Part shown: piece after piece, positions 1 through 64,000 of the stretch | Layout: each line of letters opens with the position of its first letter | Numbering within the stretch: position 1 is the stretch's first letter | Assembly: GCA_943787265.1 (NCBI GenBank) | Contig: CALSLT010000044.1 | Location: forward strand, 1-64,000 | Direction of reading: 5' to 3' | DNA: 64,000 bases | Source of the DNA: an uncultured Planctomycetaceae bacterium | GTDB lineage: Bacteria > Planctomycetota > Planctomycetia > Planctomycetales > Planctomycetaceae | Notes under the pieces: generated by a model | What the model was told of the DNA's origin: nothing | Databases searched by the model: none | What the model saw: the letters and a program-made list of their open reading frames with translations, nothing else | Translations under genes and position numbers: made by a program

Positions 1-625
1 ACTTACGACCAGTTTCAGCAGAGGGCGCTTTCGCTGGTCTCTTCTCAGCGAACCCGGGGAAGCCCTCGATCTCAGCCGCGAATCCGACAAACTGAGAGAC
101 ACCTACGGTCGTCATCTATTCGGACAGTCGACTTTGATGGCACGACGTTTGATCGAAGCCGGTTCGCGATTTGTGACCGTTCATTACGACTGCGTGGATG
201 GCTACTCGTGGGATTCGCATCGCAACAGCGATGACGTGAAGAAAAACCTGCTGCCGACAATGGATGCGGCACTGTCAACGCTACTGACCGACCTCGATGA
301 TCGAGGATTGCTCGACGAGACACTCGTTGTGTGCATGGGTGAGATGGGACGAACGCCCAAAGCAAACGCAAGCTGGGGGCGCAATCATTGGAGCACGCTG
401 TTTCCCGCTGTGCTGGCCGGAGCGGGCATCCAGCGAGGCGGTCTGTTCGGCGAAACCGATCGTGATGCAGCTTACGCGGTGACGCCGCCGGTTAGCCCCG
501 AAGATTTGGCGGCGACGATTTACCACGCGCTCGGCATTGATCCGGAATTGCGGGTGCCCGATCCACAGGGCCGTCCGACACACGTCGTTGATGGTGGTAC
601 ACCGCTGACGGAACTCTTTGCTTAA
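1..625 (+). CDS. DUF1501 domain protein, C-terminal part (5' end outside window)
   Basis: Frame is open from position 2; the C-terminal motifs (LDETLVVCMGEMGRTP, GLFGETD) match the DUF1501 proteins at 6827 and 58505. Confidence 0.8.
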   Translation, partial: LTTSFSRGRFRWSLLSEPGEALDLSRESDKLRDTYGRHLFGQSTLMARRLIEAGSRFVTVHYDCVDGYSWDSHRNSDDVKKNLLPTMDAALSTLLTDLDDRGLLDETLVVCMGEMGRTPKANASWGRNHWSTLFPAVLAGAGIQRGGLFGETDRDAAYAVTPPVSPEDLAATIYHALGIDPELRVPDPQGRPTHVVDGGTPLTELFA

Positions 626-641
626 CTCGACGCCGCCCCCG

Positions 642-2045
642 TTATAGGCGATTGAGACCGTTCAAGGCTGCGACGCGATAAGCTTCGGCCATCGTTGGAT
701 AGTTGAACGTGGTCTGCGTGAAGTATTCCAGCGTGTTGTGCGGAGCGGGCATTGACATGATCGCCTGCCCGATGTGGATGATCTCGGAAGCGCTGGTGCC
801 GAAGCAGTGAATGCCCAGAATTTCCAGAGTATCCCTGTGGAATAACAGCTTCAGCATCCCAACCGGTTTGCCGACGATCTGTGCTCGCGCCAGGTTCTTG
901 AACATCGAATGGCCGACTTCGTACGGGATCCGGGCTTCCGTGAGTTCCTTCTCGGTCTTGCCCAGCGAGCTGATTTCCGGAGTCGTGTAGATGCCGGTCG
1001 GTATGTCGGCCATGCAGAAATCTTCGCAGTCACTGTCACCCAGGTGTCGAGCCGCGAATCTTCCCTGGATATACGCGGCACTGGCGAGTGCTGGCGGACC
1101 GATGACATCTCCGACAGCGTAGATGTTTGGTGTCGCTGTCTGAAAATTCGAATTGACGGGAATCTGGCCGCGATGGTCAGCTTCCAGGCCAACGTTTTCC
1201 AGCCTGAGTGTTTCGGTGTTGCCTGATCGTCCATTTGCCCAGAGCAACGCGTCTGACTTCAGTTGCTTGCCGGATTTCAGGTGGACGACCACGCAGTCGT
1301 CTCGTGGTTCTACCTTTTCGAACGACTCGCTATGGCGGAGCCGGATTCCCGTATCACGCATTCGATAGCTCAGAGCGTCGATGATTTCGTCATCGAGGAA
1401 CTCGAGAAGTTTGTCTCGCGTGTTGACGAGGTTCAGTTTCACATCGAGGTTGCGGAACATCGTTGCGTATTCACATCCGATGACGCCGGCGCCGTAGATC
1501 GTCATTGATCGTGGAGTGTCGTCAAGATCGAGAATCGTATCGCTGTCGAAGATTCGTGGGTGAGTGAAGTCGATACTGGCTGGCCGATAAGGCCGAGAAC
1601 CTGTTGCGATGACGAATGATTTTGCCGAGAGAATGTGCTGGCGTCCGCCCGAAAGATCGACAACGACGGATTCAGAGTCTCGGAATGTCGCATCCCCGTG
1701 AAAGACGTCGACATCGTTACGGTCGTAAAAGCTTCGTCGCATGCCGACTTGCTTTTCGATAACTGACGCCGCTCCCCGTCGTAGATCTTTGAATCCGAGT
1801 TGGATCGAGATTCCCGCCTCGCGGAAGTAGCGATTGGCGTTGACTTCTGTTAGTCGGGAAATCGCTGAGCGAAGCGACTTGCTTGGTATTGTGCCAACGT
1901 GTGTGCAGTTGCCACCGATCAGGGATTGCCTCTCGACGACGGCCACATGCTGGCCCTGCTTGGTGGCTTCCATGGCGGCGCCTTCGCCGCCCGGGCCTGT
2001 TCCGATCACGACGAGGTCGTACCGCGACTCTTCGATTTCTCCCAC
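642..2045 (-). CDS. sthA: Soluble pyridine nucleotide transhydrogenase (Si-specific NAD(P)+ transhydrogenase)
   Basis: 467 aa. N-terminal FAD-binding GxGxxG ([16 protein letters not shown]), redox-active [10 protein letters not shown], flavoprotein disulfide reductase C-terminal dimerisation domain. Length and motifs match SthA/UdhA. Confidence 0.85.
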
Positions 2046-2143
2046 GTCCTTCGCTCCACTGAAAATCGTTGCAGACCGGCTGCTGCGCCGCGCGGCTGAT
2101 CTGCGACATCACTTATCTAGAAATCTCACTTGCTGACGCGTGG

Positions 2144-2356
2144 TCAGTTTCGTTGAGTGACGACCGAAAGGCCATCGTCCATGACGAGCTGTGATGCCTG
2201 GCCGCGATCTTCCAACTGTTTCATAACGGCTTGGGCCGCTTCCAGAGTCTGGCAACGCTTGACCAGACGGTAGCTGTGCCAGCCACTGAGGTGTGGTTCG
2301 ACTGTCGTTGTGCGTTCTACTTCGACCGCGTCTGGAGTTGCTACGTTCGTGACCAT
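2144..2356 (-). CDS. hypothetical small protein (70 aa) upstream of sthA
   Basis: ORF only; no recognisable domain. Positioned as an upstream leader ORF of sthA. Confidence 0.25.
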   Translation of the reverse strand: MVTNVATPDAVEVERTTTVEPHLSGWHSYRLVKRCQTLEAAQAVMKQLEDRGQASQLVMDDGLSVVTQRN

Positions 2357-2614
2357 TCCATCGGACCTTGGGAATTAAGTTTGGACGAGAGTCAGTTTGC
2401 GAGAAAGGAATTTCTACCGCCACCAACCGACCACTGGGTTCTTTCAGAAATGATCGGCATCAACGATTGTGTCGGTCCAGGATTCTCGTGAGTTTTGGCT
2501 AAAGTTGGACGGGAAACGCCCACAATGCGGGGAGCCGTGCGTTCGTCGGAATCCTGGACATCGGAATTTCCTCAGTGGCTACCAGGATGCGGCTGAAAGC
2601 GAAGCCGCTCGTGC

Positions 2615-2657
2615 AAAAAAGAAAGCCGCGACTTCCGAAGAAGACGCGGCTTTCTTA
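2615..2657. terminator. bidirectional intrinsic-terminator-like hairpin
   Basis: AAGAAAGCCGCG-14 nt-CGCGGCTTTCTT: a 12-bp GC-rich stem flanked by A and T runs. Confidence 0.5.
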
Positions 2658-3088
2658 TGTCAAATCTCTCGACGAATGCGACGGCAGAGTCGCTTGAAGA
2701 ATGGCGGAACGCGGTAGTGCCAGGCACTCACCGTTGGTCGTCCGAGCCAGTCGATTGGGTTTGGAACCTCCGTCGGATTTCAAGAAGAGAGATTTGATTT
2801 TCGCCATAAGTCAGTGCTGCATTCATCGGCACTCGACAGACTCGTTGATTGTCGAATTTCGAGCTGCATCTGATTATTGGGCACATCTTCGAATCAGGCT
2901 AGACGCCTTTCGAAAAATGGCCATTCGAGCGAGATTTCGCTCCTGCCTGGAACGTTTTTTATGGCGTTCGCGACGGAATTTGACTCATGCAGCGAGGGTG
3001 AACCGGGTCTCGTAAGCGACGGAGCCATTGAGGCACCGGCGGATTTTGCACAGAGTCTGAGATTAGCTCGATGGGATCCAGGGACCGT

Positions 3089-3592
3089 TTAGCGTCCAGC
3101 GATCAGCATTTTCGAGGGTGGCAGCGATGCAGTCTCAATCTGACCAGAAGCCTGCTCAACCGAAGTCTGTGGCTCGGTCTGGGAGTCCGCAAACTCTTTG
3201 CCACAATGCGGGCAACTGGCGATGTGTTGACGAATCTGGGCGGATTTCTCGTCGTCCAGCTCGCCGCTACGAAAGGCTGCTGCATATTGGGCGACTTCGG
3301 AACAACATACTTCGCCGAACTGGTACTCGCCTTCCGGGACGTTGGCTTGCCGAGGAGTAGTTGGGTCGGCAGAGGTGCCGGGCAGCGAGAACCAGATTCC
3401 CGCTCCGATCAGCAAAGATGCGGCGACGGCTGAAATTTTTATTGAAACAGCCAGTTTCTGCTGACGCGCCAAGCGGTCAACCATTCCCGAAATCTCTCCG
3501 CCTGGGCATTCAACCCATCCGGATTCGTCAGGACTGCTGCCTGTTGTTGGTTCGGTATTTTCAGTCATTGCCAGGGCCTCGTTGAGAGACAA
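3089..3592 (-). CDS. zf-HC2 (putative anti-sigma-type zinc finger) membrane protein
   Basis: One transmembrane helix (AVAASLLIGAGIWFSL) and an H-x3-C-x2-C motif (HIASCPHC) with an acidic stretch. No adjacent ECF sigma factor. Confidence 0.45.
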   Translation of the reverse strand: MSLNEALAMTENTEPTTGSSPDESGWVECPGGEISGMVDRLARQQKLAVSIKISAVAASLLIGAGIWFSLPGTSADPTTPRQANVPEGEYQFGEVCCSEVAQYAAAFRSGELDDEKSAQIRQHIASCPHCGKEFADSQTEPQTSVEQASGQIETASLPPSKMLIAGR

Positions 3593-3909
3593 GCGACGTC
3601 AATGTGCCTCGTCGGCTGTCTTTAGATTATCAGCGCTCCTGAGGCAATGGTTTGTGAGATGTCAGACAAACTTCGATTTTTACGTAAGCTCGGTCCCGCT
3701 GTCTTCGGAGAATTCAGTAAATGGCTAACTCACCCAATGATGGATCGTCAGCACTCCATTCGGTTAGACGTTAGCCCAATCTGTTGATTGCTGCAAAAGT
3801 CGTGTCACGACAGTGCATGATTCTGCACTCTGCACCGCGAACGAGAAAGCCCCGGTCGCAGAGGGCGGCCGGGGCTGGGAATCGTTTAAGCGAAACTGTT
3901 GGTTCAGAC

Positions 3910-5295
<1,386 letters not shown>

Positions 5296-5399
5296 GGCGG
5301 AAACCCTTGTTGGGAAATCAGAAGTAGTAGGGTGGGCACTGCCCACCGTGTCAAAGAATCGGGTGGGCTGTGCCCACCCTAAGTCACTCTGCGTCTCAA

Positions 5400-5843
5400 C
5401 TATTTCTTTTTGTATTTGAATTCGGTGTGGCAGGCTTTGCATGAAGCGGTGATGCCTGTGATGGATTCTCGAACTCCGGCGGCATCTTTCTTGGCTGCTG
5501 CCTGCAATCCAGAAGCGGTCGCCTTGCGGAGAATTTCGCAGGCGTCAGCCCAGGTCTTGTCCGGGCAACGATCGTCTTCCATCATCGTGTAGCTTGACTC
5601 GTTGAGCAGAGCAATGCTGGTCGTCAGGGACTTCCAGCCGTCTTCGCCTTCCGGAGTCTTCTCGCCGCCGACGTGCCCCTGAACAGCGACCAGTTGAGGC
5701 TTCACCAGCCCAGACATCAGTTGAGCAGTCGTCATCGGTCGAGACTTGCCCTTCTTCTGAGCCGTCACCTGTGATGATGACAGGGTAAAAGCAAGACCTG
5801 AGAGGGCGATGATTCCAGTAGCGAAGGCAATTGACTTTTTCAC
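5400..5843 (-). CDS. cytochrome c' (class II c-type cytochrome), secreted
   Basis: C-terminal heme motif CKACH followed by TEFKYKKK, typical of four-helix-bundle cytochrome c'. GTG start at 5843 is preceded by AGGAG; signal peptide VKKSIAFATGIIALSGLAFT. ORF track start is further upstream at 6035. Confidence 0.65.
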   Translation of the reverse strand: MKKSIAFATGIIALSGLAFTLSSSQVTAQKKGKSRPMTTAQLMSGLVKPQLVAVQGHVGGEKTPEGEDGWKSLTTSIALLNESSYTMMEDDRCPDKTWADACEILRKATASGLQAAAKKDAAGVRESITGITASCKACHTEFKYKKK

Positions 5844-6055
5844 GGGAAGGCTCCTGATTGCAGTGAGAGTTTGGTTGGGTGGGACAACAGATTTAGAGTC
5901 ACGCATTGTGGTGAATTGATTTCCGTACGGAAACCGCACGGGCAGAATTCGATCATCGCCAGCCGCTGGTTCATTGTTGAGCAAAGAGCGTTCTTTCAGG
6001 ATGCTACTCTCAGTGGAGTGCCGTTTACCGCTCACTTGGAGTTGAAACTCGAAAT

Positions 6056-6742
6056 ATGACTGACGTGACTACTGGACTTCCAATCGTAATTGGATCCCGT
6101 TCGCCTCGACGATTGGAACTGTTGCAGTTGATTGCTGATCCCAGTCGACTGGTTGTTCTGCCCCCACGCGACGCCGACGAACCAGGCTTCGACGGCCTGG
6201 TCGAGATGGCGGAGTTCGAAGCCCGCTGCCACGAGATTGTCGAACTGAAACGCCAGGACGTGATCAGGCAACTCGCCGAGGGAACACGGCCAACTGCGAC
6301 GGAGCAAGGCTGCGTCGTCGTTTGCGCGGACACGACGGTCATCGTCAAAGATCAGTCAGGAAAGTTGCTGGCACTCGGTCAGCCGAACGAACAAAGCGAC
6401 TGGCAAACCGAGGTCCGTGGCTGGTTCCGTGATTACCTGGCCGGTCAAACTCACTTCGTCCTGTCAGCCGTGTCTGTTTCGTTGTGCAGCGAAACAGGGA
6501 ATGTGGGCAGAACGTTGAAACAGTCGTGTGTGACCAGCGTCACGATGCGTGACGACATCGACGAGTGGCTGGACTGGTACATCGCCACTGGCGAGCCACT
6601 CGGCAAAGCCGGTGGATACGCCATCCAGGGAGCCGGCAGCGTCATGGTGACCAAAGTCGAAGGCAGCTACAGCAACGTCGTCGGGCTACCGATCGAAAAT
6701 ACCGTTGAAATGTTGAGGCAGATTGGTGCGTTACCGTCATGA
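6056..6742 (+). CDS. maf: Maf-like nucleoside triphosphate pyrophosphatase (septum formation protein Maf)
   Basis: N-terminal IGSRSPRRLELL and C-terminal GKAGGYAIQG...VVGLP motifs of the Maf/Ham1 family. Confidence 0.85.
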   Translation: MTDVTTGLPIVIGSRSPRRLELLQLIADPSRLVVLPPRDADEPGFDGLVEMAEFEARCHEIVELKRQDVIRQLAEGTRPTATEQGCVVVCADTTVIVKDQSGKLLALGQPNEQSDWQTEVRGWFRDYLAGQTHFVLSAVSVSLCSETGNVGRTLKQSCVTSVTMRDDIDEWLDWYIATGEPLGKAGGYAIQGAGSVMVTKVEGSYSNVVGLPIENTVEMLRQIGALPS

Positions 6743-6826
6743 ATGAGTTTGACGGTCGAGCATCCTTCTGAGTGTCTGTGCCTGAATTCTTCTGATGATG
6801 GCGAAATCGCTTTGCGGGGACGTTGC

Positions 6827-8317
6827 TTAGGCGAGAATGTCGTGCACGACGTTTCCGTGGACATCGGTCAGGCGGAAGTCGCGGCCTTGATGACGGTAGG
6901 TCATTCGTTCGTGGTCGACTCCCAACTGATTCAGAATTGTTGCGTTGAGATCGTGGATGTGGACCGGGTTCTCGGCGATGTTGTAGCTGAAGTCGTCGGT
7001 CTCGCCGTAGACCGTGCCACCTTTGATGCCCGCTCCGGCCATCCACTTTGTGTAGCAGCGCGGATGGTGATCGCGGCCGTAGTTTGATTTGGTCAGGCCG
7101 CCCTGACAGTAGATTGTGCGGCCGAACTCTCCGCCCCAGACGACCAGCGTATCTTCCAGCAAGCCTCGCTGTTTCAGATCCTGGACAAGGGCATAGCACG
7201 GTTGATCGATGATTCCACATTGCCGACGGATGTCGCGCGGCAGGTTGCCGTGCTGATCCCACTGGCGAATGAACACCTGCGAGAATCTGACTCCGCGTTC
7301 AGCCAGTCGGCGGGCGAGAAGACAGTTCGCCGCAAACGTGCCGGGCTTCGTGACGTCCGGTCCGTACATGTCGAGAGTTTCTTTTGTCTCGCCGGAGATG
7401 TCGGTCAATTCTGGAACTGACGTCTGCATCCGGTACGCCATTTCGTATTGGGCGATGCGAGACTGGATTTCCGGATCGCCGACTTCGTTGAAGCGTTCGC
7501 TGTTCAGCTTGCTCAGCTCGTCCAGCATCCGTCGGCGCATGGCCGTCGACATGCCGTCGGGATTCGACAGGTAGAGCACAGGGTCGCCTGTCGATCTCAG
7601 ACTGACCCCTTGATGTCGTGTTGAAAGGAAGCCCGCTCCCCACAATCGCGAGTACAACGCCTGGCCGCCGAAGTTTCCGTTGACTGTCGAGTGAAGGACG
7701 ACGAATGCTGGAAGATTCTGATTCATGCTCCCCAGACCGTACGACATCCACGCACCAGTACTAGGTCGGCCGGGCAGTTGACTACCGGTCTGGATGTAGG
7801 TGATGGCTGGGTCGTGATTGATCGCTTCCGTATGAACGGTCTTGATGACGGCCAGATCGTCGACCATCTTTGCGGTGTACGGCAGGATTTCGCTGACTCG
7901 TGTGCCGTTGTCGCCGTGCTGGCCGAACTTGAACATCGACGGAGCAATTGGAAAACGCTTCTGGCCCGAAGTCATCGTGGTGATGCGCTGACCGTTGCGG
8001 ACGGAATCCGGCAGGTCTTTGTCGAACCAGTCCTGCATCTTTGGCTTGTAATCCCACATGTCGAGCTGCGATGGCGCGCCGGACATGAAGAGGTAGATCA
8101 CTCGCTTCGCTTTGGGAGCGAAGTGGGGAATGCCAGGGATTCCGTTGCCCTTTGTCGCCGTGGCTGATGACTTGGCGGCAAAAACGTCCGGATTCACGAT
8201 CGACGCCAGAGCCGCCGCACCAATGCCGGTCGCCGAACGTCCAAAGAAATGACGACGCGTTTCAACGAGTGCCGCTTCACGAAGTGGATTCATTGCATTT
8301 TGCCTTGAAGTAATCAA
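6827..8317 (-). CDS. DUF1501 domain protein (sulfatase-like fold), TAT signal
   Basis: [21 protein letters not shown] motif. Conserved DUF1501 blocks ([23 protein letters not shown]), paralogous to 58505-59953. Confidence 0.85.
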
Positions 8318-8344
8318 TGCGTGGGTGCTCGGTGAATTTTGGGA

Positions 8345-11300
8345 TCAACCTTTGGTAACTGACTCGCTCAGGTTAAGCAGGAGATGAGTCACCATCGTCC
8401 AGGCAGCCAGGTCGTTTGCGTCGAGCTGTTCGTTACGCGGAGACTCGCCCGCTGATAACAGCTTTGTCGCGGCATCCGGACTCTTTCGAAATTCGCTGAG
8501 ATACTCGGTCAGCAGAGTGGTCAAAGACTGCATCTCAGCGGCGTTCGGTTTTCTCGCCATGACGGAACGAAACGCGAATGTGACTCGCTCTTCGACGCTG
8601 GTGCCGCCTTCGCTGACCACTCGTTCCGCAAATTTTCGAGCGGCTTCGACGTACTGCACGTCGTTCATCAGGACAAGTGCCTGCAACGGCGTGTTGGTCC
8701 GTGCTCGTCGAACTGCGCAGGTTTCGCGATTCGGCGCGTCAAACGTTGCCATCGATGGTGGCGGGACCGTGCGTTTCCAGAACGTGTACATGCTGCGGCG
8801 AAAGAGCTTGTCGCCTTTATCCTGCACAAAGACGGACGTATTGCTTCCCCCGAAACCGACGGGCTTCCACAAGCCGGCTGGTTGATACGGCTTGACGCTC
8901 TTGCCGCCGATTTGGTCGATCAGCAATCCGCTAACAGCCAGAGCCTGATCTCGGATGGTCTCAGCGTCGAGCCGAAATCTTGGACCGCGGGCGAGCAATC
9001 GATTCTCCGGATCAGCGGCCAGCTTGTTGGGACTCACGCGGGAAGACTGCTGGTAGGTCGCGGACATTATGATCTGTTTCAGGCACCGTTTCACGTCCCA
9101 GCCTGATTCGACAAAGTCGATGGCGAGCCAGTCAAGCAGTTCAGGATGCGACGGCTGTTCGCCCTGCACGCCGAAGTCCTCCGCCGTTTTTACGAGCCCC
9201 GTGCCGAAGAACTGCTGCCAGAATCGGTTAACCGTTACTCGCGAGGTGAGTGGATGACTTGGCTGAACCAGCCACTGTGCGAGTCCCAATCGATTTGCTG
9301 GAGCATCCTTAACTGGCGGAGCAATCCACTCAGGAATCGCCGACGAAACTTTGTCACGTTTCTCGGTGTACTGTCCTCGTTCGAGGATGAAGGCCTGGCG
9401 TGGTTCCTTACGATCTTCCATGACGAGCGTTGCCGGAATTGCTTTCTCCAGATCGGCCAATTGCTTCTTCAGCGTCGCCTGAGACTTCAACGGTTCAGCC
9501 AACATCGCTCGCGAATCCGGATGCACATTCTGGACGTAGTGACGAGTTAACTGCTTTGTCTGGGCCTCGGTTCGTTTTGCTTTCTCGATGTCTAGCAGTT
9601 TTTGAATCGCGGCTGGGAGTGCAGGTTGCTTAACTTTCTTCCGGAATTGCTCCCACGCAAACAGCGAACGCTTTTGATGATCGGACAACGATCTTGAGGT
9701 GACGCCGGCTGTGTCCCAGTGAACGGTCCCTCCGACTTGTGTGAACGCCCAGCCGTTCAGCTCGGAACCAGCCTTCAGACCAACGACGGCTGCGTCCACT
9801 TCAAGGCGAACCCAATTTCCAAGTTCTGGCAGTTTGCCGATCAGCTTGTTGGACGTATTGTTTCTCCCGGCTCCGAAAGCCTTATCGGCTCCCCACGAGG
9901 CTCGATGTTCCCAGGAACCATCGTTGAACTGAAGCTGGATTGTTTGCGGAGGATTCTTCGGATCAAGGAATACCCATGCCACGAGTTTCGCATTTTCGCC
10001 GAGTTTCAATTTGGGATTTGCCCCGGTAAAGAAGTGCTGCGTAATCCCGTCACCCTCGCCGGTGCGAACTGTCGACTTCTTGCCGCTATGCACCGGGTGA
10101 TCGGGGGCTCCCACAAACAGCCACGGCGGATTGCCGTTGCCTTGAGCGTTGGCGCTCGCCGGAAGTTCATCATCAATCCAGACCAGCGTTTCTTCACTCA
10201 ACTCACCGAGTGGTTCCGTTGGTTTCGGATCGGTGTATTTGAAGTCAGCGAGAATCTTTTCAATTTGTTTGTTCGTCGCGGCGAGGTCCGTCGTGTACTG
10301 CTTCTTTTGCGCAATCTGCTCATTGGACGGAACCTGCACACTTGGCGGAGGCAACAAAGCGTTGCCGTCCATCGCCCGTTCGGTGAGGCTGAAGTAGTAC
10401 GAAAAGAGCTGGTAAAACTCTTTCTGCGTTAGCGGGTCGAACTTGTGATCATGGCAGGCCGCGCAGCCAGCGGTCAGTCCCAGCCAGACGGTCGCGGTTG
10501 TCTCAACCCGATCGACGGCGTACCGCATGTAATACTCGTCGTCGATCGAACCGCCTTCGCTCGTCGTGACGTTGCAGCGGTTGAATCCGGTGGCAACTCG
10601 TTGCTGCAGAGTGGGCTCGGGCAGAAGGTCGCCAGCTAGCTGCTCGATCGTGAATTCGTCAAACGACTGGTTGCGATTGAATGATTCAATCACCCAGTTG
10701 CGGTACAGCCAGATGGATCGTTCATTGTCCAGATGCAGGCCGTGCGTATCGCCATACCTGGCCGCGTCGAGCCAGTATCTCGCCATGTGTTCGCCATACT
10801 TATCGGATGCGAGCAGCCGATCGACAACGCGTTCGAATGCCTGCTCAGATTTGTCGGCCAGAAAATCATCGATCTCTTTAATCGTTGCCGGTAGTCCCGT
10901 CAGGTCGAGCGTCGCTCGACGGATTAGCGTTTCCTTTGACGCTCGATCTTCTGGCGTCAGTTTCGCGGCGGCAATCCGAGTATTCACGAAATGGTCGATC
11001 CGACTATTCGCCTGCCACTTTTTGACCGATTCCGGCGTCGACGGTTTTGTCGGAGGTTGAAACGCCCAGTGGCCGGACCATTCCGCACCACTATCAATCC
11101 ATTTTCTGATCAACTCGATTTGCTTCGTCGTCAATTTCTTACCGGAATCCGGCGGCGGCATTTTGAGATCGGAATCGGTCGTGGCAATCCGTTTGAAGAG
11201 TTCGCTCTGGCTACTCTTTCCTGCCACGACCGCAGTCTGACCGGAATCAAGTTTAGCGATCGCCGTCTCATGCCGGTCCAATCTCAAGTCGGACTCACGG

Positions 11301-11473
11301 TTGGCCTCGTCAGGGCCGTGGCACTTGAAGCAGTTGTCAGACAGAAGCGGCAGAATGTCGCGACTGAAATTGATGTCGTCATCCGCGGCTGAAACGCTGC
11401 AGGTTGCAGCGAAAACAAGCAGAAACGTGGAGAGCGTTTTTTGATTCGTCATGCGAAGGTCAAATACCAGCAA
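8345..11473 (-). CDS. PSD1-type protein (DUF1549 / DUF1553, PSCyt1 N-terminal cytochrome-like domain)
   Basis: 1042 aa. N-terminal signal and [19 protein letters not shown] motif (planctomycete cytochrome C), central DUF1549, C-terminal DUF1553 blocks, paralogous to 54903-58442. Paired with the DUF1501 gene immediately downstream. Confidence 0.85.
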
Positions 11474-11578
11474 ACTAAAGTGAGCCGAACGCGTTTGCGT
11501 CAGGCCGGATATAGAAGCAGGCCGAGGCCCAGGACTTTCACCCGCGGCTCTCGGCCTTCTTCAGATTTCAAGTTGAAA

Positions 11579-12919
11579 CTAAACCGCGGAAAAGATCGAA
11601 TTCTGAACTACGCCGGTGCTGTCTGCGAATGAGTCTCGTTCGATCTTCATTGACCGCAGAATGCTGAGGTAAACATTCGACATCAGCGTCTCACCGTCTC
11701 GCCAGTACGAGCCATGCTTCAATCCCATGTTTGAACCACCGGCGAGTAGCGTTGGGAGATTTCTTGGATTGTGAGTCGTGCTGGCACCGCTGCCGAACAG
11801 GACGATGCTGTTATCCAGCAGGCTGCCATCACGATCTTTGTAAGACTGCAGCTTCTGGAAGAAGTACGCCAGTTGCTCACTGAGGAATCGGTCGTACTTC
11901 GCGAAGTCCAACTGTCCGTCTTTGTCACCAGCGTGCGACAGGCTGTGGTGAGTCCGGCTGAGGCCGAGCTTTAGCGGGAACGTATCGCTGATGCCCATGC
12001 CGTCTTCGCGGTTCAGCATGAAGGCGACTGAGCGAGTGATGTCAGCATCAAACGCCAGCGCGATCAGGTCGAACATGTTGCGGTAGTACTCAGCCGGTTC
12101 GCCTTCTGGCGTAACGTCCAGATTGAGGTGCGAGTAGTCCTGCTCCTTGACCGGAATGTCGATCCACTTTTCAGACGCGATCAGACGAGACTCGACTTCG
12201 TTCAGCGAGGTCAGGTATTGGTCCATTTTCTGCTTGTCAGACTTGCCAAGCTTTCGATTGAATGTCTTTGCATTTTCCAGCACGGCGTCAACCAGTTTGA
12301 GTCGTTTCTTCAGGCTGTCGCGTTTTGATTCCAGCGAGGCTCGGTCACCACGGAACAGTCGATCGAAAACTCGCCGAGGGTTGTTCTCAGCGGGGATCGG
12401 TTTGCCTTCCAGGCTGTATGAGATCGTACCGGTTCTTGACAGGAAACCCGTTCCGGCGTCGATCGACAGTACCAGCGATGGTTGTCGGCAATGCTGTTTG
12501 GTGTGCAACGCAACGATCTGGTCGAGTCCGACCGAGTTGTATTTCCCCGGCTTTGAATTGTGCAGCGGAGCACCGGTCAACCACATATCCGAGCAGACGT
12601 GCGGATCAGCCTTCGGGCCGCTTGAGTGGTAGAGGCCGCCCATAAAGCTGAGGTGATCACGAAAACCGGCCAACGGTTCGGTCGACTTACCAAAAACAAA
12701 TTTGCCGTCTTCTTCGGCTGTCGGAAACCAGTGCCACTCCGGAATCGCGTTCTTCTGATTCGGCAACGACATGCCGTTGGCCGTGTACATCGCACAGAAC
12801 CGGCGAGGAGTTTGCTCGGCGACTTCAGATCCCATCGCGTCGAGAACTGGCAGAGCCAGTGAGGCTCCAGCGAGCCCTTTAAGAACGGCACGGCGATCAA
12901 GTTGAGTGGAGTTGGCCAT
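11579..12919 (-). CDS. DUF1552 domain protein, TAT signal
   Basis: Start taken at the internal Met (cat at 12917-12919) giving [24 protein letters not shown]. The ORF track extends to 12970. Classic partner of the DUF1592-family gene immediately upstream. Confidence 0.8.
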
Positions 12920-12991
12920 GAGGAATTCCGGGTGGGTAAGGTGGAACTCGTGAGGGAGGGTATGACTCAATCATCGGCAGCGGGTGGCAGG

Positions 12992-15900
12992 CTACTTCTC
13001 AAGAAACATTTTGCTGTTCACCACAAAACGAATCATATCCTGCATTCGGTAGCCACCGGCCCTCAATCCTACCCCGTTTTCCTTCAGGAACTCAATCTCG
13101 TTGTAGGTCAGGCTGCGACCAATCGCGTACGCCGACAGATGTTTCAGCAAACTGAACGCAACCTGATCAATCCGATCTTCCGCAAGATACGTCTTCAACG
13201 CGTTCAAATCGGCAATCTCGGTTTCATCCGGCAGTGTCGAACTGGCGTCAATCTTTTCATCGCGTTTCAACAGCCCACCGGCGTCGAAGTGTTCGAACGG
13301 AATCCCCCACGGATCAATTCCTTCGTGACACTTCGCACACCCCGGCTGATTGCGATGCTGCTCCAGCTTCTGACGAAGTGTCGGCTTCGAATTTTCCTCA
13401 GGCAGCGCCGGGACATTCGGTGGAGGATCGTCCGGCGGTTCGGCGATGATCTTTCGAGCCAGCCAGGCACCTCGCTTCACGGGGTTGGATTCTCGTCCGT
13501 CGGACAAACCGGCGAGGATTCCGGCGTTGGTTAAGACGCCTCCGAGATTCTTGCGGTCATGCGGAATGGCGACGAAGTCGAAACCCCGCTCCGTCCTGTC
13601 TCCGAGGTCGTAGTAGCTTGCAACGACTTCGTTGGCGACGATGAAGTCTGCTTGAACGAGGTCCCGCAATGGACGGTTCTGCCGAATGAGATATTGAACA
13701 AGCTGCACCGGTTCATCGCGCAACTGCCTCTTCGTGTCACGAGTTAACTTCGGGTATTGCCTGCGGTCGATCTCGACGACTTCAAACTTGTCAAGCTGCA
13801 GCCACTGCGAAACGAACTCGCTGGTGAACTGTTCGAACTGCGGGTCGCCGATCATTCGCTCAATTTCCGCATCGATCGAGTCGTGCAACTTGTTGCTGGT
13901 CGCCAGTTCTCGGATTTGCTCGTCCGGCGAAGCGTTCCACAAAAAGTACGACAACTTCGAAGCGAGTTCGTACTCGTCAAGAAGTTCGCCGTCCGGGCTG
14001 CTGCTGTTTTCAGTCAGAAACAGGAACTGCGGAGAAGTCAGTGCGACAAGAAGTGCATCCTTCACACTTTCCGTAAAATTCTGTGATTCTGAAAACGAAC
14101 TTTCATAAACGGCGAACAGGGATGCGGCTTCCACATCCGAAACAGGTCGACGAAACGCGCGAGTCGCAAAGTTTCGAATAACCTCTTTCGCATAAGCAGG
14201 CTGATCGTCTTTGTGATTCGAGTCGATAAAGATCCGCTGGTGAGTCGCCGGCGGCCAGGTCTCGTAGTAAGGACCTTCGAACTCGACAGACCGGACCAGC
14301 ATTCGCGGCATGTCGCGACCATCGGTGTACTCACTGCGGACGCCGATCTCGCGGACGCCGGCCAGGTAGTTGTCGTTTTCTTTCTGCACGTCCGGACTGG
14401 GGAAGTTGCCGATCGCCCCTTCAAAGACGTAAGTCGTGAGGTCAGTGCCGGATACCGTCTGAGCCTTCCCAACCTGAGTCAGCGTGCTGCCACAGTCACG
14501 CCGCAATCCAACGTGAACTCCGAGTCGTGGCACGCGTTGCTCGAACGTTGCAAATTGTTGGCCAGATTCAGATGCCTCATCAACACGGCTGAAGACGATG
14601 TGATGAGGATTTGCAGCTCCGCCGTATTTGCTGGTGACTTCAACCTCTCCGGCCGGCAGCCGCACCGTCAGGAAGGCTGGCTGATGCAGAGTGCCCGCGA
14701 AATGCCTCTCGCCTATTTGAAGATTGAGAGACTTGGGTTTCTCTGGCGGAGGCGGTTGGACGAACTTTCGTCCGGGCTCGATCAACGCCTGCAGTTCGGA
14801 AATTTCCAGGGCACGACGGAAGAAATGCACCTCATCAATTTCGCCCTTGAACTGCTGAGCGTCCTGAATCCGACCGATGTGCAGGGCGACGGCGGGGTTG
14901 TCTAGGTTAGTCGGAGCAACGGTTCCGGCAGCGACTTTGTAGCCGTTGACGAACAATTCCGTCTGCTCTGATCCGCGTCGGACGACAGCCGCTACGTGCT
15001 GCCATTTGTTCTTTCGAATGATGCCTGCCCGCGTGGCAACCGTGCCGTTCGGCTGGTTTGCCGGATTGACCGTTTCGATACGCAGCACGCCGCGGTTATT
15101 CGGCATGTCAAAATACCAGCCGTGCGTCCAACTGTATTTCCCCAGGCAGAAGATGCCGCTTTGACGCAGTTCGTGCGGACGTATCCAGGCGGCGATTGTG
15201 AAGTCACCCTCGCCCACGTTCATCGATTCGTCGCGAGAAATGACGACGGCATCGCCATTTCCATCCAACGAAATCGCCTGGCCGAACGGCGACTTCACAA
15301 ACTTCGCATCACCGACAAGTTGGCCTTCTTGCTTGAGACTCTCCGGACGCGAAGTCGTGTCCCCATTGAGTGACCAGGCTCCGGCAAGTTTCTCGGAAAG
15401 TCGCGAAGCATCGGAAGGAACAGTTTCGTCGTGAGGTGCCTCGAGAAAAACGCCGGCCTGATAAATGCCAGCTGCCTTAACATTCAAAGTCTGCGTGGAA
15501 TCGAGGTTGCTGATGGTTAATGACTCCGCAGCCGACTGATCGACAGGTTTAACGCCCGGCTCCAACAGCAGTCCATCGTCGTACTTCGCGGCTTTCACCG
15601 TCACGCGAAATTGTCCGTGGTCCGGTAATTCTCGCAGCGAGACTTTGAAGTTGGCCTGCGGTCCGTACGTGCTCTCAACCTGAAAGAGTTCGGCACTCGG
15701 CACCGACGGCCTCAGCAGCAACCCCTCCGGAACCGTCTGGTACGCAAGCCCTTTGGGATATCCATCCTTGCCGCGGACGCAGGCAAACACCGAGTGATAA
15801 ATGCTGACGTAATCTCTCCAGCCGCGAACTGTCGAGTTTCCCTGGTAACCCTCGTTGAATCGGTACTTAGTCCGCATGAAGAACGGATCAAAGTCGAAAG

Positions 15901-16441
15901 GTTTCTCTGCCGTGAGTTGAGTCACCACGAAATCCTGGTTCGGCAGGAGTCGATTCAACGCACCTAGGATCAGCCGCTCGGGAAACGGCTTCGGATTGAT
16001 GCCCGCTCCGAGTTCCATTCGAAAGTTCTGAATCGAGGGCTTCGCATCAACATCGACGATGCACCGGTCCAACGCCTTCTCGGCGACGTCGAAGTAAGCC
16101 TCTATCAGAAGAGGTGACAACTCCATCGTCTGACCGTTGTTGAGAAACCCATCCTTCGATACCCCGTCGGCAGGCAGGACGTCAGCAAGATTGTCCTCAA
16201 GCCCCAGGAGATCTCGCAGCGTGTTCCGATACTGAGCGACCGTCAGCCGCCGCACCGAACCATTCTTCTCCGCGTTGCGTGACCTGGCTGCGATCAACGC
16301 CTGCTCGATCCAGTCAACCAGCAATTTCCGTTCATCGGCGGTTGGCTGAGGCTCATCTTCCGGCGGCATCGCCTCGTCTTCTACTTGCTTCAGAATATCG
16401 TTCCAAAGAAACAGATGCCGATCTTCCAGCGAGCCATCCAA
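12992..16441 (-). CDS. DUF1592 / DUF1595 / DUF1587 / DUF1588 / DUF1585 multi-domain protein (PSCyt3 family); N-terminus frameshifted
   Basis: 1149-aa ORF. The expected N-terminal heme motif ([14 protein letters not shown]) is encoded by the separate ORF 16353-16556 in another frame, joined across a G5 run at about 16452-16456. The true gene is probably about 12992-16556 or longer. Confidence 0.75.
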
Positions 16442-16981
16442 CTGATCGACCCGAATCCCCCGAGGTCATCTCGTCAACGTTGTGACACCTCTGGCAGTAC
16501 TTCTGAATCAGCGGTTGGACCCTTAACTGCAAAGGCGTCTTGTTCTGCGGCCTCAAGGACTCTGCTCACTAGAACTAGGGACTACCAGAAAATACAAATG
16601 AAGATTCTTCATGCTCAGGCCAGAGATTTGGTCGTGCTGATTGGAAATCGTTCGCAAGGGTCTCTATTTCTAAACGATCATCGTTTGGTGGACCACCGGA
16701 TGTTGATCTCACGAAAACTTTCAATTTCATAGAAATCGCGCGAACAAAGTCGAGTGCTCGAGCATCTAACTGCCAACCAACGCGACGAGGTCAACTGACT
16801 TCGCTGCAACAAACAAGTCAACTCATAACGAATAGTCCGGGTACAAGCACGATGATGGTTTTCAGCTTAGGTCTTATAGGCGAACAGAGTGGATCGGAAA
16901 GGTTTGCTGATCAATCAGTGAATCTGCTCCCGAGCCCCCTGCGCTTGTGACACCTGGCAAAAACCTCTCGTGTGAGAACCA

Positions 16982-17016
16982 AAGCCCGGTGTCATCCAGA
17001 CATCGGGCTTTTTTCG
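16982..17016 (+). terminator. rho-independent terminator immediately upstream of the tRNA array
   Basis: GCCCGGTG-TCATCCAGA-CATCGGGC followed by TTTTTT. Confidence 0.55.
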
Positions 17017-17100
17017 TGTGCCGAGGGCACTTGATACGAGCTACCGCTCGTGAGTTGTGATCGGGAGCTGACCACGAAGGCACGAGAACTGACGGAACAT

Positions 17101-17173
17101 GGAGCGGTAGCTTAGACGGAAAAAGCGTCCGGTTGAAGCCCGGAAGAGACGGGTTCGAGCACCGTCCGCTCCA
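17101..17173 (+). tRNA. tRNA-Phe(GAA)
   Basis: Acceptor GGAGCGG/CCGCTCC, anticodon stem TCCGG/CCGGA, loop TTGAAGC, T-loop TTCGAGC. The T-stem has one mismatch. Confidence 0.7.
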
Positions 17174-17230
17174 CTTGGATGATTCGGATTCGACGAGTTC
17201 GAAGAAGCGACTCGATGGAAAACTCAATAC

Positions 17231-17303
17231 GCCCCGTTCTTCTAAAGGCTCAGGATGCTGGCCTCTCATGTCGGCGATGCAGGTTCGAATCCTGTACGGG
17301 GGT
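17231..17303 (+). tRNA. tRNA-Glu(CTC), slightly irregular
   Basis: Anticodon stem CTGGC/GTCGG, loop CTCTCAT; T-arm GCAGG-TTCGAAT-CCTGT. Position 1:72 is a G.G mismatch and the D/26 region is atypical. Confidence 0.55.
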
Positions 17304-17325
17304 ACTTTCAAAACCAAACGTACTT

Positions 17326-17401
17326 CGGGATGTAGCGTAGTCTGGCTAACGCGCCTGGTTTGGGGACCAGGAGATCGCAGGTTCAAATCCTGTCATCCCG
17401 A
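17326..17401 (+). tRNA. tRNA-Pro(TGG) variant with 8-nt anticodon loop
   Basis: Acceptor CGGGATG/CATCCCG (C1:G72, Pro-like), D-stem GCGT/ACGC, anticodon stem CCTGG/CCAGG enclosing TTTGGGGA (8 nt). Alternative fold is a 6-bp stem with a 6-nt loop. Confidence 0.55.
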
Positions 17402-17509
17402 CTGCGGCCCAGGCCGCTTTGATGCCGTGGTCAGCGGAAACGGATTACAACGCTGAGTGCGGCGAGGACGTCGTGGGCATCCAAAAGGGACGCTCATAAA
17501 ACGAAGTAG

Positions 17510-17583
17510 AGGGGTGTGGCGGAGTTGGTCACCGTGCCTGATTTGGAGTCAGGAGATCGCAGGTTCGAATCCTGTCACCCCGA
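17510..17583 (+). tRNA. tRNA-Pro(TGG)
   Basis: Anticodon stem CCTGA/TCAGG, loop TTTGGAG; D-stem GCGG/CCGT; T-arm GCAGG-TTCGAAT-CCTGT. Position 1:72 is A.G mismatched. Confidence 0.65.
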
Positions 17584-17667
17584 ATGCAGCCAAGGCTGCT
17601 TTGTTGTCGAGTTCAGCGGAATGACAAACAACACTGAAGGCGGCAAGTTCGCGAAAAGAAAAATCAT

Positions 17668-17740
17668 AGCCCGGTCGTTCAACGGTCAAGGACGCCGTCC
17701 TGATAAGGCGGAGACGAAGGTTCGACTCCTTCTCGGGCTA
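17668..17740 (+). tRNA. tRNA-Ile(GAT)
   Basis: Acceptor AGCCCGG/TCGGGCT, anticodon stem CCGTC/GGCGG, loop CTGATAA, T-arm GAAGG-TTCGACT-CCTTC. Confidence 0.8.
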
Positions 17741-17888
17741 CTGCGGCCCAGGCCGCTCTTAAGCCGTGGTCAGTGGAAACCGTAAACAACACTTACTGCG
17801 GCGAGTTCTTCTTTCCGCAAAGAAACAACTGAAAGACGAATGTCATGGCTACGTTACATCGTTTGAAACAGATACCCACCCTCAACGC

Positions 17889-17960
17889 GAGGTCGTGGTG
17901 TAACGGCAGCACATCGGTCTTTTAAACCGACCAGTGAGGGTTCGAATCCCTCCGGCCTCA
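17889..17960 (+). tRNA. tRNA-Lys(TTT)
   Basis: Acceptor GAGGTCG/CGGCCTC, D-stem GTGT/GCAC, anticodon stem TCGGT/ACCGA, loop CTTTTAA, T-arm GAGGG-TTCGAAT-CCCTC. Confidence 0.8.
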
Positions 17961-18007
17961 TTGAGCGGTGAGTCGCAACCAGCGGATACGCAAAAGCGAT
18001 TCGCCTG

Positions 18008-18079
18008 CGGCCCGTAGCTCAATGGTGAGAGCAGGCTCCTTATAAGGGCACGACGACGGTTCGAATCCGTCCGGGCCGA
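18008..18079 (+). tRNA. tRNA-Ile(TAT) candidate
   Basis: Acceptor CGGCCCG/CGGGCCG, D-stem GCTC/GAGC, anticodon stem GGCTC/GGGCA (27:43 G.A), loop CTTATAA, T-arm GACGG-TTCGAAT-CCGTC. Confidence 0.6.
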
Positions 18080-18093
18080 ATGAGAGGATCACA

Positions 18094-18339
18094 ATGAAAA
18101 CCAAACAGTACAGACAATGTCGACTTCAACGTGGCAACGCCGTTCGAGTGAGCTGGTTGCCGGCTCAATACGCAGTCGAAGGACGAGTTCTAAAGCTGCG
18201 TGACAACGACGTATGGTCAAACGGCTGGGTCGTCAAAGACGCATACAAAGAAAGCGATCGAGACGTGGCTCCTGATACTCGGCGAGCGGTCAGGAAACAT
18301 CGACAAGCCTCGGGAGACGCTCTTCCGAGGCGTGCATAA
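18094..18339 (+). CDS. hypothetical small basic protein (81 aa) inside the tRNA array
   Basis: ATG preceded by GAGAGGA at appropriate spacing. Arg/Lys-rich, no recognisable domain. Confidence 0.4.
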   Translation: MKTKQYRQCRLQRGNAVRVSWLPAQYAVEGRVLKLRDNDVWSNGWVVKDAYKESDRDVAPDTRRAVRKHRQASGDALPRRA

Positions 18340-18346
18340 CGAAGCG

Positions 18347-18419
18347 GGATCGAGGTGTTAGCGGCAGCACATCCGGCTCTTAACCGGACAGGTGAGGGTT
18401 CGAGCCCCTCCGATCCCAA
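18347..18419 (+). tRNA. tRNA-Lys(CTT)
   Basis: Acceptor GGGATCG/CGATCCC, anticodon stem TCCGG/CCGGA, loop CTCTTAA, T-arm GAGGG-TTCGAGC-CCCTC. Confidence 0.8.
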
Positions 18420-18524
18420 TTCTATTTTTACTCTCGACGCGACTCGGAAATCACCCAACTGCGATCAGGATGCGCACACACCGCACGCTCAAAAACAGTT
18501 CATCAATCATCACTCAACGAAGCA

Positions 18525-18596
18525 CTAGTCGTCCAGCGGCTAAGACACCGCACTCGTAATGCGGCAACGTGAGTTCGAGTCTCACCTGGTGCTCTA
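18525..18596 (+). tRNA. tRNA-Thr(CGT)
   Basis: Acceptor GCACTAG/CTGGTGC, anticodon stem CCGCA/TGCGG, loop CTCGTAA, T-arm GTGAG-TTCGAGT-CTCAC. D-stem pairing is weak. Confidence 0.65.
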
Positions 18597-18628
18597 ACGG
18601 TTCTTTGACAATCTGGCACTGAAATATC

Positions 18629-18699
18629 GCGCCCATGATGTAGCGGTAGCCTACCGCCTTGCCAAGGCGGAAGTGCGGGTTCAACTCCCGCTGGGCGCT
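18629..18699 (+). tRNA. tRNA-Gly(GCC)
   Basis: Acceptor GCGCCCA/TGGGCGC, D-stem GTAG/CTAC, anticodon stem CCGCC/GGCGG, loop TTGCCAA, T-arm GCGGG-TTCAACT-CCCGC. The 8-9 connector is 4 nt and position 26 is missing. Confidence 0.65.
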
Positions 18700-18884
18700 T
18701 GCAAACCGGGTGTTTGCATCGGGTGGCGTTGGCGTGTCGGGTCTGCTCCGAGGTCGGTGTTCGCACCGGGCACGTCGATGGGCTTCGGTTTGCTGAAGAG
18801 AAAATTACGCGGAACGTTCAAGCCGAATCGGTTGACGATCGCATGTCGACTTCAATCGGCTATCGATCCAAGCGTTCCGTTTGG

Positions 18885-18956
18885 TGCGGTGTGGCCAAAT
18901 GGTAAGGCAGCTCCCTGTTAAGGAGACGATTGCAGGTTCGAATCCTGCTACCGCAG
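18885..18956 (+). tRNA. tRNA-Asn(GTT)
   Basis: T1:A72 and discriminator G; anticodon stem GCTCC/GGAGA, loop CTGTTAA, T-arm GCAGG-TTCGAAT-CCTGC. Confidence 0.75.
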
Positions 18957-19019
18957 CTTGTGTGCAAGTCCAGAGTTGAGTGTCGAGTGTCCATAGATAC
19001 TGGCTGACTCTCATCTCCG

Positions 19020-19104
19020 GACTCTTTCGGAAGCCAACCGGCTGGATCAGGAGCCTGTTTCGAAAACAGGTGCGGGCGAACGTCCGTTGTGGGTTCAAGT
19101 CCCA
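19020..19104 (+). tRNA. tRNA-Ser(CGA), long variable arm
   Basis: 85 nt. Acceptor GGAAGCC/GGCTTCC, discriminator G, anticodon stem CCTGT/ACAGG, loop TTCGAAA, T-arm GTGGG-TTCAAGT-CCCAC. Confidence 0.8.
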
Positions 19105-19140
19105 CGGCTTCCGCTCTGCAGAACATCGGCCAAGAGCACT

Positions 19141-19190
19141 GTCCGTTCGATGTTCAGCGTTGGATGTTGAATGTTCGATGTTCATCACGT
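19141..19190. repeat. GATGTTCGA-type short repeat cluster (copy A)
   Basis: CGATGTTCAGCGTTGGATGTTGAATGTTCGATGTTCATC; a related palindromic cluster lies at 24937-25020. Confidence 0.6.
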
Positions 19191-19260
19191 GCCTCTGACC
19201 GAGCGGCAAAGGTACCGGGTTTCCATTCCGGACAGGCGGGTTCGACTCCCGCGAGGCACT
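19189..19260 (+). tRNA. tRNA-Gly(TCC)
   Basis: Acceptor GTGCCTC/GAGGCAC, discriminator T, anticodon stem CCGGG/TCCGG, loop TTTCCAT, T-arm GCGGG-TTCGACT-CCCGC. D-stem is weak. Confidence 0.65.
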
Positions 19261-19350
19261 CTTGAGACAGGGATCGCTAGCAGAAACACGGAACAGTAGG
19301 ACCGACGGGGCGGTGGCTGTTCCGTGTTTGCTGCGGGGAGTGATCCACTC

Positions 19351-19425
19351 TGCGGGGTAGTTTCTGCTGGTAGAAATACGCGACTTTGAATCGCGTGTCT
19401 GCAGGTTCGATTCCTGCCCCCGCAA
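19351..19425 (+). tRNA. tRNA-Gln(TTG)
   Basis: T1:A72; D-stem GTTT/AAAT; anticodon stem CGCGA/TCGCG, loop CTTTGAA; T-arm GCAGG-TTCGATT-CCTGC. Confidence 0.8.
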
Positions 19426-19495
19426 CTGCGTACGACATGGTCGGCTTGTTCGAGTTTCCGCTCGGACAAGGATCGAAAATCAATCGGAAGAGACT

Positions 19496-19566
19496 ATTGC
19501 GGGATCGTTTAACGGCAAGACACAGCGCTCTGAACGCTGAGATGTTGGTTCGAATCCAGCTCCCGT
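19496..19566 (+). tRNA. tRNA-Gln(CTG)
   Basis: Acceptor TGCGGGA/TCCCGTA, D-stem GTTT/AGAC, anticodon stem CAGCG/CGCTG, loop CTCTGAA, T-arm GTTGG-TTCGAAT-CCAGC. Confidence 0.75.
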
Positions 19567-19633
19567 AACTTCGCGTGATCGCATCGTTCGATCTGCCGCC
19601 AGGTGATCAAGTTGCGATTACACAACGACTACG

Positions 19634-19718
19634 GAAGTCATCCGGCTGGATGAGGGCTCTGTCTTGAAAACAGAGGCGGGTAAACGCCCGTTGTGGGTTC
19701 GAGGCCCACGGCTTCCGC
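19634..19718 (+). tRNA. tRNA-Ser(TGA), long variable arm
   Basis: 85 nt. Acceptor GGAAGTC/GGCTTCC, discriminator G, anticodon stem TCTGT/ACAGA, loop CTTGAAA, T-arm GTGGG-TTCGAGG-CCCAC. Confidence 0.8.
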
Positions 19719-19795
19719 CTCGGAAAGGCAGAAACCAGAAGACAGAAGGATGGATAGTTTTCAGCCTTCGGCCTTTTGATTTCAGCCTTTCACAC

Positions 19796-19868
19796 GGTCC
19801 TGTGGCCTAGCGGCGAAGGCAACTCCCTTACAAGGAGACAATCGGTGGTTCGAGTCCACCCAGGATCA
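19796..19868 (+). tRNA. tRNA-Val(TAC)
   Basis: Acceptor GGTCCTG/CAGGATC, anticodon arm ACTCC-CTTACAA-GGAGA (compare E. coli CCTCCCTTACAAGGAGG), T-arm GGTGG-TTCGAGT-CCACC. Confidence 0.75.
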
Positions 19869-19873
19869 CTTAG

Positions 19874-19943
19874 TCCCGAGTATGCCAATGGAAGAGCAGT
19901 CCGAATTGTCGGATGGTTGCAGGTTCGATTCCTGCCTCGGGGC
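19874..19943 (+). tRNA. tRNA-like gene, anticodon undetermined (degenerate)
   Basis: Good acceptor (TCCCGAG/CTCGGGG) and T-arm (GCAGG-TTCGATT-CCTGC). The anticodon arm folds only as GTCCG-AATTGT-CGGAT (6-nt loop) or with an 8-nt loop; the D-stem is unpaired. 70 nt. Confidence 0.35.
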
Positions 19944-19949
19944 CCACAC

Positions 19950-20022
19950 GGCACCGTAGCCCAACGGCAGAGGCAGTCGTTTCAAACGCAACAAAGTGTG
20001 AGTTCGAATCTCACCGGTGCCA
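19950..20022 (+). tRNA. class-I (short variable arm) tRNA with Leu anticodon CAA
   Basis: Acceptor GGCACCG/CGGTGCC, D-arm GCCC-AACGGCAG-AGGC, anticodon stem GTCGT/GCAAC (one C.A mismatch), loop TTCAAAC, variable AAAGT only, T-arm GTGAG-TTCGAAT-CTCAC. Confidence 0.5.
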
Positions 20023-20039
20023 TTCAAAACTTACAACAC

Positions 20040-20114
20040 GCCCCTGCAGAGCAGCCAGGAGTGCTCGCCATCCTGTCACGATGGAGACCGTCGGTTCGAA
20101 TCCGATCGGGGGTG
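20040..20114 (+). tRNA. tRNA-Asp(GTC)
   Basis: D-stem GAGC/GCTC, anticodon stem CCATC/GATGG, loop CTGTCAC, discriminator G, T-arm GTCGG-TTCGAAT-CCGAT. Confidence 0.8.
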
Positions 20115-20191
20115 CTTGTGAAAGGCGGAAGGATGAGGGCAGAAGGATGATTTGAATTCAGCCTTCATCCTTCTGACGTCAGCCTTCATAC

Positions 20192-20263
20192 GACGCGGTA
20201 GCCCAATGCAGAGGCAACCGGTTTAAGCCCGGTCAAGTGCGGGTTCGAGTCCCGCTCGCGTCA
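20192..20263 (+). tRNA. class-I (short variable arm) tRNA with Leu anticodon TAA
   Basis: Acceptor GACGCGG/TCGCGTC, D-arm GCCC-AATGCAG-AGGC, perfect anticodon stem ACCGG/CCGGT, loop TTTAAGC, variable CAAGT, T-arm GCGGG-TTCGAGT-CCCGC. Confidence 0.55.
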
Positions 20264-20280
20264 CTCGAAGAAATCATTGC

Positions 20281-20352
20281 GGCCCATTCGTCTAGTGGAG
20301 AGGACACCTGGTTTTCATCCAGGCAACGGGAGTTCGATTCTCCCATGGGTCA
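20281..20352 (+). tRNA. tRNA-Glu(TTC)
   Basis: TTCGTCTAGTGGAGAGGACACC D-arm as in E. coli tRNA-Glu; anticodon stem CCTGG/CCAGG, loop TTTTCAT; T-arm GGGAG-TTCGATT-CTCCC. Confidence 0.8.
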
Positions 20353-20367
20353 CTTTCGAAAATACAC

Positions 20368-20441
20368 AGCATCGTAGCCCAATTGGCAGAGGCGCCTGGT
20401 TTAGGTCCAGGAGGTTGAGAGTTCGAATCTCTCCGGTGCTA
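20368..20441 (+). tRNA. class-I (short variable arm) tRNA with Leu anticodon TAG
   Basis: Acceptor AGCATCG/CGGTGCT, D-arm GCCC-AATTGGCAG-AGGC, anticodon stem CCTGG/CCAGG, loop TTTAGGT, variable AGGTT, T-arm GAGAG-TTCGAAT-CTCTC. Confidence 0.55.
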
Positions 20442-20524
20442 CTTGAGTCAAAAGATGAGAGACCAGAGGCCAGAGGTTTTGCAGCATTCACGCTGGTCTC
20501 TGGTCTCTCGACTCTGAACTCAAT

Positions 20525-20610
20525 GGGCTTTGCTCCTCACGGCGGTCTGTAAAACCGTTGTCGGAAAACAAGTGAGGTGGTGACGAGAGGTTCAATTCCT
20601 TCAAGGCCCA
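20525..20610 (+). pseudogene. tRNA-Tyr(GTA)-like gene lacking a D-arm (aberrant or pseudo-tRNA)
   Basis: Acceptor GGGCTTT/AAGGCCC, discriminator A; anticodon stem GCGGT/ACCGT, loop CTGTAAA; long extra region; T-loop TTCAATT. Only 10 nt lie between acceptor and anticodon stem, so no D-arm can form. Confidence 0.4.
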
Positions 20611-20627
20611 ATCCAGAACGAAATCAC

Positions 20628-20710
20628 GGCCAGGTGGTGGAACGGTAGACACGCGACGCTCAGAACGTCGTGCCGCTTAAGGCATGGGAGTTCGAATCTC
20701 CCCCTGGTCA
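20628..20710 (+). tRNA. tRNA-Leu(CAG), canonical class II
   Basis: 83 nt. Acceptor GGCCAGG/CCTGGTC, discriminator A, GGTGGTGGAACGGTAGACACGC D-arm, anticodon stem CGACG/CGTCG, loop CTCAGAA, long variable arm, T-arm GGGAG-TTCGAAT-CTCCC. Confidence 0.85.
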
Positions 20711-20905
20711 TTAAAGAGTTGAAAGTAAATAGTTGATTGCTGATAGCAACTGCGAACATAGATGTCAGCAGCCGACTCCATCTCTCAACTATCGACTTTC
20801 AACCATCTACTTAATGCAGGTGTGGCAGGTGCCCAGTTGGCTCTCATAAGGCCGACCTCCCCGGATCGTTACCGGGACCTGCGACTTGCAATTTCTGATC
20901 AACAT

Positions 20906-20974
20906 CGCGGGTGGGCGAGTGCTCATCGGGGCCTCATAAGCCTCGACGGCCAGGTGCGACTCCTGGACCCGCTT
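20906..20974 (+). pseudogene. initiator tRNA-fMet(CAT)-like gene with truncated D-loop
   Basis: 5' CGCGGGTGG as in E. coli tRNA-fMet; C1 unpaired with position 72; anticodon stem GGGGC/GCCTC with three G:C pairs at 29-31:39-41; loop CTCATAA. T-arm CCAGG-TGCGACT-CCTGG has G at position 55. Only 69 nt; the D-arm is about 4-5 nt short. Confidence 0.4.
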
Positions 20975-20986
20975 CTTTCGCAACAC

Positions 20987-21062
20987 GGCCGAGTACGCAA
21001 TCAGGCAAAGCGGCGAGGTCGAGAGCCTCGTGATTTTGTGGGTTCGACTCCCACCTCGGTCA
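20987..21062 (+). tRNA. class-I tRNA-like with Leu anticodon GAG
   Basis: Acceptor GGCCGAG/CTCGGTC, anticodon stem CGAGG/CCTCG, loop TCGAGAG (C at position 33), T-arm GTGGG-TTCGACT-CCCAC. D-arm irregular. 76 nt. Confidence 0.4.
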
Positions 21063-21151
21063 CTTTGAGTTGAGAGTGGATTGTTCAGAGTCCGGAGGCT
21101 TTTCCTAAGCGGTACCTCTGGACTCTCGTCTCTCAACTCTGGTCTCAACCC

Positions 21152-21223
21152 GACTCCGTGGTCCAACGGCAACGACACCTGCGTGACATGCAGGAGACGA
21201 TGGTTCAACTCCATCCGGGGTCA
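21152..21223 (+). tRNA. tRNA-Val(GAC)
   Basis: Acceptor GACTCCG/CGGGGTC, anticodon stem CCTGC/GCAGG, loop GTGACAT, T-arm GATGG-TTCAACT-CCATC. Confidence 0.75.
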
Positions 21224-21234
21224 TTCCATTTGCC

Positions 21235-21313
21235 ATTAGTTATTTGTCATTTCTCATCGGTCATTGGGAGCCTGTTTACCGGGCAATGACAATTGAGAAA
21301 TGACAAATAACTA
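21235..21313. repeat. AT-rich 31-bp near-perfect inverted repeat (21-bp perfect core) with 17-bp loop
   Basis: TTAGTTATTTGTCATTTCTCA(TCGGTCATTG) ... (CAATGACAAT)TGAGAAATGACAAATAACTAA. About 25% GC in a 55% GC background. Confidence 0.8.
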
Positions 21314-21327
21314 ATGACAAATACTCC

Positions 21328-21398
21328 GGGCTGCTCGTCTAATGGGAAGACGCTTGGCTTGCAACCAGGTAATCGGGGTTCGACTCCCCGGCGGTCCA
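21328..21398 (+). tRNA. tRNA-Ala(TGC)
   Basis: G3.U70 Ala identity pair; D-stem GTCT/AGAC; anticodon stem CTTGG/CCAGG, loop CTTGCAA; T-arm CGGGG-TTCGACT-CCCCG. Confidence 0.85.
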
Positions 21399-21408
21399 CT
21401 TGAAGAAG

Positions 21409-21479
21409 TGGGGTCATGGTCCAATGGGACGACTCCAGCATGGCATGCTGGCAATCCGGGTTCGATTCCCGGTGACTCC
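21409..21479 (+). tRNA. tRNA-Ala(GGC)
   Basis: G3.U70; anticodon stem CCAGC/GCTGG, loop ATGGCAT; T-arm CCGGG-TTCGATT-CCCGG. Confidence 0.8.
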
Positions 21480-21495
21480 ATTCTCAAATCGATAC

Positions 21496-21583
21496 GGAAG
21501 GTAGCCGGATACGGTTTGCCGGACCGCACTGCTAATGCGTGTGCCTGTCATGGGTCATGTGGGTTCGAATCCCATGCCTTCCG
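21496..21583 (+). tRNA. tRNA-Ser(GCT), long variable arm
   Basis: 88 nt. Acceptor GGAAGGT/GCCTTCC, discriminator G, D-stem CCGG/CCGG, anticodon loop CTGCTAA, T-arm GTGGG-TTCGAAT-CCCAT. Confidence 0.8.
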
Positions 21584-21602
21584 CTCTTTGCAACAACAAT
21601 CT

Positions 21603-21674
21603 GGCTCGATGGTGAAACGGAGATCATCCCTTGCTTCTAACAAGGAGTTCCGGGTTCGATTCCTGGTCGGGCTA
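21603..21674 (+). tRNA. tRNA-Arg(TCT)
   Basis: D-stem GTGA/TCAT, perfect anticodon stem CCTTG/CAAGG, loop CTTCTAA, T-arm CCGGG-TTCGATT-CCTGG. Confidence 0.8.
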
Positions 21675-21689
21675 CTGGAGGAAAATGAA

Positions 21690-22157
21690 ATGAACTCAAC
21701 ATCTCATGTCATCGATAGTTTTGCCGGCGAGTACCGGTTTCTGTCGAACTTCTATCCGTCAACGATTTTCGTAGACGGATTCAGATATCCGACGGTCGAG
21801 CACGCGTTCCAGGCAGCGAAGACTGCTGACAGCGCTGCGAAACAGAAAATCGCAACAGTTCAATCGGCACTCCGAGCCAAGAGTCTCGGTCGTCAAGTAC
21901 GACTGAGAAAGGACTGGGAAGCGGTTAAGGTTGCCGTGATGAGGCAGTTTGTGACTCTGAAATTTGAGTCGCATCCCGATCTGGCAGAAATGCTGCTTGA
22001 TACGGGCGACGCGAAGCTCATTGAAGGCAACAGTTGGAATGATACCTACTGGGGCGTCTGCGGAGGTCGCGGAAAGAATCACCTCGGCAAAATTCTGATG
22101 GGAATCAGAACTCAGCTTCTGGTAACGAATCGTGAAACGACAGGGAGTATCGGCTAA
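21690..22157 (+). CDS. NADAR (DUF1768 / YbiA-like) domain protein
   Basis: GGAGG 8 nt upstream of ATG 21690. FAGEYRFLSNFYPSTIFVDGFRYPTVEHAFQAAKT ... WNDTYWGVCGGRGKNHLGKILMGIRTQL matches the NADAR consensus. The ORF-track N-terminus (21342) overlaps tRNAs and is rejected. Confidence 0.85.
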   Translation: MNSTSHVIDSFAGEYRFLSNFYPSTIFVDGFRYPTVEHAFQAAKTADSAAKQKIATVQSALRAKSLGRQVRLRKDWEAVKVAVMRQFVTLKFESHPDLAEMLLDTGDAKLIEGNSWNDTYWGVCGGRGKNHLGKILMGIRTQLLVTNRETTGSIG

Positions 22158-22173
22158 GCCCGCTGCTCCGACG

Positions 22174-22264
22174 GAAGGGCAACCCGATGGGCGACGGGAT
22201 CCGGTTGGAAGCCGGGCGAGTGCGTTAACGCGTGCCTTGCGGGTTCGATTCCCGCTCCTTCCGC
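22174..22264 (+). tRNA. tRNA-Ser(GGA), long variable arm
   Basis: 91 nt. Acceptor GGAAGGG/TCCTTCC, discriminator G, anticodon stem TCCGG/CCGGG, loop TTGGAAG, T-arm GCGGG-TTCGATT-CCCGC. Confidence 0.8.
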
Positions 22265-22280
22265 TGCGTGTGAGGATCCA

Positions 22281-22877
22281 ATGACTGCTTATCGACAAGT
22301 TCGAGCGAACTACGACCGGGCATCGATTGTCGTCTACCAGGCGTACAACGATGCGATTGCCGATTCAGCAATCGATGCACAGAAGTTTGTGGCTCCGTTT
22401 TCATTCAACCGAATGACCTGGATCAAGTCGTCGTTTCTGTGGCTGATGGAACGGAGCGGCTGGGCGACGAAGGCGAATCAAACTCGGATTCTGGCCATCC
22501 GAATCAGTCGGTCAGGATGGGAGCGGGCATTGTCGCAAGGAGTGTTGACGTCTTTCGAACCTAGCGTGCATCGCTCGGTCGACGCGTGGAGACTGCAGTT
22601 CGAAGCCTCGCCGGTTCACGTTCAATGGGATCCGGAAAGGTCGATTCACGGCAGGAAACTGGAGCATCGAGCGATTCAAGTCGGTATCAGCCGGCAGCTC
22701 ATCGAGGAATACGTGTCGTCGTGGATTCAGAGCATCGAAGACATGACCCAATTTGCAAACAAGGTCAGGCGAATGCGCATGGCTGGTAAACACTCTGAAG
22801 CTCGTCGGCTGCTTCCGATCGAACGGGAATACTCCGTTCAATCTGAAACCCGACGACAACTCGGAATTTCTAAATGA
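22281..22877 (+). CDS. DUF4291-like hypothetical protein (198 aa)
   Basis: GAGGAT RBS. The motif FSFNRMTWIKSSFLWLMERSGWATK resembles DUF4291-family proteins; this assignment is from memory and tentative. Confidence 0.6.
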   Translation: MTAYRQVRANYDRASIVVYQAYNDAIADSAIDAQKFVAPFSFNRMTWIKSSFLWLMERSGWATKANQTRILAIRISRSGWERALSQGVLTSFEPSVHRSVDAWRLQFEASPVHVQWDPERSIHGRKLEHRAIQVGISRQLIEEYVSSWIQSIEDMTQFANKVRRMRMAGKHSEARRLLPIEREYSVQSETRRQLGISK

Positions 22878-22971
22878 CTGACAGACTCAACCGGTCAAAC
22901 GTCCAGTCTGGAAAACCTGACGTTCGAAGTGCAACGCGTTTGCACGCAACTGGCATGAAAGGAGCTCGACG

Positions 22972-23751
22972 ATGATCACAACAAGAACTACAGACCTGCG
23001 TCGGCTCAACAGTGCGACGAAGTATCCGTCGATTGCGACGTATCACGCACTCGGAGAGAAGGGGCGGTTATTGCCAGACCATGTTGACTTGGGTGACCAG
23101 CCGTTGGTGTTGACTGAAAAAGTCGACGGTACCAATAGTCGAATTATCCTCATGCCGGACGGTGCTTACCTGATCGGGAGTCGTGAAGAGTTGCTCCACG
23201 CAAAGGGCGATCTGATTCACAACCCGGCGATGGGTATCGTCGATGCTTTGAGATCGTTCGCTGACAGTCTGGTTGAGATACGAAGTCCGGCCCCGGATGT
23301 CATCACAACGATCTATGTTGAGACTTACGGCGGCAAGACGACGGCGGCTGCAAAGCAGTACACGGGCGAGCGTCGTATCGGGTTTCGCCTGTTCGACGTA
23401 AGCATCGTGCCGATTGGGCAGATCTATTCCACACCGGAACAGATTTCGGCCTGGCGTGAATCAGGTGGGCAGAGTTTCTTCTCTGAAACTCAACTGGCTG
23501 ACTTTGCAGCGGAATCAGGCGTTGAACTGACGCCTCGAATTCAGTGCGAAAGTCAGTTGCCGGTGTCAATTTCTGAAACGCATGAGTGGCTGAAGAGTCA
23601 TCTTCCAGCAACACAGGTTGCACTGGACGAGAAGGCTGGCGGTAAGCCGGAAGGCCTCGTCGTTCGTACGGTCGATCGAAAGCGAATCGCCAAGATTCGT
23701 TTCGAAGACTACGAGCGACACGACCGACGGACTTCGAAATCAGCGCGATAA
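22972..23751 (+). CDS. ATP-dependent RNA ligase, Rnl2-like nucleotidyltransferase family
   Basis: AAAGGAG RBS. Motif I KVDGTN (TEKVDGTNSRII), motif IV EGLVVR, motif V lysine (AKIRFEDY). The N-terminal KYPSIATY block is typical of RNA-ligase adenylyltransferases. Confidence 0.8.
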   Translation: MITTRTTDLRRLNSATKYPSIATYHALGEKGRLLPDHVDLGDQPLVLTEKVDGTNSRIILMPDGAYLIGSREELLHAKGDLIHNPAMGIVDALRSFADSLVEIRSPAPDVITTIYVETYGGKTTAAAKQYTGERRIGFRLFDVSIVPIGQIYSTPEQISAWRESGGQSFFSETQLADFAAESGVELTPRIQCESQLPVSISETHEWLKSHLPATQVALDEKAGGKPEGLVVRTVDRKRIAKIRFEDYERHDRRTSKSAR

Positions 23752-23814
23752 CTTGTCGCTCAATGTTTGTCAGAGATGTACGGTCGCCGTCCGTTGTGGC
23801 GGCGACCGATTTAT

Positions 23815-23889
23815 GGTGTCCGTAGTGTAAGGGTCTTGCACGCGACTCTGTGGAAGTCGAAGAGACGGGTTCAACTCCCGCCGGACACC
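23815..23889 (+). tRNA. tRNA-His(GTG) with encoded G-1
   Basis: G-1 and discriminator C73; D-stem GTGT/GCAC; anticodon stem CGACT/AGTCG, loop CTGTGGA; T-loop TTCAACT. Confidence 0.8.
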
Positions 23890-24001
23890 CTCCACCAAAC
23901 CGAGCGTTTGGATCGGATAGCCGTTGGCGTGCATTTTCAATAAGCACGCTGAATCGGCTTGATCGATCAAAGGCGAATTAACTAAGGGAAGGAATGGTTC
24001 G

Positions 24002-24598
24002 ATGGTGGCCTCTGTTCTGGAGAGACCGACGCTTGTGCTGAATCGCAACTGGCAGCCTGTTGGCGTTGCCACGGTTGCTAAGGCACTGACGAAGGTCTGG
24101 AACAAAACGGCTCGGATTGTCGATCCGGCCGACTATCAGCAGTACTCATGGGAGAACTGGTCAGAGCTGCGTCCTGAGGACGGTGATCTGTTTATTCAGA
24201 CGAACCGGTTTCAGCTGCGGGTTCCGGAAGTGGTCACGCTGACGAAGTACGACCGACTTCCAAAGAGCGCTGTGACCTTCAGTCGAAGAAACGTTTTTAA
24301 GCGTGACAAGTTCATGTGTCAGTACTGCGGTGCTCAACCGGGCAGCGAGGAACTGACGATTGACCACGTCCTGCCGCGTGCTCAGGGAGGAACGTCCACT
24401 TGGGCTAACTGCGTGCTGGCGTGCATCGACTGCAATTCGCGGAAGGCCGACCGAACTCCGGAGCAGGCTCGGATGCCGTTGCGGTCGACGCCGGTCCGTC
24501 CAAAGTGGAAACCGGTCTACGCGTCACGCGGAATTCGTATCGAAAGCTGGTCGCGGTTCATTAGCGAAAGCTACTGGAACGCCGAACTGGAGAAGTAG
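24002..24598 (+). CDS. HNH endonuclease family protein
   Basis: C-terminal CQYCG...HVLPRAQGG...NCVLACIDCNSRKADR HNH zinc-binding motif. Confidence 0.8.
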   Translation: MVASVLERPTLVLNRNWQPVGVATVAKALTKVWNKTARIVDPADYQQYSWENWSELRPEDGDLFIQTNRFQLRVPEVVTLTKYDRLPKSAVTFSRRNVFKRDKFMCQYCGAQPGSEELTIDHVLPRAQGGTSTWANCVLACIDCNSRKADRTPEQARMPLRSTPVRPKWKPVYASRGIRIESWSRFISESYWNAELEK

Positions 24599-24679
24599 CG
24601 AAGGGGACAAGGGGTGAGCGTCAAGGGGCGAGAGCATTTAGCTCTCGACTCTGGCCTCTCGTCTCTCGACCAGAAAACA

Positions 24680-24749
24680 CAGCGGTGTGCTCCTGGGAGA
24701 GCAGACAGATTCCAAACCTGTCTCACGGGGTTCGACTCCTCGCACCGTT
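24680..24749 (+). tRNA. tRNA-Trp(CCA), irregular
   Basis: Discriminator G; D-stem GCTC/GAGC; anticodon arm GACAG-(A)TTCCAAA(C)-CTGTC with an A.C closing pair; T-arm CGGGG-TTCGACT-CCTCG. 70 nt with a 1-nt connector and 3-nt variable loop. Confidence 0.5.
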
Positions 24750-24783
24750 GCTGCGGCATGGCCGCTTTGTTTTGAGATAATTG

Positions 24784-24857
24784 CCGACGTGGCTCGATTC
24801 AGAAAGGCACCGGTCTTGTAAACCGGATGGATGTGGGTGCGAATCCCACCGTCGGCT
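24784..24857 (+). tRNA. tRNA-Thr(TGT)
   Basis: Perfect acceptor GCCGACG/CGTCGGC; anticodon stem CCGGT/ACCGG, loop CTTGTAA; T-loop TGCGAAT (G at position 55). Confidence 0.7.
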
Positions 24858-24861
24858 CTGA

Positions 24862-24933
24862 GCCCTGCGGGTGTGATGGATAGCATGGCAGTCTTCGAAA
24901 CTGTCGGACGAGGTTCGACTCCTCGGCGGGGTG
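24862..24933 (+). tRNA. tRNA-Arg(TCG)
   Basis: D-stem GTGT/GCAT; anticodon stem GCAGT/ACTGT, loop CTTCGAA; T-arm CGAGG-TTCGACT-CCTCG. Confidence 0.7.
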
Positions 24934-24936
24934 CTT

Positions 24937-25020
24937 GATGAACATCGAACATCCAACACTGAACGTCCAACATCGAATATTGGTATTCGATGTTCGTTGT
25001 TCGATGTTCAAAACGTCTTC
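24937..25020. repeat. GATGTTCGA-type repeat cluster (copy B, palindromic arrangement)
   Basis: TGAACATCGAACATCCAACACTGAACG ... ATTCGATGTTCGTTGTTCGATGTTCA. Confidence 0.6.
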
Positions 25021-25024
25021 AGAG

Positions 25025-25097
25025 TGTGGCGGATTCGCACGCGACCCTGCGAAGGTCGAGGACCAGGTTCGACTCCTGGTGAGGACACTCTTTAGTC
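25025..25097 (+). tRNA. tRNA-Arg(GCG)
   Basis: D-stem GTGT/GCAC; anticodon stem CGACC/GGTCG, loop CTGCGAA; T-arm CCAGG-TTCGACT-CCTGG. Confidence 0.7.
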
Positions 25098-25173
25098 CAG
25101 AGTCGAGGGGCAAGAGTCCAGAGGATTACTCTGGACTCTCGTCCCTCAGCTCTCGACTCCACTGACACCGATG

Positions 25174-25245
25174 CTCGATGGTCGGGCGGCTGGCTGCAAC
25201 CCAGCTTTGAGTGAGTTCGATTCTCACCGGTGTCTCTTTCATGCT
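25174..25245 (+). tRNA. tRNA-Cys(GCA)
   Basis: Perfect acceptor GACACCG/CGGTGTC, discriminator T; D-stem GCTC/GGGC; anticodon stem GCTGG/CCAGC, loop CTGCAAC; T-arm GTGAG-TTCGATT-CTCAC. Confidence 0.8.
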
Positions 25246-25339
25246 TGACTTGATGTTGTCATGACCGGCGGCGCGATTGGCTCTTTGTCAGAAGTTGGCC
25301 AGGCGTGTTCCGTGAACGGGTTCTGAACGTGACAACATC

Positions 25340-25411
25340 GAAGTGGTCGCCCAACGGTAGGGCACCAGGTTGTTAACCTGGATGTTGCGGGTTCGATTCC
25401 CGTCCACGTCT
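25340..25411 (+). tRNA. tRNA-Asn(GTT), second copy
   Basis: D-stem GCCC/GGGC; anticodon stem CCAGG/CCTGG, loop TTGTTAA; T-arm GCGGG-TTCGATT-CCCGT. Acceptor has one A.G mismatch. Confidence 0.65.
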
Positions 25412-25866
25412 CTGGTGGAAAACCAGATACTGACCGGCGCGATAGCGTCACCATTGAGCCCACGGGAGATGATTGTTTACTGAATCGGCTGCCGGTGTGT
25501 TCATGCTTGGTTTGCTCATCGCGGCGAGAGCCGCGTGTGGCGATGCCAGTTTTGACAGACATCCGGCAGCAGCATGAGTGGCGTGCCATGCAGTGTGTGG
25601 ATACCGCATTCTCGATGGCGACTTGAGCTGGTGAATCAGGGAACTCCGCTGACGCGTTCATCGTGAAGGCGGACTGACCGACGACATCAGCAAGCGTCGC
25701 TAATTCCAGCTTGCTCAAGCATCACTCCGCGCGTCGAAGTGTGATTCGTAAACGATTCATCTCCCAACGGTTTCTTTCAAGGCAGAAGGCGAAAGGATGA
25801 AGGCGAAAAACGCTTGTCTTCATCCTTCTGCCTTCTGAATTCATCCTTTCACAAAGGCGGTGGCCC

Positions 25867-26973
25867 ATGTACCCAATCAGAACAATTCGAATCCGTAGTT
25901 ACGAGATCGGTCTGCGCTTCATAGATGGAGACTTCCGTGGACTGCTCGGCGAGGGTACGCACCGACTGTTTGATCCTCTGGCAAAAACGCGAGTGGATAT
26001 CGTCTCTCGTCGCGATCCGTGGCTGCAGCACGCTGACCTCGACGTCATCGTTAAGTCCGGTGCGTTGAAGGAGCGTGCCATCGTTGTCGACCTGAAGGAT
26101 CACGAGCGAGGCCTTGTTTCGATCGATGGTCGTTTCAGCCATGTTCTTCCTCCGGGCCTGTACGCTTACTGGGTCGGTTTCAAGGATGTGCAGGTGGAAG
26201 TTGTCGATGCGCGAAACGCTCGCTTCGAACACGACCAGCTGCGAACGATTTCTCGGTCGCCGATGGTCAGCCACGTTCTGGATATTTGCACGGTCAACCG
26301 ACAGTGCATCGGCGTCCTGTTCGTGAATGGTCGCTTTGTCGACACGCTCGATCCTGGCCTGTACGCCTTCTGGAAAGGCTCCGGAGATGCGAAAGTCGTC
26401 GAAACTGATCTGCGCGAAACGATGGCCGACGTCAGCGGTCAGGAGATCATGACGTTGGACAAGGTTTCGTTGCGGATGAACGCGGTCGTCACGTACCGCA
26501 TCGTCGATCCGAAGAAGGCGGTCACGGCAACGGACGATGCTCGACAGACTCTGTACCGAGAGGTGCAGCTTGCTTTGCGAGCGGTCGTTGGTTCACGAGA
26601 ACTCGACGCGTTCCTGACCGACAAGGATGAGGTTTCGAGCGAGCTGGAAGACCTCGTTCGAAGTCGGGCGGGCGACGTGGGTCTGGAAGTGGCGTCTGTC
26701 GGGATCCGGGATGTGATTTTGCCAGGCGACATGAAGGACCTGATGAACAAAGTCACGGAGGCAAAGAAAGCCGCCGAGGCCAACCTCATCTCCCGTCGAG
26801 AGGAAACGGCAGCGATGCGAAGCCAGGCCAACACCGCCAAGGTGCTGGCCGACAACCCGACTTTGATGCGGCTTCGGGAACTGGAAGTGCTGGAGAAAAT
26901 CGCAACGACCGGCAACTTGAACGTCGTCCTCGGCGAGAAGGGCCTTGCCGACCGAGTCGTCAACTTGCTGTAA
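25867..26973 (+). CDS. SPFH / band-7 (slipin-like) domain protein
   Basis: 368 aa. A tandem duplicated N-terminal region (two similar blocks: GLYAYWVGFKDVQVEVVDAR / GLYAFWKGSGDAKVVETDLR) followed by an SPFH core and a coiled-coil tail (EAKKAAEANLISRREETAAMRSQANTAKVLAD). Confidence 0.75.
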   Translation: MYPIRTIRIRSYEIGLRFIDGDFRGLLGEGTHRLFDPLAKTRVDIVSRRDPWLQHADLDVIVKSGALKERAIVVDLKDHERGLVSIDGRFSHVLPPGLYAYWVGFKDVQVEVVDARNARFEHDQLRTISRSPMVSHVLDICTVNRQCIGVLFVNGRFVDTLDPGLYAFWKGSGDAKVVETDLRETMADVSGQEIMTLDKVSLRMNAVVTYRIVDPKKAVTATDDARQTLYREVQLALRAVVGSRELDAFLTDKDEVSSELEDLVRSRAGDVGLEVASVGIRDVILPGDMKDLMNKVTEAKKAAEANLISRREETAAMRSQANTAKVLADNPTLMRLRELEVLEKIATTGNLNVVLGEKGLADRVVNLL

Positions 26974-27022
26974 GAATAAACGCCCCTGTCCTGAGTAATC
27001 AGAGCAGGGGCGTTTGTCATTG

Positions 27023-27475
27023 TTATTGGTTATGCGCGTTCTTGATTTCATCACGCATCGTCAGTGCCGATACGACGCGAAACTTCAATCCCGGTGCGCG
27101 TTTTCGAGTGATCGATCGGGCGACTTCGGAACGCAGGCGACCGGTAACCTGCTCCAGTCGTTCCAACACGACCGATGAATTGACAGTGTCTTCCTGACCG
27201 CTCGCGACACTGACTGTCACGAGAAGCTGCGAAGCATTCGGAGCAGGGATGACAGACTCGACGATCAATGACAGCAGTACTTCGTCGGAAAATTCACCCG
27301 ACAGGACAAGGCTTAGTGTTCGCTCAACCTGTTGACAAAGCTGCTGCGTTTTTCGATCTCGTTTGCTTCGACCCGCATCGTGTTTGAAGAAGTGACGCGG
27401 GTCGACACCGTCGTCTTCCTGGATCTCACCACAGCTCGCGAGCATTTGCTCACGCTGACGATTGTTAAGGGGCAT
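27023..27475 (-). CDS. rbfA: ribosome-binding factor A-like protein
   Basis: Matches the RbfA pattern (RSKRDRKTQQLCQQVERTLSLVL...LLVTVSVA...RLRSEVARSI...RKRAPGLKFRVV); identification by motif only. Confidence 0.5.
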   Translation of the reverse strand: MPLNNRQREQMLASCGEIQEDDGVDPRHFFKHDAGRSKRDRKTQQLCQQVERTLSLVLSGEFSDEVLLSLIVESVIPAPNASQLLVTVSVASGQEDTVNSSVVLERLEQVTGRLRSEVARSITRKRAPGLKFRVVSALTMRDEIKNAHNQ

Positions 27476-27803
27476 AGAGCTCTCGTGAAATGAAGGGCGT
27501 GAAGGCTGAAGAAACAGAAGCCTCGCCGTGAGAGCTGGTCGACACGCTGCATACCGACTTGTGTCAGAAGCGTTCGACGAAAAGCGTCAAGAGGCACGAC
27601 GAGGCCGTTCTGAGGGCAATGCATTGCATCGTCGGTCTCCTTTCGTGAGGGGCAGCGCTGGAAATCGGATCACTTTGGCCGCGAATGCCCCACCGACACA
27701 TCGCTGGGCGAGACGGTTCGCACTCTGCGTGGCGAAATTCGATCGGCCATTCCGAGGCATCTAACGTGGGGCGGTTGCATCGCCGTGTCTGAAGTTGCAT
27801 TGC

Positions 27804-28217
27804 TCAATGACCGCGAACGGCGGCGTAGCCGAAGACGACGGTGTGCCATACGAAAACGCAGGTCAGACCGTGGTAGCCAATCGTGAGGAATCGGTTTCTG
27901 AGGTACGGCTTTGCATCGAAAACGCCGAACTGGATGATCAGGCGGATTGCCCAGAAGATCGCGACGTACGCGCAGAAGGCTCGAGCAAGAGGTTCGCCTG
28001 ATGCGAGCGTACTTGAGAAGCTCAAGGCGATCACGCCGAACGCGACCAGGTTGATGACGATGTACAGCCCGGCGACGAGAATCCACTGTCGCAACAGTGG
28101 ACCGACTTTTGGCAGCTCTTCCTTGAATTTCAGTTCCTTCGGCACTTGCGCACTGCCGAGCAGCGTCGCGAGATGGAGTGCTCCGGAAACGAAGATCAGC
28201 GATTCGAGATCAGGCAT
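27804..28217 (-). CDS. hypothetical integral membrane protein (137 aa)
   Basis: Four predicted hydrophobic helices; no known domain recognised. Confidence 0.5.
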   Translation of the reverse strand: MPDLESLIFVSGALHLATLLGSAQVPKELKFKEELPKVGPLLRQWILVAGLYIVINLVAFGVIALSFSSTLASGEPLARAFCAYVAIFWAIRLIIQFGVFDAKPYLRNRFLTIGYHGLTCVFVWHTVVFGYAAVRGH

Positions 28218-28230
28218 CGCACTGTCCAGT

Positions 28231-29124
28231 TCAGCTCTGAAGCATCGGGACGATGACGTTCAGGACGAAGGGCGGGTGAAACAGCCAGTAGGCTGCTGGG
28301 ATTGTGAAAGTCGCAGTAAAGCACCAGCCCGCTATGCTGCCGCGCGTGATGATGCCTCGTCGGACAAGTTGACGTTCGATGGAAACCCCAAGCCCTTGAA
28401 GCAGGAAGTAGCCGAGTGGCAATCCGAATCCGCCTCCAGCCGGCACCGAGATGGCGAGTTCGTGGATCAGTCCTGAAAAGAGGAATACGCACCAGGTTGC
28501 GACTGATCCGTTCCAACGTCTTGCCGCCGGCCTGAAGACGAATCGGTGCGAGTAGTCTCGAAACGCCAGGTTCCATCGACGGCCCCAGAATTCGGCGAGC
28601 GATGTCGATTGCACAGGAGCATTCATGACCGGCACCACGGGACGGCCGCTGTTTTTCCAGGCCAACGCGATCAGGTGAAGCAGTCCGAAGTGGAGTACGA
28701 GAATCATTCCGACCATCGCTACCCATCCTCGAACAATAAGGTCGGCCGAAGTCCAGAACACCGCTGAGAAGATCAGCACCGATCCACCGACGGTTCGAAG
28801 AACCGCGGCGCGCCATTCAGCATTCGTGGTTATCAACGGCGAGGCCGTTTTCTTGAAGAATGCGTCGGCATCCAGACCGGGCCATGCAATGAACCAGAGA
28901 GTGTTGCTCTTCAGCCCCAGGCTTCCTCGTCGACTGATGAAGTCCGACAAGGTGTGAGCCTTCGCAAGGAGAAAAACCAAGCCGGCAATGCCGTACATTT
29001 TCGCGCAGCCGGAGATGTACGGGACGATTCCCAGGAGAGCGGTGAAACAGATCGCTGAAAACCAAAATCTCGTGCCGGTTAAACAAACGCGACGGTCGTT
29101 CTTAGTGATGTCCGTTGTTGCCAT
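28231..29124 (-). CDS. MBOAT_2-type membrane O-acyltransferase (wax-synthase-like) family protein
   Basis: Start taken at the internal Met (cat at 29122-29124; the ORF track extends to 29280). Multi-pass membrane protein with EFWGRRWNLAFRDYSHRFVFRP near the conserved His (LIHELAIS). Confidence 0.6.
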   Translation of the reverse strand: MATTDITKNDRRVCLTGTRFWFSAICFTALLGIVPYISGCAKMYGIAGLVFLLAKAHTLSDFISRRGSLGLKSNTLWFIAWPGLDADAFFKKTASPLITTNAEWRAAVLRTVGGSVLIFSAVFWTSADLIVRGWVAMVGMILVLHFGLLHLIALAWKNSGRPVVPVMNAPVQSTSLAEFWGRRWNLAFRDYSHRFVFRPAARRWNGSVATWCVFLFSGLIHELAISVPAGGGFGLPLGYFLLQGLGVSIERQLVRRGIITRGSIAGWCFTATFTIPAAYWLFHPPFVLNVIVPMLQS

Positions 29125-29517
29125 GATCAGTCTCCACAATCGAGACCGCACGACGATGGCTGAGTTAACAGCTTCTGTGGTGAAATGTTCGGATAACAGG
29201 CATCGGAACGCAGGGCAGGGCGTTGATGTCTGACGCGCCGATCCTGCGTTTCGACTTGATGCTTGCCGCTCAGTGCACAAGGACTGAGGCCTGTTCCTTG
29301 CTCGCTGCCAGGGGGCGGGATCAGCTCAGGTTCGGCTCGTATGTGGGCACTGGATGTCATTTTCTGACAGAAATCGTGTATGCTTTTTCGGAGAGTCACA
29401 CGCGTACGATCGCATTTCTGCCAGGCGTGCTGATCCTGCACCAGGCAGTCGTGTGGTGGCACCTGCAAAATTATCTTTGACCTGCCACGGGGTTGTTTCA
29501 GACTTGATGGGCTGATC

Positions 29518-31854
29518 ATGTCGAATTCGGGCGATGAACCAGCGGATGGCAGTGACGGGGAACTCGCGGGTGATCCGCCGCCTCTGCCCGATGATCCAGA
29601 TCAGGCGATGGAGGCAACTCGTCCGTACGATCCTGAAACCGACCGCGGTTCCGACGCAGACTTCGAACTTGATTCCGCAGTCAGCGGAGAGAAGCCGCCG
29701 AAGTCGCTCGGCAAATACACCATTCAGGAACGAATCGGTGCTGGCGGAATGGGCGTTGTCTGGAAGGGAACCGACCCCGACCTGCAGCGGGCAGTAGCCA
29801 TCAAGGTGCTGGGGTCTCATCTTCGACATAGTGAGACAGCACGTCGACGTTTTCAACGTGAAGCTCGAGCGGCAGCAGCAATCAGTCATCCGAACGTTCT
29901 GACGATTCACGCCGTCGAAGAACACGACCACGCTCCGTTCCTGGTGATGGAGTACGTTTCCGGGCAGTCGCTTAAAGAGTACGTTACGGAAAAGGGCAAG
30001 CTCACTCACTTCGAAGTGTTTCAACTGTCTGCGCAGATTGCTCAGGGCCTTGCCGCCGCACATGCTCAGGGCGTGATCCATCGAGACGTCAAGCCGGGCA
30101 ACGTGATGTTGCATGAAGGCGGCACTCGAGTTCGGCTGACGGACTTTGGCCTGGCTCGAATCACGTTCGATAATTCAGAACTGACTTCGCACGGGCAATA
30201 CGTCGGCACGCCCGCGTACATGCCACCGGAGCAGTTACGCGGTGGCAAAGTCGACGCCCGAGCAGACCTCTTCAGTCTGGGCTGCGTGATCTACTACATG
30301 CTGGTTGGCTATTCGCCTTTTCAGGGACGCACTCAGGGAGAAACGATTCATAAGATTCTTGGAGATGAAGCGAAAACTCTTCTCGAGATCGATCCGTCGA
30401 TCCCACCTTTTCTGTCGGACCTGGTCAGTCGGTTGCTGAAACAAGACCCCGACTTGCGGTATCAGTCGGCATTCGAAGTGGCCGATGTGCTTTCGAAGTT
30501 TCTGTCGCAACTGAATCGCACGGCCACGGACGACCTGTCCGCCGTGCTGTCGGTCAATCCGTCCATGCCGCACTCGGCGGATGACACGAAATCGACGAAA
30601 ACAAAACGCCGAGCCATTACGATTTCCGTTCTGACAGGCCTGGCAATCGCGGCGTTCTTCGTCATTCCGAAGTTCATCGAAAACAAACAGCCAGACCAGT
30701 CGCTGCGAACGGGCGACGCTCGTCCTGATGGAAGCAATCCTAGCGCTGACTCCAGCTCCCAGACTGAACCGGAATCAGGTTCTGATCCGCCACCGCACCT
30801 ACCGAAGTTGACGGGAATCACCGTTGCACCGGACTCCGAATTCAAAACGATTTCCTCCGCCGTTGGGCGAGCCGCGAAGAACTGCACGATCACTGTGGCT
30901 GGCCCAGGTCCGTACACAGATTCTGTAATGATCGACCGGGCGGACCTCGACGGCCTGACGATTATCGCTGACTCCCGAGCTCGCTGGCTGACTCCGGAAC
31001 CCCAGGACGAACACCGGGCATTGCACATTGCCGACGTGAGCGATGTCGTCGTGCAAGGCTTTGACTTCGAAGTCACTTCAGAAAATGCCCGCGCAGTTCA
31101 CGTCGAAGGGGCCGTAGGCAACGTCACGATTCAGGATTGCTCGTTTAAGCACATGCAGAAAAGTCACCGTCTGTCGCTGGCGCTGCTGGAGTCGGAAATG
31201 GCCGACGCGGAGAGTCGAATCAAATTCCTTAACTGTCGATTCGCGGCCGCGGAAGGCTCCGTCAGGTGCCTCGCGCTTGGCGGTAGTAAAGAGGGCACAT
31301 CACGAGCTGAAGTCAGGGATTGCCACTTTGCTTCGCCAGGCACTCATATCATGGTGACCAGTGCGTGCCGCAGTTTTACACTCGCGCAGAACATCTTTGT
31401 TGGTGGCAACAATGCCATAAACATCAGCTACCGGGAATGGGCCGCCGATTCTCACGCCGAGATTGTGAACAACACTTTCCTTGAGACTCGCTACTGGTTC
31501 GGGCTGATGGATTCTTTTCGTGGAGCGTCTGTGCCAACAGGTACGACCACATCGCGAGTTTGCAACAACCTGATCCTCGGAGGAGAGCGAATGCAGGGGG
31601 GCGAGGATCAGTGGCAGCATGTCGAAACGTCGTGGACATTCGGTGGAAACTGGTGGGAACCCAGCGGATCGACACGTGCAAACGCTGGCCGCAATGACCG
31701 CGTCGCCAGTTTCAAAGACAACTTAAACATCCCGAATCGAGATGAGCCGACGATGCCTGATTACCTTCGACCTGCGCCGGGATCGATCCTTTTTGAGTCA
31801 GGCTGCTGTAATGACCTTCCTCGTTACATAGGTGCAAAAGGGCCAGCCAAATGA
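29518..31854 (+). CDS. Ser/Thr protein kinase with TM helix and C-terminal right-handed beta-helix domain
   Basis: Hanks kinase motifs (GAGGMGVVWKG, AIK, HRDVKPGNVML, DFGLAR, GTPAYMPPE), then ITISVLTGLAIAAFFVI TM helix, then parallel beta-helix repeats (ITVAGPGP... NLILGG). Confidence 0.85.
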   Translation: MSNSGDEPADGSDGELAGDPPPLPDDPDQAMEATRPYDPETDRGSDADFELDSAVSGEKPPKSLGKYTIQERIGAGGMGVVWKGTDPDLQRAVAIKVLGSHLRHSETARRRFQREARAAAAISHPNVLTIHAVEEHDHAPFLVMEYVSGQSLKEYVTEKGKLTHFEVFQLSAQIAQGLAAAHAQGVIHRDVKPGNVMLHEGGTRVRLTDFGLARITFDNSELTSHGQYVGTPAYMPPEQLRGGKVDARADLFSLGCVIYYMLVGYSPFQGRTQGETIHKILGDEAKTLLEIDPSIPPFLSDLVSRLLKQDPDLRYQSAFEVADVLSKFLSQLNRTATDDLSAVLSVNPSMPHSADDTKSTKTKRRAITISVLTGLAIAAFFVIPKFIENKQPDQSLRTGDARPDGSNPSADSSSQTEPESGSDPPPHLPKLTGITVAPDSEFKTISSAVGRAAKNCTITVAGPGPYTDSVMIDRADLDGLTIIADSRARWLTPEPQDEHRALHIADVSDVVVQGFDFEVTSENARAVHVEGAVGNVTIQDCSFKHMQKSHRLSLALLESEMADAESRIKFLNCRFAAAEGSVRCLALGGSKEGTSRAEVRDCHFASPGTHIMVTSACRSFTLAQNIFVGGNNAINISYREWAADSHAEIVNNTFLETRYWFGLMDSFRGASVPTGTTTSRVCNNLILGGERMQGGEDQWQHVETSWTFGGNWWEPSGSTRANAGRNDRVASFKDNLNIPNRDEPTMPDYLRPAPGSILFESGCCNDLPRYIGAKGPAK

Positions 31855-33260
31855 CCGACTACGATTTCTCCAGTGACGCGTTTTCTCAACCACCAATTCC
31901 AATGCGATCGGCTCCTGGGCGAGGATCAGCGTCTCGCCGGGCCGCTTCCTTCATCGAGAACGACTATCCGGAATTCATCGACGGCGACGAATCAGCACTC
32001 ATGGCACAACGGTCCGGCGGATCGGATTCCGGCGAACAGATGCTCGGAGCCAGCGAGTATCCGGGCGCTGGTTTCACGGCCGAGCAGAAGCAACGGCAGG
32101 ATTCCTCAGATGGTCGAAGTAAGAGTCGACGGCCTCACCCGACAGCACGCATCGAGGACGACGTTCTGAATCAGTCGGCACTCCCGGACAAGTCGCTGAA
32201 CATGGTTTGCGTTGGGCCGAGTTTCCAGGTGGGAGGCGTGCATCAGCACACGTTGGGCCTGGCTCGTTTTTTGAATCCTGAACGAGTCCGTCTGACTCGA
32301 TGTTTTGTGACAAGCGAGCGTCCGGAACATCTGCCGGAGCCCGGAACTTTTCCCGTGCCGGTTGAATATTGCAGCATGGCCGATTTACCGGGACGAACGG
32401 CGGAGTACGACGTCGTGCTCGTTTGGGGCGAAGGCTACAACGGTCGGCTTGAGTCTTCCGGGCCGTTGAGAGTTTTCCTGGCTCACGGCGAAAGCTTATG
32501 GACTCGCAAAGGTCTCGAAGCCAGCGACCAGGCAGTTGATCACGTGATCGCTGTCAGTGATCGAGTTCGAGCCCGAGTTTGCGAAGGTTTCCCGACGACA
32601 ACGATTCTCAACGGTGTCGATTCATCGCGGCTTGGTCAAACTCGTCCGGCCGACGACGTGCGGAAGCAGCTTGGGTTTGACCGAGACGATTTCGTGATTG
32701 GCTCGGTGGGCCGATTCACTCGTGAGAAGCAGATGAATCTGCTGATCGAAGCCGTCGAGCGGCTGCCGCAACAGTTCAAGCTGCTGCTTGTCGGGTCTGG
32801 CCGGCGAGAAGACGAACTGATGCGGCTGGCAAACGAACGAATTCCCGGACGACACGCCTTCATCGCCGCACACGACTATCTGGGCGACTATTACCGGGCG
32901 ATGGACGCTTTCGGTTTGGTCTCCGCTCACGAAGGTTTTGGATTGGTCATTCCCGAAGCCATGATGTGCGAACGCCCGGTCATCGCCACCAACGTCGGCT
33001 GTGTGCCGGAAGTCATTCGTGATCGTATCAACGGGATCGTTGTTGACTCGACTGCAGAGTCTATCGCCGAGGCTGCTCGAATGTTGCAGGCTCATCCGAA
33101 CTGGGCGCGAGGAATCGCTACGGAAGGGCAGGCTTTCGCAACGCGACACCTTCACGCGATGCGGATGGCTCAACAGTACGAAAACCTGATCTGCAATCTG
33201 CACGCTCGGAGAAACTCGGACACACGACGCGGCGCGACTTCTTATGGTGTTGCGCGATGA
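31851..33260 (+). CDS. glycosyltransferase family 4 (GT-B, GT1-like) with disordered N-terminal extension
   Basis: EGFGLVIPEAMMCERPVIATNVGCVPEVI is the E-x7-E retaining GT4 motif. ATGA overlap with the kinase stop codon. Confidence 0.8.
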   Translation: MTDYDFSSDAFSQPPIPMRSAPGRGSASRRAASFIENDYPEFIDGDESALMAQRSGGSDSGEQMLGASEYPGAGFTAEQKQRQDSSDGRSKSRRPHPTARIEDDVLNQSALPDKSLNMVCVGPSFQVGGVHQHTLGLARFLNPERVRLTRCFVTSERPEHLPEPGTFPVPVEYCSMADLPGRTAEYDVVLVWGEGYNGRLESSGPLRVFLAHGESLWTRKGLEASDQAVDHVIAVSDRVRARVCEGFPTTTILNGVDSSRLGQTRPADDVRKQLGFDRDDFVIGSVGRFTREKQMNLLIEAVERLPQQFKLLLVGSGRREDELMRLANERIPGRHAFIAAHDYLGDYYRAMDAFGLVSAHEGFGLVIPEAMMCERPVIATNVGCVPEVIRDRINGIVVDSTAESIAEAARMLQAHPNWARGIATEGQAFATRHLHAMRMAQQYENLICNLHARRNSDTRRGATSYGVAR

Positions 33261-34531
33261 CCGTTCGCATCACCAACCAACTGTTCGACACACACCCGAT
33301 CGCCGCACACTGTCCCGGTCCTCTGCACGATCGCTGGCACCATTTTGCCAAGTCCGTGATGGCGCAGCCGAAGCGACAACTGTCGTGTCCGGACGTGACA
33401 GTTCTGACGTGGAACAGTGGCGAACGAAAAGCCCGGCCAACAAAACCGTGTGGCGTCTTCGAACAGAGCCTTGAGTTGCTTGGTATCAAGACTCTGGTAC
33501 TGGGAGCTGGCAAGTCGAACTGGAAGAACCGCGATAAGTTCGCGTTGACGGCGGCGGCTCTGGAGCACGTCGAGACACCGTTCATAATCGGAGCCGATTC
33601 GTGTGACGTTGTTTTTCTGGACAACCCGCAGATCGCCGTCGAGCGATTCCAGAACGAGTTCACCTGCGATCTTCTCTTCAACGCAACCGGCTCGCGATGC
33701 TGGCCCGAACTTCCAGAACTGGTCCGTTTTCAGGAAGGACTGCCACTGGCGAAGGCTGCTCAGAACCGCCACTGGATTAACTCCGGATTGTTCTTAGGCC
33801 GAACTGAATTCTGCCGAGAATACTTTGCTCGGCTGGCCGACGAACCGCCGGAACCCGGGTACGAATTCTCCGACCAGGCCGTCGTGATGCGAACGTGGCC
33901 GGAGTGGTACCCGAAAGTTCAGGCCGACTACTTCTCGCAAATCTTTCAATGGTTCAACGAAGAACTGTCAGTCATGCGTTTGGAACGCCCCGTCGCACCA
34001 CGTCAGGCTCAACTGTTCCGCTGGCTGCGGAGGCTGCGCGGGCCGGTCACCGGTGCCGAAGTCGGTGTCTTCGGCGGTCACACGTCCGAAGCACTGCTGC
34101 GCGAGTTTCCTCAATTGAAACTCTGGCTGGTCGATCCCTGGCGTCCGTACGACGGCGAGTCATCTCTCGGCAGCCAGAAGGCCGAAGCCTTTCAGCAGGC
34201 AATGCAGTCGGCGTTCTTCTGGACAGAGTTCGCCTCGGATCGACGCTTCGTTTTGCGAGAGGGCTCGCCAGATGCCGCGTCCCGCTTTGCCGACGGCAGC
34301 CTGGATTTTGTCTTCGTCGACGGAAACCACATGTACGATGCCGTCTGCTCAGACATCGCTGCCTGGTGGCCAAAACTCCGTTCCGGAGGTCTGCTGACGG
34401 GCCACGACTACGCCATCAATCGAGACGCTTCTGGCGAATGGGGAGTCCGCCAGGCCGTCGACGAGTTCTCCGAAAACGCCGACCGCTCCCTCGAAACCGG
34501 CTCCGACGGAACCTGGTGCATCGAGCGATAG
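33257..34531 (+). CDS. two-domain protein with C-terminal class I SAM-dependent methyltransferase
   Basis: GAEVGVFGGHTSEALL ... DFVFVDGNHMYDAVCSD ... GGLLTGHDY are class-I methyltransferase motifs. ATGA overlap with the GT stop codon. Confidence 0.7.
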   Translation: MTVRITNQLFDTHPIAAHCPGPLHDRWHHFAKSVMAQPKRQLSCPDVTVLTWNSGERKARPTKPCGVFEQSLELLGIKTLVLGAGKSNWKNRDKFALTAAALEHVETPFIIGADSCDVVFLDNPQIAVERFQNEFTCDLLFNATGSRCWPELPELVRFQEGLPLAKAAQNRHWINSGLFLGRTEFCREYFARLADEPPEPGYEFSDQAVVMRTWPEWYPKVQADYFSQIFQWFNEELSVMRLERPVAPRQAQLFRWLRRLRGPVTGAEVGVFGGHTSEALLREFPQLKLWLVDPWRPYDGESSLGSQKAEAFQQAMQSAFFWTEFASDRRFVLREGSPDAASRFADGSLDFVFVDGNHMYDAVCSDIAAWWPKLRSGGLLTGHDYAINRDASGEWGVRQAVDEFSENADRSLETGSDGTWCIER

Positions 34532-34585
34532 CGGGCGAGGTGCCTTCCGATTCTTCGCGTCTCTACCGCCGCTGAAACCACCGGA

Positions 34586-36028
34586 TTAATTCCGAACATT
34601 CAGGTCGGTAATTTTGACGTGCGAATTTGATTTCGGGGCGACAAGCACTTCTGTTACCGGGTGAGTGATGTCGCCGGGCGAGGGATAGCCGTCTGCATCC
34701 ATGTCCGCAACGACCGTCAGGAAGTACTTGCCGGGATGAAGATAGGTGAAAGAATACTCGTTCTGCTTGCTGCTGATTTCAGGGAATGAGAGAAGGCCAT
34801 CAAGAAGATCCGATCGAACGTAGCCGCCCTGCGTAATGAATTTGCCTCGGTTGTCGGTAAGTGCTCGGCGAGACAAGTAGATGTGCAGCTTCTTTCCCGT
34901 TGTCAGTTCGGTCCGTTGCACCGTTACCTTCAGACTGGACAGGTGCGGTATCTGGTCGATTCGGATGGGGTCTTTCGCCAGCTGTGCCAGCTCAAGCACA
35001 CTTTCGTTCTTGCCTTCCCAGATGAAACTGGCGGATGTCTGAGGATACTTGCCGACCCACGTTGGTGTTGGCAGGCCCTTTGAGAAATCCCTTTCAACGA
35101 CTCGCTGGGGAAAACCAACGGCCTTCGCGGCTGCTGCGGCCAGTTCGCGATGCCTGCTTCTTCCTGTAAACGCCATGTGGAGCTTTGGCTCCGTCAGACC
35201 GAATCGACTCGTGTACGAGTTGAACTGCAGCTTGTCACCGGAAAAGGTCAACTCCATCCACATGATGTCTTTGCCACCGTAGGCGTCGACGAGTCGATAG
35301 TATGCCTCGTTTCTTTTGTACTTGACCTGATCGAGAACGAAATAACTTGTCCGATAGATGCCGTTCAGCAGCCCTCCGTTGCGAGCCATGATTGTTTTTT
35401 TGCCTTTGAAGTTGGCAACAAAGAATGACGTAAAGAGATTGCCAATCGTGCCGCCTTCGAAAATGCCGTGTACGTGAGACGGAGCGATCGCTCGATAGTC
35501 GAAGGCCATCCAGTCGATGTTCTGTCCCATCAGCATCATTGAGCCAACCCAATGGCCCTGCATGTACTCCAGCATTTCGAAGCCCTGTCGGTCGATGTCG
35601 ACCGGGGCGATCACTGGCGGCTTGAACTTTTCATACTTTGCGTTTTCATTCCCTGCTTTTCTGGTTCCAACATTGAGATACCCACCGTCGGCCCAGAGCT
35701 GGAACAGGCGACGCATGTAGGGGGGAAGCAATCCATTTTGCGGCATCGGCTTTTTCGCATCGTTGATCCGTTGCAGCAATTCTCCTTTTTCGACGTGTTT
35801 GCGGACGTCCTTGTAGCTGGTCAGGACGAACTCGCCTTCGGGATCATCGCCGGCGTGGCAGGTCGTGCAGAAGTTGTTCACGATCGGGCGAATGTCGTTT
35901 GAATAGGAAACCTCGTCGCGAATTGCCGGCTTCGCTGGTGACTGCCCAAAGCACGTGGCGGACGAAAGAATCACGACCAGTGTCGCTAGCAGAAAACTGC
36001 ACATTGTCATTTGCCAGGAAAGGAACAT
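34586..36028 (-). CDS. secreted protein with N-terminal PSCyt-type heme-binding domain (CxxCH)
   Basis: Signal peptide; IRPIVNNFCTTCHAGDDPEGEFVLTSY is the planctomycete cytochrome C motif. The remainder is of unknown function. Confidence 0.7.
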   Translation of the reverse strand: MFLSWQMTMCSFLLATLVVILSSATCFGQSPAKPAIRDEVSYSNDIRPIVNNFCTTCHAGDDPEGEFVLTSYKDVRKHVEKGELLQRINDAKKPMPQNGLLPPYMRRLFQLWADGGYLNVGTRKAGNENAKYEKFKPPVIAPVDIDRQGFEMLEYMQGHWVGSMMLMGQNIDWMAFDYRAIAPSHVHGIFEGGTIGNLFTSFFVANFKGKKTIMARNGGLLNGIYRTSYFVLDQVKYKRNEAYYRLVDAYGGKDIMWMELTFSGDKLQFNSYTSRFGLTEPKLHMAFTGRSRHRELAAAAAKAVGFPQRVVERDFSKGLPTPTWVGKYPQTSASFIWEGKNESVLELAQLAKDPIRIDQIPHLSSLKVTVQRTELTTGKKLHIYLSRRALTDNRGKFITQGGYVRSDLLDGLLSFPEISSKQNEYSFTYLHPGKYFLTVVADMDADGYPSPGDITHPVTEVLVAPKSNSHVKITDLNVRN

Positions 36029-36050
36029 CTGATTCTCCCTTGATAATTGG

Positions 36051-36101
36051 TTGTCACTGTCGACAATGTACTCAATGAGAGTTGAATGTCAACTCTGACA
36101 A
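36051..36101. promoter_or_regulatory. operator-like palindromes in the TetR / divergent-gene intergenic region
   Basis: TGTCGACA (36058-36065), AGAGTTGA-ATG-TCAACTCT (36078-36096), outer TTGTCA...TGACAA. Confidence 0.5.
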
Positions 36102-36108
36102 TCAAAAT

Positions 36109-36708
36109 ATGCAGAGACAGAACATGGGACGTCCCAGCCTGGCGGAAGTTCGAAAGTCTGAAATCCTTGACGCCTTCGCGCACTGCGTCGCGAGATACGG
36201 CCTGGAAGGAAGTTCCCTGGAGCGCGTTGCGGACCAGGCCGGCGTGAAACGAAGCATCATCCGACACTACATCGGGAATCGCGAAGATCTGGTGGACGCA
36301 CTTGCCGAGCGAGTCGCGGCACAGTTTCAGGATCATCTGGCCAGCTTTGTCGCAGGCGTCTCGGAGCAACGTCGCATCAAGCAGTTACTCGATTTTCTGT
36401 TTCCAGCGCTTCCAATCGAGTCAGCAGACAGCATTCTGGTGGTCGAAGCTTTGATCGCTGCTGGAGACCGGTACCCGAAACCCAGGACACTGATGCTCGG
36501 TTATGTGGAGCATCTGGTCGATGAAATTACCGACCAGCTTCGGCTCGCGTATCCAGAGGCCACTCGGCCGAGATGCTGGAACGTCGCCTACGGGGTCGTC
36601 GGAATCTGTTTCAACCAGGAATCACTTTCGCCGCTCGGACTTCCCAAAGCCTACATAAAGGCATCACGGAAGTGCTCGGAGATTCTGATCGCTTCACTGG
36701 ATGGTTGA
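36109..36708 (+). CDS. TetR/AcrR family transcriptional regulator
   Basis: HTH (SLAEVRKSEILDAFAHCVARYGLEGSSLERVADQAGVKRSIIRHYIGNREDL). Start moved to ATG 36109, downstream of the operator palindromes; the ORF track uses TTG 36082. Confidence 0.8.
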   Translation: MQRQNMGRPSLAEVRKSEILDAFAHCVARYGLEGSSLERVADQAGVKRSIIRHYIGNREDLVDALAERVAAQFQDHLASFVAGVSEQRRIKQLLDFLFPALPIESADSILVVEALIAAGDRYPKPRTLMLGYVEHLVDEITDQLRLAYPEATRPRCWNVAYGVVGICFNQESLSPLGLPKAYIKASRKCSEILIASLDG

Positions 36709-36818
36709 GGCTCGTTGCTATCGAATGATGCCTCGACAACCGACGCGTACTGATGGGACATCTATTACAGAGCCTGTTCGACGGTTGCGACAAACCTGAT
36801 CTTGGGCGTTCTACAAGG

Positions 36819-37853
36819 TCACGGTTTGATGCTCTGAATGATCTCGTTGCCGTACGTGCCGAGGATCGAGTAATGACCGTCGCATGGTGAGAAACAAATC
36901 TCGCTGCCAGGGATGCCGGCGTCGCAGTCATTTCCCTCGGCAAAGAAACAGGCGACGTCAGTTGGCGTGAAATCATCCCGCTCACCTTGCCAGATTTTGA
37001 AGCGGTCGCCTTGCTGGACGTCTTCTAGCTTGAAGTCCCAATCGCATAATCCGAGTTGGAGTTCCCGCAACGGACCATGCGGTCCCTGAGTCGCGCATTG
37101 CCCCATACTCTGGACAGTCAACTCGCTGTCGGCGTACTCGCGATCCGCGTCGGGCAGTAGATTGACGGCAGCCAGTCGGATCAGCATTCGAGACGTTGGA
37201 AGACCGTCGTGGGTGCCGCTTCGAATCAGTCGGAAAACGTTTCGACCGAACGCACCATCGCACACAAGACGACGCAGAAACTCCCCGGCTCTCGACGGAA
37301 CTCCAGTCATCCAGTTGGGAGCAAACGGGGCCACCAGGGCGACCTTCTTCAATCCACACTTTGATAAGACATTCGTTCCGATAGCGCAGGCAGACATGCA
37401 GCCAAACGAATGCCCAATGATCGAGTAGCTGTCGCCAAAGCCCAGAACCTTCGCCAGCTCGTGAAAGTCCTCAACTGTACCGAGTATCGTGCGGTCTGGC
37501 TGGTAGCAGCTCAGACCAATGCCTGGCCGATCGACCGAGATGATCTGCACCTTATGGGTCGCTGCGGCCTGATGAAGAATGCACGCATCCAGTCGCGAGA
37601 CCGGCATCCCGTGAAAGTAAAAGGCGTGATGATCGGGCTCCGCGCTGCCGAACACTCGATACCCGTACTGGTTGCCGTCAATGTCCACTGTGTAGTCGCA
37701 ACCCGGCTGTCGATCAGACTGCTGAGGAGCGCCGCCATCTGCGAACAGAAGCCCCGGGGCAGCACATGCTGTCGAGGCTGCGCCGAAAGCTGCAGCACCT
37801 CGCTTGAGGAAATTACGCCGATTTTCAGTTTTCGATGAGTGTGAGATTTTCAT
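36819..37853 (-). CDS. alpha/beta hydrolase, TAT signal
   Basis: RRNFLKRGAAAFGAA TAT motif and GHSFG nucleophile elbow. Confidence 0.8.
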   Translation of the reverse strand: MKISHSSKTENRRNFLKRGAAAFGAASTACAAPGLLFADGGAPQQSDRQPGCDYTVDIDGNQYGYRVFGSAEPDHHAFYFHGMPVSRLDACILHQAAATHKVQIISVDRPGIGLSCYQPDRTILGTVEDFHELAKVLGFGDSYSIIGHSFGCMSACAIGTNVLSKCGLKKVALVAPFAPNWMTGVPSRAGEFLRRLVCDGAFGRNVFRLIRSGTHDGLPTSRMLIRLAAVNLLPDADREYADSELTVQSMGQCATQGPHGPLRELQLGLCDWDFKLEDVQQGDRFKIWQGERDDFTPTDVACFFAEGNDCDAGIPGSEICFSPCDGHYSILGTYGNEIIQSIKP

Positions 37854-38020
37854 TCTGGCCCTGACGAGTTTTCCGGTGCAATTTGAAAGTCGTTACACGA
37901 CTGTACATCCAGAATCACACACTCGGCGGCGAAACGGCAAACAATACGGTCGGCGGTTATTGCGAACCGTCGAAAGTTCCGCCTGCGTGAAGTTTGCGGA
38001 CGGTCCACGTTTTTATATTG

Positions 38021-38076
38021 ACATTTACGACGCCTGTCATAATATTGGTGTCGAATTATGACGTTCGTCGTAAATG
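38021..38076. promoter_or_regulatory. BlaI-type operator palindromes upstream of blaI-blaR1
   Basis: TATGAC-GTTC-GTCGTA (38057-38072; TACGAC-N4-GTCGTA type), flanking ATTTACGACG / CGTCGTAAAT (38023-32 / 38067-76), and GTCATAAT / ATTATGAC (38036-43 / 38055-62). Confidence 0.55.
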
Positions 38077-38087
38077 GAGACGCTGCG

Positions 38088-38513
38088 ATGCCTCGACGCC
38101 GATCACCTCGACTATCCACTGGCGAAATGGAAATCCTTTCCATGCTCTGGGAGCATGGTCCTGTCACTTTGTCAGAAGCACACGCGGCGATGGAGCAGAA
38201 GATTGGGTACACGACGGTGCAGACTCGACTTAATCGATTAGTCGATAAGTCGTTGGTCTCACGGAATTCGGAGCGGCCGGCGAAGTACGAAGCCGCGATC
38301 GCTGAGCACGAAGTCACAGCCGGTCACCTGGATTCATTGTTGGAGAGAATCGGGGATGTCCAGGTCGTTCCGTTGATTGCACATCTCGTGTCGCGGCAAA
38401 AGCTAACCGCAGACGAAATCGGCGAGCTGGAAGCGCTGATTGCTGATGCGAGGTCCGCCGATTCGGGTTCGAAGAGAACCGTTGCCCGGAAGAAGAAAGG
38501 AATGCAACGATGA
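38088..38513 (+). CDS. blaI: BlaI/MecI/CopY family transcriptional repressor
   Basis: Winged-helix (LSTGEMEILSMLWEHGPVTLSEAH...GYTTVQTRLNRLVDKSLV). GGAGA RBS before ATG 38088; the ORF track starts at 38058, inside the operator. Confidence 0.8.
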   Translation: MPRRRSPRLSTGEMEILSMLWEHGPVTLSEAHAAMEQKIGYTTVQTRLNRLVDKSLVSRNSERPAKYEAAIAEHEVTAGHLDSLLERIGDVQVVPLIAHLVSRQKLTADEIGELEALIADARSADSGSKRTVARKKKGMQR

Positions 38514-40462
38514 CTGTGCAATCCTTCTTTCTGGATGTGTCAGTTGCAGGCGGCTCGGCGATGAACATTGTGTTGTTCAACTCGCTGGCCCTCGTCGTCG
38601 GTGCTTCAGTCCTTGCCATTCTGTTGAAGTGGCTGCCGATTCGATCGGCGGCAATCAATCAGAGTTTGTGGTTGCTCGTACTGCTCGCTGGAGTCGTTTT
38701 CTTCCGCGTGCCCATTGATGTGCCATCGCCGTTTTCAGGGACGAGTCTCTTTGGTGAGCGGGTATTTCAACGAGGCAATTCAAGTGAAGGAGATGGGGAA
38801 GCGGTCGCCAGCAATGGTTTGGAAGATGAAATGCCGATGGTCGCGGTCAGCGACGAACGGGACTTGAAACTTGATAATTCACCTAACGTCGAAGTGGCGA
38901 ATCGTAGCCCGTCCACGTCAAACCAATCGGCTGGATTGCTTGTTGAGGCAGTCGAAGCCGGCGGTGTGACCGAGGCTCCAATCGTTCTAGAAGTCGAAAA
39001 CTCGCCGCCGCATTCTGTTCCTCAGCCTAGCTCCCAAATATTGAGCACCAATGCTGGAGGCGATTCTGCAGTCTCGCCTCCGTTGGAGATTGCCGACCGG
39101 CCGGTAAACGCTCGCAGAGAAAATTCTGAAGTATCGTTGCGGGACTCGTGGCAGGTAAGCCGCGCTTTGTTTCTCGTGTGGATTTCTGGCGGCTTGCTAC
39201 TGGTACTTGGCAGTGTTCTGCGTGTGTGGAAGTTTCGGCGTTTCGTGAGCGGGGACGAAGTGTCGCTTGCGGATCGCAGTGAAGTGGCACGATGGATGAG
39301 CGAATGGAATGCTGTCTGTAGTGACTTGAAAGTGCGACGAATCCCGCGCCTTTGCATTACGAAATCGATTGGGCCGGGGCTCTGTCCAAGAATCACGCGG
39401 CCGAGCCTGGTGCTGCCATTATCGCTCTGGGAAGATCTAAACGGTTCGCAACGCGAGGCCGTGCTTCGTCACGAGGCAGCTCATTTGGTGCGGCACGATC
39501 TTTGGCGATCGTTGCTGGCTCGCCTGCTCGCTCTTCCGCATTGGTTCAATCCATTCGCGTGGTTGGCCGTTCGCCGGTTTGAAGAGGCGTCTGAATGGGC
39601 GTGCGACGACGCGGCCACGAACTCCAGCATCGAGAGCGGATGCCAGTTCGCTGAATTGCTTATCTCTTTGACAAAGAAAAATGACTTCCGACCCGTCGTC
39701 GCGGGGCAGCCACTGGCAACCAACAGGTCTCTCAAAGAGCGAATCACTCGGCTGGTCAAGCACGACGAACTTCCGCATCGCTCGCTCTGGCGAACGTCGG
39801 TCCTGCTGACCGTTCCGTGCTTCGTGCTGGCAGCTTCGATCATTGACGTTCGACTGGTCGCCCAAACAGAAGAGCCTCCAAGAGAACCAACGACCGTCGC
39901 GCATGAGACTTCCCCAGCTTCCGCGACAACTCCGGACGATCATTCCTCAACCAACGCTAACTCTCCCCAGGTGAAAAAGAACTCCGAAGACAAAACTCCA
40001 GAGCCAGCAGAACGAGAAACCAGCGACACGCCTGCTTCTGTCGACGATGCGACGGTCAAAACAGCAGAGGAAACAGCCGCAGCTTCAACGTCTTCATCGA
40101 CCACATACGCGCCGGAACCATTTCCGTTGCTGCCGGGGTTTGGGTTCTCACCGTGGTACGAACTGGACGAGAACGGGCTGTGGCAACACATTGGCTGGAA
40201 GGTTTCCCTGGTCTACCTTCCCGAAGATGTCGACTCGTTCGTTCAATTAATGCAGAGCCCGCACTTCAAACACGCAGCCATTGATCTGGACAATCGTGCG
40301 TTCAGCGTCATTGGCCTGAAGCGGCTGAAGCAACTTCCAAACATCGAGGCTCTGCATCTGCGGCTTAACTTTACGGGGAGTAATTCCCATCGGTCCGGGA
40401 ATTGGATCAATCGCTCGTTTGCCACGACTGCGAATTTTGGATCTCAGCGGCCATCCAGTTGA
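38510..40462 (+). CDS. blaR1: BlaR1-type M56 peptidase sensor, N-terminal portion; frameshifted into the downstream LRR ORF
   Basis: TM helices, HEAAHLVRHD (HExxH) and M56 motifs. The C-terminus becomes LRR-like and continues in frame 0 (40419-42152) after a G4 run at 40375-40378. ATGA overlap with blaI. Confidence 0.75.
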   Translation: MTVQSFFLDVSVAGGSAMNIVLFNSLALVVGASVLAILLKWLPIRSAAINQSLWLLVLLAGVVFFRVPIDVPSPFSGTSLFGERVFQRGNSSEGDGEAVASNGLEDEMPMVAVSDERDLKLDNSPNVEVANRSPSTSNQSAGLLVEAVEAGGVTEAPIVLEVENSPPHSVPQPSSQILSTNAGGDSAVSPPLEIADRPVNARRENSEVSLRDSWQVSRALFLVWISGGLLLVLGSVLRVWKFRRFVSGDEVSLADRSEVARWMSEWNAVCSDLKVRRIPRLCITKSIGPGLCPRITRPSLVLPLSLWEDLNGSQREAVLRHEAAHLVRHDLWRSLLARLLALPHWFNPFAWLAVRRFEEASEWACDDAATNSSIESGCQFAELLISLTKKNDFRPVVAGQPLATNRSLKERITRLVKHDELPHRSLWRTSVLLTVPCFVLAASIIDVRLVAQTEEPPREPTTVAHETSPASATTPDDHSSTNANSPQVKKNSEDKTPEPAERETSDTPASVDDATVKTAEETAAASTSSSTTYAPEPFPLLPGFGFSPWYELDENGLWQHIGWKVSLVYLPEDVDSFVQLMQSPHFKHAAIDLDNRAFSVIGLKRLKQLPNIEALHLRLNFTGSNSHRSGNWINRSFATTANFGSQRPSS

Positions 40463-42152
40463 TGACCGTGCAGTTGCAACGTTGGCTGAATTTGCACCTC
40501 CACTTGAACAGCTCCGATTATACGGCACTCGAATTACGCCAAAGTCACTTGAGTCACTTGCCAGGCTGGAGCATCTTGAGGAACTTGACCTCGGAGGACT
40601 CCGGCGGTCCGATTCAACGGGTGAGAGATTCAGAATTTTCCCGCTGAGTAATCTCAAAAAACTACGCTCGCTCCGGATCGCGGTCACTGAAATTGAAGCG
40701 TTCCGACTGCCAGGTTCGTTCTCAAACCTTCAGACATTGCATCTTGAGAATCAGCGGTGGCCACGGCTGTTGGCTGCTGAATTCGAATTACTGTCGACAT
40801 TGCCGAAACTGCGAAGCCTGCATCTACCCAGGCAGGACCATACCTCTTTCTATCCGCTGCCGGACAAGATCGCCTTGCTGAAACCGCTCAGCACGCTTCG
40901 CCGGTTGACCATTTCTGGTTATGGCAGCACGCGTGAGGCTGAACGCACACGGGAGGCGGTGAGTAAGAATCTGCCGCTCGTAGAGTTTGGCGAGAACTAC
41001 ACGAACACACTGAATGACCAAACTGTTGTCAACTTCGCAGATACGCCACTTCGCGACGTGCTGGACTATCTCTCACGTCAGCATGAGCTGCCAATATTCG
41101 TTGACAAAGCGGCGTTGTTGACGAAAGACGTCGACGTTGAAGACATCGTCGATAGCTATTCTGCCAATCTGGTGCTCTCTGGTGTCACTCTTCGATCAGC
41201 GCTTCGCATCTTGCTTTCGGAATTTGACCTGGAGGCCGTTGCCCACAGAGACGGTGTGACAGTTACAACGGTTGCTGGCAATCGACTCCATCGAGTCCAC
41301 TACGATCTTTCAGAACTGCTGAGAGATACTCAGAATGGTGACAAGCTCGCAGCCGACCTTGCCACGGTGATCAAGCGGCAGGTCACGCCTGAACTGTGGG
41401 GCCGAGAGTTTCCGATGCTTCCGCTAAGCAACAAGCATATCGACGAGACAGGACTGGTGAAGATTATTCCTGCTGGCACAACGCTGATCGTGACTGCTCC
41501 GCCGCAGACGCATGGGTTGCTTCGGCCGTTCATCAAACAGTTAACTAATGGTGAGCACTCGCAATTGTTCAATGTAGAGTTACGTCGGATGATCGACACG
41601 CGTCATTCGGAACTGTCAGTTGGGAATAACCCCGATGCGAAGTTGTTTGTCAACGTGCCATTGATCGACTGTCTGAGCTATCTAAGACGAATCTACAAAT
41701 TCAACGTAGTCATCGATGCTATTAGTATGCAAAAGGCAGGCGTCACGACGAAGACACTGGTCACTCGGGATTTCAAACTGACAACTCTTGAAGATGCCCT
41801 CGACCGAATTCTGGAGCCTCTGAAGCTGACCTGGGTTTACGAGGACGATGTCATCAAGATTGTCAGTCAGAAAAGTGCAGATGCCAGATCGAGAATTGTC
41901 GTCCACCAACTGTCTGACGATTTCCTGATACCAACGGATTCGCTGAAGAAAGACGATTGGCTGAGGACGATTGAAGCTCTGTGCATTGAGGGCCTCGGCA
42001 CCACCGAGCCGCAATACGAAGTCTGGTTCAATCGTGTGATCGTGCATGCACCGTGGCGAGATCAGTATCGGCTGTCGAGAAAACTGGACGAACTGTTGTA
42101 CCGCCCGAACAGAATTCGCCGGCGGAGAAACTCGCCCGAAGAGGCGAATTGA
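40419..42152 (+). CDS. leucine-rich-repeat domain (probable C-terminal portion of the BlaR1-like protein)
   Basis: LRR repeats (LRILDLSGHPVDDRAVATLAEF..., LEHLEELDLGG...). The reading frame is open upstream to 40329; TTG start only. Confidence 0.6.
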   Translation: MPRLRILDLSGHPVDDRAVATLAEFAPPLEQLRLYGTRITPKSLESLARLEHLEELDLGGLRRSDSTGERFRIFPLSNLKKLRSLRIAVTEIEAFRLPGSFSNLQTLHLENQRWPRLLAAEFELLSTLPKLRSLHLPRQDHTSFYPLPDKIALLKPLSTLRRLTISGYGSTREAERTREAVSKNLPLVEFGENYTNTLNDQTVVNFADTPLRDVLDYLSRQHELPIFVDKAALLTKDVDVEDIVDSYSANLVLSGVTLRSALRILLSEFDLEAVAHRDGVTVTTVAGNRLHRVHYDLSELLRDTQNGDKLAADLATVIKRQVTPELWGREFPMLPLSNKHIDETGLVKIIPAGTTLIVTAPPQTHGLLRPFIKQLTNGEHSQLFNVELRRMIDTRHSELSVGNNPDAKLFVNVPLIDCLSYLRRIYKFNVVIDAISMQKAGVTTKTLVTRDFKLTTLEDALDRILEPLKLTWVYEDDVIKIVSQKSADARSRIVVHQLSDDFLIPTDSLKKDDWLRTIEALCIEGLGTTEPQYEVWFNRVIVHAPWRDQYRLSRKLDELLYRPNRIRRRRNSPEEAN

Positions 42153-42194
42153 CCACGGCAGTATGACCCGCGCGACGGCTCAGTTCAGTCTCGA

Positions 42195-42722
42195 TCAGAC
42201 AGCGTATCGGTGTGCCGTTGGAGAAGTGCCGGCAGGACTTCCACCGAAGCGGTTGTCGAGCTGAGCCTGGTGAGCGGCGTCGGCAAGTTCCTGAGCCTGC
42301 TCACGGTAACCTTCGGAAGAACGAGCCACTTCGCTGGCGTCTTCATAGGCGCCCTGATAGTCGCCTTCTTCGTAGCACAGAATTGCTCGTTTCATATATT
42401 CATCATTGAAACGAGTCACGAGCGGGAGCGGAGCGAGCAGACCGAAAAATCCTGTGACACCCAGCGTTGCGATGAAGAAGCCAACCGACAGAGCTTCTGC
42501 TCCGTAGACGAATGACAGACCTATCCCGATTGCAGCTCCGGCGCCGCCGAGCATGTTCATCAGTCGCTCGTCCGAATCCATCGGCAATCGCCGCTTGTCG
42601 GACACCAGGCTGCCAGAGCCAAAGATCATGGCACCACCAACCGCCAGAATGGCTCCAAATCCGCCAGTAAGTCCGTGAGCGACCGCAGCCATAATTGGAT
42701 CGAGGTTAACGGCGAGAAGCAT
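42195..42722 (-). CDS. hypothetical Gly-rich membrane protein
   Basis: Start taken at the internal Met (cat at 42720-42722; the ORF track extends to 42839). Glycine-zipper TM segments and an acidic C-terminal tail. Confidence 0.5.
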   Translation of the reverse strand: MLLAVNLDPIMAAVAHGLTGGFGAILAVGGAMIFGSGSLVSDKRRLPMDSDERLMNMLGGAGAAIGIGLSFVYGAEALSVGFFIATLGVTGFFGLLAPLPLVTRFNDEYMKRAILCYEEGDYQGAYEDASEVARSSEGYREQAQELADAAHQAQLDNRFGGSPAGTSPTAHRYAV

Positions 42723-43188
42723 GACTGGCCCTTCTATACATCGTAAAAAGAATTTCGACTCCAAGGATGAGCCGCAGTGGTTTCGGCAATCAAATTGTGA
42801 CTGAGTTAGTAACAGCGTCGTTCGGCAGCGCTCAGGCAACTCGCGGTCCGGAAAGCGTGGATAATCGCAACTGCCCGATTTCGGACAAAACCTAGCTCAG
42901 CACTGCGTACCGAAACGGAAATCGGCTTCGCTGAGACGGATGCACTCACAAACCATCGACGTTCGTCCTCAGAACCCTCACCAGCAGAATCAACTGGCAT
43001 CGACACATTTGCCAACCGAGAGATCAGCATCGCCATGCAACTGCCGAATCCGATTGAGCACCCGGCGCGAAAATGAAAGTTGGGTACATGGTGGGCGACC
43101 GGGGTTGTTGAAACGTGAGCCTGTCCCATAGCTTGTCGCGACTTCGTTTCCGTGCCTCGTTAACCGCTCCGGCCTCTCGGCTCACCAC

Positions 43189-45030
43189 ATGACTGCAATT
43201 CTTGGGATTTCTGCGTTTTATCATGACTCGGCCGCTGCGCTGGTTGTCGATGGTGAGATCGTTGCTGCTGCTCAGGAAGAGCGGTTTACTCGGAAGAAGC
43301 ACGACGCTCGGTTTCCGAAGCATGCCGTTGATTACTGTTTGCAGGAGGCCGGGCTGACTTCGGATCAGCTCGACTATGTCGGGTTTTACGATAAGCCGCT
43401 GCGAACGTTTGAGCGGTTGCTGGAGACGTATCTTGCCTTTGCTCCAGCCGGGTTTCGGTCGTTTCGCTCTTCGATTCCTGTTTGGCTGAAAGAGAAGCTG
43501 CATCTGCCGCGTGAGATCCGAAAGGGGCTCCGCGAGCAATACAAAGGCCGCTTCGTTTTCACGAACCATCACGAGTCGCACGCGGCCAGCGCGTTCTTCC
43601 CTTCGCCGTTCGACGAAGCGGCGATCATGACGCTCGACGGAGTCGGCGAGTGGTCGACGACGTGTCTGGGAGTCGGAAGCGGCAACAAGATCGAGCTGAC
43701 TCACGACGTGAGGTTTCCGCATTCGCTCGGGTTGTTGTATTCGGCGTTCACCTATTACACCGGCTTCAAGGTCAACAGCGGCGAGTACAAGGTCATGGGA
43801 CTGGCTCCGTACGGCGAGCCGGAGTTCAAGGACTTGATTCTTGAACACGTCATGGACCTGAAAGAGGATGGCTCGTTCCGCATGGACATGAGCTATTTCA
43901 ATTACTGCCAGGGCCTGACGATGACGTCGGACAAGTTTCATCGCTTGTTCGGCGGTCCGCCTCAGCCTGCTGAGTCAACCGTCACGCAGCGCGAAATGAA
44001 TCTGGCTGCGTCGGTTCAGGCTGTATCTGAAGAAGTCATGTTGCGAACGGCTCGGCATATTCACCAGCAGACCGGATCGAAGAATCTGGTCATGGCGGGA
44101 GGCGTTGCGCTGAACTGTGTTGGCAACGGCCGCATTCTTCGTGAAGGGCCTTTCGAGAACGTCTGGATTCAACCCGCGGCTGGCGACGCAGGTGGGGCAC
44201 TCGGTACGGCGTTGTTTATCTGGCATCAGCTTCTGGAGAAAGAACGGACGACAAACGGCAAAGACACTCAGCGGGCATCACGACTCGGGCCGGCATTTTC
44301 CGACGATCAGGTGGCAACGTACCTCGAACAGAACTCCGCCGTTTACTCAACGTGCGAAACCGACGAGCAACTTTGCGACGAAGTGGCATCGCTGATCGCC
44401 AGCGAAAAAGTCATTGGATGGTTTCAGGGACGGATGGAGTTCGGGCCTCGAGCGCTGGGTTCGCGATCGATCATCGGCGACGCTCGAAGCCAGAAGATGC
44501 AGTCCGTGATGAATCTGAAGATCAAGTTCCGGGAATCATTCCGCCCGTTCGCGCCGATCGTGTTGAAAGAGCACGTTCACGAATATTTCGAGATGCGCGA
44601 GAACGAGGACAGCCCGTACATGCTGCTGGTAGCTCCCGTTCGAGAAGAAATCCGCAATGAACTGCCGGACGATTACGAAAAGACGTTCGGCATCGACAAG
44701 CTGAATTTCTCACGGTCGAGCATTCCCGCGATCACACACGTCGACTTCTCGGCGCGAGTCCAGACCGTCGACACCGAACGCGATCCGCTGCTTCATCAGT
44801 TGATTTCACAGTTCAAACAAAAGACCGGCTGCCCCGTTCTGATCAACACAAGCTTCAACGTTCGGAGCGAACCCATCGTCTGCTCGCCGGAAGACGCCTG
44901 GCACTGCTTCCTGATGACGGATATGGATGTCCTGGTTCTCGGTCGGCATATCCTGCTCAAAGAAAAGCAGACGAAGAAAATGACAGAAGCCGACCGTGAG
45001 GCTCACCTCGCCCAATTCGAACTGGACTGA
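43189..45030 (+). CDS. carbamoyltransferase (NodU/CmcH family)
   Basis: N-terminal ILGISAFYHDSAAALVVDGEIVAAAQEERFTRKKHD (Kae1/YgjD-like fold), HHESHAASAF, and C-terminal carbamoyltransferase domain. 613 aa. Confidence 0.85.
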   Translation: MTAILGISAFYHDSAAALVVDGEIVAAAQEERFTRKKHDARFPKHAVDYCLQEAGLTSDQLDYVGFYDKPLRTFERLLETYLAFAPAGFRSFRSSIPVWLKEKLHLPREIRKGLREQYKGRFVFTNHHESHAASAFFPSPFDEAAIMTLDGVGEWSTTCLGVGSGNKIELTHDVRFPHSLGLLYSAFTYYTGFKVNSGEYKVMGLAPYGEPEFKDLILEHVMDLKEDGSFRMDMSYFNYCQGLTMTSDKFHRLFGGPPQPAESTVTQREMNLAASVQAVSEEVMLRTARHIHQQTGSKNLVMAGGVALNCVGNGRILREGPFENVWIQPAAGDAGGALGTALFIWHQLLEKERTTNGKDTQRASRLGPAFSDDQVATYLEQNSAVYSTCETDEQLCDEVASLIASEKVIGWFQGRMEFGPRALGSRSIIGDARSQKMQSVMNLKIKFRESFRPFAPIVLKEHVHEYFEMRENEDSPYMLLVAPVREEIRNELPDDYEKTFGIDKLNFSRSSIPAITHVDFSARVQTVDTERDPLLHQLISQFKQKTGCPVLINTSFNVRSEPIVCSPEDAWHCFLMTDMDVLVLGRHILLKEKQTKKMTEADREAHLAQFELD

Positions 45031-45070
45031 ATGAGGCCAGCATCAGCGGCGAACAAGTCATCCCGATTCT

Positions 45071-45748
45071 GTGTCCCGCACGTCGACAACTTTTTCGACC
45101 TTCCGAGGAACCGCCGTGTACACACCGCCCAGCTTCGTTGAAGACGATCCTGCAACACTCCACGCGTGCATCGAAGAAAACAGCTTCGCAACGCTGGTGA
45201 CGACAGATTCGTCGAGACCTTCCGTTAGCCACTTGCCGCTATTGATCGACCGCTCCGCCAGTCCGAATGGCACACTCATCGGACACATGGCCAAAGCCAA
45301 TCTTCATTGGAAAGGCATCGACAATCAGGATGCGTTGGTCATCTTTCAGGGCCCTCACGCGTACATCTCGCCGAGCTGGCTGAAGGAACGCAACGTCGTC
45401 CCGACCTGGAACTACGTGGCCGTTCACGTGACCGGCAAGGTGCAACTGGTTGATAAACCGCCTGCCCTGCTGGACATCGTGCGGCGCTACGTCGATCACT
45501 ACGAATCAACAATGCCAGCGCCGTGGCAACTGGATTCTGCCGAGCCGGACTTCATGGAGAGTCTTCTGAACGCCATCGTCGGCTTCACGATCGAAATCGA
45601 GTCGATCGAAGGCAAATGGAAACTCAACCAGAATCACTCCGAAGAACGCCGTCAGAAAATCATCGATGGCCTGCAGACATGCCCCGGTGACGACAGTGCT
45701 CAGATCGCCGACTTGATGCGGGCGACGTTCGGCGTTGCCAACTCATAG
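45071..45748 (+). CDS. PaiB-like FMN-binding transcriptional regulator family protein
   Basis: YTPPSFVEDDPATLHACIEENSFATLVT matches the PaiB N-terminus. The true start may be GTG near 45116. Confidence 0.6.
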   Translation: MSRTSTTFSTFRGTAVYTPPSFVEDDPATLHACIEENSFATLVTTDSSRPSVSHLPLLIDRSASPNGTLIGHMAKANLHWKGIDNQDALVIFQGPHAYISPSWLKERNVVPTWNYVAVHVTGKVQLVDKPPALLDIVRRYVDHYESTMPAPWQLDSAEPDFMESLLNAIVGFTIEIESIEGKWKLNQNHSEERRQKIIDGLQTCPGDDSAQIADLMRATFGVANS

Positions 45749-46030
45749 AAATCCAACGAAGGTCAGGTGGACTCAATTGTATTTGGATTCTAGCTGGTTC
45801 GCCAAAACGCGGCTGGATACTCTGTCCGTGGTTCGAAACGCTTGTGACGACTAATGATTGCTCGCAGCTTTCTGTCGTGCTGGATCTTGCTGCGATCATC
45901 AGCCTCTCGAGAGCGGGCGTCGCGACTTGGCGAGTCTTGTAGTTAATTTCTGGAAGACTCCAAAGTTGCGAAGGAACAGATTGACAATCTGTTCTGTATC
46001 CGTAGCATAAGTTTTTATCGATGGGCGGAT

Positions 46031-47002
46031 TCACATCTGAAGTGCAAAGCCGGCTTTTGTGAGAACTTCGAGTGGAGTGAGATAGTTGAGTCTCTTTCGA
46101 GGTCGATTGTTGAGCCGGTTCGTGACGTGTGCAAGGGCGTTGTGTGAGATGTCTCGGAAGTCGGTCTTCTTCGGGAAGTACTGACGCAGCAGGCCGTTGG
46201 TGTTTTCGTTTGTTGCTCGCTCGTTCGAGGAGTAGGCGTGTGCAAAGTAGATGGCGATCTGCAGACGCTTGCTCAGTTGTTCATGGCCGGAGAATTCCTT
46301 GCCGTTGTCGACGGTCAGTGTCTGACGCAGCGTTGGCGGGATGATGCGGAACGCTCGTTCTTTGGCAGCGTTCAGCCGGGCGCTGGTGCCGTTTTTCATC
46401 TTTGCTGTGATCAAAAATCCGCTCTTGCGTTCCACACAGGTCATGATCATGCCGGAGTGATCTGCACCGTGAACCGTGTCGCCCTCCCAGTCACCGAAGC
46501 GGCGGCGTGAATCGACTTTTGCCGGACGCTGCTCGATGCTGACGCGGTTTCTGATGCGGCCTCGTCCGTCAATGCCCCGACGTTTGCGATAACGACCGTG
46601 ACGCAGGAACGAGCGGAAATGGCTGCGGTATTCGCAGGTCTCCAGCCAGCGGTAGATCGTCTGATACGACACTCGTCTCGATTGTGTCCGGCGGTAATCT
46701 CGCTTCATCCGGCCAGCGATTTCTTCCGGTGACCACTCCTGAGACAATCCGCTACGGACTGACTCGTTGATGAAAGGATCGTCCATCTTCCGGATGAGCG
46801 GACGCTCGCGACGACGTCGGGCAGTTCGTTCCTGAGCGGCCACGGCTCGATAGCCTTCCGAATCCCTGTTGCGAGACAGTTCGCGACTGATGGTCGACGG
46901 AGAACGATTCAAGTGCTGAGCGATCTTTGTCGGACCAGTGCCCGAATAATGTAACTGAGAGATGACTTCGCGTTCTTCAAGAGTAAGCTGGTGGTACGGC
47001 AT
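46031..47002 (-). CDS. IS30 family transposase
   Basis: Start at Met (cat at 47000-47002) MPYHQLTLEEREVISQLHYSGTGPTKIAQHLNRSPSTISRELSRN (HTH), followed by a DDE integrase core. Confidence 0.85.
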   Translation of the reverse strand: MPYHQLTLEEREVISQLHYSGTGPTKIAQHLNRSPSTISRELSRNRDSEGYRAVAAQERTARRRRERPLIRKMDDPFINESVRSGLSQEWSPEEIAGRMKRDYRRTQSRRVSYQTIYRWLETCEYRSHFRSFLRHGRYRKRRGIDGRGRIRNRVSIEQRPAKVDSRRRFGDWEGDTVHGADHSGMIMTCVERKSGFLITAKMKNGTSARLNAAKERAFRIIPPTLRQTLTVDNGKEFSGHEQLSKRLQIAIYFAHAYSSNERATNENTNGLLRQYFPKKTDFRDISHNALAHVTNRLNNRPRKRLNYLTPLEVLTKAGFALQM

Positions 47003-47199
47003 CGCAGGTTCTCCGTTGAATAGTGCATTGTTCGCACAACTATCCAACTCCCTGCGGTGTTCACTTTCCAGCAGTAAACCGCCTCGAAGCCCATCCCGTC
47101 CGAACCAGAGCTGAGTTCTGATCCGTTGCACTTCAGATGCGGTAGCCCATGACTGGTGGACACCTGAAGGATTTCTAAGATTTCTTTCAGGAGACTTTC

Positions 47200-47505
47200 A
47201 TGTCAGAGAAAACGAAGCGAGCACGTCGTTCATTCAGTGCTGAATTTAAGCGGGACGCCGTCGATCTTGTGGTCAAGCAGGGGTACTCGTTCAAGGCGGC
47301 AGCGGACGCTGTTGGTGTTGCAGCGAAGAGTCTCAGGGATTGGCACTCGAAGCTGGCTCCAGAGCCAGAACCATGTGGTGACGACGCCTCGACCGCTGCG
47401 TTGCAGGATGAGATCAAGCATCTCAGAAAGCGTCTGCAGCGAGCTGAAATGGAACGTGAAATTCTAAAAAAAGCCACAGCGTATTTCGCGAGGGAGTCAC
47501 AATGA
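47200..47505 (+). CDS. IS3 family transposase OrfA (HTH)
   Basis: MSEKTKRARRSFSAEFKRDAVDLV is the typical IS3 OrfA. Confidence 0.85.
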   Translation: MSEKTKRARRSFSAEFKRDAVDLVVKQGYSFKAAADAVGVAAKSLRDWHSKLAPEPEPCGDDASTAALQDEIKHLRKRLQRAEMEREILKKATAYFARESQ

Positions 47506-48386
47506 AATACGCATGGATCAAGCAGCATCGTGACTCGTTTTCAGTGACGTCGATGTGTCGAACTCTCAATGTCAGCTCGAGTGGATTCTACAGGTGGCTG
47601 AAGGCCGGGCCCGGCTTGAGGGCTCAACGGTCGGCTCGAATCCGCACTTCAATTAAGCAGGTCTACGACGAGTCGCACGGGATTTATGGCAGTTACAAAA
47701 TCGCTGATCGACTCAAGGAAGATGACTCTCTGGAAACAGTCTGTCGCAACACAGTCGCAGCGGCGATGCGGGAAATGGGACTGAAAAGCAAAGTCTCAAA
47801 GAAATTTTCGCCAACGACAACGGTTTCTGATCCTTCAAAGATGGCGGCACCAAACGTTCTGAATCAGTCCTTCAAAGCAGGTGCTCCGAACAGAAAGTGG
47901 GTGACCGATATCACGTATCTGCCGACGGCAACCGGCTGGGTTTATCTGGCTGTTGTCCTGGACTTGTTCAGTCGCAAGGTTGTCGGTTGGGCGATTTCCG
48001 AAAGTCTCGCCACGCCGTTGGTCAGCTCAGCTCTTCGTAACGCTGTTGAATCGCGGAAGCCTGACACGAACGGTCTGCTTCACCACAGCGATCGAGGCTC
48101 GCAATACACCAGCGATGAATACCAGCAGACTCTGAGAACACTCAACATGATCTGCTCGATGAGTCGTACCGGATGCTGCTACGACAACGCCGTCATGGAA
48201 CGTTTCTTCTGGTCACTCAAGCACGAATGGACGAAGTTCGAAACCTTCGAGGACATCACTCAAGCAAGACTCAGCGTCTTCCAGTACATCGAAACGTTCT
48301 ACAACTCCAAGAGAATTCATCAGACCCTCGGATACAAAACACCTGACGAATTCGAAGAACAACACCAAGCAAAGCTTGCCGTCTAA
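47502..48386 (+). CDS. IS3 family transposase OrfB (DDE integrase core)
   Basis: rve-type DDE domain (HHSDRGSQYTS...). Produced with OrfA by -1 frameshifting at AAAAAAAG. Confidence 0.85.
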   Translation: MKYAWIKQHRDSFSVTSMCRTLNVSSSGFYRWLKAGPGLRAQRSARIRTSIKQVYDESHGIYGSYKIADRLKEDDSLETVCRNTVAAAMREMGLKSKVSKKFSPTTTVSDPSKMAAPNVLNQSFKAGAPNRKWVTDITYLPTATGWVYLAVVLDLFSRKVVGWAISESLATPLVSSALRNAVESRKPDTNGLLHHSDRGSQYTSDEYQQTLRTLNMICSMSRTGCCYDNAVMERFFWSLKHEWTKFETFEDITQARLSVFQYIETFYNSKRIHQTLGYKTPDEFEEQHQAKLAV

Positions 48387-48574
48387 AAACTAATTCAGGT
48401 GTCCATCCCAACTGGGCAATCGCAAGATGTGAATCCGCCATGCGTTCTTTTCGAGCGGTTGTTCTGACGGCGAGATATCAACTCTGAGTGACAACGTGAC
48501 ATCCGTTTCGGCTACGTCGATCGGGATTCACTGTTTTCTTCCCCATCTGATTCCGGTCGAGGGAGGCTGTTATT

Positions 48575-49500
48575 ATGAGGCGAGTCCTTATCAGACGACG
48601 TAACGCGTTCACCCTTATAGAACTTCTGGTGGTAATCGCGATCATTGCGATCCTCGTTGCTCTACTGCTACCCGCTGTGCAGCAGGCCCGCGAAGCGGCC
48701 CGCCGTTCTCAGTGCGCAGCCAATCTGAAGCAGTGGGGAGTAGCACTCCACAACTACCACGATGTGACGAACCAGTTGCCTCCATCAACAATCAATCCCG
48801 GTTCAAACCGGTCACAGCTGTATGTGCCCATCGGAGGGATTCGCAATCACACGGGCTATTTGATGCTTCTGCCGTATATCGATCAAGCTCCGTTGTACGA
48901 ACAGATCGACTTCGATTTGGCTACTGGAAAAGCCGTGGTGGTGGAGGCTACCAGGCGGCTCTGGATGGCAAGTCAGTGCCGATTCAGTTTTGCCCGTCCG
49001 ATCCCGAATTTGATAGGGTTCACACGTATATACCGCAGAATATGTATACTTCGGAGCGGTTCACTCGAGTCAATTACGGGTTTGTTCACGAGGATTACGA
49101 ATATAGTGGGAATTCCGGTGGTCACTGGTCCAAGAACAAGTCAGCGGCTAGGTCGGCGTTCGGTATTAACCGGTCGGCTTCGTTCAAGAACTTTGTGGAC
49201 GGTACGTCAAACACGATTGTCATGATCGAGACGCCACAGGAAAAGGACAATGCGGCCTTCGGTCCAATTCTTCAGGCCTACACGCACACGCATTTCATCA
49301 CTCCCTGGCGACGCGGTCTGAATGAGCAATACGGCAGCAAGAACGTTCCGTATGCCTGGGGCGCTGGCAGTCATCATATTGGGGGCTGTCATGCTCTGCT
49401 CGGCGATGCAACTGTCAAGTTTCTCAATCAGAACATGAGTCGCAAGACGCTACGGGCTATCGAATCTATCGATGGTAAGGAAACGAATGGTGACTTCTAA
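48575..49500 (+). pseudogene. DUF1559 domain protein (prepilin-type N-terminal cleavage/methylation signal), frameshifted
   Basis: N-terminus in frame 2 ([37 protein letters not shown]) and C-terminus in frame 1 (…FCPSDP…GGCHALLGDATVKFLN). Junction lies near 48910-48945, around GTGGTGGTGG. Confidence 0.7.
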
Positions 49501-49613
49501 GTGGCGTTCGGTGGCGTAAGTACTTCTGTCCCACATTGCACTTTTTTGCCAGTGCGGTGGTTGGCTTTACAGTGGCCGGCGAGTGCTGGTGTCTTACCTT
49601 CTGGTGAAATTCG

Positions 49614-50048
49614 ATGACGCGAATCTACATCTTGAGTTTGCTTGTATTGTGCGGCTGTGGCGGTGCTGAGGGGCCGCCGATGGCGGACGTGTCCGGCACC
49701 ATTACTTTGGGGGGGAAGCCGCTCGCGGGAGCCGAGGTCCACTTCCTTTCTGGCGATTTTGAAGGCTACGGAAGGACAAATGATGAAGGACGCTACTCCT
49801 TGGTTCGTGGGGCCCCGGTGGGAGAATGCAGTGTCTACATCACGAAGGCATCGGACGTGGCGCCCGGTGAAGGAGTTGATACAAGCATAGATGGGATGGA
49901 CAAGGAGCAGATCGAAGCAATGGCAGTGGGCGCTGAGGGGGAAGGAGCTAAGCCGCTTCTACCACCGGAATTCAGCGACCCGGCACAGTCTAAGTTAAGT
50001 TTCGATGTTCCTTCCGGGGGAGCGGAAGATGCCGATTTCAAACTTTGA
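49614..50048 (+). CDS. lipoprotein with carboxypeptidase-regulatory-like fold (typical DUF1559 partner)
   Basis: Lipobox LLVLCGCGG; GKPLAGAEVHF...NDEGRYSL beta-sandwich motif. Confidence 0.7.
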   Translation: MTRIYILSLLVLCGCGGAEGPPMADVSGTITLGGKPLAGAEVHFLSGDFEGYGRTNDEGRYSLVRGAPVGECSVYITKASDVAPGEGVDTSIDGMDKEQIEAMAVGAEGEGAKPLLPPEFSDPAQSKLSFDVPSGGAEDADFKL

Positions 50049-50091
50049 CGTTGTTGTTGCGGTTCCGTCGTCCGAGGCGCGATAGAACTCA

Positions 50092-52008
50092 ATGTCGATG
50101 AGTGGTAATCGTCAATTCTGCTTGGTTTTGGTTGCAGTGGGGGCCCTTGCGGGCGCTGGGGTTTGGCTGGGTTCCGATAGATCGCCAGTTCCAGAGACAC
50201 CGGTGTTACCTGCGAGAGACGAGCAGCCGCCGACCAAACTCGTGTCTCGTTACCGGAGTGTGTTTGAGTCTGAATTCAGCGGAAGCGCCAGTTGCCAGGA
50301 GTGCCATATTGCGGAAGCCCGGTCGTTCAATCAGACGCCGCACAGCCACTCTCTGGAAATGGTTATTGCAGAAGATGAACCTTCCGATGTTGAGTTTGCT
50401 CATGCTGCGTCACGCCGCGCGTACAGAGTCTTTCGCCGCGACGGCGAGTTGTGGCACCAAGAGATTGCCAACGATGATCAGGGTGAGATCAGCCTCGGTG
50501 AATTTCCCGTGGCATGGCGAATCGGATCCGGCCATCACAGCCGAAGCTACCTGATTGATGTCGATGGGTACCTTTTTGAATCTCCCGTGACTTGGTACTC
50601 AGCCACTGATTCCTGGGGGATGTCACCCGGCTATGATTTTCGTGACCACGAGGGGTTCAGCCGCGCTGCTCACGAGGGCTGCGTTCAATGTCACGCATCG
50701 CGAGTTGAGTCGGCCGAAAACTCCACGCATCACCTGAATATTATTGAACCGTCCATCGGCTGCGAAAGCTGTCATGGTCCGGGAGCGATGCACGTTCGAG
50801 AGCGAACGTCGGAAGTCAGCATCGTCGGGGAATTTGACGACACTATCGTGCGTCCCGGCGAGCAGTCTCGCGAAATCAACGAAGCGATTTGTGCCCGCTG
50901 TCATTTACGGGGGGCGGGCTGGTCTAACGTTCGAGGACGGTCAAGCATCGACTTTCGGCCCGGCCTGTTGATGACAGACTTTCGTGTCGATTTTGCCCCT
51001 GAGAATGCTACTGGCGAGATGAAAGTGGTCGGCCACTTCGAACAGATGCACGCCAGTCGCTGCTACATCGAGTCAGACACTCTGACCTGCACAACATGCC
51101 ACAATCCACACGCAGCTCCATCTGCTGAAATGAAAGTTGAATACTATCAACGGAAGTGTCTTAGTTGTCATGAGTCAGAGGACAGCGGCTGCACTTTGCC
51201 GGAACCGGAACGGCTGGCAGAAAGTCCTGTTGACAACTGTGTGGCCTGTCATATGCCTGAGTCAGGAACTGACATTCCGCACTTTTCATTTACCCATCAC
51301 TGCATTGCGATTCGGCATCCGCGTCAGCACGATGACCAGAAGGAAGAGACACTTTCCAAACTGGTACCAATCGGTGATGTGTCACGTCTCTCAGGACTTG
51401 ATCTCGAACGATGCCTCGGTCGCGCCTGGTTGCGTTATGGCGACAGCCTGAAGACTCGTGAGAGGTTTGCGGCATTTGACAAAGCGGCCACGCGCCTTCA
51501 TCGTGTCTATCAGGCGGGTATGCAGGATGCCGGTGTCTCAGGCGGTCTCGCATATCTTCACTGGATCAAACGCGACCCAGTCTGCATCGACTTTGCCCAA
51601 CAGGCATTGAGTTCGCCAGATTGCACAGCAAAGATTCGCTCTGACTCACTGATTGTTCTAGGTGATATGCATTTTGAACGTGGTGACATGGAGGCTGCTG
51701 AATCTGCGTTTGATGAATTGACGAGACTCCGTTTGCGATACACCGACTGGCAGATGTTGGGAATCTGCAGAGCGCGGCTAGGGAAAATCGACGAAGCAAT
51801 CCTTGCTCTTCAGGCAGCGGTCAAGCTCAAGCCAGGATCAGTCGAACTCCACCTCCTACTGGCGACTATCCTCAATACAGCGGGCCAGAAGAGCCTTGCG
51901 GAAACTCACCGCAAGATCGCGCTGCGGCTTGAAAAGCAATTAGCTGCCGACAGCCAGCAAAATCGGTGGCCTGAAAGTACTCCGTCAGCGAATCACCGAC
52001 GGCCTTGA
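50092..52008 (+). CDS. multiheme c-type cytochrome (7 CxxCH) fused to C-terminal TPR repeats
   Basis: Signal peptide; CQECH, CVQCH, CESCH, CARCH, CTTCH, CLSCH, CVACH; C-terminal TPR-like helices. Confidence 0.8.
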   Translation: MSMSGNRQFCLVLVAVGALAGAGVWLGSDRSPVPETPVLPARDEQPPTKLVSRYRSVFESEFSGSASCQECHIAEARSFNQTPHSHSLEMVIAEDEPSDVEFAHAASRRAYRVFRRDGELWHQEIANDDQGEISLGEFPVAWRIGSGHHSRSYLIDVDGYLFESPVTWYSATDSWGMSPGYDFRDHEGFSRAAHEGCVQCHASRVESAENSTHHLNIIEPSIGCESCHGPGAMHVRERTSEVSIVGEFDDTIVRPGEQSREINEAICARCHLRGAGWSNVRGRSSIDFRPGLLMTDFRVDFAPENATGEMKVVGHFEQMHASRCYIESDTLTCTTCHNPHAAPSAEMKVEYYQRKCLSCHESEDSGCTLPEPERLAESPVDNCVACHMPESGTDIPHFSFTHHCIAIRHPRQHDDQKEETLSKLVPIGDVSRLSGLDLERCLGRAWLRYGDSLKTRERFAAFDKAATRLHRVYQAGMQDAGVSGGLAYLHWIKRDPVCIDFAQQALSSPDCTAKIRSDSLIVLGDMHFERGDMEAAESAFDELTRLRLRYTDWQMLGICRARLGKIDEAILALQAAVKLKPGSVELHLLLATILNTAGQKSLAETHRKIALRLEKQLAADSQQNRWPESTPSANHRRP

Positions 52009-52189
52009 AACTCGCTCCGACGAAGCCTCTGCGGGCGACGTTTGGTCTTCAGGAATAGGCACGCCGATGGCCTCGTTGCAAGACGATTCCTTCGTCAGCT
52101 CAAAACGCGGCATGATTCTCGCAATCGGTGATTGCCGGCAATAGTCACAGCGGTACACTTCTGGCTGGACCTGAAGCATTCCGCACTAG

Positions 52190-53093
52190 GTCGTACGGAC
52201 ATTCAGATCATGTCTGTGATGAGTGCGGCGAGCCAGATGAAGCCGGCAAAGTTAGCTGGCTTTTTCTCGTAGCGTGTGGCGATGCGGCGGCAGTGTTTGA
52301 TTCTTCCAAAGAATCGTTCGATGAGATTGCGGTGTTTGTAGACCGTCCTGTTGTATCTCCTTTTCTTTTTGCGTCCGGCATTTGGCTTGATGCACACCTT
52401 TGCCCTGAGTTGTCGGGCACGCTTGCGAATCGCGTCTGAATCGTAGGCGGCGTCGGCAATGATCGTGCCCACGTCACCTCTTCGGAAGTCTTTGAGCAAC
52501 TGTTCTCCCAAAGGAGCATCGCCACGCTGGCTCACCGTCAGTTGGAAGGTGACAAGCCGACCGCTCCTGCCAGTTACTGCGTGAACTTTGGTCGTCAGTC
52601 CGCCACGAGAACGGCCAAGGCAGCGTCGTTCGTCAGCGTCTTCTTTTTTTCATCTGCCAGGCGGCGTCCTGTGGAAGCGACCGGGTGAGCTTTGATGCTG
52701 GTAGAATCGATCTGTACTTCCTGCAATTCGTCTGTCAGTCCTGACTCACCGATGGCCGGGAAAATCCGCTCCCAGACACCTCGGGAACACCAGCGATCGT
52801 ACCGCTTCCAAACCGAGTTGGGTTTTCCGTATCGACCAGGAAGATCTTCCCAGGGAATGCCAGTTTTCAGCACAAACAACACGGCGTTGATAAACAATCG
52901 ATTGTTACGACCTGTCCGCCCTGGATCACTTTTCTTTCCCGGGATCAAACTCTTGATCACATTCCACTGTTCATCACTCAGTTCATGACGTCGGACCATC
53001 GTGCTCCTCCTTGAGACGATAGACATCCTCATTCAAACTAACGACAAACAGCAAGATGAATGTCCGTACGACCTAGGCCTTGTCATGAAGTAC
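52190..53093 (-). mobile_element. IS5-family (IS427-group) insertion sequence
   Basis: 24-bp terminal IRs CACTAGGTCGTACGGACATTCAG (52192-52215) and CTGAATGTCCGTACGACCTAG (53069-53090). Two overlapping transposase ORFs with an A8 slippery run at 52590-52600. Confidence 0.8.
52203..53032 (-). CDS. IS5 family transposase (two ORFs, programmed -1 frameshift)
   Basis: The N-terminal ORF (52595-53032) carries the IS5/IS427 HTH ([14 protein letters not shown]...[17 protein letters not shown]). The C-terminal ORF (52203-52535) carries the DDE part (AYDSDAIR...[23 protein letters not shown]). Confidence 0.8.
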
Positions 53094-54242
53094 CGAACAA
53101 AGACGATCCTGCTTCTCATTGTGCTGATTCCCGCACCGCTGGCTGCGTGCTTGTGGGATTCCGACACGCTTGAAGAGGAGCGGCGGCAGTTTCCGTCCGT
53201 GCTGGAGCTGATCACCGGGAAGTTTCTGCGTCACTCGCCAGCGTTCTATGAATGGCGGATTGAAGACCGAAAGAAACGTCTGGAACAGGAACCCGAGAAT
53301 GTCGCTTTGTACGACGACCTCGCCGTTGCCTATGAGAAAACCGGTCAGACGGATCTGGCCATCGAGACGATTTTGAAGAAGGAAGAAATCTCACCCGGCC
53401 TGTACGAGACCTACGCGAATCTCGGAACGTTCTACATTCACGCCGGTCGTCTCGAAGAAGGCTTGAATGAGATTGAGAAAGCGATCGAGATCAACCCTGA
53501 CGCTCACTTCGGACGCGAGGTCTACCAGAAGTTACTCGTCGAATATGTTCTTTCGAAAAAGCGTGCTCACATTCTGAACTTGCCAATGAACACCGAATAC
53601 GACGGAAGACCATTCGGTTTTGCTGTTCACGTCATGCTCGAGAATCTTGCGCCCGGTGAAGACTGGCCTTCTTCGGAGAGTACTGTAGAAAACCATACTG
53701 CCACCAAGGGTGTCTTGGGAATGATGAGGTTCGGCAACTTTGACTCTCCAATTCTGCTTGAAGCTTTGGCATCGCTGCTTCTCAACGAATATGACGAGAC
53801 GCAATCGAAACAACTTGCCGCGAGAGCACTCCTGCAGGCTTCCTACGTGTCTGAGGCCACTCGTCAAAAGGAGGCTTTCAGAACGATCGCTGAGCAGGCG
53901 CTGATGATGCAGACACGTCCTGGGACGATTGACCAAATCTCACTGGAAGAAGTCGAAGGCCAGTTTCTCACGGAACTCGCAGAGGCTAAAGCCTGGTATA
54001 AAATGCTCGTCGAACGGGAAGAACGTTGGATTGAGGCTGGCCTTAATCCAGATGAAGAGTCGGACAAACTTAACCTGAAAAACGTCCGAGTTTCATCGCA
54101 GCTCATATCTTCGTCTGGCGAAGGGCCAAATCGGCGTTTACGTCGAGATGCGATTCCGATCGCAATTTCCGGGTTGGCCATACTCGGAGCGTTAATGCTT
54201 AGGTGGTCACGGCGTAACAGAAATGGCAAGGCACAATTTTAA
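53085..54242 (+). CDS. TPR-repeat protein with signal peptide
   Basis: Start at ATG 53085 (MKYRTKTILLLIVLIPAPLAAC); the ORF-track start at 53001 lies inside the IS inverted repeat. TPR motifs (ALYDDLAVAYEKTGQ, YANLGTFYIHAGR). Confidence 0.7.
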   Translation: MKYRTKTILLLIVLIPAPLAACLWDSDTLEEERRQFPSVLELITGKFLRHSPAFYEWRIEDRKKRLEQEPENVALYDDLAVAYEKTGQTDLAIETILKKEEISPGLYETYANLGTFYIHAGRLEEGLNEIEKAIEINPDAHFGREVYQKLLVEYVLSKKRAHILNLPMNTEYDGRPFGFAVHVMLENLAPGEDWPSSESTVENHTATKGVLGMMRFGNFDSPILLEALASLLLNEYDETQSKQLAARALLQASYVSEATRQKEAFRTIAEQALMMQTRPGTIDQISLEEVEGQFLTELAEAKAWYKMLVEREERWIEAGLNPDEESDKLNLKNVRVSSQLISSSGEGPNRRLRRDAIPIAISGLAILGALMLRWSRRNRNGKAQF

Positions 54243-54284
54243 GCAGGTAAGTCCGGGCTTGATTGTTAGGACTATTGCAGCCGA

Positions 54285-54593
54285 TCACGAAAACCACGTT
54301 CGGTAGTGCTGAAAGGCTCCGTAGACGAGGAACGATTCGATGAGGTTGCCAAGGACAGTCAGCCAGAAGATGAGGCGGAAACTCTTCTTGTAGGTTTTGT
54401 GGCGGAAGAGTTTTTGACCGGCGATGGCTCCGGGCCAGCCGCCGAGCAGCGAAAGTATGTGCAACGTCTTCTCGGAAATACGATCGCTGCCTTCCTGCTT
54501 TGCTCGGCGTTTGTCGATGCCGTAGACGACGAACGTTGCCAGACTCATCACTCCGAACCAGACGGAGCAAACGATGATCGCATTTTGACTCAT
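54285..54593 (-). CDS. DUF1294 domain membrane protein
   Basis: YGIDKRRAKQEGSDRISEKTLHILSLLGGWPGAIAGQKLFRHKTYK matches the DUF1294 consensus. Confidence 0.75.
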   Translation of the reverse strand: MSQNAIIVCSVWFGVMSLATFVVYGIDKRRAKQEGSDRISEKTLHILSLLGGWPGAIAGQKLFRHKTYKKSFRLIFWLTVLGNLIESFLVYGAFQHYRTWFS

Positions 54594-54902
54594 TGCGTTG
54601 CCTTGATCTCTTCTGACGTGAACTTCTGCGGCCAGCTTGCCGATTGAGGAAGGGTAATCGAAGGAGCGTCTGGCTGGTAAGTTCGCCTTGAGGACTCACC
54701 AGGCTGAACGAATTCTGAGAGTTTGAAACGCGGAGTTCACAGAGGACTTGCAGAGGCGCGGGGAGTTCTCCTTTTGTCTCTACGTTTGTTTTACTCAGCG
54801 GCCCGCTGCGTTCAAACTTTTTCTACTCTTGATTCATTGAGAGTTTTCGTCCGCCAGACTTCCCCTTGAGAAGGCCGACCGGTCACAATACACATCCTTC
54901 CT

Positions 54903-57900
54903 TTGCAAACTCGCCAATCGCCTTTTGCTCCCGACGGAACGAAAGCCATGCCTCGACGATCCTGGTTCAACTCTGCCGCTCTTTTCAGGGCACTCTGTTC
55001 CGCACTGACCGTTCTCTCGTTGACTGTGCATCCTGAAACTGCGTCTGCTCAGAATGAGCAGGCCGCTGCGACGACGCGGAAGATCGACTTCAACCGCGAC
55101 ATCCGCAGCATCCTTTCGAACCGGTGCTTTACTTGTCACGGTCCGGACGATGCCGAGCGACAGGCCGATCTGCGCCTCGACAATCGTGATGGAGCGACGG
55201 CCAGCCTTGGCGACTACGCCGCGATTGTTCCCGGCAAATCCGAAGCCAGCGAGTTGCTCAAACGCGTTTCGGCTTCCGATCCTGATTTGATCATGCCTCC
55301 AGCCGGCAAAGGAGCTCCGCTGTCGAAGGAAGAAATTGAAACGCTGACACAGTGGATCAAGCAGGGAGCCGGTTACGCCAGACACTGGTCCTACGAGCTG
55401 CCGATTCGGCCCGAACTTCCGCCGACGTCCAATAAGGGTTGGCAACGCAACGCGATCGACGCATTCATTCTTTCGCGGCTTGACCGCGAGAAACTTTCTC
55501 CCAACGAAGAAGCTGACCGAGCGGCGTTAATTCGCCGAGTCACTCTGGACCTTACCGGCTTGCCGCCGACTCTTGAGGAAGTCGAAGCGTTCCTCGCCGA
55601 CAAAGGTCCCAATGCGTACGAGATGCTGGTTGATCGGCTGCTCGAAAAAGACGCCTACGGCGAGCACTGGGCCAGAATGTGGCTCGACCTGGCGAGGTAT
55701 GCTGACTCGGCTGGCTACGCAGACGACCCCGCTCGCACAATCTGGGCTTATCGTGATTACGTCATTCGATCGTTGAATTCGAACAAGCCATTCGACCAGT
55801 TTACGGTCGAGCAAATCGCTGGCGACCTGCTGCCCGATCCTTCCGAAGATCAACTCATCGCGACGGCCTTTCATCGAAACACGCTGACGAACAACGAAGG
55901 CGGCACCAATGACGAAGAATTCCGCAATGTTGCGATCGTCGACCGAGTCAACACAACGATGGCCGTCTGGATGGGCACGACGATGGCGTGCGCTCAGTGC
56001 CACACTCACAAGTTCGACCCGATTACCAACGAAGAATATTTCAAGTTCTTCGCCTTCTTTAACAACTCGGAAGATGCCGATCGTCGCAATGAATCGCCGC
56101 TGATTCAGATTTATACCGACGAGCAGAAGCAGAACAGGACGCAGTGGGAACACGATGTTGAAGACCTGGCGAGAAAGCTGAGCACTCCGACTCCTGAGTT
56201 GTTGGCTGCTCAGGTGGCGTGGGAAAAACGGTTCGCCGTCGAACCGGCATGGCAGACGCTGACCACTGGAACATTCAGTGCGAAATCCGGTCGTAAACTG
56301 GAAGCCGCGGAAGACGGCACGATCAAAGTGGCCGATCAGGCGGTTACCGACACTTATTCGCTCGAGTTCCCACTATCGACGATTGGCGAAGGTGAGAAAC
56401 TGACAGCGATCCAGTTGGAAACGCTGCCTGGAAACACCTTTGTCGTATCGCGCGTGCTGGGCACCTTGATTCCACCGAATGGCTCGCGGCTGGACGGTCG
56501 ATTCATTCGCGTTGAACTTCCCGGCAAAGGCAAGATGGTGTCGCTCGCCGAAGTTCAGGTCTTTAGCGGATCCGAAAACATCGCTCTTAACGGTGAGGCG
56601 AAGCAGAGTACGACCGATTTCGGCGGACCGGCGAAGCTGGCGGTCGACGGCAACACGAACGGCCACTACACCGAAGGGAAGTCGGTGACTCACACGGCAG
56701 TATCCGACAACCCGTGGTGGGAAGTTGATCTGAAAGCGACGCAGCCGGTTGATCGTGTCGTCATCTGGAGCCGCACGGACGGTAATCTTCAGTCGCGTCT
56801 TGATGGATTTCTTCTGAAAGTCCTGAACGACAAACGAGAAACTATCTGGGAGCAAAAGATCGCAAAGGCTCCGAAGAACGACGGTGAGTACTCGCTGAGT
56901 TCAGCTCGCGGCATTCCGTTTGCGGCTGCGTTTGCAGACTTCGAACAAAGCGGCTTCCCGCCGTCATTCGTGATTAACAACCCGGATGTCAAAACGAAGG
57001 GGTGGGCTGTTGGTGGGGCTCAGCAGTTGCCGCACCGTCTGGCACTTATTCCCAAATCTGCGGTTGACGTGCCGGTTGGCTCAAAATTGTCGCTGACAAT
57101 CGAGCAGAATTCTCAGTGGGAGAATCACACGATCAGTCAGTTCCGGATTGCAACGACGTCTGAACCAGCAATCGTCGAGTTTACAAAGACACCAGCAGAT
57201 CAGCTTGCCATCCTGAAGACGCCGGTCGACAAACGCTCGGAAGCTCAGTCGACGAAGCTGACGACTTACTTCCTGCAGAACATCGCTGCGGCACTGAAGC
57301 CCGATCGCGATCTGCTCGCGCAGCGAAAGAAGCAGCTCACGGACCTCAAACCGGCGACGTCTGTGCCTGTCATGAAAGACCTGCCCGCTGACAAACGGCG
57401 CGTGACGAAAATCCAGATACGCGGAAACTTCCAGCAAACGAGCGATGAAGTCACCGAAGGCGTCCCTGCCGCGTTTCATCCGTTGTCTGATGATTTACCA
57501 CCGAATCGTCTTGCGCTGGCGAAGTGGCTGATCGATGAGAAGAACCCGCTAACGGCTCGCGTTGTCGCCAACCGGTACTGGGATGCGATCTTTGGCATTG
57601 GAATTGTCAGCACGAGCGAGGAGTTCGGCTCGCAGGGTGACTTGCCGGTTCATCCGGAACTGCTCGACTGGCTGGCCACGGAGCTCGTCGCTAGTAAGTG
57701 GGACATCAAGCACCTCGTCAAACTGCTGGTCTCTTCTGCCGCTTATCGACAATCATCGCGAGTTACTGAAGAGTTGATCGCTCGCGACCCACAAAACCGA
57801 CTGCTGGCACGCGGGCCTCGATTCAGGCTTTCGGCCGAGATGATTCGCGATCAGGCACTCGGTGTAAGCGGGCTGCTCGCTCAGAAACTCTACGGACCGC

Positions 57901-58442
57901 CAGTACGGCCACTCCAGCCCAACCAAGGCGTGAACGCCGCCTTCGGCAGCGCCATCGATTGGAAAACCAGCGAGGGTGACGACAAGTTTCGAAGAGGTCT
58001 TTACACCACTTGGCGACGCTCGAATCCTTATCCATCAATGATGGCGTTTGACGCGGTGAACCGTGAAGTCTGCACCGTACGACGAGACCGAACCAACACG
58101 CCGCTCCAGGCACTCGTCACGCTGAACGATCCAGTTTACGTTGAAGCGGCTCAGGCACTGGCACGGCGAATCGCCGCACACGACGGCTCAACTGCTGAAC
58201 GAGTTGCGTTCGGATTCCGACTGGCAACCGCTCGAACTCCAGAGCCGTTTGAACAAACGCGTCTCATCAAACTGTTCGACGTCGTTCGAGCCAGATATGC
58301 CGATGATTCTGAAGCAGCGACATCGATCGCCACGATGCCGCTGGGGCCCGTTCCTGAAGGAGCCTACGTCGTCGATCTGGCCGCGTGGACCGTCGTCGGA
58401 AACGTTCTGCTGAATCTCGACGAAATGTTTATGAAACGGTGA
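54903..58442 (+). CDS. PSD1-type protein (PSCyt1/2, DUF1549, F5/8-type C discoidin-like domain, DUF1553)
   Basis: 1179 aa. CFTCHGPDDAERQADLRLD heme-like motif, DUF1549 and DUF1553 blocks, paralog of 8345-11473. Followed by a DUF1501 gene. Confidence 0.85.
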   Translation: MQTRQSPFAPDGTKAMPRRSWFNSAALFRALCSALTVLSLTVHPETASAQNEQAAATTRKIDFNRDIRSILSNRCFTCHGPDDAERQADLRLDNRDGATASLGDYAAIVPGKSEASELLKRVSASDPDLIMPPAGKGAPLSKEEIETLTQWIKQGAGYARHWSYELPIRPELPPTSNKGWQRNAIDAFILSRLDREKLSPNEEADRAALIRRVTLDLTGLPPTLEEVEAFLADKGPNAYEMLVDRLLEKDAYGEHWARMWLDLARYADSAGYADDPARTIWAYRDYVIRSLNSNKPFDQFTVEQIAGDLLPDPSEDQLIATAFHRNTLTNNEGGTNDEEFRNVAIVDRVNTTMAVWMGTTMACAQCHTHKFDPITNEEYFKFFAFFNNSEDADRRNESPLIQIYTDEQKQNRTQWEHDVEDLARKLSTPTPELLAAQVAWEKRFAVEPAWQTLTTGTFSAKSGRKLEAAEDGTIKVADQAVTDTYSLEFPLSTIGEGEKLTAIQLETLPGNTFVVSRVLGTLIPPNGSRLDGRFIRVELPGKGKMVSLAEVQVFSGSENIALNGEAKQSTTDFGGPAKLAVDGNTNGHYTEGKSVTHTAVSDNPWWEVDLKATQPVDRVVIWSRTDGNLQSRLDGFLLKVLNDKRETIWEQKIAKAPKNDGEYSLSSARGIPFAAAFADFEQSGFPPSFVINNPDVKTKGWAVGGAQQLPHRLALIPKSAVDVPVGSKLSLTIEQNSQWENHTISQFRIATTSEPAIVEFTKTPADQLAILKTPVDKRSEAQSTKLTTYFLQNIAAALKPDRDLLAQRKKQLTDLKPATSVPVMKDLPADKRRVTKIQIRGNFQQTSDEVTEGVPAAFHPLSDDLPPNRLALAKWLIDEKNPLTARVVANRYWDAIFGIGIVSTSEEFGSQGDLPVHPELLDWLATELVASKWDIKHLVKLLVSSAAYRQSSRVTEELIARDPQNRLLARGPRFRLSAEMIRDQALGVSGLLAQKLYGPPVRPLQPNQGVNAAFGSAIDWKTSEGDDKFRRGLYTTWRRSNPYPSMMAFDAVNREVCTVRRDRTNTPLQALVTLNDPVYVEAAQALARRIAAHDGSTAERVAFGFRLATARTPEPFEQTRLIKLFDVVRARYADDSEAATSIATMPLGPVPEGAYVVDLAAWTVVGNVLLNLDEMFMKR

Positions 58443-58504
58443 CCCGACGAACGCTCGACCATCGACCATACCAATTCAGTACGTGATCAAAACCGGACTC
58501 AGCC

Positions 58505-59953
58505 ATGAACCCGTTGACTCAACGAATTCAAAATCTGACCAGACGCCACTTTCTGCGAGACTCGAACATCGCGTTGGGAGGCATGGCTCTGTCTGCGATG
58601 GCTGGCAATAGTGCGAGTGCACGGCCGAAAGTCATCAACCCGCTAGAGCCGAAGAAGACTCATCACGAGCCCAAGGCCAAGCGAGTCATCTATCTGCACA
58701 TGACTGGTTCGCCGCCGAACCTTGACCTCTGGGATTACAAGCCGGAACTCATCAAACGCACCGACGAAGATTGCCCGAGTGAGTTTCTGGAAGGTCGCCG
58801 ATTTGCATTCACGTCGGGCGTGCCAAAGTTACTCGGAACACCTCGTAAGTTTCCACAGGTCGGAAAAGCGGGGCTGCGAATGTCCGACGCCGTTCCGAAT
58901 TTGCACAAAGTCGCCGATGAAATGTGTCTGGTTCATTCGATGAACACGGACCAGTTCAATCATGCTCCGGCCGAACTTCTGATTTACACCGGTTCGCCAC
59001 GGTCAGGCCGGCCTTCGATGGGGGCGTGGGCGACGTACGGACTTGGTTCGGAAAACGAAGACTTGCCAGGTTTCGTCGTCCTGATCTCCAGCGGCGTTCA
59101 ACCTAACGGCGGAAAGAACTCGTTCGGTAGCGGATTCCTTCCCAGCGTTTATCAAGGTGTGCAGTGTCGCTCCAAGGGCGACCCCGTTCTTTACGCATCC
59201 GATCCGAAAGGCATGGACCGTGAGATGCGAAGACTGAGTCTCGATGCACTCCGAGACCTCAACGAAGCGCAGGCCGATAAGCTGGGACACCCGGAAACGC
59301 TCACCAGGATCGCGCAGTACGAGCTTGCCTATCGAATGCAGGTTTCAGTTCCCGAAGTCATGGACATCACCAAAGAACCGAAGCACGTTCTCGATGCTTA
59401 CGGTGCAGAGCCCGGTGCTTCCAGCCTGGCCAATAACTGCCTGCTCGCTCGACGACTGGTTGAGCAAGGCGTGCGTTTCGTGCAGCTCTTCGACTGGGGC
59501 TGGGACTTCCACGGCACCGGTGCCGGTACCGGGCTCACATCAGGCTTGACCAACAAGTGCGCGACGATGGACAAACCTGTCGCGGCGCTGATCGCCGATC
59601 TCAAACAACGAGGCATGCTGGAAGACACACTGATCGTCTGGGGGGGCGAATTTGGTCGCACTCCATTCCGCGAAGGACGCACAGCCAAAGGCAAAGTGCT
59701 TGGCAGAGACCACTACCCTGATTGCTTCACAATGTGGATGGCCGGTGGTGGAGTCAAAGGTGGCTACGAGTACGGTCAGACCGACGAACTCGGTTTCGGA
59801 GTTGTGGAAAACAAAGTCCACATTCACGACCTCCAGGCAACCATCATGCACTTGCTCGGCCTGAACCACGAAAAAACGACTTTCCGCTTCCAGGGCCGAG
59901 ACTACCGCCTGACCGACGTCCACGGCGACGTCGTCCACGACCTGATTGCGTGA
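58505..59953 (+). CDS. DUF1501 domain protein, TAT signal
   Basis: RRHFLRDSNIALGGMALSAMAG TAT motif; DUF1501 blocks. Confidence 0.85.
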   Translation: MNPLTQRIQNLTRRHFLRDSNIALGGMALSAMAGNSASARPKVINPLEPKKTHHEPKAKRVIYLHMTGSPPNLDLWDYKPELIKRTDEDCPSEFLEGRRFAFTSGVPKLLGTPRKFPQVGKAGLRMSDAVPNLHKVADEMCLVHSMNTDQFNHAPAELLIYTGSPRSGRPSMGAWATYGLGSENEDLPGFVVLISSGVQPNGGKNSFGSGFLPSVYQGVQCRSKGDPVLYASDPKGMDREMRRLSLDALRDLNEAQADKLGHPETLTRIAQYELAYRMQVSVPEVMDITKEPKHVLDAYGAEPGASSLANNCLLARRLVEQGVRFVQLFDWGWDFHGTGAGTGLTSGLTNKCATMDKPVAALIADLKQRGMLEDTLIVWGGEFGRTPFREGRTAKGKVLGRDHYPDCFTMWMAGGGVKGGYEYGQTDELGFGVVENKVHIHDLQATIMHLLGLNHEKTTFRFQGRDYRLTDVHGDVVHDLIA

Positions 59954-60040
59954 TAACTGCGAAACAGCCAGGCCGTGAATTCACAAAGAATCAAAGAACA
60001 TTCCGCTCTTACCAGTGATTGTCCGCGTCCACCCGCTGCT

Positions 60041-60604
60041 TCAGTTTTTGTCAGCGGCATTCGATTCAACGCTGTGACGGATGGCTTTGATCATGGCCTC
60101 ATTCGACGGATGGTCGGCCGAGTTGCGTGCGTAGTGCGCGAACTGGACGACTCCGGCTGAATCAATCACAAAGGCTCCAGGCATTTGCATTGGATCCCCG
60201 ACGGGTATTCCGCCTCCGTGACTTAGTAGTGCCTTGAAACTTTGTTTCCAGACGGACGTGCCAGCAATTTCGCGGATCGACCCTTTTTCAAGTCCGAATG
60301 CCTGATACGCAATTCGGTCCGGATCCGAGAAGCACTCAAACGGCAGGTCCAGTCGTCGTCGGAACGCGGACGTCTGGTCAGGATTACCCATTGTCACCAC
60401 TGCGACAGCTCCACCAGCGTCGCTGAACTTTGCGTAACTTCTCCGCACGTCGACCACGTGCTCTCGGCAGGTCGGTCAGCCAAAATGTCGAACAAAGAAT
60501 AGTGCAACGGGCCTGGACTTCCAGAAGTCTGAAACACTGACCGGTATTCCTGCCAGAGTGCGAACGTCCGGTGACGGAGCGACGTCGCCTGTTGCAAGAT
60601 TCAT
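60041..60604 (-). CDS. candidate selenoprotein: Prx-like (AhpC/TSA-type) thiol-disulfide oxidoreductase with in-frame TGA (Sec) at 60476-60478
   Basis: The 72-aa and 138-aa ORFs are in the same frame, separated only by TGA. Joined sequence: MNLATGDVAPSPDVRTLAGIPVSVSDFWKSRPVALFFVRHFG-U-PTCREH..., so the TGA sits at the redox-active position of a UxxC motif. Hairpin GCACGUGGUCGACGUGC lies 14 nt downstream of the UGA. Confidence 0.6.
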
Positions 60605-60767
60605 CGTGATTTCTTTCTGTCGTAAGCAGATAGCGGAATGGATATCTTTCGCTGAGTTGCTTCGCTTCGTCAACTGTCGAAGTAATGGCTGCACTTGAAA
60701 TTGTCATCCCGGACAAGCAAAACGCCGGGGGAAAACTGCCGATTCACAAGGACGACGTCAGCAGGTC

Positions 60768-62015
60768 ATGTCACTGAAAGTCGATCAGGTTTATCGGTAC
60801 TCGCAAGTGTCTTCTCTAAGGAGACATGGGACGACATCGCGTTTGCTGCTTTCTACTTCGGGCGGCACGGTGGACTTTCCGTACTTCTTCCAGGGAAGTC
60901 TTCGTCAGCCGCGCATGGCGGGAATGTTGCTGCGAAGCCTGATGACGATTGTGCAGTCACGGTTCTTTGTCCCTCCAAACATGCTCGCCCGGATTCTGGC
61001 ACTCGCTGATCCCGTCGTCACCTGCCATAAAGATCGTCTGCGGTTTGAAGGGTTCTCTGGATGTTGTGGAGTTTATGCGCGTGTTGATTTGTTGCCGGAG
61101 GCCATTGACGGCGACTTTTGTGGATTCGGGACGAGCAACGTCGACTTCAATCCGCCGATGATTCATGCGTTGACTCGACTGCGCGATCGGGACTCGGTGG
61201 AGCTCTCGGTCGGCGAGGATGAAGTTCGCCTGAAAACTGGTGAATCCTCTGTGGTTGAAAAAAAGGTCAAACTGCCAATTCGGTGGATCAAAGGGTTTGT
61301 GGAAACTCAGGCCGTCCTCAGTCGGATGGAGCTTCGGCACGAGCTGTCCGCTGTCGACGCCAATCGATTTCTGCGTTCGTTACCTCGCATGTCCACGCAT
61401 CGCCGCTCAACATGGATCGTGCCGAGCGGGCGGAGCATTCGACTTAGTCAACGTGAGGCGAGGGGAGCAGTGCGAGTGGGCGGCCTGGAACGGCTGCGTG
61501 TCCTGGAGCCTCTCTGTCCAGAGGCAAAGTCGCTTCGCATTTACGGAGACACCACGACGAGTGCTTCTGCCTGGGAACTTGACTTGGGAGACTGCCGGTT
61601 TCAATTGGCGTTGAGTCCGGAGGTTTGGAGAGGATTCTCGGGCGAGGGGCAGGTGCTGGAAGATCTGGCAGCCAGCGGAAGGGATCGATTGCTCGCTCGG
61701 GTTAAAGCTGAATTGAACTGGGCCTGGACGGTCGATCGTGTACGGCTCGCTCAACGAATTGGCTGCGACGAGAAACAGATCAATCAGGCACTATCAGTTC
61801 TGGGAACGCGAGGCCTGGTCGGTTTCGATCTGCACGAAAATTCCTGGTTTCACCGCGAGTTTCCCTTCGACCTCACAATAGTGGAGAAACTCCAGCCGCG
61901 TCTCGTTGATGCTCGGAAGCTGGTCGATGAGGGGGCCGTTCGGGACGCGCCTGCGGAGCGTGGTGAGTCAGACTTTTCGTCACAAGCGGTGACGTCGACC
62001 ATCGCGTTCGTCTGA
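60768..62015 (+). CDS. SWIM zinc-finger family protein (C-terminal SWIM domain in the -1 frame, to 62143)
   Basis: The SWIM domain (RCTCPWFAKHQGDRGPCKHVLAAQLY) is encoded in another frame over 61967-62143. The frames are joined at a T4 run (61974-61977). Confidence 0.7.
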   Translation: MSLKVDQVYRYSQVSSLRRHGTTSRLLLSTSGGTVDFPYFFQGSLRQPRMAGMLLRSLMTIVQSRFFVPPNMLARILALADPVVTCHKDRLRFEGFSGCCGVYARVDLLPEAIDGDFCGFGTSNVDFNPPMIHALTRLRDRDSVELSVGEDEVRLKTGESSVVEKKVKLPIRWIKGFVETQAVLSRMELRHELSAVDANRFLRSLPRMSTHRRSTWIVPSGRSIRLSQREARGAVRVGGLERLRVLEPLCPEAKSLRIYGDTTTSASAWELDLGDCRFQLALSPEVWRGFSGEGQVLEDLAASGRDRLLARVKAELNWAWTVDRVRLAQRIGCDEKQINQALSVLGTRGLVGFDLHENSWFHREFPFDLTIVEKLQPRLVDARKLVDEGAVRDAPAERGESDFSSQAVTSTIAFV

Positions 62016-62167
62016 TCGAAGACGACGCTCGCTGCACGTGTCCGTGGTTCGCGAAACACCAGGGAGATCGCGGGCCGTGCAAACACGTACTGGCCGCTCA
62101 ACTCTACCAGGAAATGCAGGACGACAGTTCGGCATCTCGCTGACAGGAAAGACGATGGATCAGGTTG

Positions 62168-64000
62168 ATGATGGACCTCGGCAAGCTGCAGAAAATTCTC
62201 GACAAAGAAAACGCGAAGGCCTGCCTGGAGTACTTTTGCGGTCGTTCAGAAAAAGAGCGACGTGAGTGCGCTAAACTCGCCGCCACCCATCTGAAGAAAG
62301 TCGACGGTGGCCGTACAGCAGCTATCGCCGCGACATCGGCCTGTTCTTTTTCAGAGCTCAAAAAACTCGACTGGAGAGCCTTTTCGCAGTCCGAAGATGT
62401 CATCGACGTTCTGGGAGATCGCCGCCCCGACTGGATCGACAAGTGGGTCATGTTGCGGCTCGAGAACGAATGGTATTGGGCACCTGGTGTATGGCAGCCG
62501 ATTTACACGCTCGCCCGCGAGGGCCTTTGCAGGAAACCGGATCATCCCCACTATTACCTTGGCATGATCGGCGGCACTTCGGACTGGACAAAGAGCGGTA
62601 AGAAGGCCGAGCAGCGGCTGTACCGAATGCTGGTTGATGACGAAGACCTGCTCAACGACGTGTGGAAGCTGTTTGAACTGGAAGGCGGTGGGGAAAACAG
62701 TCTCGCCAACCACGACCGGTTTACTCATGGAGCCAAATGGTCAACTACGTTGCTCAAACTGGCGAAAGAAGGTCGGCTGTCGCGGGAGCGATTACTGGAC
62801 AGCAGCCTCGACGCTCTGGAGCGAGGCTTTAACCACTACCGTGCCAAGTGGTTTTCGGAATTCCATGAACTTCTTGAGCCAACGGACAAAGAACGACAGC
62901 CTCTCGCCGCAAGATATCTGCACCTGCTGGCAAGCCCGACTCCGACGATCGTCGCCTGGGCTCTGAAACGCGTGCAGGCCATTCAGAAGAAAACTCCGTT
63001 CGACTCGGCCGAACTGATCGAAGCACTGATTCCGTGCGTCCGCAGCCGGAAGAAGGGTGAAGTCAGCACCGCTCTGAAACTGCTCGACCAGGCAGTGAAA
63101 CGCGACCTCGAAACTGCCGAAGCGGCGGCGCGAGTTGCCTGCGAAGGGCTTGGGCACGAAGCACCGGACGTCCAGAAGAAAGTTTTCGACGTTGTCGAAA
63201 AACTCAGCCAGTCACTCAACCGCCCTCCCGCAGACCGAGTGCGGGAGTTTCGACACGGAATCGCCGCTTTGCTGAAACAAAGGCTCGACCAATGGTTGAG
63301 TCAGTACGATGGCTCTGAAGATTCCTCATCTGAAGAGGATTCAATCCTTTCTGACCGAGCCACTGAAAAGCTGTCGCGTCCGGAAGATGTCATCGCAGAA
63401 CTTTGCGAGCTTGATCCTAATCTGGCGAAATGTGCAGGTCTGGAGTCTTTGCAGAAGCTGGTTTTGAATTCGAAAACTCCGCCAGACCTCAGTCAGTTCG
63501 ACTTGCCTGCCACACAGTTTGACGGGACGGACATTCCACGGCTCGATCCTGAAAAGAAGCTGTCACCGATTAAGGACCTGGACGAGCTGATCGAGGTCTG
63601 CTCCCGAGTGGCCGAAGATGGAGATCTGATCGACGACGCGTTCCGTGCGCTGGACGGAATCTCCCGGCTGTGCGACCAGCGTCCCGACGATTTTGACCAG
63701 CGAACTGGGCCTCTTCGCAAACGCATTAAGACCCTGTTGAAGCAGCAACGGTTTCCGTTTCTAGCCTCGGGACCAGGCCACGACCTCTGCGGAGTCATCG
63801 ACGCCTGGCTGAATGAGCAGACCTGTGAGCTGATCGAAGCACCAAAAGAACGCGGAGGCAAATGGTTCACGCTTCCCTACGTCGAGTTCCGGAAAGTCGA
63901 AGAGGGGACGCTGAATGAAAGTCCCGCCGGAGTACTCTCGCAGTTAGGCATGATTGTCTCACGTCGAGTGGCTTCTCGCGATGCCACGCCTTTGTTGAGT
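62168..64000 (+). CDS. large hypothetical protein (>610 aa, continues beyond window), absent from the ORF track
   Basis: Uninterrupted frame from ATG 62168 to the window end (MMDLGKLQKILDKENAKACLEYFCG...). Acidic serine-rich linker (DGSEDSSSEEDSILSD). Immediately downstream of the SWIM gene. Confidence 0.6.
   Translation, partial: MMDLGKLQKILDKENAKACLEYFCGRSEKERRECAKLAATHLKKVDGGRTAAIAATSACSFSELKKLDWRAFSQSEDVIDVLGDRRPDWIDKWVMLRLENEWYWAPGVWQPIYTLAREGLCRKPDHPHYYLGMIGGTSDWTKSGKKAEQRLYRMLVDDEDLLNDVWKLFELEGGGENSLANHDRFTHGAKWSTTLLKLAKEGRLSRERLLDSSLDALERGFNHYRAKWFSEFHELLEPTDKERQPLAARYLHLLASPTPTIVAWALKRVQAIQKKTPFDSAELIEALIPCVRSRKKGEVSTALKLLDQAVKRDLETAEAAARVACEGLGHEAPDVQKKVFDVVEKLSQSLNRPPADRVREFRHGIAALLKQRLDQWLSQYDGSEDSSSEEDSILSDRATEKLSRPEDVIAELCELDPNLAKCAGLESLQKLVLNSKTPPDLSQFDLPATQFDGTDIPRLDPEKKLSPIKDLDELIEVCSRVAEDGDLIDDAFRALDGISRLCDQRPDDFDQRTGPLRKRIKTLLKQQRFPFLASGPGHDLCGVIDAWLNEQTCELIEAPKERGGKWFTLPYVEFRKVEEGTLNESPAGVLSQLGMIVSRRVASRDATPLLS

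What the first reader, a model, noticed from the sequence alone, without database searches (positions are those of the whole stretch)
17101..25411. 8.3-kb single-strand array of ~40 tRNA / tRNA-like genes covering nearly all amino acids
Manual folding finds 40 cloverleaf-capable genes between 17101 and 25411. All are on the + strand, with 5-280 bp spacers and no encoded CCA. Anticodons found are Phe, Glu(CTC,TTC), Pro(TGG x2), Ile(GAT,TAT), Lys(TTT,CTT), Thr(CGT,TGT), Gly(GCC,TCC), Asn(GTT x2), Ser(CGA,TGA,GCT,GGA), Gln(TTG,CTG), Val(TAC,GAC), Asp, Leu(CAG plus four atypical), Tyr-like, fMet-like, Ala(TGC,GGC), Arg(TCT,TCG,GCG), His, Trp, Cys. Bacteria of this type normally scatter their tRNAs, and a near-complete set in one array is characteristic of phage or mobile tRNA arrays. 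Many members are non-canonical (1:72 mismatches, odd loops, missing D-arm), consistent with an acquired or diverged array rather than the core tRNA complement. Spacers carry repeated hairpins (GCGGCCCAGGCCGC after several tRNAs).
Basis: seen in the sequence. Interest (0 to 1): 0.85.

Follow-up and report, generated by a model that had tools for sequence, protein, structure and literature searches.

The report
Ancient stress-gated backup tRNA operon
The window holds a real 40-gene tRNA operon of a planctomycete chromosome: a known kind of spare tRNA set, but here anciently fixed in position and preceded by a conserved short-ORF/terminator switch that probably turns it on when ribosomes stall.

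Summary
ARAGORN finds exactly 40 tRNA genes at 17101-25412, all on the + strand and none elsewhere in the window. A degenerate Tyr-like gene lies at 20524-20610.

The host is a planctomycete chromosome, not a phage or island. G+C is flat, and no integrase or phage structural genes were seen.

The same array, in the same anticodon order, lies upstream of the same SPFH/Band-7 gene in dozens of Planctomycetia genomes. An HNH endonuclease gene sits between tRNA-His and tRNA-Trp in about 24 of them.

The array tRNAs are a divergent second set. Their Rfam scores have a median of 55 bits against 68 for dispersed tRNAs. They keep compensatory stem changes and identity elements.

This fits the known "L-array" or "degenerate tRNA cluster" kind. 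The literature attributes such arrays to horizontal transfer; here the array looks vertically inherited.

New here is a conserved leader upstream of the first tRNA in about 26 loci. It has a 31-49-codon ORF and four segments able to pair 1:2, 2:3 and 3:4. The stop codon lies in segment 2, and 3:4 is an intrinsic terminator as close as 3 nt to the first tRNA. I infer trp-type attenuation: stalled ribosomes switch the operon on.

Two further conserved elements are unexplained: a tRNA-like element with a free-varying anticodon loop, and a ~350-nt structured RNA.

The parts
16852..16950 (+). Leader ORF of 32 codons plus TGA: MMVFSLGLIGEQSGSERFADQSVNLLPSPLRL*. Codons ~7-9 (about 16866-16884) form attenuator segment 1.
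   Evidence: An ATG ORF of 31-49 codons ends at the homologous invariant TGA in 19 of 20 loci. The segment 1 to TGA distance is a multiple of 3 in 13 of 19 loci, at lengths 72-141 nt. In the minimum-energy fold, segment 2 pairs with codons ~7-9 in the window and in most (about 14) of 19 loci.
16944..16958 (+). Attenuator segment 2 (arm A, CTTGTGACACCTGGC). It contains the leader stop codon TGA at 16948-16950 and can pair with segment 1 or with segment 3.
   Evidence: TGAC is invariant in 20 loci. The A:B helix is 91% paired, against 25-42% when slid, with 5 compensatory cells. The nascent A:B hairpin averages -19.5 kcal/mol.
16981..17014 (+). Attenuator segments 3 and 4: an intrinsic terminator hairpin (AAAGCCCGGTGTC / GACATCGGGCTTT) plus a run of six T.
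   Evidence: Terminator scan. The helix is 96.7% paired in 20 loci, with 4 pairs and 13 cells compensatory and 0 of 500 shuffles as good. Mean energy is -21.1 kcal/mol. It lies 3-35 nt from the first tRNA in 11 of 22 loci.
17101..21675 (+). 32 tRNA genes in order: Phe gaa, Glu ctc, Pro-like tggg, Pro tgg, Ile gat, Lys ttt, Ile tat, Lys ctt, Thr cgt, Gly gcc, Asn gtt, Ser cga, Gly tcc, Gln ttg, Gln ctg, Ser tga, Val tac, '??? tt', Leu caa, Asp gtc, Leu taa, Glu ttc, Leu tag, Leu cag, Met cat x2, Leu gag, Val gac, Ala tgc, Ala ggc, Ser gct, Arg tct.
   Evidence: ARAGORN, Rfam, structure and identity table, colinearity with relatives.
17326..17402 (+). tRNA-Pro-like gene with an 8-nt anticodon loop (UUUGGGGA). 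Acceptor stem is perfect, with C1-G72 and A73.
   Evidence: 61.5 Rfam bits. Genes with similar 8-nt 'cggg' loops occur in L014 and L075.
18008..18079 (+). Canonical-looking tRNA-Ile(UAU).
   Evidence: 64.1 bits, tied for second-highest score in the array. Kept at the same slot in 9 arrays. Matches the exception described in PMC4807772 S2 Text.
18094..18339 (+). 81-aa ORF between Ile(tat) and Lys(ctt), with no family match.
   Evidence: 49% identical ORF at the same slot in L006. No Pfam-type hits.
19874..19946 (+). tRNA-like gene with a 6-nt anticodon loop; probably a pseudogene.
   Evidence: A similar 'tt' call follows Val(tac), after a gap, in L015.
19950..20022 (+). Class-I-sized tRNA-Leu(caa), 73 nt. 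It is representative of four short tRNA-Leu genes; the others are 20192-20264 taa, 20368-20442 tag and 20987-21063 gag. All have A73.
   Evidence: In the 20 orthologues, 10 of 15 predicted pairs show compensatory changes. Short Leu genes also occur in the Anabaena array.
20524..20610 (+). Degenerate class-II Tyr-like gene (GTA).
   Evidence: 26.1 bits on the Rfam tRNA-Sec model; fold. ARAGORN finds Tyr(gta) at this slot in relatives.
20815..20975 (+). Two unusual 70-71-nt tRNA-Met(cat)-like genes (20815-20885 and 20906-20975), with a 4-bp D-stem, a 4-5-nt D-loop and atypical T-loops.
   Evidence: Of 23 predicted pairs in 12 orthologues, 11 show compensatory changes.
21690..22157 (+). NADAR-domain protein, 155 aa.
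   Evidence: PF08719 at 111 bits; phrog_1017 at 158 bits. Found only in the window and L001.
22173..22264 (+). tRNA-Ser(gga), class II.
22281..22877 (+). DUF4291 protein, 198 aa. The family is a predicted ADP-ribosyltransferase-like fold.
   Evidence: PF14124 at 234 bits. Also present inside arrays L018 and L051. Family prediction is from PMC12522546.
22972..23751 (+). RNA-ligase-family protein, 259 aa.
   Evidence: PF09414 at 47.5 bits; phrog_548 'RNA ligase'. No PDB relative by sequence.
23816..23890 (+). tRNA-His(gtg) with encoded G-1 and C73.
24002..24598 (+). HNH endonuclease, 198 aa; a conserved core gene of the array.
   Evidence: PF01844. It is 63-87% identical at the His-Trp slot in about 24 loci and as conserved as Band-7. 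It is a homologue of the Anabaena all8564 locus and of HNH genes in phage tRNA clusters.
24681..25088 (+). tRNA genes Trp cca, Thr tgt, Arg tcg and Arg gcg.
25164..25236 (+). tRNA-Cys(gca) with U73. It is probably the genome's only tRNA-Cys and part of the conserved core unit.
   Evidence: Retained upstream of X and Band-7 even where the array is lost. Every planctomycete row shown of Table S3 of PMC4807772 has a single tRNA-Cys.
25340..25412 (+). Element X, a tRNA-like element that ARAGORN calls 'Asn gtt'. The D, anticodon and T arms are conserved. The anticodon loop is unconstrained, and only 3 acceptor pairs are conserved.
25416..25779 (+). Conserved structured RNA between X and Band-7. Its closing helix pairs 25464-25486 with 25743-25765, followed by a U-rich tail.
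   Evidence: z = -5.8. Conserved sequence blocks. Of 55 predicted pairs, 42 show compensatory changes in 40 loci. No Rfam match.
25867..26973 (+). SPFH/Band-7 gene, the conserved anchor of the locus. It is context and is not shown to be functionally linked.
   Evidence: PF01145. 247 relatives were found, and the best 80 kept are 67-86% identical, most with X and/or the array upstream.

Best explanation
This is a chromosomal long tRNA operon (an 'L-array') of a planctomycete. It encodes a second, divergent set of about 40 tRNAs for 19-20 amino acids, alongside the usual dispersed housekeeping tRNAs.

It is not a recent insertion. The same operon, in the same gene order and with the same embedded HNH endonuclease gene, occupies the same place in many Planctomycetia. 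That place lies between a conserved leader and a conserved block made of tRNA-Cys, a tRNA-like element, a structured RNA and an SPFH/Band-7 gene. The array has decayed or been lost in other lineages.

How it most likely works, with each step marked:
1. Inferred: transcription starts upstream of a 32-codon leader ORF.
2. Shown in sequence: the leader RNA has four segments that can pair 1:2, 2:3 or 3:4. Segment 1 lies in codons ~7-9. Segment 2 contains the stop codon. Segments 3:4 form an intrinsic terminator just before tRNA-Phe.
3. Inferred: when translation is healthy, or when no ribosome loads, the terminator forms and the operon stays off.
4. Inferred: when a ribosome stalls inside the leader, segment 2 pairs with segment 3 and RNA polymerase reads through into the tRNA genes. 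Stalling could come from shortage or damage of tRNAs, or from ribosome inhibitors.
5. Inferred: the long precursor is cut into tRNAs, and CCA is added after transcription.
6. Inferred: the extra tRNAs then restore or buffer decoding. In this lineage an inserted cassette of NADAR, DUF4291 (ADP-ribosyltransferase-like) and RNA ligase genes suggests added RNA repair.

The HNH gene is a conserved companion of unknown role.
For: The array is real.

The host is a planctomycete chromosome with flat G+C.

Colinearity: the longest common subsequence with 18 related arrays is 14-29 genes, z = 7-17.

HNH conservation: HNH sits at the His-Trp slot in about 24 loci. Its mean pairwise identity is 72%, against 75% for Band-7, with Mantel r = 0.56 and 0 of 2000 permutations as high.

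Selection on the tRNAs:
- Compensatory changes in the short Leu(caa) and the odd Met(cat) genes.
- Anticodons are kept at their slots, while element X varies freely.
- Identity elements match the anticodons: Ala G3:U70, His G-1/C73, Ser G73, Leu A73, Cys U73, Gly U73, Trp, Asp and Asn G73.

The set is supernumerary and divergent:
- Rfam median 55 against 68 bits.
- The array Val(gac) and the dispersed Val(gac) of one genome are clearly different.
- tRNA counts are bimodal; Pla144 has 78 tRNAs with a 32-gene array.
- The earlier description in PMC4807772 agrees.

Leader and attenuator:
- Present upstream of the first tRNA in about 26 loci.
- An in-frame ORF ends at the invariant TGA in 19 of 20 loci.
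- Indels come in multiples of 3.
- The alternative helices have near-equal energy and show pairing and covariation.
- Segment 1:2 pairing appears in most (about 14) of 19 loci, and the window leader folds with z = -7.4.
- The terminator is 3 nt from tRNA-Phe in L019 and L075 and 19-35 nt away in nine more loci, which leaves no room for a separate promoter.

The functional analogy is the Anabaena L-array. It is silent, is induced by translational stress, has 23 of 26 tRNAs charged, and has a co-regulated HNH neighbour. That HNH locus is a homologue of the one here.
Against: - There are no expression, processing or charging data for any planctomycete array.
- The rest of the source genome is unseen, so redundancy with dispersed tRNAs is inferred from relatives.
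- Several members look defective: the Tyr-like gene, the 6-nt-loop gene and the 1:72 mismatches. About half of the relatives have lost most of the array.
- The attenuator rests on sequence analysis only. Antiterminator covariation is modest (2 pairs, 5 cells). The leader has no obvious run of regulatory codons.
- Much of the leader's peptide conservation coincides with RNA helices.
- In the window itself, 86 nt separate the terminator from tRNA-Phe. That could hold a promoter.
- tRNA-Cys at the 3' end is probably essential, so it needs attenuator-independent expression.
- Deep HNH/Band-7 co-divergence is weak (Spearman 0.16), so transfer among planctomycetes into this site is not excluded.
- Taxon labels of the metagenome-assembled genomes are as deposited.
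Confidence: 0.55

Rival explanations
1. Decaying relic. The array is an old insertion now drifting to pseudogenes. Only a few members still function, namely tRNA-Ile(UAU) and tRNA-Cys, and the upstream terminator simply keeps the rest silent.
For: - Array Rfam scores are lower than those of dispersed tRNAs.
- Some members are degenerate.
- 19 of about 40 loci with enough upstream sequence keep only 1-5 tRNAs.
- PMC4807772 calls these clusters degenerate and possibly dispensable.
Against: - Stems show compensatory changes even in the oddest members.
- Anticodon order and identity elements are retained across about 70%-identity divergence. The adjacent element X shows what an unconstrained anticodon loop looks like.
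- HNH is as conserved as Band-7.
- An elaborate translated leader is conserved with the array and lost with it.
Confidence: 0.17
2. Mobile or phage-derived island. On this reading the array spreads horizontally among planctomycetes and repeatedly lands next to tRNA-Cys, possibly helped by the HNH homing endonuclease.
For: - The HNH, NADAR and RNA-ligase families are phage-rich.
- HNH homologues lie among tRNA genes in phages and on Nostoc plasmids.
- tRNA genes are classic integration sites (general knowledge).
- The array's distribution among relatives is patchy.
- Deep HNH/Band-7 correlation is weak.
- The literature argues for horizontal transfer of L-arrays.
Against: - G+C is flat.
- No integrase, transposase or phage structural genes, and no long flanking direct repeats, were seen in the region examined.
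- There is no phage megablast hit.
- The best IMG/VR HNH is 44% identical and does not lie in an array.
- Gene order is unrelated to the Anabaena and phage S-CBWM1 arrays, z = 0.9 and -1.1.
- Close relatives co-diverge (Mantel r = 0.56).
Confidence: 0.13
3. Primary housekeeping tRNA operon. This would be the organism's main tRNA set, as in the rRNA-linked arrays of Firmicutes.
For: - The array covers 19-20 amino acids.
- No other tRNA lies in the 64-kb window.
- tRNA-Cys and tRNA-Ile(UAU) are probably unique copies.
Against: - Relatives have canonical, higher-scoring dispersed tRNAs a few kb away, including duplicates of array anticodons.
- Many relatives lack the array yet keep the locus.
- tRNA totals rise by the size of the array.
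- A terminator sits directly in front of the first tRNA.
- Class-I-sized Leu genes and the atypical Met genes are unlike housekeeping tRNAs.
Confidence: 0.05
4. The upstream module is an independent small-protein gene with its own terminator, not a regulator. The array would then be expressed from unrecognised promoters or by constitutive leak-through.
For: - The ORF is conserved as a peptide: MxxLRxS...AN...LRL.
- The window has 86 nt between the terminator and tRNA-Phe.
- Planctomycete promoters are poorly known, and the sigma-70-type scan is uninformative.
Against: - The stop codon always lies inside a segment that can pair both with an ORF-internal segment and with the terminator's 5' arm. 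Covariation and near-equal energies support both pairings.
- The terminator abuts the first tRNA, at 3 nt, in L019 and L075.
- The module occurs only where tRNAs follow it.
Confidence: 0.1

Closest known systems
Cyanobacterial L-array (trn operon of Anabaena/Nostoc sp. PCC 7120, plasmid delta; PMC8421152, PMC10272220)
   Same: - It is a long single-strand array of supernumerary, partly atypical tRNAs.
- It also contains class-I-sized tRNA-Leu genes.
- A homologous HNH endonuclease locus is linked to it: 30% identity over 97% coverage, E = 4e-19.
- RNA-repair genes lie in the neighbourhood of such arrays.
- In Anabaena it is silent and is induced by translational stress.
   Different: - Gene order is unrelated (z = 0.9).
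- The Anabaena array is plasmid-borne with a sprinkled distribution attributed to horizontal transfer. The array here is chromosomal, fixed in position and colinear across many genera.
- Anabaena regulates it with the TrcR repressor acting on promoter repeats. Here a leader-ORF attenuator is predicted.
- HNH lies upstream of the Anabaena array but inside this one.
'Degenerate tRNA gene clusters' of Planctomycetes (Kim et al. 2016, PMC4807772, S2 Text)
   Same: - Same phylum.
- Lower covariance-model scores than other tRNAs.
- A canonical tRNA-Ile(UAU) embedded in the cluster. The window matches on all three points.
   Different: - That study reported 2-28 genes, weak similarity and disrupted synteny, and inferred horizontal transfer.
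- Here the array has 40 genes.
- Strong colinearity, a fixed Band-7 anchor, a conserved HNH gene and a conserved leader are shown across more than 25 genomes.
Phage tRNA clusters (for example Synechococcus phage S-CBWM1, Tunturiibacter phage Tunturi_5, Arthrobacter phage Mimi, Myxococcus phage Mx1)
   Same: - tRNA clusters are interspersed with homologous HNH genes and with RNA ligase, CCA-adding enzyme or peptidyl-tRNA hydrolase genes.
- The NADAR and RNA-ligase proteins fall in phage protein families.
   Different: - The window has no phage structural or replication genes.
- Gene order is unrelated.
- HNH identity is 44% or lower.
Ribosome-mediated transcription attenuators: trp/his/pheA leaders, and antibiotic-sensing leader ORFs of resistance genes (compare toiL, PMC12121999)
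   Same: - A short translated ORF.
- Four segments with 1:2, 2:3 and 3:4 alternatives.
- A stop codon in or next to segment 2.
- An intrinsic terminator with a U-tract directly before the regulated genes.
   Different: - The regulated genes are tRNAs, not biosynthetic or resistance proteins.
- There is no evident run of one regulatory codon, so the signal may be general elongation stress.
- No such leader before a tRNA array was found in the paper library searched.

Membership tests
tRNA array unit / L-array (Tran 2016, PMC4758250; Santamaria-Gomez 2021, PMC8421152) | At least 20 tRNA genes at a density of at least 2 per kb | tested here: met
   40 genes in 8.31 kb, or 4.8 per kb. The definition is quoted.
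tRNA array unit / L-array | Genes on one strand and close enough to be co-transcribed; the array is not periodic | tested here: met
   All genes are on the + strand. No tandem periodicity was seen; only tRNA-arm and spacer-hairpin similarities appear.
tRNA array unit / L-array | Contributes supernumerary isodecoders on top of a housekeeping set | tested here: inconclusive
   The source genome beyond 64 kb is not available. In relatives the feature is met: dispersed tRNAs lie beside arrays, and Pla144 has 78 tRNAs against a 47-58 baseline.
tRNA array unit / L-array | Sprinkled phylogenetic distribution taken as dissemination by horizontal transfer | tested here: not met
   The array keeps the same locus and the same order in more than 25 Planctomycetia genomes. 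HNH co-diverges with Band-7 at shallow depth. Absences look like decay in place, because tRNA-Cys and X are retained.
tRNA array unit / L-array | Linked HNH homing-endonuclease gene (as in cyanobacterial arrays) | tested here: met
tRNA array unit / L-array | Silent in standard conditions and induced by translational stress | not testable with these tools
   This is only predicted, from the leader attenuator.
Planctomycete degenerate tRNA gene cluster (PMC4807772) | Member tRNAs score lower than the other tRNAs of the genome | tested here: met
   Median 55 against 68 bits, p = 1.4e-4, using dispersed tRNAs of relatives.
Planctomycete degenerate tRNA gene cluster (PMC4807772) | A single canonical tRNA-Ile(UAU) inside the cluster | tested here: met
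   18008-18079 scores 64.1 bits and has a perfect acceptor stem.
Prophage, ICE or genomic island carrying tRNAs | Integrase or recombinase, phage or conjugation genes, flanking direct repeats, deviant composition | tested here: not met
   The flanks carry planctomycete PSCyt/PSD/DUF1501 genes, Band-7 and RbfA.
trp-type ribosome-mediated transcription attenuator | Short translated leader ORF upstream of the regulated genes | tested here: met
   An ORF is present in 19 of 20 loci. The reading frame is preserved through indels, with 13 of 19 distances in phase 0. Translation itself was not observed.
trp-type ribosome-mediated transcription attenuator | Mutually exclusive 1:2, 2:3 and 3:4 pairings, with 3:4 an intrinsic terminator | tested here: met
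   (in silico).
trp-type ribosome-mediated transcription attenuator | A run of codons for the sensed amino acid in segment 1 | tested here: not met
   No conserved codon run is present. The consensus is MxxLRxS....
trp-type ribosome-mediated transcription attenuator | Read-through that depends on ribosome stalling | not testable with these tools
   This needs reporter assays or term-seq.
T-box riboswitch (considered for the RNA between X and Band-7) | Specifier codon that pairs with a tRNA anticodon; match to the Rfam T-box model | tested here: not met
   No Rfam hit at E <= 1. No column covaries with the anticodon loop of X; the best is 6 of 38.

The most novel reading that the evidence does not exclude
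The array would be an ancient, vertically kept 'emergency' tRNA operon of Planctomycetia whose expression is gated directly by ribosome stalling on a leader peptide. That would be the first cis-acting translation sensor found to control a tRNA array. It would supply a spare decoding set, plus RNA-repair enzymes in this lineage, when the housekeeping tRNAs are depleted or cleaved. In addition, the downstream tRNA-like element X and the ~350-nt structured RNA would together form a new class of non-coding RNA with a tRNA-shaped domain.
Probability: 0.35. Interest if true: 0.85.

Novelty: new variant of a known kind. Interest (0 to 1): 0.68.

Why it matters
Long tRNA arrays are widespread, and what they are for is still debated. 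The only functional model is Anabaena, where the array is a stress-induced backup under a protein repressor.

If the planctomycete array is gated by a leader-peptide attenuator, translation status would be wired directly to the supply of spare tRNAs. That would show L-arrays can be maintained by selection for very long periods rather than being transient horizontally transferred cargo.

It would also give a simple testable switch in cultured strains: Adhaeretor mobilis HG15A2 and Bythopirellula polymerisocia Pla144 both carry the array.

The locus further offers natural class-I-shaped tRNA-Leu genes, a tRNA-Pro with an 8-nt anticodon loop, a tRNA-shaped RNA with a free-running anticodon loop, and an unclassified structured RNA. 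All of these are of interest for tRNA identity and RNA biology.

Tried and rejected
- Phage origin. Megablast of the array against 50,697 phage records gave no match. An IMG/VR scan with HNH found homologues at 44% identity or lower, none in tRNA arrays.
- Shared ancestry of gene order with the Anabaena array or the phage S-CBWM1 array. The longest common subsequence is no better than shuffled order.
- A T-box-like reading of the RNA between X and Band-7. This was prompted by a UGGAUACCGC motif and the adjacent tRNA-like X. There is no Rfam hit and no segment or column complementary to the variable anticodon loop of X.
- The 'dispersed class-II Leu(gag)' at L067:19543-19629, intended as a within-genome comparison. 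It looks like an ARAGORN false positive, with no Rfam hit and no T-loop, so I dropped it.
- A sigma-70-type promoter scan. It found fewer sites than shuffles and none before the array, so it is uninformative for planctomycetes.
- PDB sequence search for the RNA ligase. It gave nothing useful. HNH matches only the generic HNH domain of IscB, Cas9 and group II intron proteins.
- PADLOC. There is no convincing defence-system membership.
- 'No encoded CCA' as a sign of foreign origin. I rejected this because dispersed planctomycete tRNAs show the same feature.
- The spacer hairpin repeats. They are local to the array region. Their role is unknown.

Full report
**Observation.** ARAGORN finds 40 tRNA genes from 17101 to 25412, all on the + strand, and none in the remaining 56 kb. 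Rfam's tRNA model passes its gathering score for 30 of them. With laxer filters Asp also scores above the gathering score (45.4 bits) and Arg(gcg) scores 28.2. The four long-arm Ser genes, Trp and the odd 'tt' gene hit only the related tRNA-Sec model. The two Met(cat) genes are not seen by the tRNA model. A forty-first, Tyr-like gene (GTA) lies at about 20524-20610 but looks degenerate.

- No gene encodes CCA.
- Some genes have 1:72 mismatches.
- One anticodon loop has 8 nt and one has 6 nt.
- Some D-loops are tiny.
- Four tRNA-Leu genes are only 73-77 nt long.

The GCGGCCCAGGCCGC-type hairpins after several tRNAs are there.

**Context.** The flanking genes are typical planctomycete chromosomal genes: PSCyt/PSD families, DUF1501 and DUF1552 upstream, and an SPFH/Band-7 gene and rbfA downstream. 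G+C is 0.53-0.56 across the array against 0.52-0.58 elsewhere. No integrase, transposase or phage structural gene turned up among the genes examined, and no long flanking repeat.

Five ORFs sit inside the array on the same strand:
- An 81-aa ORF with no family match (18094-18339).
- A NADAR protein (21690-22157).
- A DUF4291 protein (22281-22877).
- An RNA-ligase-family protein (22972-23751).
- An HNH endonuclease (24002-24598).

**Relatives.** A scan of one genome per species with the Band-7 protein returned 80 loci at 67-86% identity. ARAGORN on these loci shows that 27 carry at least 10 tRNA genes directly upstream of Band-7, in the window's order. That order is Phe, Glu, Pro, Ile, Lys, Ile(tat), Lys, Thr, Gly, Asn, Ser, Gly, Gln, Gln, Ser, Val, Leu, Asp, Leu, Glu, Leu, Tyr, Leu(cag), Met, Leu(gag), Val, Thr, Ala, Ala, Ser, Arg, Ser, His, [HNH], Trp, Thr, Arg, Arg, Cys, X.

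For the 18 arrays with at least 20 genes, the longest common subsequence with the window is 14-29 genes. Shuffled order gives 6-9 (z = 7-17).

The carriers include two cultured Lacipirellulaceae of the order Pirellulales, Adhaeretor mobilis and Bythopirellula polymerisocia. They also include many metagenome-assembled genomes labelled Planctomycetaceae or Pirellulaceae. A Thalassoglobus genome (Planctomycetales) keeps a remnant. These labels are as deposited.

Of about 40 loci with at least 8.6 kb upstream, 16 have 23 or more tRNAs, 3 have 12-16, 19 have 1-5, and 2 have none.

Genes beyond Band-7 are shared only with the closest relatives. The conserved unit is therefore the array plus Band-7, not a larger syntenic block.

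**The HNH gene.** HNH lies between tRNA-His and tRNA-Trp in about 24 loci, at 63-87% identity to the window's copy. Across 21 loci its mean pairwise identity is 72%, against 75% for Band-7. The two distance matrices correlate (Mantel r = 0.56, 0 of 2000 permutations as high), although Spearman is only 0.16. A selfish homing endonuclease in decay would not be expected to be this conserved.

The HNH protein matches the HNH locus next to the Anabaena trn operon on plasmid pCC7120delta at 30% identity over 97% of its length. That locus is the gene called all8564 in the literature. It also matches HNH genes that sit among tRNA genes or RNA-repair genes in Synechococcus phage S-CBWM1, Tunturiibacter phage Tunturi_5, Arthrobacter phage Mimi and Myxococcus phage Mx1, and near an RNA ligase in Atu_ph07.

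**Are the tRNAs under selection?**
- Orthologues of the short tRNA-Leu(caa) show compensatory changes in 10 of 15 predicted pairs.
- The odd 70-nt tRNA-Met(cat) shows them in 11 of 23 pairs.
- Anticodons are held at their slots across genomes whose Band-7 proteins are only about 70% identical.
- Identity elements agree with the anticodons, judged against the established E. coli identity rules: G3:U70 in both Ala genes, G-1/C73 in His, G73 with long arms in Ser, A73 in all five Leu, U73 in Cys and Gly, and G73 in Trp, Asp and Asn.

These are not random cloverleaves or freely drifting pseudogenes.

**Second set or only set?**
- The window's array tRNAs score a median of 55 bits. Seven dispersed tRNAs found in the flanks of relatives score 61-74, with a median of 68 (p = 1.4e-4).
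- In L006 the array Val(gac) and a dispersed Val(gac) 7 kb away differ in acceptor and D arm. The array copies of L006 and the window are nearly identical.
- tRNA counts in Lacipirellulaceae are bimodal, at 47-58 or 68-91. Pla144 has 78 and carries a 32-gene array.
- Kim et al. 2016 already described 'degenerate tRNA gene clusters' with low Cove scores and a canonical tRNA-Ile(UAU) in Planctomycetes. The window's Ile(tat), at 64.1 bits, fits that description.
- Surveys list Planctomycetes among the phyla with long arrays.

The array is therefore a member of a known kind, and it duplicates rather than replaces the dispersed set. Two likely exceptions are tRNA-Ile(UAU) and tRNA-Cys. The Cys gene persists upstream of Band-7 even where the array is gone. 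Every planctomycete row shown of Table S3 of that paper has a single tRNA-Cys. This inference was not tested on the source genome.

The lack of encoded CCA is lineage-typical. Dispersed planctomycete tRNAs have the same N73-C-U trailers.

**The leader.** Aligning the sequence upstream of the first tRNA revealed a conserved module. A regex search found it in 22 loci, including two doubtful hits that I then set aside. A profile search found it before the first tRNA in about 26 loci, including small clusters. It is absent where only Cys and X remain.

In the window the module comprises:
- An ORF at 16852-16950.
- Segment 2 at 16944-16958, which contains the TGA stop codon.
- A terminator hairpin at 16981-17011 followed by six T.

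The evidence for a translated attenuator is as follows:
- In 19 of 20 loci an ATG ORF of 31-49 codons ends exactly at the invariant TGA.
- The distance from ORF-internal segment 1 to the TGA is a multiple of three in 13 of 19 loci, at ten different lengths. This argues for translation.
- The nascent 2:3 hairpin averages -19.5 kcal/mol and the terminator averages -21.1 kcal/mol.
- The terminator helix is 96.7% paired, with 13 compensatory cells.
- The 2:3 helix is 91% paired, against 25-42% when slid, with 5 compensatory cells.
- In the minimum-energy folds of the 19 full leaders, segment 2 pairs upstream in 17, and with ORF codons about 5-10 in about 14, while 3:4 forms. The window's leader folds with z = -7.4.
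- The U-tract ends 3 nt before tRNA-Phe in L019 and L075 and 19-35 nt before it in nine more loci. In those genomes the array can only be transcribed by read-through.

This is the architecture of trp-type attenuation. From it I infer that ribosome stalling in the leader switches the array on. Rfam has no match to the leader. A search of the paper library found no leader-peptide control of a tRNA array. In Anabaena the equivalent induction by translational stress works through the TrcR repressor.

**Lineage-specific cassette.** NADAR and the RNA ligase occur only in the window and in its conspecific metagenome contig L001. DUF4291 also lies inside arrays L018 and L051. DUF4291 is a predicted ADP-ribosyltransferase-like fold whose genomic neighbourhoods include the RNA 2'-phosphotransferase Tpt1, Macro and NUDIX domains. 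NADAR and the ligase fall in phage protein families. An RNA heal-and-seal role linked to ADP-ribose or 2'-phosphate is plausible but untested.

**Other conserved elements.** The last 'tRNA', element X at 25340-25412, is found by a profile search roughly 360-830 nt (mostly 400-560) upstream of Band-7 in 59 loci. In 59 distinct sequences the D, anticodon and T arms are conserved, with compensatory changes (16 sequences at the loop-closing pair). The 7-nt anticodon loop is nearly free, only 3 acceptor pairs are conserved, and a subset ends in ACCA. Between X and Band-7 lies a structured RNA of about 350 nt. It folds with z = -5.8 in the window, has conserved sequence blocks, and shows compensatory changes in 42 of 55 predicted pairs across 40 loci. 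It has no Rfam match. A T-box-like interaction between X and this RNA was tested and not supported.

**Verdict.** The array is a genuine L-type tRNA operon. The 'acquired island' reading is only partly right, because the array is accessory in function but ancient and fixed in place. The new element is the conserved leader attenuator, which gives a concrete, testable mechanism for stress-gated expression.

Noticed in passing
window 25340-25412; L006-L085, mostly 360-830 nt upstream of Band_7: Element X is a tRNA-like element conserved in 59 loci. Its 7-nt anticodon loop differs in almost every genome: Asn, Gln, Lys, Ser, His(atg), Ile, Met, Leu, Gly, Phe and more. Its D, anticodon and T arms are conserved and covary, only 3 acceptor pairs are conserved, and some copies end in ACCA. 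It is probably a structural tRNA mimic rather than a decoder.
   Followed up: partly
window 25416-25779 (closing helix 25464-25486 / 25743-25765): A conserved structured RNA of about 350 nt lies between X and the Band-7 start. It contains the blocks GGCAGCAC, TGCAGTGCGTGGATACCGC, GCTCAAGC..CACTCCGC and GTGTGATC, and a U-rich tail. Of 55 predicted pairs, 42 show compensatory changes in 40 loci. It has no Rfam match. It is either a candidate new RNA family or a long leader of Band-7.
   Followed up: partly
window 17326-17402; L014:4597-4689, L075:4479-4554: A tRNA-Pro-like gene has an 8-nt anticodon loop (UUUGGGGA) with an otherwise canonical body and Pro-type acceptor features. From memory, this resembles the sufA/sufB +1 frameshift-suppressor tRNAs. 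Genes with 8-nt 'cggg' loops recur in two relatives.
   Followed up: no
window 19950-20022, 20192-20264, 20368-20442, 20987-21063; L086 (Anabaena) 4326-4862: tRNA-Leu genes with short, class-I-like variable regions and A73 are conserved in planctomycete arrays. Short tRNA-Leu genes are also present in the Anabaena L-array and in phage Mx1. They look like a possible hallmark of array-type tRNA sets.
   Followed up: partly
window 25164-25236: tRNA-Cys(gca) is retained next to X and Band-7 in genomes that have lost the array. Planctomycete genomes are reported to have a single tRNA-Cys. The last true tRNA of the array is therefore probably an essential housekeeping gene that needs expression independent of the attenuator.
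   Followed up: partly
window ~16755-16765 (GAGCATCTAAC); L006, L035, L060, L067, L054, L075 at matching positions: A short motif, GCGTCTAAAC or GCATCTAAC, recurs about 90-120 nt upstream of the leader ORF start. It might be the promoter or transcription-start region of the operon.
   Followed up: no
window 18967-19000, 19723-19794, 20116-20190, 20443-20523, 21067-21148, 21228-21322, 24939-25010, 25094-25158, 25783-25854: The spacers carry long, low-complexity hairpins with repeats such as TCATCCTTCTGCC and CTCTGGACTCTCG. These are concentrated in the array region: 8 of 11 and 10 of 12 matches in the 64-kb window. Closer relatives such as L006 have much tighter spacers.
   Followed up: partly
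L006 and L008 (contigs 5 and 74 of one MAG, CAXBME01): The same metagenome-assembled genome holds two Band-7 loci, each with an array. This is either a real duplication or a mixture of two strains in the bin. Kim et al. report two diverged clusters in one isolate.
   Followed up: no
L002-L005 (metagenome contigs with the identical Band-7 protein): Independent assemblies of what looks like the same species break inside or right after the array, 263-1264 nt upstream of Band-7. This suggests assembly trouble or strain variation at the array.
   Followed up: no
window 18094-18339; L006:4977-5219: An 81-aa basic ORF with no family match is conserved (49% identity) at the same slot, between tRNA-Ile(tat) and tRNA-Lys(ctt), in the closest relative.
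   Followed up: no

Follow-up and report, generated by a model that had tools for sequence, protein, structure and literature searches.

An eight-nucleotide anticodon loop in a planctomycete tRNA-Pro(UGG) gene is almost certainly an assembly artefact within an L-array

SufB2, which suppresses +1 frameshift mutations at CCC-N sites, is a tRNA-Pro with an additional G on the 3′ side of G37, denoted G37a (PMC7803779). According to Tran et al. (2015; PMC4758250), a stretch counts as a tRNA array unit when it contains 20 or more tRNA genes and has two or more of them per kb. The corresponding class of L-arrays, as described in PMC4758250 and PMC8421152, comprises up to 43 genes, spreads horizontally, is linked to an HNH gene and includes Planctomycetes among its carrier phyla; the HNH gene is conserved beside L-operons, and the tRNAs of L-arrays supplement a housekeeping set and are induced by translational stress (PMC8421152). 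In addition, homopolymer indels are a recognised residual error in long-read assemblies (PMC9262707).

The DNA stretch analysed here (64,000 nucleotides from an uncultured Planctomycetaceae bacterium, hereafter termed the window) contains a tRNA array that spans 8.3 kb on one strand, and 30 of its 40 tRNAs reach the Rfam gathering score. With the gene number and density given in Table 1, it falls within the definition of a tRNA array unit. The flanks comprise typical planctomycete genes, namely PSCyt1/PSCyt2/PSD1, PSD2-5, DUF1501, DUF1552 and a Ser/Thr kinase. At the array-less site of three loci with a left-flank PSD gene that is 89-91% identical (L087, L088 and L089), we observed other genes and no tRNAs. 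Moreover, arrays from metagenomes and from further planctomycete MAGs have their genes arranged in the same way (Phe-Glu-Pro-Ile(GAU)-Lys(UUU)-Ile(UAU)...). This patchy presence in close relatives, together with the same order elsewhere, corresponds to the horizontal spread of L-arrays, and the array likewise harbors the linked homing-endonuclease gene (HNH, PF01844, E = 1.8e-14). The array is an insertion in a planctomycete chromosome that was acquired horizontally.

A phage origin of the array was considered and rejected in view of the typical planctomycete flanks (PSCyt, PSD, DUF1501) and PHROG matches that were incidental, which mark the array as an island in the chromosome instead of part of a phage genome; phage records queried with the array by megablast gave no match. 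In planctomycete MAGs (L007-L010, L012-L014), homologues of the RNA ligase encoded in the array adjoin tRNA arrays. A tie to the cyanobacterial L-arrays through this ligase was dropped, since no tRNA array lies within 10 kb of its homologues in Nostoc, Calothrix, Nocardia, Corallococcus and Dactylosporangium. This distribution, with arrays beside the ligase in planctomycetes but not in the cyanobacterial, actinobacterial or myxobacterial loci checked, suggests that RNA repair is served by a module found specifically in planctomycete arrays.

Several further features of the array were observed. At positions 19874-19946 ARAGORN reports a 'tRNA-??? (tt)' with the 6-nt loop AATTGT, which lies below the Rfam tRNA threshold. 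As the same sequence is found unchanged in the independent assembly L119 described below, it is not an assembly error; it is probably a decayed tRNA. The array is devoid of tRNA-Tyr, and the related arrays L008, L010, L012 and L105 have Tyr(GUA). It encodes tRNA-Ile(UAU), an uncommon isoacceptor in bacteria, at 18008-18079, and the same array position is occupied by this tRNA in L012, L014, L092, L101, L102 and L105. Finally, a 72-nt repeat follows Pro-1, Pro-2 and Ile(GAU) at 17368-17439, 17550-17621 and 17707-17778, respectively. It consists of a tRNA 3′ half and a spacer with the hairpin GCGGCC-cag-GCCGC, and in other strains (P0126, P0130) type-1 tRNA-Pro is bordered by the same spacer motif. 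The repeat may act as a signal for processing or as a cassette for duplication, and the breaks of short-read contigs in the array may be due to it.

Table 1. Features of the tRNA array and its left flank, in window coordinates, with bit scores on the Rfam tRNA model.
Feature	Position	Strand	Observation
40-tRNA-gene array	17101-25412	+	ARAGORN; all genes on the + strand; 4.8 genes per kb; holds the type-1 tRNA-Pro gene
Genes inside the array	21729-24598	+	NADAR (Pfam-matched part approximately 21729-22157), DUF4291 (22281-22877), RNA ligase PF09414 (22972-23751), HNH endonuclease (24002-24598)
tRNA-Pro(UGG) type 1 (Pro-1)	17326-17401	+	C1-G72, A73, G35, G36, G37; loop almost certainly UUUGGGA, with one spurious G in the window; ARAGORN tggg (window) versus tgg (L119, L120), by direct alignment; 61.5 bits (window) versus 69.5 bits (L119)
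G4 run	17362-17365	+	G3 in independent assemblies; window CGCGCCTGGTTTGGGGACCAGG versus L119 and L120 CGCGCCTGGTTT-GGGACCAGG; one G almost certainly an insertion error
tRNA-Pro(UGG) type 2 (Pro-2)	17510-17583	+	Loop UUUGGAG (A37), A1·G72 mismatch; ARAGORN tRNA-Pro(tgg); identical in L119 and L120; untouched, 61.4 bits in both window and L119
PSD/DUF1592 gene	12992-16609	-	1205 aa in other assemblies; shortened in the window by insertions
C5 run	16457-16461		C4 elsewhere; frameshifts the PSD/DUF1592 gene; homologues intact with 1205 aa
C3 run	16520-16522		C2 elsewhere; surplus base
G3 run	16578-16580		G2 elsewhere; surplus base where the PSD gene encodes its signal peptide
A5 run	17120-17124	+	A4 elsewhere; surplus base in the D loop of tRNA-Phe; 53.4 bits (window) versus 54.0 bits (L119)
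G5 run	17298-17302	+	G4 elsewhere; surplus base in the 3′ acceptor strand of tRNA-Glu(CUC); 37.1 bits (window) versus 44.7 bits (L119)
Five single extra bases, window only	21097, 21281, 21549, 21555, 24603		L001-L004 concordant against the window

As given in the window, the third of the 40 tRNA genes folds into a cloverleaf in which the stem CCTGG/CCAGG encloses the 8-nt loop TTTGGGGA, the letters of the entire gene being CGGGATGTAGCGTAGTCTGGCTAACGCG-CCTGG-TTTGGGGA-CCAGG-AGATC-GCAGGTTCAAATCCTGT-CATCCCGA. ARAGORN returns 'tRNA-??? anticodon (tggg)', that is a 4-base anticodon, at 17326-17402, and the Rfam tRNA model (RF00005) accommodates the loop as a local insertion. Fold, ARAGORN and Rfam are thus in line with the stem and the 8-nt loop that the earlier note had described for the window. 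The gene contains the proline identity elements C1-G72, A73, G35 and G36 together with an anticodon that is UGG by sequence, and the CCA end is not encoded.

Look-ups of proteins encoded nearby provided contigs for comparison. The DUF4291 protein led to contigs starting at window position 20278, 3′ of the tRNA-Pro gene, and the HXXSHH protein to a 2-kb contig only. Contigs encoding proteins identical to those of the window are 99.8-100% identical to it, and they differ mostly by single-base gaps where the extra base is always that of the window. As positions 17189-20277 were covered by none of the first contigs of this set, a spurious ORF overlapping the tRNA was used as a search handle. Removal of one G from the window converts the 62-aa ORF (17268-17456) into an ORF of 76 aa, and a related contig that bears the array edge (JGI 3300072015, the contig of P0001) has a called gene of this same length at the corresponding position. 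Exact look-ups of the spurious ORFs with 62, 59, 76 and 73 aa yielded none in the protein collection. Likewise, we observed no match when scanning metagenomes with a 32-mer from the 5′ half of the tRNA, from which the nearest relatives in JGI deviate at a single D-loop position, or when scanning viral contigs for the exact 8-nt anticodon arm. When the G-deleted ORF was used as the query of a homology search, eight spurious-ORF proteins were retrieved that stem from assemblies in ENA, Logan and JGI. Each of them reads ...LVWDQEIAGSNP... / ...SGCSVVWLTRLVWDQEIAGSNPV... over the anticodon loop, corresponding to the GGG frame, and one of them led to the two assemblies that cover the tRNA, L119 and L120.

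L119 (ENA ERZ27295583, contig k141_120394, 6632 bp) aligns to window positions 13781-20418 (6.6 kb) with 0 mismatches and six single-base gaps. Each gap corresponds to a surplus window base inside a homopolymer, located at 16457, 16520, 16578, 17120, 17298 and, within the anticodon loop, 17362, with the run lengths given in Table 1. L120 (ENA ERZ23498362) shows seven substitutions relative to the window and therefore represents a slightly different strain. It covers three of the shortened runs and has all three in the short form, with the loop reading GGG. The loop is TTTGGGA in both assemblies, and ARAGORN reports a plain tRNA-Pro(tgg) in each. The type-1 gene (L119 3541-3615, L120 616-690) scores 69.5 bits on RF00005 and combines the 7-nt loop U33-U34-G35-G36-G37 with a cloverleaf accepted by the tRNA covariance model. 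The extra G is seen in neither of these two independent assemblies, and one of them is identical to the window apart from six extra window bases, so that an assembly error is almost certain. The absence of the base is read directly from these alignments, from which we infer a technical origin as opposed to a private mutation.

The surplus bases extend beyond the loop. Across approximately 25 kb compared with independent assemblies, the window contains 11 extra bases and lacks none, with 0-4 substitutions per contig. All 11 fall in 16457-24603, comprising the array and its left edge, and indel differences are absent from 7729-16456 and 24604-32878. L117 (Logan ERR14888773) agrees on the four insertions up to 17120, and L001, L002, L003 and L004, obtained from JGI, ENA and Logan and in mutual agreement, reveal five further window-only bases within 20278-32878. 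Nine of the 11 bases lengthen an existing base or run; those at 21549 and 21555 are located outside homopolymers in the variable arm of tRNA-Ser(GCU) and might reflect real variation. The errors are insertions only, clustered in or beside the array (approximately 8 kb) and not evenly spread, and this pattern, like the two bases outside homopolymers, counts against the artefact reading. An excess of indels over substitutions that runs in one direction and damages genes nevertheless points to a technical run-length error and does not fit with strain divergence.

The damage is most apparent for the PSD/DUF1592 gene in the left flank. In the window this gene extends over 12992-16441 (-) and encodes 1149 aa, as compared with approximately 1205 aa in its more than 100 closest homologues, and its CXXCH motif lies in another reading frame, just upstream, beyond a five-G run on the coding strand. 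The gene is intact in L117 with 1205 aa, and the independent version restores the full-length protein (MKNLHLYFLVVLVLVS...). The appearance of a 5′-truncated pseudogene (1149 or 1125 aa) is thus due to three of these insertions. The truncated product P0124 (1125 aa) is present in NCBI/ENA on a contig of 117,599 bp, which places the error in the deposited record. Likewise, the three insertion-bearing tRNAs, Pro-1, Glu and Phe, all score higher in L119 than in the window.

The comparison was extended to 310 ARAGORN calls in 25 array-bearing loci. The other tRNA-Pro genes in related loci (22 of 22) have a 7-nt loop, so that the comparison with orthologous arrays proposed in the earlier note yields no 8-nt loop in any related array. 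The genes of L105, L110 and L109 differ from the window's type-1 gene by only 1-2 D-loop bases and contain the loop TTTGGGA. The remaining non-triplet calls of the survey are one tRNA-like remnant in the window's own array and two that fail the Rfam threshold. The latter two, with a 4-base anticodon at L014 11391-11481 and L093 2763-2854, were therefore not counted as support for natural 8-nt loops. A different deviation was observed in the Planctomycetaceae MAG HK-STAS-PLAN-18 (L012), where the syntenic tRNA-Pro(UGG) at 5394-5486 contains approximately 20 nt inserted in the variable region, resulting in a total of 93 nt. Its anticodon loop is normal with 7 nt, and the same array contains further over-long calls, Gly(acc) with 94 nt and Pro(cgg) with 96 nt.

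The adjacent type-2 gene had been taken for a canonical 7-nt copy. It is indeed called as tRNA-Pro(tgg), but it carries A37 (TTTGGAG) and an A·G mismatch at positions 1-72. Corresponding genes with A37 are present in L119 (3724-3797), L120 (799-872), L092 (131-204), L102 (12130-12203), L007 (2083-2157) and L008 (8412-8488). Their loop reads UUUGGAG or UUUGGAA, and A37 thus recurs in several arrays, with G37 being retained in the sister array L010. The A1·G72 pair replaces C1-G72 in the type-2 tRNA-Pro of the window, L119, L120, L092, L106 and L102. In bacterial tRNA-Pro, G37 is the target for methylation by TrmD. The combination of A37 and A1·G72 is real, conserved and genuinely divergent, and judged by its sequence this tRNA could be TrmD-independent or nuclease-evading.

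The strongest alternative is that GGGG arose by a genuine, recent mutation or is present as a minority allele in the sampled population, which would generate a SufB2-like tRNA-Pro(UGG) with G37a and +1 frameshifting at CCN-N. Such an allele would be tolerated, since the adjoining type-2 tRNA-Pro and the housekeeping genes would supply normal decoding. The lesion is exactly that of SufB2 (PMC7803779), and a redundant tRNA-Pro is located 109 bp downstream; however, L119 has GGG with zero substitutions relative to the window, and five more +1 run-length differences occur within the same 0.9 kb, one of them wrecking a conserved gene. With C1-G72, A73, G35 and G36 kept, proline charging would still be expected, and selection on array tRNAs is relaxed as they are supernumerary (PMC8421152), yet the 8-nt loop is not conserved, being absent from related arrays, and indels that run in one direction in all 11 cases fit better with technical bias than with mutation. 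We therefore consider a real allele very unlikely, and for the populations sampled in ERZ27295583 and ERZ23498362 it is effectively refuted. There is a slimmer chance still that the fourth G is real in the window's source sample, as a natural G37a tRNA-Pro(UGG) in a mobile array whose A37 neighbour keeps decoding normal; the G37a allele would then provide its carrier with low-level +1 frameshifting at CCN-N sites. That the window is right and the short-read assemblies (MEGAHIT, Logan contigs) each dropped one base at these runs is barely conceivable, as nothing specific speaks for it in this comparison between assemblies, at least four independent datasets are concordant (ERZ27295583, ERZ23498362, ERR14888773, JGI 3300028829), the shorter runs restore an intact 1205-aa ORF matching all homologues and raise the tRNA scores, and short-read assembly is not known to fail at runs of 2-5 bases.

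Taken together, we are nearly certain that the 8-nt loop is an assembly artefact and that the gene is an ordinary, canonical tRNA-Pro(UGG) in a planctomycete L-array. The earlier note had hedged that the loop could stem from a single-base homopolymer insertion, and this is backed by L119 with its 0 mismatches, by L120 and by the direction of all 11 extra window bases. The 8-nt-loop tRNA-Pro(UGG) paralog that it put forward exists in the window text, but the fourth G is missing in L119 and L120; the further reading as a natural paralog and possible +1 frameshift suppressor is unsupported, because the two assemblies and every related array lack this G. The same note had regarded GGG instead of GGGG in raw reads as decisive against it, and GGG is what we observed in L119 and L120, at the level of assemblies rather than raw reads.

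According to the artefact reading, the fourth G of the run would be a homopolymer insertion error in the source assembly of the window, and 16457-24603 would be a patch in which this assembly has repeatedly made runs one base too long. The tRNA would then have the 7-nt loop UUUGGGA and would read CCN codons as normal triplets; it is presumably expressed and functional, and its gene would belong to a horizontally acquired array of the L-array type in a planctomycete chromosome. The correction keeps a quadruplet-decoding tRNA from being wrongly reported as occurring in nature. Moreover, it flags the region 16457-24603 of the deposited contig as error-rich, with a false pseudogene and at least three distorted tRNA genes. 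Unusual anticodon loops mined from tRNA arrays should therefore first be checked against independent assemblies or reads.

As compared with the errors of long-read or unpolished assemblies (PMC9262707), the window shows the same single-base run-length errors that give apparent frameshifts, whereas here only insertions occur and these are clustered in approximately 8 kb around the array. With the Salmonella SufB2/sufA6 tRNA-Pro (PMC7803779) the window gene shares the extra G directly 3′ of G37 and the retained proline identity elements, and the structural likeness noted previously was accurate in that the window text matches G37a of SufB2. However, SufB2 is derived from ProL with the anticodon GGG and was selected in the laboratory, whereas the window gene has the anticodon UGG. 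The defining trait, an expanded 8-nt loop with an extra nucleotide by position 37, appears in the window text only and not in L119, L120 or the 22 other genes. The likeness to SufB2 is structurally exact but accidental, as it results from a sequencing error, the extra G being missing from independent assemblies. With the canonical bacterial tRNA-Pro(UGG) of the ProM type, the gene has in common C1-G72, A73, U34 G35 G36 G37 and, in L119 and L120, UUUGGGA; unlike it, the window gene resides in an accessory tRNA array and not at a housekeeping locus. The array itself resembles the L-array or array unit, as described in the 2021 report (PMC8421152) and PMC4758250, in its 40 tRNAs on one strand, its patchy presence and its linked HNH gene. 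Cyanobacterial arrays have RtcB and DpsA as neighbours, whereas the window array contains NADAR, DUF4291 and the PF09414 RNA ligase instead. The underlying biology is thus that of a 40-gene L-array in a planctomycete, a kind of locus that is already known.

What the first reader, a model, noticed from the sequence alone, without database searches (positions are those of the whole stretch)
60041..60694. Probable selenoprotein: Prx-like redoxin with UGA at the catalytic Cys position and a downstream SECIS-like hairpin
ORFs 60476-60694 and 60041-60457 are in the same frame, separated only by TGA at 60476-60478. Read through, they give MNLATGDVAPS...VALFFVRHFG-U-PTCREH..., the N-terminal redox motif of AhpC/TSA-like redoxins, with Sec in place of the first Cys (U-x-x-C). 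A stable hairpin (GCACGUGGUCGACGUGC, with alternative CGACC...GGUCG pairing) begins about 14 nt 3' of the UGA, where bacterial SECIS elements lie. Prx-like thiol:disulfide oxidoreductases are a known bacterial selenoprotein family. A conventional caller would annotate two fragments.
Basis: partly seen in the sequence, partly recalled or inferred. Interest (0 to 1): 0.75.

Follow-up and report, generated by a model that had tools for sequence, protein, structure and literature searches.

The report
Selenocysteine redoxin gene, split by annotators
This is very probably a real selenoprotein gene, a thioredoxin-fold redox enzyme whose in-frame UGA codes for selenocysteine, but it belongs to a bacterial selenoprotein family known since about 2005-2008, so it is a sound annotation correction rather than a discovery.

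Summary
On the minus strand one reading frame runs from ATG 60604 to the stop at 60041, broken only by TGA 60478-60476. Read through, it gives a 187-residue protein with the motif RHFG-U-PTC. This protein passes the curated cut-off of NCBIfam NF040769, 'SelL-related redox protein'.

- **TGA is conserved.** All 15 distinct truncated relatives I examined, from at least five phyla and 35-75% identical, carry TGA at this same codon. Both sides of it are under purifying selection.
- **It replaces a cysteine.** Full-length relatives have Cys there, as the first Cys of a CxxC motif.
- **The hairpin is real.** The 6-bp hairpin GCACGU-GGUCG-ACGUGC starts 14 nt after the UGA. It is kept in 11 Sec forms with three compensatory base-pair changes, is invariant at synonymous sites, and is absent at the same columns in Cys forms.

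- The start is ATG 60604, not GTG 60694.
- The hairpin's stability alone is unremarkable.
- The alternative CGACC/GGUCG pairing is not supported.
- U aligns with the N-terminal Cys of a thioredoxin-like CxxC (Cys44 of PRXL2B), not with the peroxidatic Cys of true peroxiredoxins.

The Sec machinery (selA, selB, selC, selD) is not in the window, and the rest of the genome could not be checked. Verdict: a new member of a known selenoprotein family.

The parts
60041..60604 (-). Complete selenoprotein coding sequence: 187 codons plus the terminal TGA, with Sec at codon 43. Product is a SelL-related / Prx-like UxxC redoxin.
   Evidence: frame; Pfam AhpC-TSA, residues 6-155; NCBIfam NF040769, 148.5 bits against a cut-off of 120, residues 9-174; start supported by homologues that have upstream stops.
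60602..60604 (-). Start codon ATG (MNLATGD...)
   Evidence: the Met is conserved in L005, L006, L009 and L059, and L005 and L006 have in-frame stops 9-14 codons upstream.
60476..60478 (-). In-frame UGA read as selenocysteine (U43)
   Evidence: TGA at the same codon in 15 distinct homologous loci. Cys at this column in full-length homologues.
60467..60478 (-). Redox motif U-P-T-C (U43...C46), preceded by the invariant R39-H40-x-G42
   Evidence: invariant columns R39, H40, G42, C/U43, C46; aligned with C44-V-V-C47 of PRXL2B.
60445..60461 (-). SECIS-like hairpin inside the coding sequence: stem GCACGU/ACGUGC (6 bp), loop GGUCG (60455-60451), starting 14 nt after the UGA
   Evidence: geometry, -8.1 kcal/mol; 97% paired, 3 compensatory pairs, 0/500 shuffles; Cys forms 41% paired; synonymous sites invariant.
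60176..60199 (-). Second family signature, G-D-P-M-Q-M-P-G (residues 136-143)
   Evidence: Q140 invariant; G136, D137 and G143 nearly invariant; aligned with GDLLQSGG of PRXL2B.
60041..60457 (-). The fragment that gene callers report (GTG start, 138 aa). It lacks the redox motif.
   Evidence: (P0001, 138 aa, is the only form of this protein in the public protein collection).

Best explanation
The minus-strand gene 60604..60041 encodes a cytoplasmic selenoprotein with a thioredoxin/peroxiredoxin-like fold, of the SelL-related ('Prx-like UxxC') family.

**Decoding.** During translation the UGA at 60478-60476 is decoded as selenocysteine. The hairpin 14 nt downstream (60461-60445, loop GGUCG) acts as a bacterial SECIS element. 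It recruits SelB carrying GTP and Sec-tRNA(Sec) to the ribosome, where it competes with release factor 2. The second UGA of the same mRNA (60043-60041) has no such element and terminates translation.

**Catalysis.** In the finished protein U43 is the exposed nucleophile of a U-x-x-C redox centre. It attacks an oxidised substrate, either a peroxide or a disulfide. C46 then resolves the intermediate into a selenenylsulfide, which a thioredoxin-type reductant reduces again.

**What is shown here:**
- the single open frame;
- family membership;
- the U-to-Cys correspondence;
- conservation of the TGA with coding constraint on both sides;
- covariation and synonymous-site constraint in the hairpin.

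**What is inferred:**
- SelB-dependent decoding (the machinery was not seen);
- the cytoplasmic location (no signal-peptide-like N-terminus in the sequence; not tested with a predictor);
- the catalytic cycle, the substrate and the reductant.
For: 1. **One frame, one domain.** Pfam AhpC-TSA covers residues 6-155 and NCBIfam NF040769 covers residues 9-174 at 148.5 bits against a cut-off of 120. Both span the TGA.
2. **The closest relatives are truncated at the same place.** All five closest database relatives are C-terminal fragments of 128-138 aa. Their DNA shows an in-frame TGA at the same codon, with a conserved N-terminal extension.
3. **The TGA is widespread.** Ten further loci bring the total to 15 of 15 distinct loci. 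They include Rubrobacteraceae, Chthonomonas, Anaerolineales and Thermoanaerobaculia genomes.
4. **Sec forms look common among the nearest relatives.** Of the 150 best representative clusters, 92 are short proteins that begin just after the motif. All 5 that I sampled have the TGA.
5. **Cys aligns with U.** Full-length homologues carry RH[FL]G-C-xx-C, with the first Cys aligned to U; the column is invariant in 25 sequences.
6. **Both halves are translated.** dN/dS is 0.10-0.37 for the 42 codons before the UGA and 0.07-0.23 after it.
7. **The hairpin covaries.** In 11 Sec forms 97% of cells pair, and three pairs show independent double changes (C-G to U-A, C-G to G-C, U-A to C-G). No shuffle of 500 reached this, and slid registers pair at 4.5-61%. 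The same columns in the 11 closest Cys forms pair at 41%.
8. **Synonymous sites are frozen.** The six stem-loop codons are identical at nucleotide level in five sequences, whereas 74% of other degenerate codons with a conserved amino acid vary. That is roughly P = 3e-4, ignoring relatedness.
9. **The code is not reassigned.** TGA is the ordinary stop of 13 of 22 window genes.
10. **Independent assemblies agree.** Four assemblies give an identical read-through protein with the TGA at the same codon.
11. **There is precedent.**
   - UxxC Prx-like selenoproteins are an established family (PMC2398784 Table 2; PMC13188914).
   - GOS reads with FHRHLG-U-PPCR are 32% identical to this protein.
   - Pirellula-type planctomycetes with complete selA/B/C/D and split AhpC/peroxiredoxin selenoprotein candidates are described in PMC4807772.
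12. **The catalytic residue matches.** U43 aligns with catalytic Cys44 of PRXL2B (PMC12938796).
Against: - No selA, selB, selD or tRNA-Sec was found in the 64-kb window or in any fetched locus, and the rest of this MAG could not be read. The organism's ability to decode Sec is therefore inferred, not shown.
- The hairpin is short. Its energy is unremarkable (z = 0.13), and a loose SECIS definition does not separate Sec forms from Cys forms.
- A stricter contiguous-hairpin definition is still met by 14 of 65 Cys forms.
- No Rfam family matches the region.
- Part of the nucleotide conservation in the stem overlaps a conserved peptide (EHVVDV).
- Four Sec forms lack a clean contiguous hairpin: L101, L103, L017 and L067.
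- No biochemical data exist for this subfamily.
Confidence: 0.9

Rival explanations
1. Pseudogene. The TGA is a nonsense mutation (TGC/TGT to TGA) that has inactivated a Cys-type redoxin gene.
For: TGA differs from the Cys codons TGC/TGT by one base. Gene callers report only a fragment. No Sec machinery was seen.
Against: - The same TGA occurs in 15 distinct loci from several phyla.
- The 42 codons upstream remain under purifying selection, with dN/dS 0.10-0.37.
- No further stops or frameshifts have accumulated in any of these loci.
- The downstream hairpin covaries.
Confidence: 0.02
2. The annotation is right. Translation starts at GTG 60457 and yields a 138-aa protein. The upstream ORF is either a separate small peptide or is not translated.
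For: A GTG start exists 6 codons after the TGA. Relatives also have a start codon shortly after the TGA, which is why they were called as 128-138-aa proteins.
Against: - The 138-aa piece lacks the invariant RHxG-(U/C)-xx-C centre and the first strand and helix of the fold.
- Both family profiles align across the TGA.
- The position and type of the downstream start codon are not conserved: ATG, GTG or TTG at varying offsets.
- The upstream 42 codons are conserved as protein.
Confidence: 0.02
3. The UGA is read through, but not as selenocysteine. Candidates are near-cognate Trp or Cys insertion, or another recoding mechanism stimulated by the hairpin.
For: - Downstream structures can stimulate stop-codon read-through in general.
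- Sec machinery was not observed here.
- A Cys at this position would be functional, as the Cys homologues show.
Against: - The family is a recognised selenoprotein family with the same UxxC motif (PMC2398784, PMC13188914).
- Two lineages with Sec forms have close relatives that decode Sec: Rubrobacter xylanophilus has 5 selenoproteins (PMC1794560), and Pirellula-type planctomycetes carry selA/B/C/D (PMC4807772). Selenoproteins are also reported in the phyla Chloroflexi and Acidobacteria.
- Hairpin position and loop fit bacterial SECIS rules as I recall them from Zhang and Gladyshev 2005: the loop starts 16-37 nt after the UGA, with a G among its first two bases.
- Maintaining an inefficient stop codon where TGC would serve is hard to explain otherwise.
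Confidence: 0.05
4. Sequencing or assembly error created the TGA.
For: None specific.
Against: An identical read-through protein, with the TGA at the same codon, appears in four independent assemblies from different samples (L001-L004). The same codon is TGA in 15 divergent relatives.
Confidence: 0.005

Closest known systems
NCBIfam NF040769, 'SelL-related redox protein' (bacterial subfamily of the AhpC/TSA-like superfamily)
   Same: The read-through protein scores 148.5 bits against a cut-off of 120 and covers 170 of the 173 profile positions. It shares the RH[FL]G-(C/U)-xx-C and GDxxQxxG signatures.
   Different: Nothing structural. This copy is simply not annotated as a selenoprotein: public collections hold only the 138-aa fragment.
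'Prx-like thiol:disulfide oxidoreductase' / 'Prx-like 1' bacterial selenoproteins (Zhang, Gladyshev and co-workers; PMC1794560, PMC2398784, PMC13188914)
   Same: Same Pfam domain (PF00578), a UxxC motif, and a SECIS inside the coding region just after the UGA. GOS selenoprotein reads with FHRHLG-U-PPCR are 32% identical, with U aligned.
   Different: 'Prx-like' in those papers is a broad label that covers several subfamilies. I could not compare this protein with the type sequence WP_010940744.1 from Geobacter.
Eukaryotic PRXL2 / selenoprotein U family, represented by PRXL2B (prostamide/prostaglandin F synthase, PDB 9us9)
   Same: This is the best solved-structure match for the family profile, over the full length (E = 7e-15). 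The CxxC motif (Cys44/Cys47) aligns with U43/C46, and the GDxxQxG motif also aligns. Cys44 is the nucleophile that reduces a peroxide (PMC12938796). Sec-containing SelU members exist in animals (PMC3473315).
   Different: The relationship is distant, at roughly 20-25% identity. Eukaryotic Sec forms use a 3'-UTR SECIS. A prostaglandin substrate is not expected in a planctomycete.
Selenoprotein L (SelL; Shchedrina et al. 2007 PNAS, cited in PMC3473315 and PMC2398784)
   Same: A Prx-like thioredoxin-fold selenoprotein with the redox motif at the same structural position. This is the relationship implied by the NCBIfam model's name. The published comparison is recalled from memory, not re-derived here.
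   Different: SelL has two Sec residues (UxxU), which form a diselenide. This protein has one Sec and one Cys (UxxC).
Canonical peroxiredoxins (BCP/AhpC) and the Prx selenoproteins (TxxU)
   Same: Same fold and the same Pfam family. The N-terminal halves align.
   Different: In peroxiredoxins the peroxidatic Cys, or Sec in TxxU forms, aligns with C46, and a conserved Thr sits where U43 is. The BCP equivalog model scores 29 bits against a cut-off of 140.

Membership tests
Bacterial selenoprotein gene (SelB/SECIS-dependent UGA decoding) | In-frame UGA inside a single conserved domain, aligned with Cys in homologues | tested here: met
   the column is invariant C/U in 25 sequences.
Bacterial selenoprotein gene (SelB/SECIS-dependent UGA decoding) | UGA conserved in orthologues, with coding constraint on both sides | tested here: met
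   TGA in 15 of 15 loci. dN/dS is 0.10-0.37 upstream and 0.07-0.23 downstream.
Bacterial selenoprotein gene (SelB/SECIS-dependent UGA decoding) | Stem-loop shortly 3' of the UGA. Criteria as I recall them from bSECISearch: the apical loop starts 16-37 nt after the UGA, with a G among its first two bases. | tested here: met
   The loop GGUCG starts after 20 nt, on a 6-bp stem. Covariation and a Cys-form control support it, as does synonymous-site constraint. Energy alone does not discriminate.
Bacterial selenoprotein gene (SelB/SECIS-dependent UGA decoding) | Genome encodes selA, selB, selD and tRNA-Sec | not testable with these tools
   None in the window or in fetched loci. The source MAG is not readable beyond the window and is absent from the genome collection that was scanned.
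Bacterial selenoprotein gene (SelB/SECIS-dependent UGA decoding) | Selenium actually incorporated at the UGA position | not testable with these tools
   Needs 75Se labelling or mass spectrometry.
NCBIfam NF040769, SelL-related redox protein | HMM score above the curated cut-off over the full profile | tested here: met
   148.5 bits against 120; profile positions 3-172 of 173 (query carried C in place of U).
Prx-like UxxC selenoprotein family (Zhang and Gladyshev) | PF00578-type domain with Sec as the first residue of a UxxC motif, and homology to published members | tested here: met
   (PF00578, E = 2e-18). GOS read JCVI_READ_1093012208814 is 32% identical (E = 2e-16) with U aligned. The type sequence from Geobacter was not compared.
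Canonical peroxiredoxin (BCP/AhpC) | PxxxTxxC active site with the peroxidatic Cys, and a score above the family cut-off | tested here: not met
   The Thr position is occupied by U43, and the peroxidatic Cys aligns with C46. The BCP equivalog scores 29 bits against a cut-off of 140.
Selenoprotein L (SelL) | UxxU motif (two Sec residues, forming a diselenide) | tested here: not met
   The motif is U-P-T-C, with a TGC codon at 60469-60467.
PRXL2 / SelU family | Full-length similarity, with CxxC and GDxxQxG aligned | tested here: inconclusive
   The profile against PDB gives E = 7e-15 to PRXL2B with both motifs aligned. This shows homology. Membership of the eukaryotic family was not resolved by phylogeny.

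The most novel reading that the evidence does not exclude
Within this SelL-related subfamily the Sec form may be the commoner state among the nearest relatives, not the rare exception. Ninety-two of the 150 closest representative clusters are fragments cut at the UGA.

The family also carries at least two different SECIS designs at different registers. One has a GGUCG/GUC loop starting about 20 nt after the UGA. The other has an AGUU loop starting about 25 nt after it.

That would point to repeated SECIS turnover, or to several independent Cys-to-Sec conversions, and to a large block of selenoproteins systematically missing from protein databases.
Probability: 0.45. Interest if true: 0.4.

Novelty: new member of a known kind. 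Interest (0 to 1): 0.3.

Why it matters
- **Annotation.** It corrects the record. The public collections hold only a 138-aa fragment that lacks the active site, so the organism's redox repertoire and its use of selenium are under-reported.
- **Biology of the organism.** It implies that this uncultured marine-type planctomycete decodes selenocysteine.
- **The wider family.** The same truncation affects most of the closest relatives across several phyla. A family-aware re-annotation would therefore recover many selenoproteins.
- **Limits.** It does not change what is known about Sec decoding or about this protein family.

Tried and rejected
2. **Structure prediction of the read-through protein.** I took the fold assignment from a profile search against solved structures.
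3. **Single-sequence folding of the 60 nt after the UGA.** The predicted structures differ between relatives, and the window's fold is not unusually stable.
4. **A loose bSECIS-like energy scan.** It does not separate Sec forms from Cys forms (means -11.6 and -9.7 kcal/mol), so I dropped it as evidence. A stricter contiguous-stem definition gives 12 of 16 Sec forms against 14 of 65 Cys forms.
It is 74.5% paired, which 298 of 500 shuffles also reach. Rejected.
6. **A codon-usage scan for further TGA-containing genes in the window.** It was uninformative, because the true gene itself ranked near the bottom.
7. **Motif scans for SelA, SelB and SelD, and ARAGORN for tRNA-Sec**, in the window and in all loci. 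Nothing was found.
8. **Rfam at a permissive threshold** over the SECIS region. Only noise.
9. **Promoter and terminator scan around the gene.** No sites.
10. **A possible 'fossil SECIS' in Rokubacteria/Methylomirabilota Cys forms.** The pairing is not conserved among them, so it is coincidental.
11. **Organism identification by exact protein look-up.** It returned only 'Planctomycetota bacterium' MAG relatives.

Full report
**1. The observation**

On the minus strand a single reading frame runs from ATG 60604-60602 to TGA 60043-60041. It contains one internal stop, TGA 60478-60476. The read-through product is 187 residues: MNLATGDVAPSPDVRTLAGIPVSVSDFWKSRPVALFFVRHFG-U-PTCREHVVDVRR...

The hairpin GCACGU-GGUCG-ACGUGC occupies 60461-60445. 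It starts after a 14-nt spacer.

Neither feature is unusual taken alone:
- The window holds at least 25 other TGA-joined ORF pairs.
- The 60 nt after the UGA fold no better than shuffled sequence (z = 0.13).

The case therefore rests on homology and comparison.

**2. What the protein is**

With Cys substituted for U, the product matches three Pfam models:

| Model | E-value | Residues matched |
|---|---|---|
| AhpC-TSA | 2e-18 | 6-155 |
| AhpC-TSA_2 | 9.9e-14 | 55-161 |
| Redoxin | 1.1e-12 | 12-109 |

It also passes the curated cut-off of NCBIfam NF040769, 'SelL-related redox protein'. The score is 148.5 bits against 120, over profile positions 3-172 of 173. The domain therefore spans the TGA.

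A 25-sequence family alignment has invariant R39, H40, G42, C/U43, C46 and Q140. F37, R47, D94, G136, D137, G143 and F145 are nearly invariant.

A profile of that alignment finds human PRXL2B (prostamide/prostaglandin F synthase, 9us9) as the best solved structure. The match covers the full length at E = 7e-15. Its Cys44-x-x-Cys47 aligns with U43...C46, and its GDLLQSGG aligns with GDPMQMPG. Cys44 is the residue proposed to attack the peroxide of the substrate (PMC12938796).

In true BCP-type peroxiredoxins the peroxidatic Cys aligns with C46, and their conserved Thr aligns with U43. The BCP equivalog model scores only 29 bits against a cut-off of 140. The protein is therefore a thioredoxin-like U-x-x-C oxidoreductase on a peroxiredoxin-like scaffold, not a peroxiredoxin proper.

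**3. Is the UGA a Sec codon?**

*Truncated relatives.* The five closest proteins in the 5.8-billion-sequence collection are all C-terminal fragments of 128-138 aa. The DNA upstream of each shows TGA at the same codon, preceded by a conserved in-frame N-terminal extension.

*More loci.* Scans of genomes and metagenomes, plus look-ups of further truncated representatives, raised this to 15 distinct loci, all with TGA. They are L005, L006, L009, L059, L100-L104, L029, L063, L067, L007, L017 and L026. Among them are a Rubrobacteraceae MAG, Chthonomonas sp. UBA2017, an Anaerolineales MAG and a Thermoanaerobaculia MAG.

*Cys forms.* About 65 distinct full-length homologues carry TGC or TGT at this codon, as the first Cys of CxxC.

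*Representative clusters.* In an exhaustive HMMER search of 1.84 billion cluster representatives, 92 of the best 150 hits are short proteins that begin just after the motif. All five that I sampled have the TGA.

*Selection.* Pairwise dN/dS among the five closest sequences is 0.10-0.37 for the 42 codons before the UGA and 0.07-0.23 after it. Both parts are translated as one protein.

*Genetic code.* TGA is the normal stop of 13 of 22 confident genes in the window, including this gene's own terminator. The code is not reassigned.

*Independent assemblies.* Four assemblies give an identical read-through protein with the TGA at the same codon. A sequencing error is excluded.

**4. The SECIS element**

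In the window's clade the stem-loop sits at the same codon-aligned position in 11 Sec forms (alignment A2).

- 97% of cells form standard pairs.
- Three of the six pairs show independent changes on both sides: C-G to U-A in L100, C-G to G-C in L029, and U-A to C-G in L102.
- No shuffle out of 500 reaches these values, and slid registers pair at only 4.5-61%.
- The same columns in the 11 closest Cys forms pair at 41%, no better than shuffles.

Among the five closest sequences, the six codons that make up the hairpin are identical at nucleotide level. By contrast, 74% of other degenerate codons with a conserved amino acid vary. That is roughly P = 3e-4, ignoring relatedness.

The loop (GGUCG, GUC, GUU or CGUGC) nearly always contains G-U. 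From memory, this recalls the GGUC loop of E. coli fdhF and its G23/U24 contacts with SelB.

More distant Sec forms (L007, L017, L026) have a different hairpin. It has an AGUU loop starting 25-26 nt after the UGA. L063 has a 7-bp stem with loop CGUGA starting 30 nt after the UGA.

Weak points:
- A loose SECIS definition does not separate Sec from Cys forms.
- 14 of 65 Cys forms meet a stricter one.
- Rfam has no match.

**5. Machinery and organism**

The window encodes PSCyt1/PSCyt2/PSD1, DUF1501, DUF1552 and related planctomycete-specific proteins. Exact-sequence look-ups place its proteins among 'Planctomycetota bacterium' MAG sequences on a 117.6-kb contig.

No selA, selB, selD or tRNA-Sec lies in the window or in any fetched locus. 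The rest of the genome could not be read, and its species is not in the genome collection that was scanned (best hit 43% identity).

Indirect support comes from the literature:
- Pirellula-type planctomycetes with complete selA/B/C/D, and with AhpC- and peroxiredoxin-type selenoprotein candidates annotated as two genes, are described in PMC4807772.
- Rubrobacter xylanophilus has five selenoproteins (PMC1794560).

**6. Gene context**

The gene stands alone. It lies between a convergent DUF1501 gene (58505-59953, +) and a divergent 415-aa gene with no recorded Pfam hit in the related loci (60768-62015, +). Relatives have other neighbours, such as sulfatase, DUF1501 or Mn-catalase genes. No conserved operon partner points to a reductant or a substrate. 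No sigma-70-like promoter or intrinsic terminator was detected.

**7. Comparison with what is known, and novelty**

UxxC 'Prx-like' selenoproteins have been catalogued since the Sargasso Sea and GOS analyses. The 'Prx-like 1' family (pfam00578, UxxC) had 225 Sec members in GOS (PMC2398784), and a 2026 review lists the family (PMC13188914).

The GOS supplementary sequences include reads with FHRHLG-U-PPCR and FHRHLG-U-LPCR. One of them is 32% identical to the window protein, with U aligned. NCBI maintains a dedicated model, NF040769.

This is therefore a new, unannotated member of a known selenoprotein family, working by the known bacterial Sec-decoding mechanism.

The mildly interesting extras are:
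- the high share of Sec forms among the nearest relatives, almost all truncated in databases;
- the two SECIS designs within one family.

**8. Verdict**

- The start codon is ATG 60604, not GTG 60694.
- 'Catalytic Cys' holds in the thioredoxin-like CxxC sense only, not as the peroxidatic Cys of a peroxiredoxin.
- The hairpin is supported by covariation, not by its stability.
- The Sec machinery remains unchecked.

Confidence that this is a Sec-decoded selenoprotein gene is about 0.9. Interest is 0.3.

Noticed in passing
window 17101-25412 (+): An array of about 40 tRNA genes in 8.3 kb, close to a full set. ARAGORN finds 40, but only 30 reach the Rfam gathering score. Two are odd: a 4-base anticodon 'tggg' at 17326-17402 and 'tt' at 19874-19946. 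The array includes a high-scoring tRNA-Ile(UAU) at 18008-18079. This matches the 'degenerate tRNA gene clusters' with a canonical tRNA-Ile(UAU) reported in planctomycete genomes (PMC4807772). It contains no tRNA-Sec.
   Followed up: partly
window 46031-47131 (-) and 47502-48386 (+): Two transposase/integrase-type genes lie next to each other. One has HTH_38 plus an rve core; the other has HTH_21 plus rve, rve_2 and rve_3. They look like insertion-sequence remnants.
   Followed up: no
proteins P0013-P0162; loci L100-L104: Of the 150 closest representative clusters of this family, 92 are entries of about 110-145 aa that start just after the redox motif. All 5 that I sampled have the in-frame TGA. 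One example is WP_273842972.1 of Rubrobacter calidifluminis, annotated as a 137-aa 'AhpC/TSA family protein'. This looks like systematic mis-annotation of Sec forms.
   Followed up: partly
L007:2546, L017:3127, L026:3106 (TGA positions): The more distant Sec forms, from Rubrobacteraceae, Chthonomonas and Anaerolineales, carry a different downstream hairpin from the window's clade. It has an AGUU loop starting 25-26 nt after the UGA, and the stems differ at many paired positions between them.
   Followed up: partly
window 60041-60043 (-): The selenoprotein gene's own terminator is also TGA. The same mRNA therefore carries one UGA read as Sec and one read as stop. TGA is the commonest stop in the window, used by 13 of 22 genes.
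   Followed up: yes
L045, L046, L084 and related Methylomirabilota/Rokubacteria loci: Some Cys-form homologues show a short hairpin at the same register as the window's SECIS, 14 nt after the Cys codon. The pairing is not kept among their close relatives, so it is probably a by-product of the codons for Q-Q-V-A-G-L and not a fossil SECIS.
   Followed up: yes
window 642-2045 (-): A 467-aa pyridine-nucleotide-disulfide oxidoreductase of the Pyr_redox_2 plus Pyr_redox_dim type (the domain pair typical of dihydrolipoamide dehydrogenase, glutathione reductase or thioredoxin-reductase-like enzymes) is encoded 58 kb away from the selenoprotein gene. No link between the two is evident.
   Followed up: no
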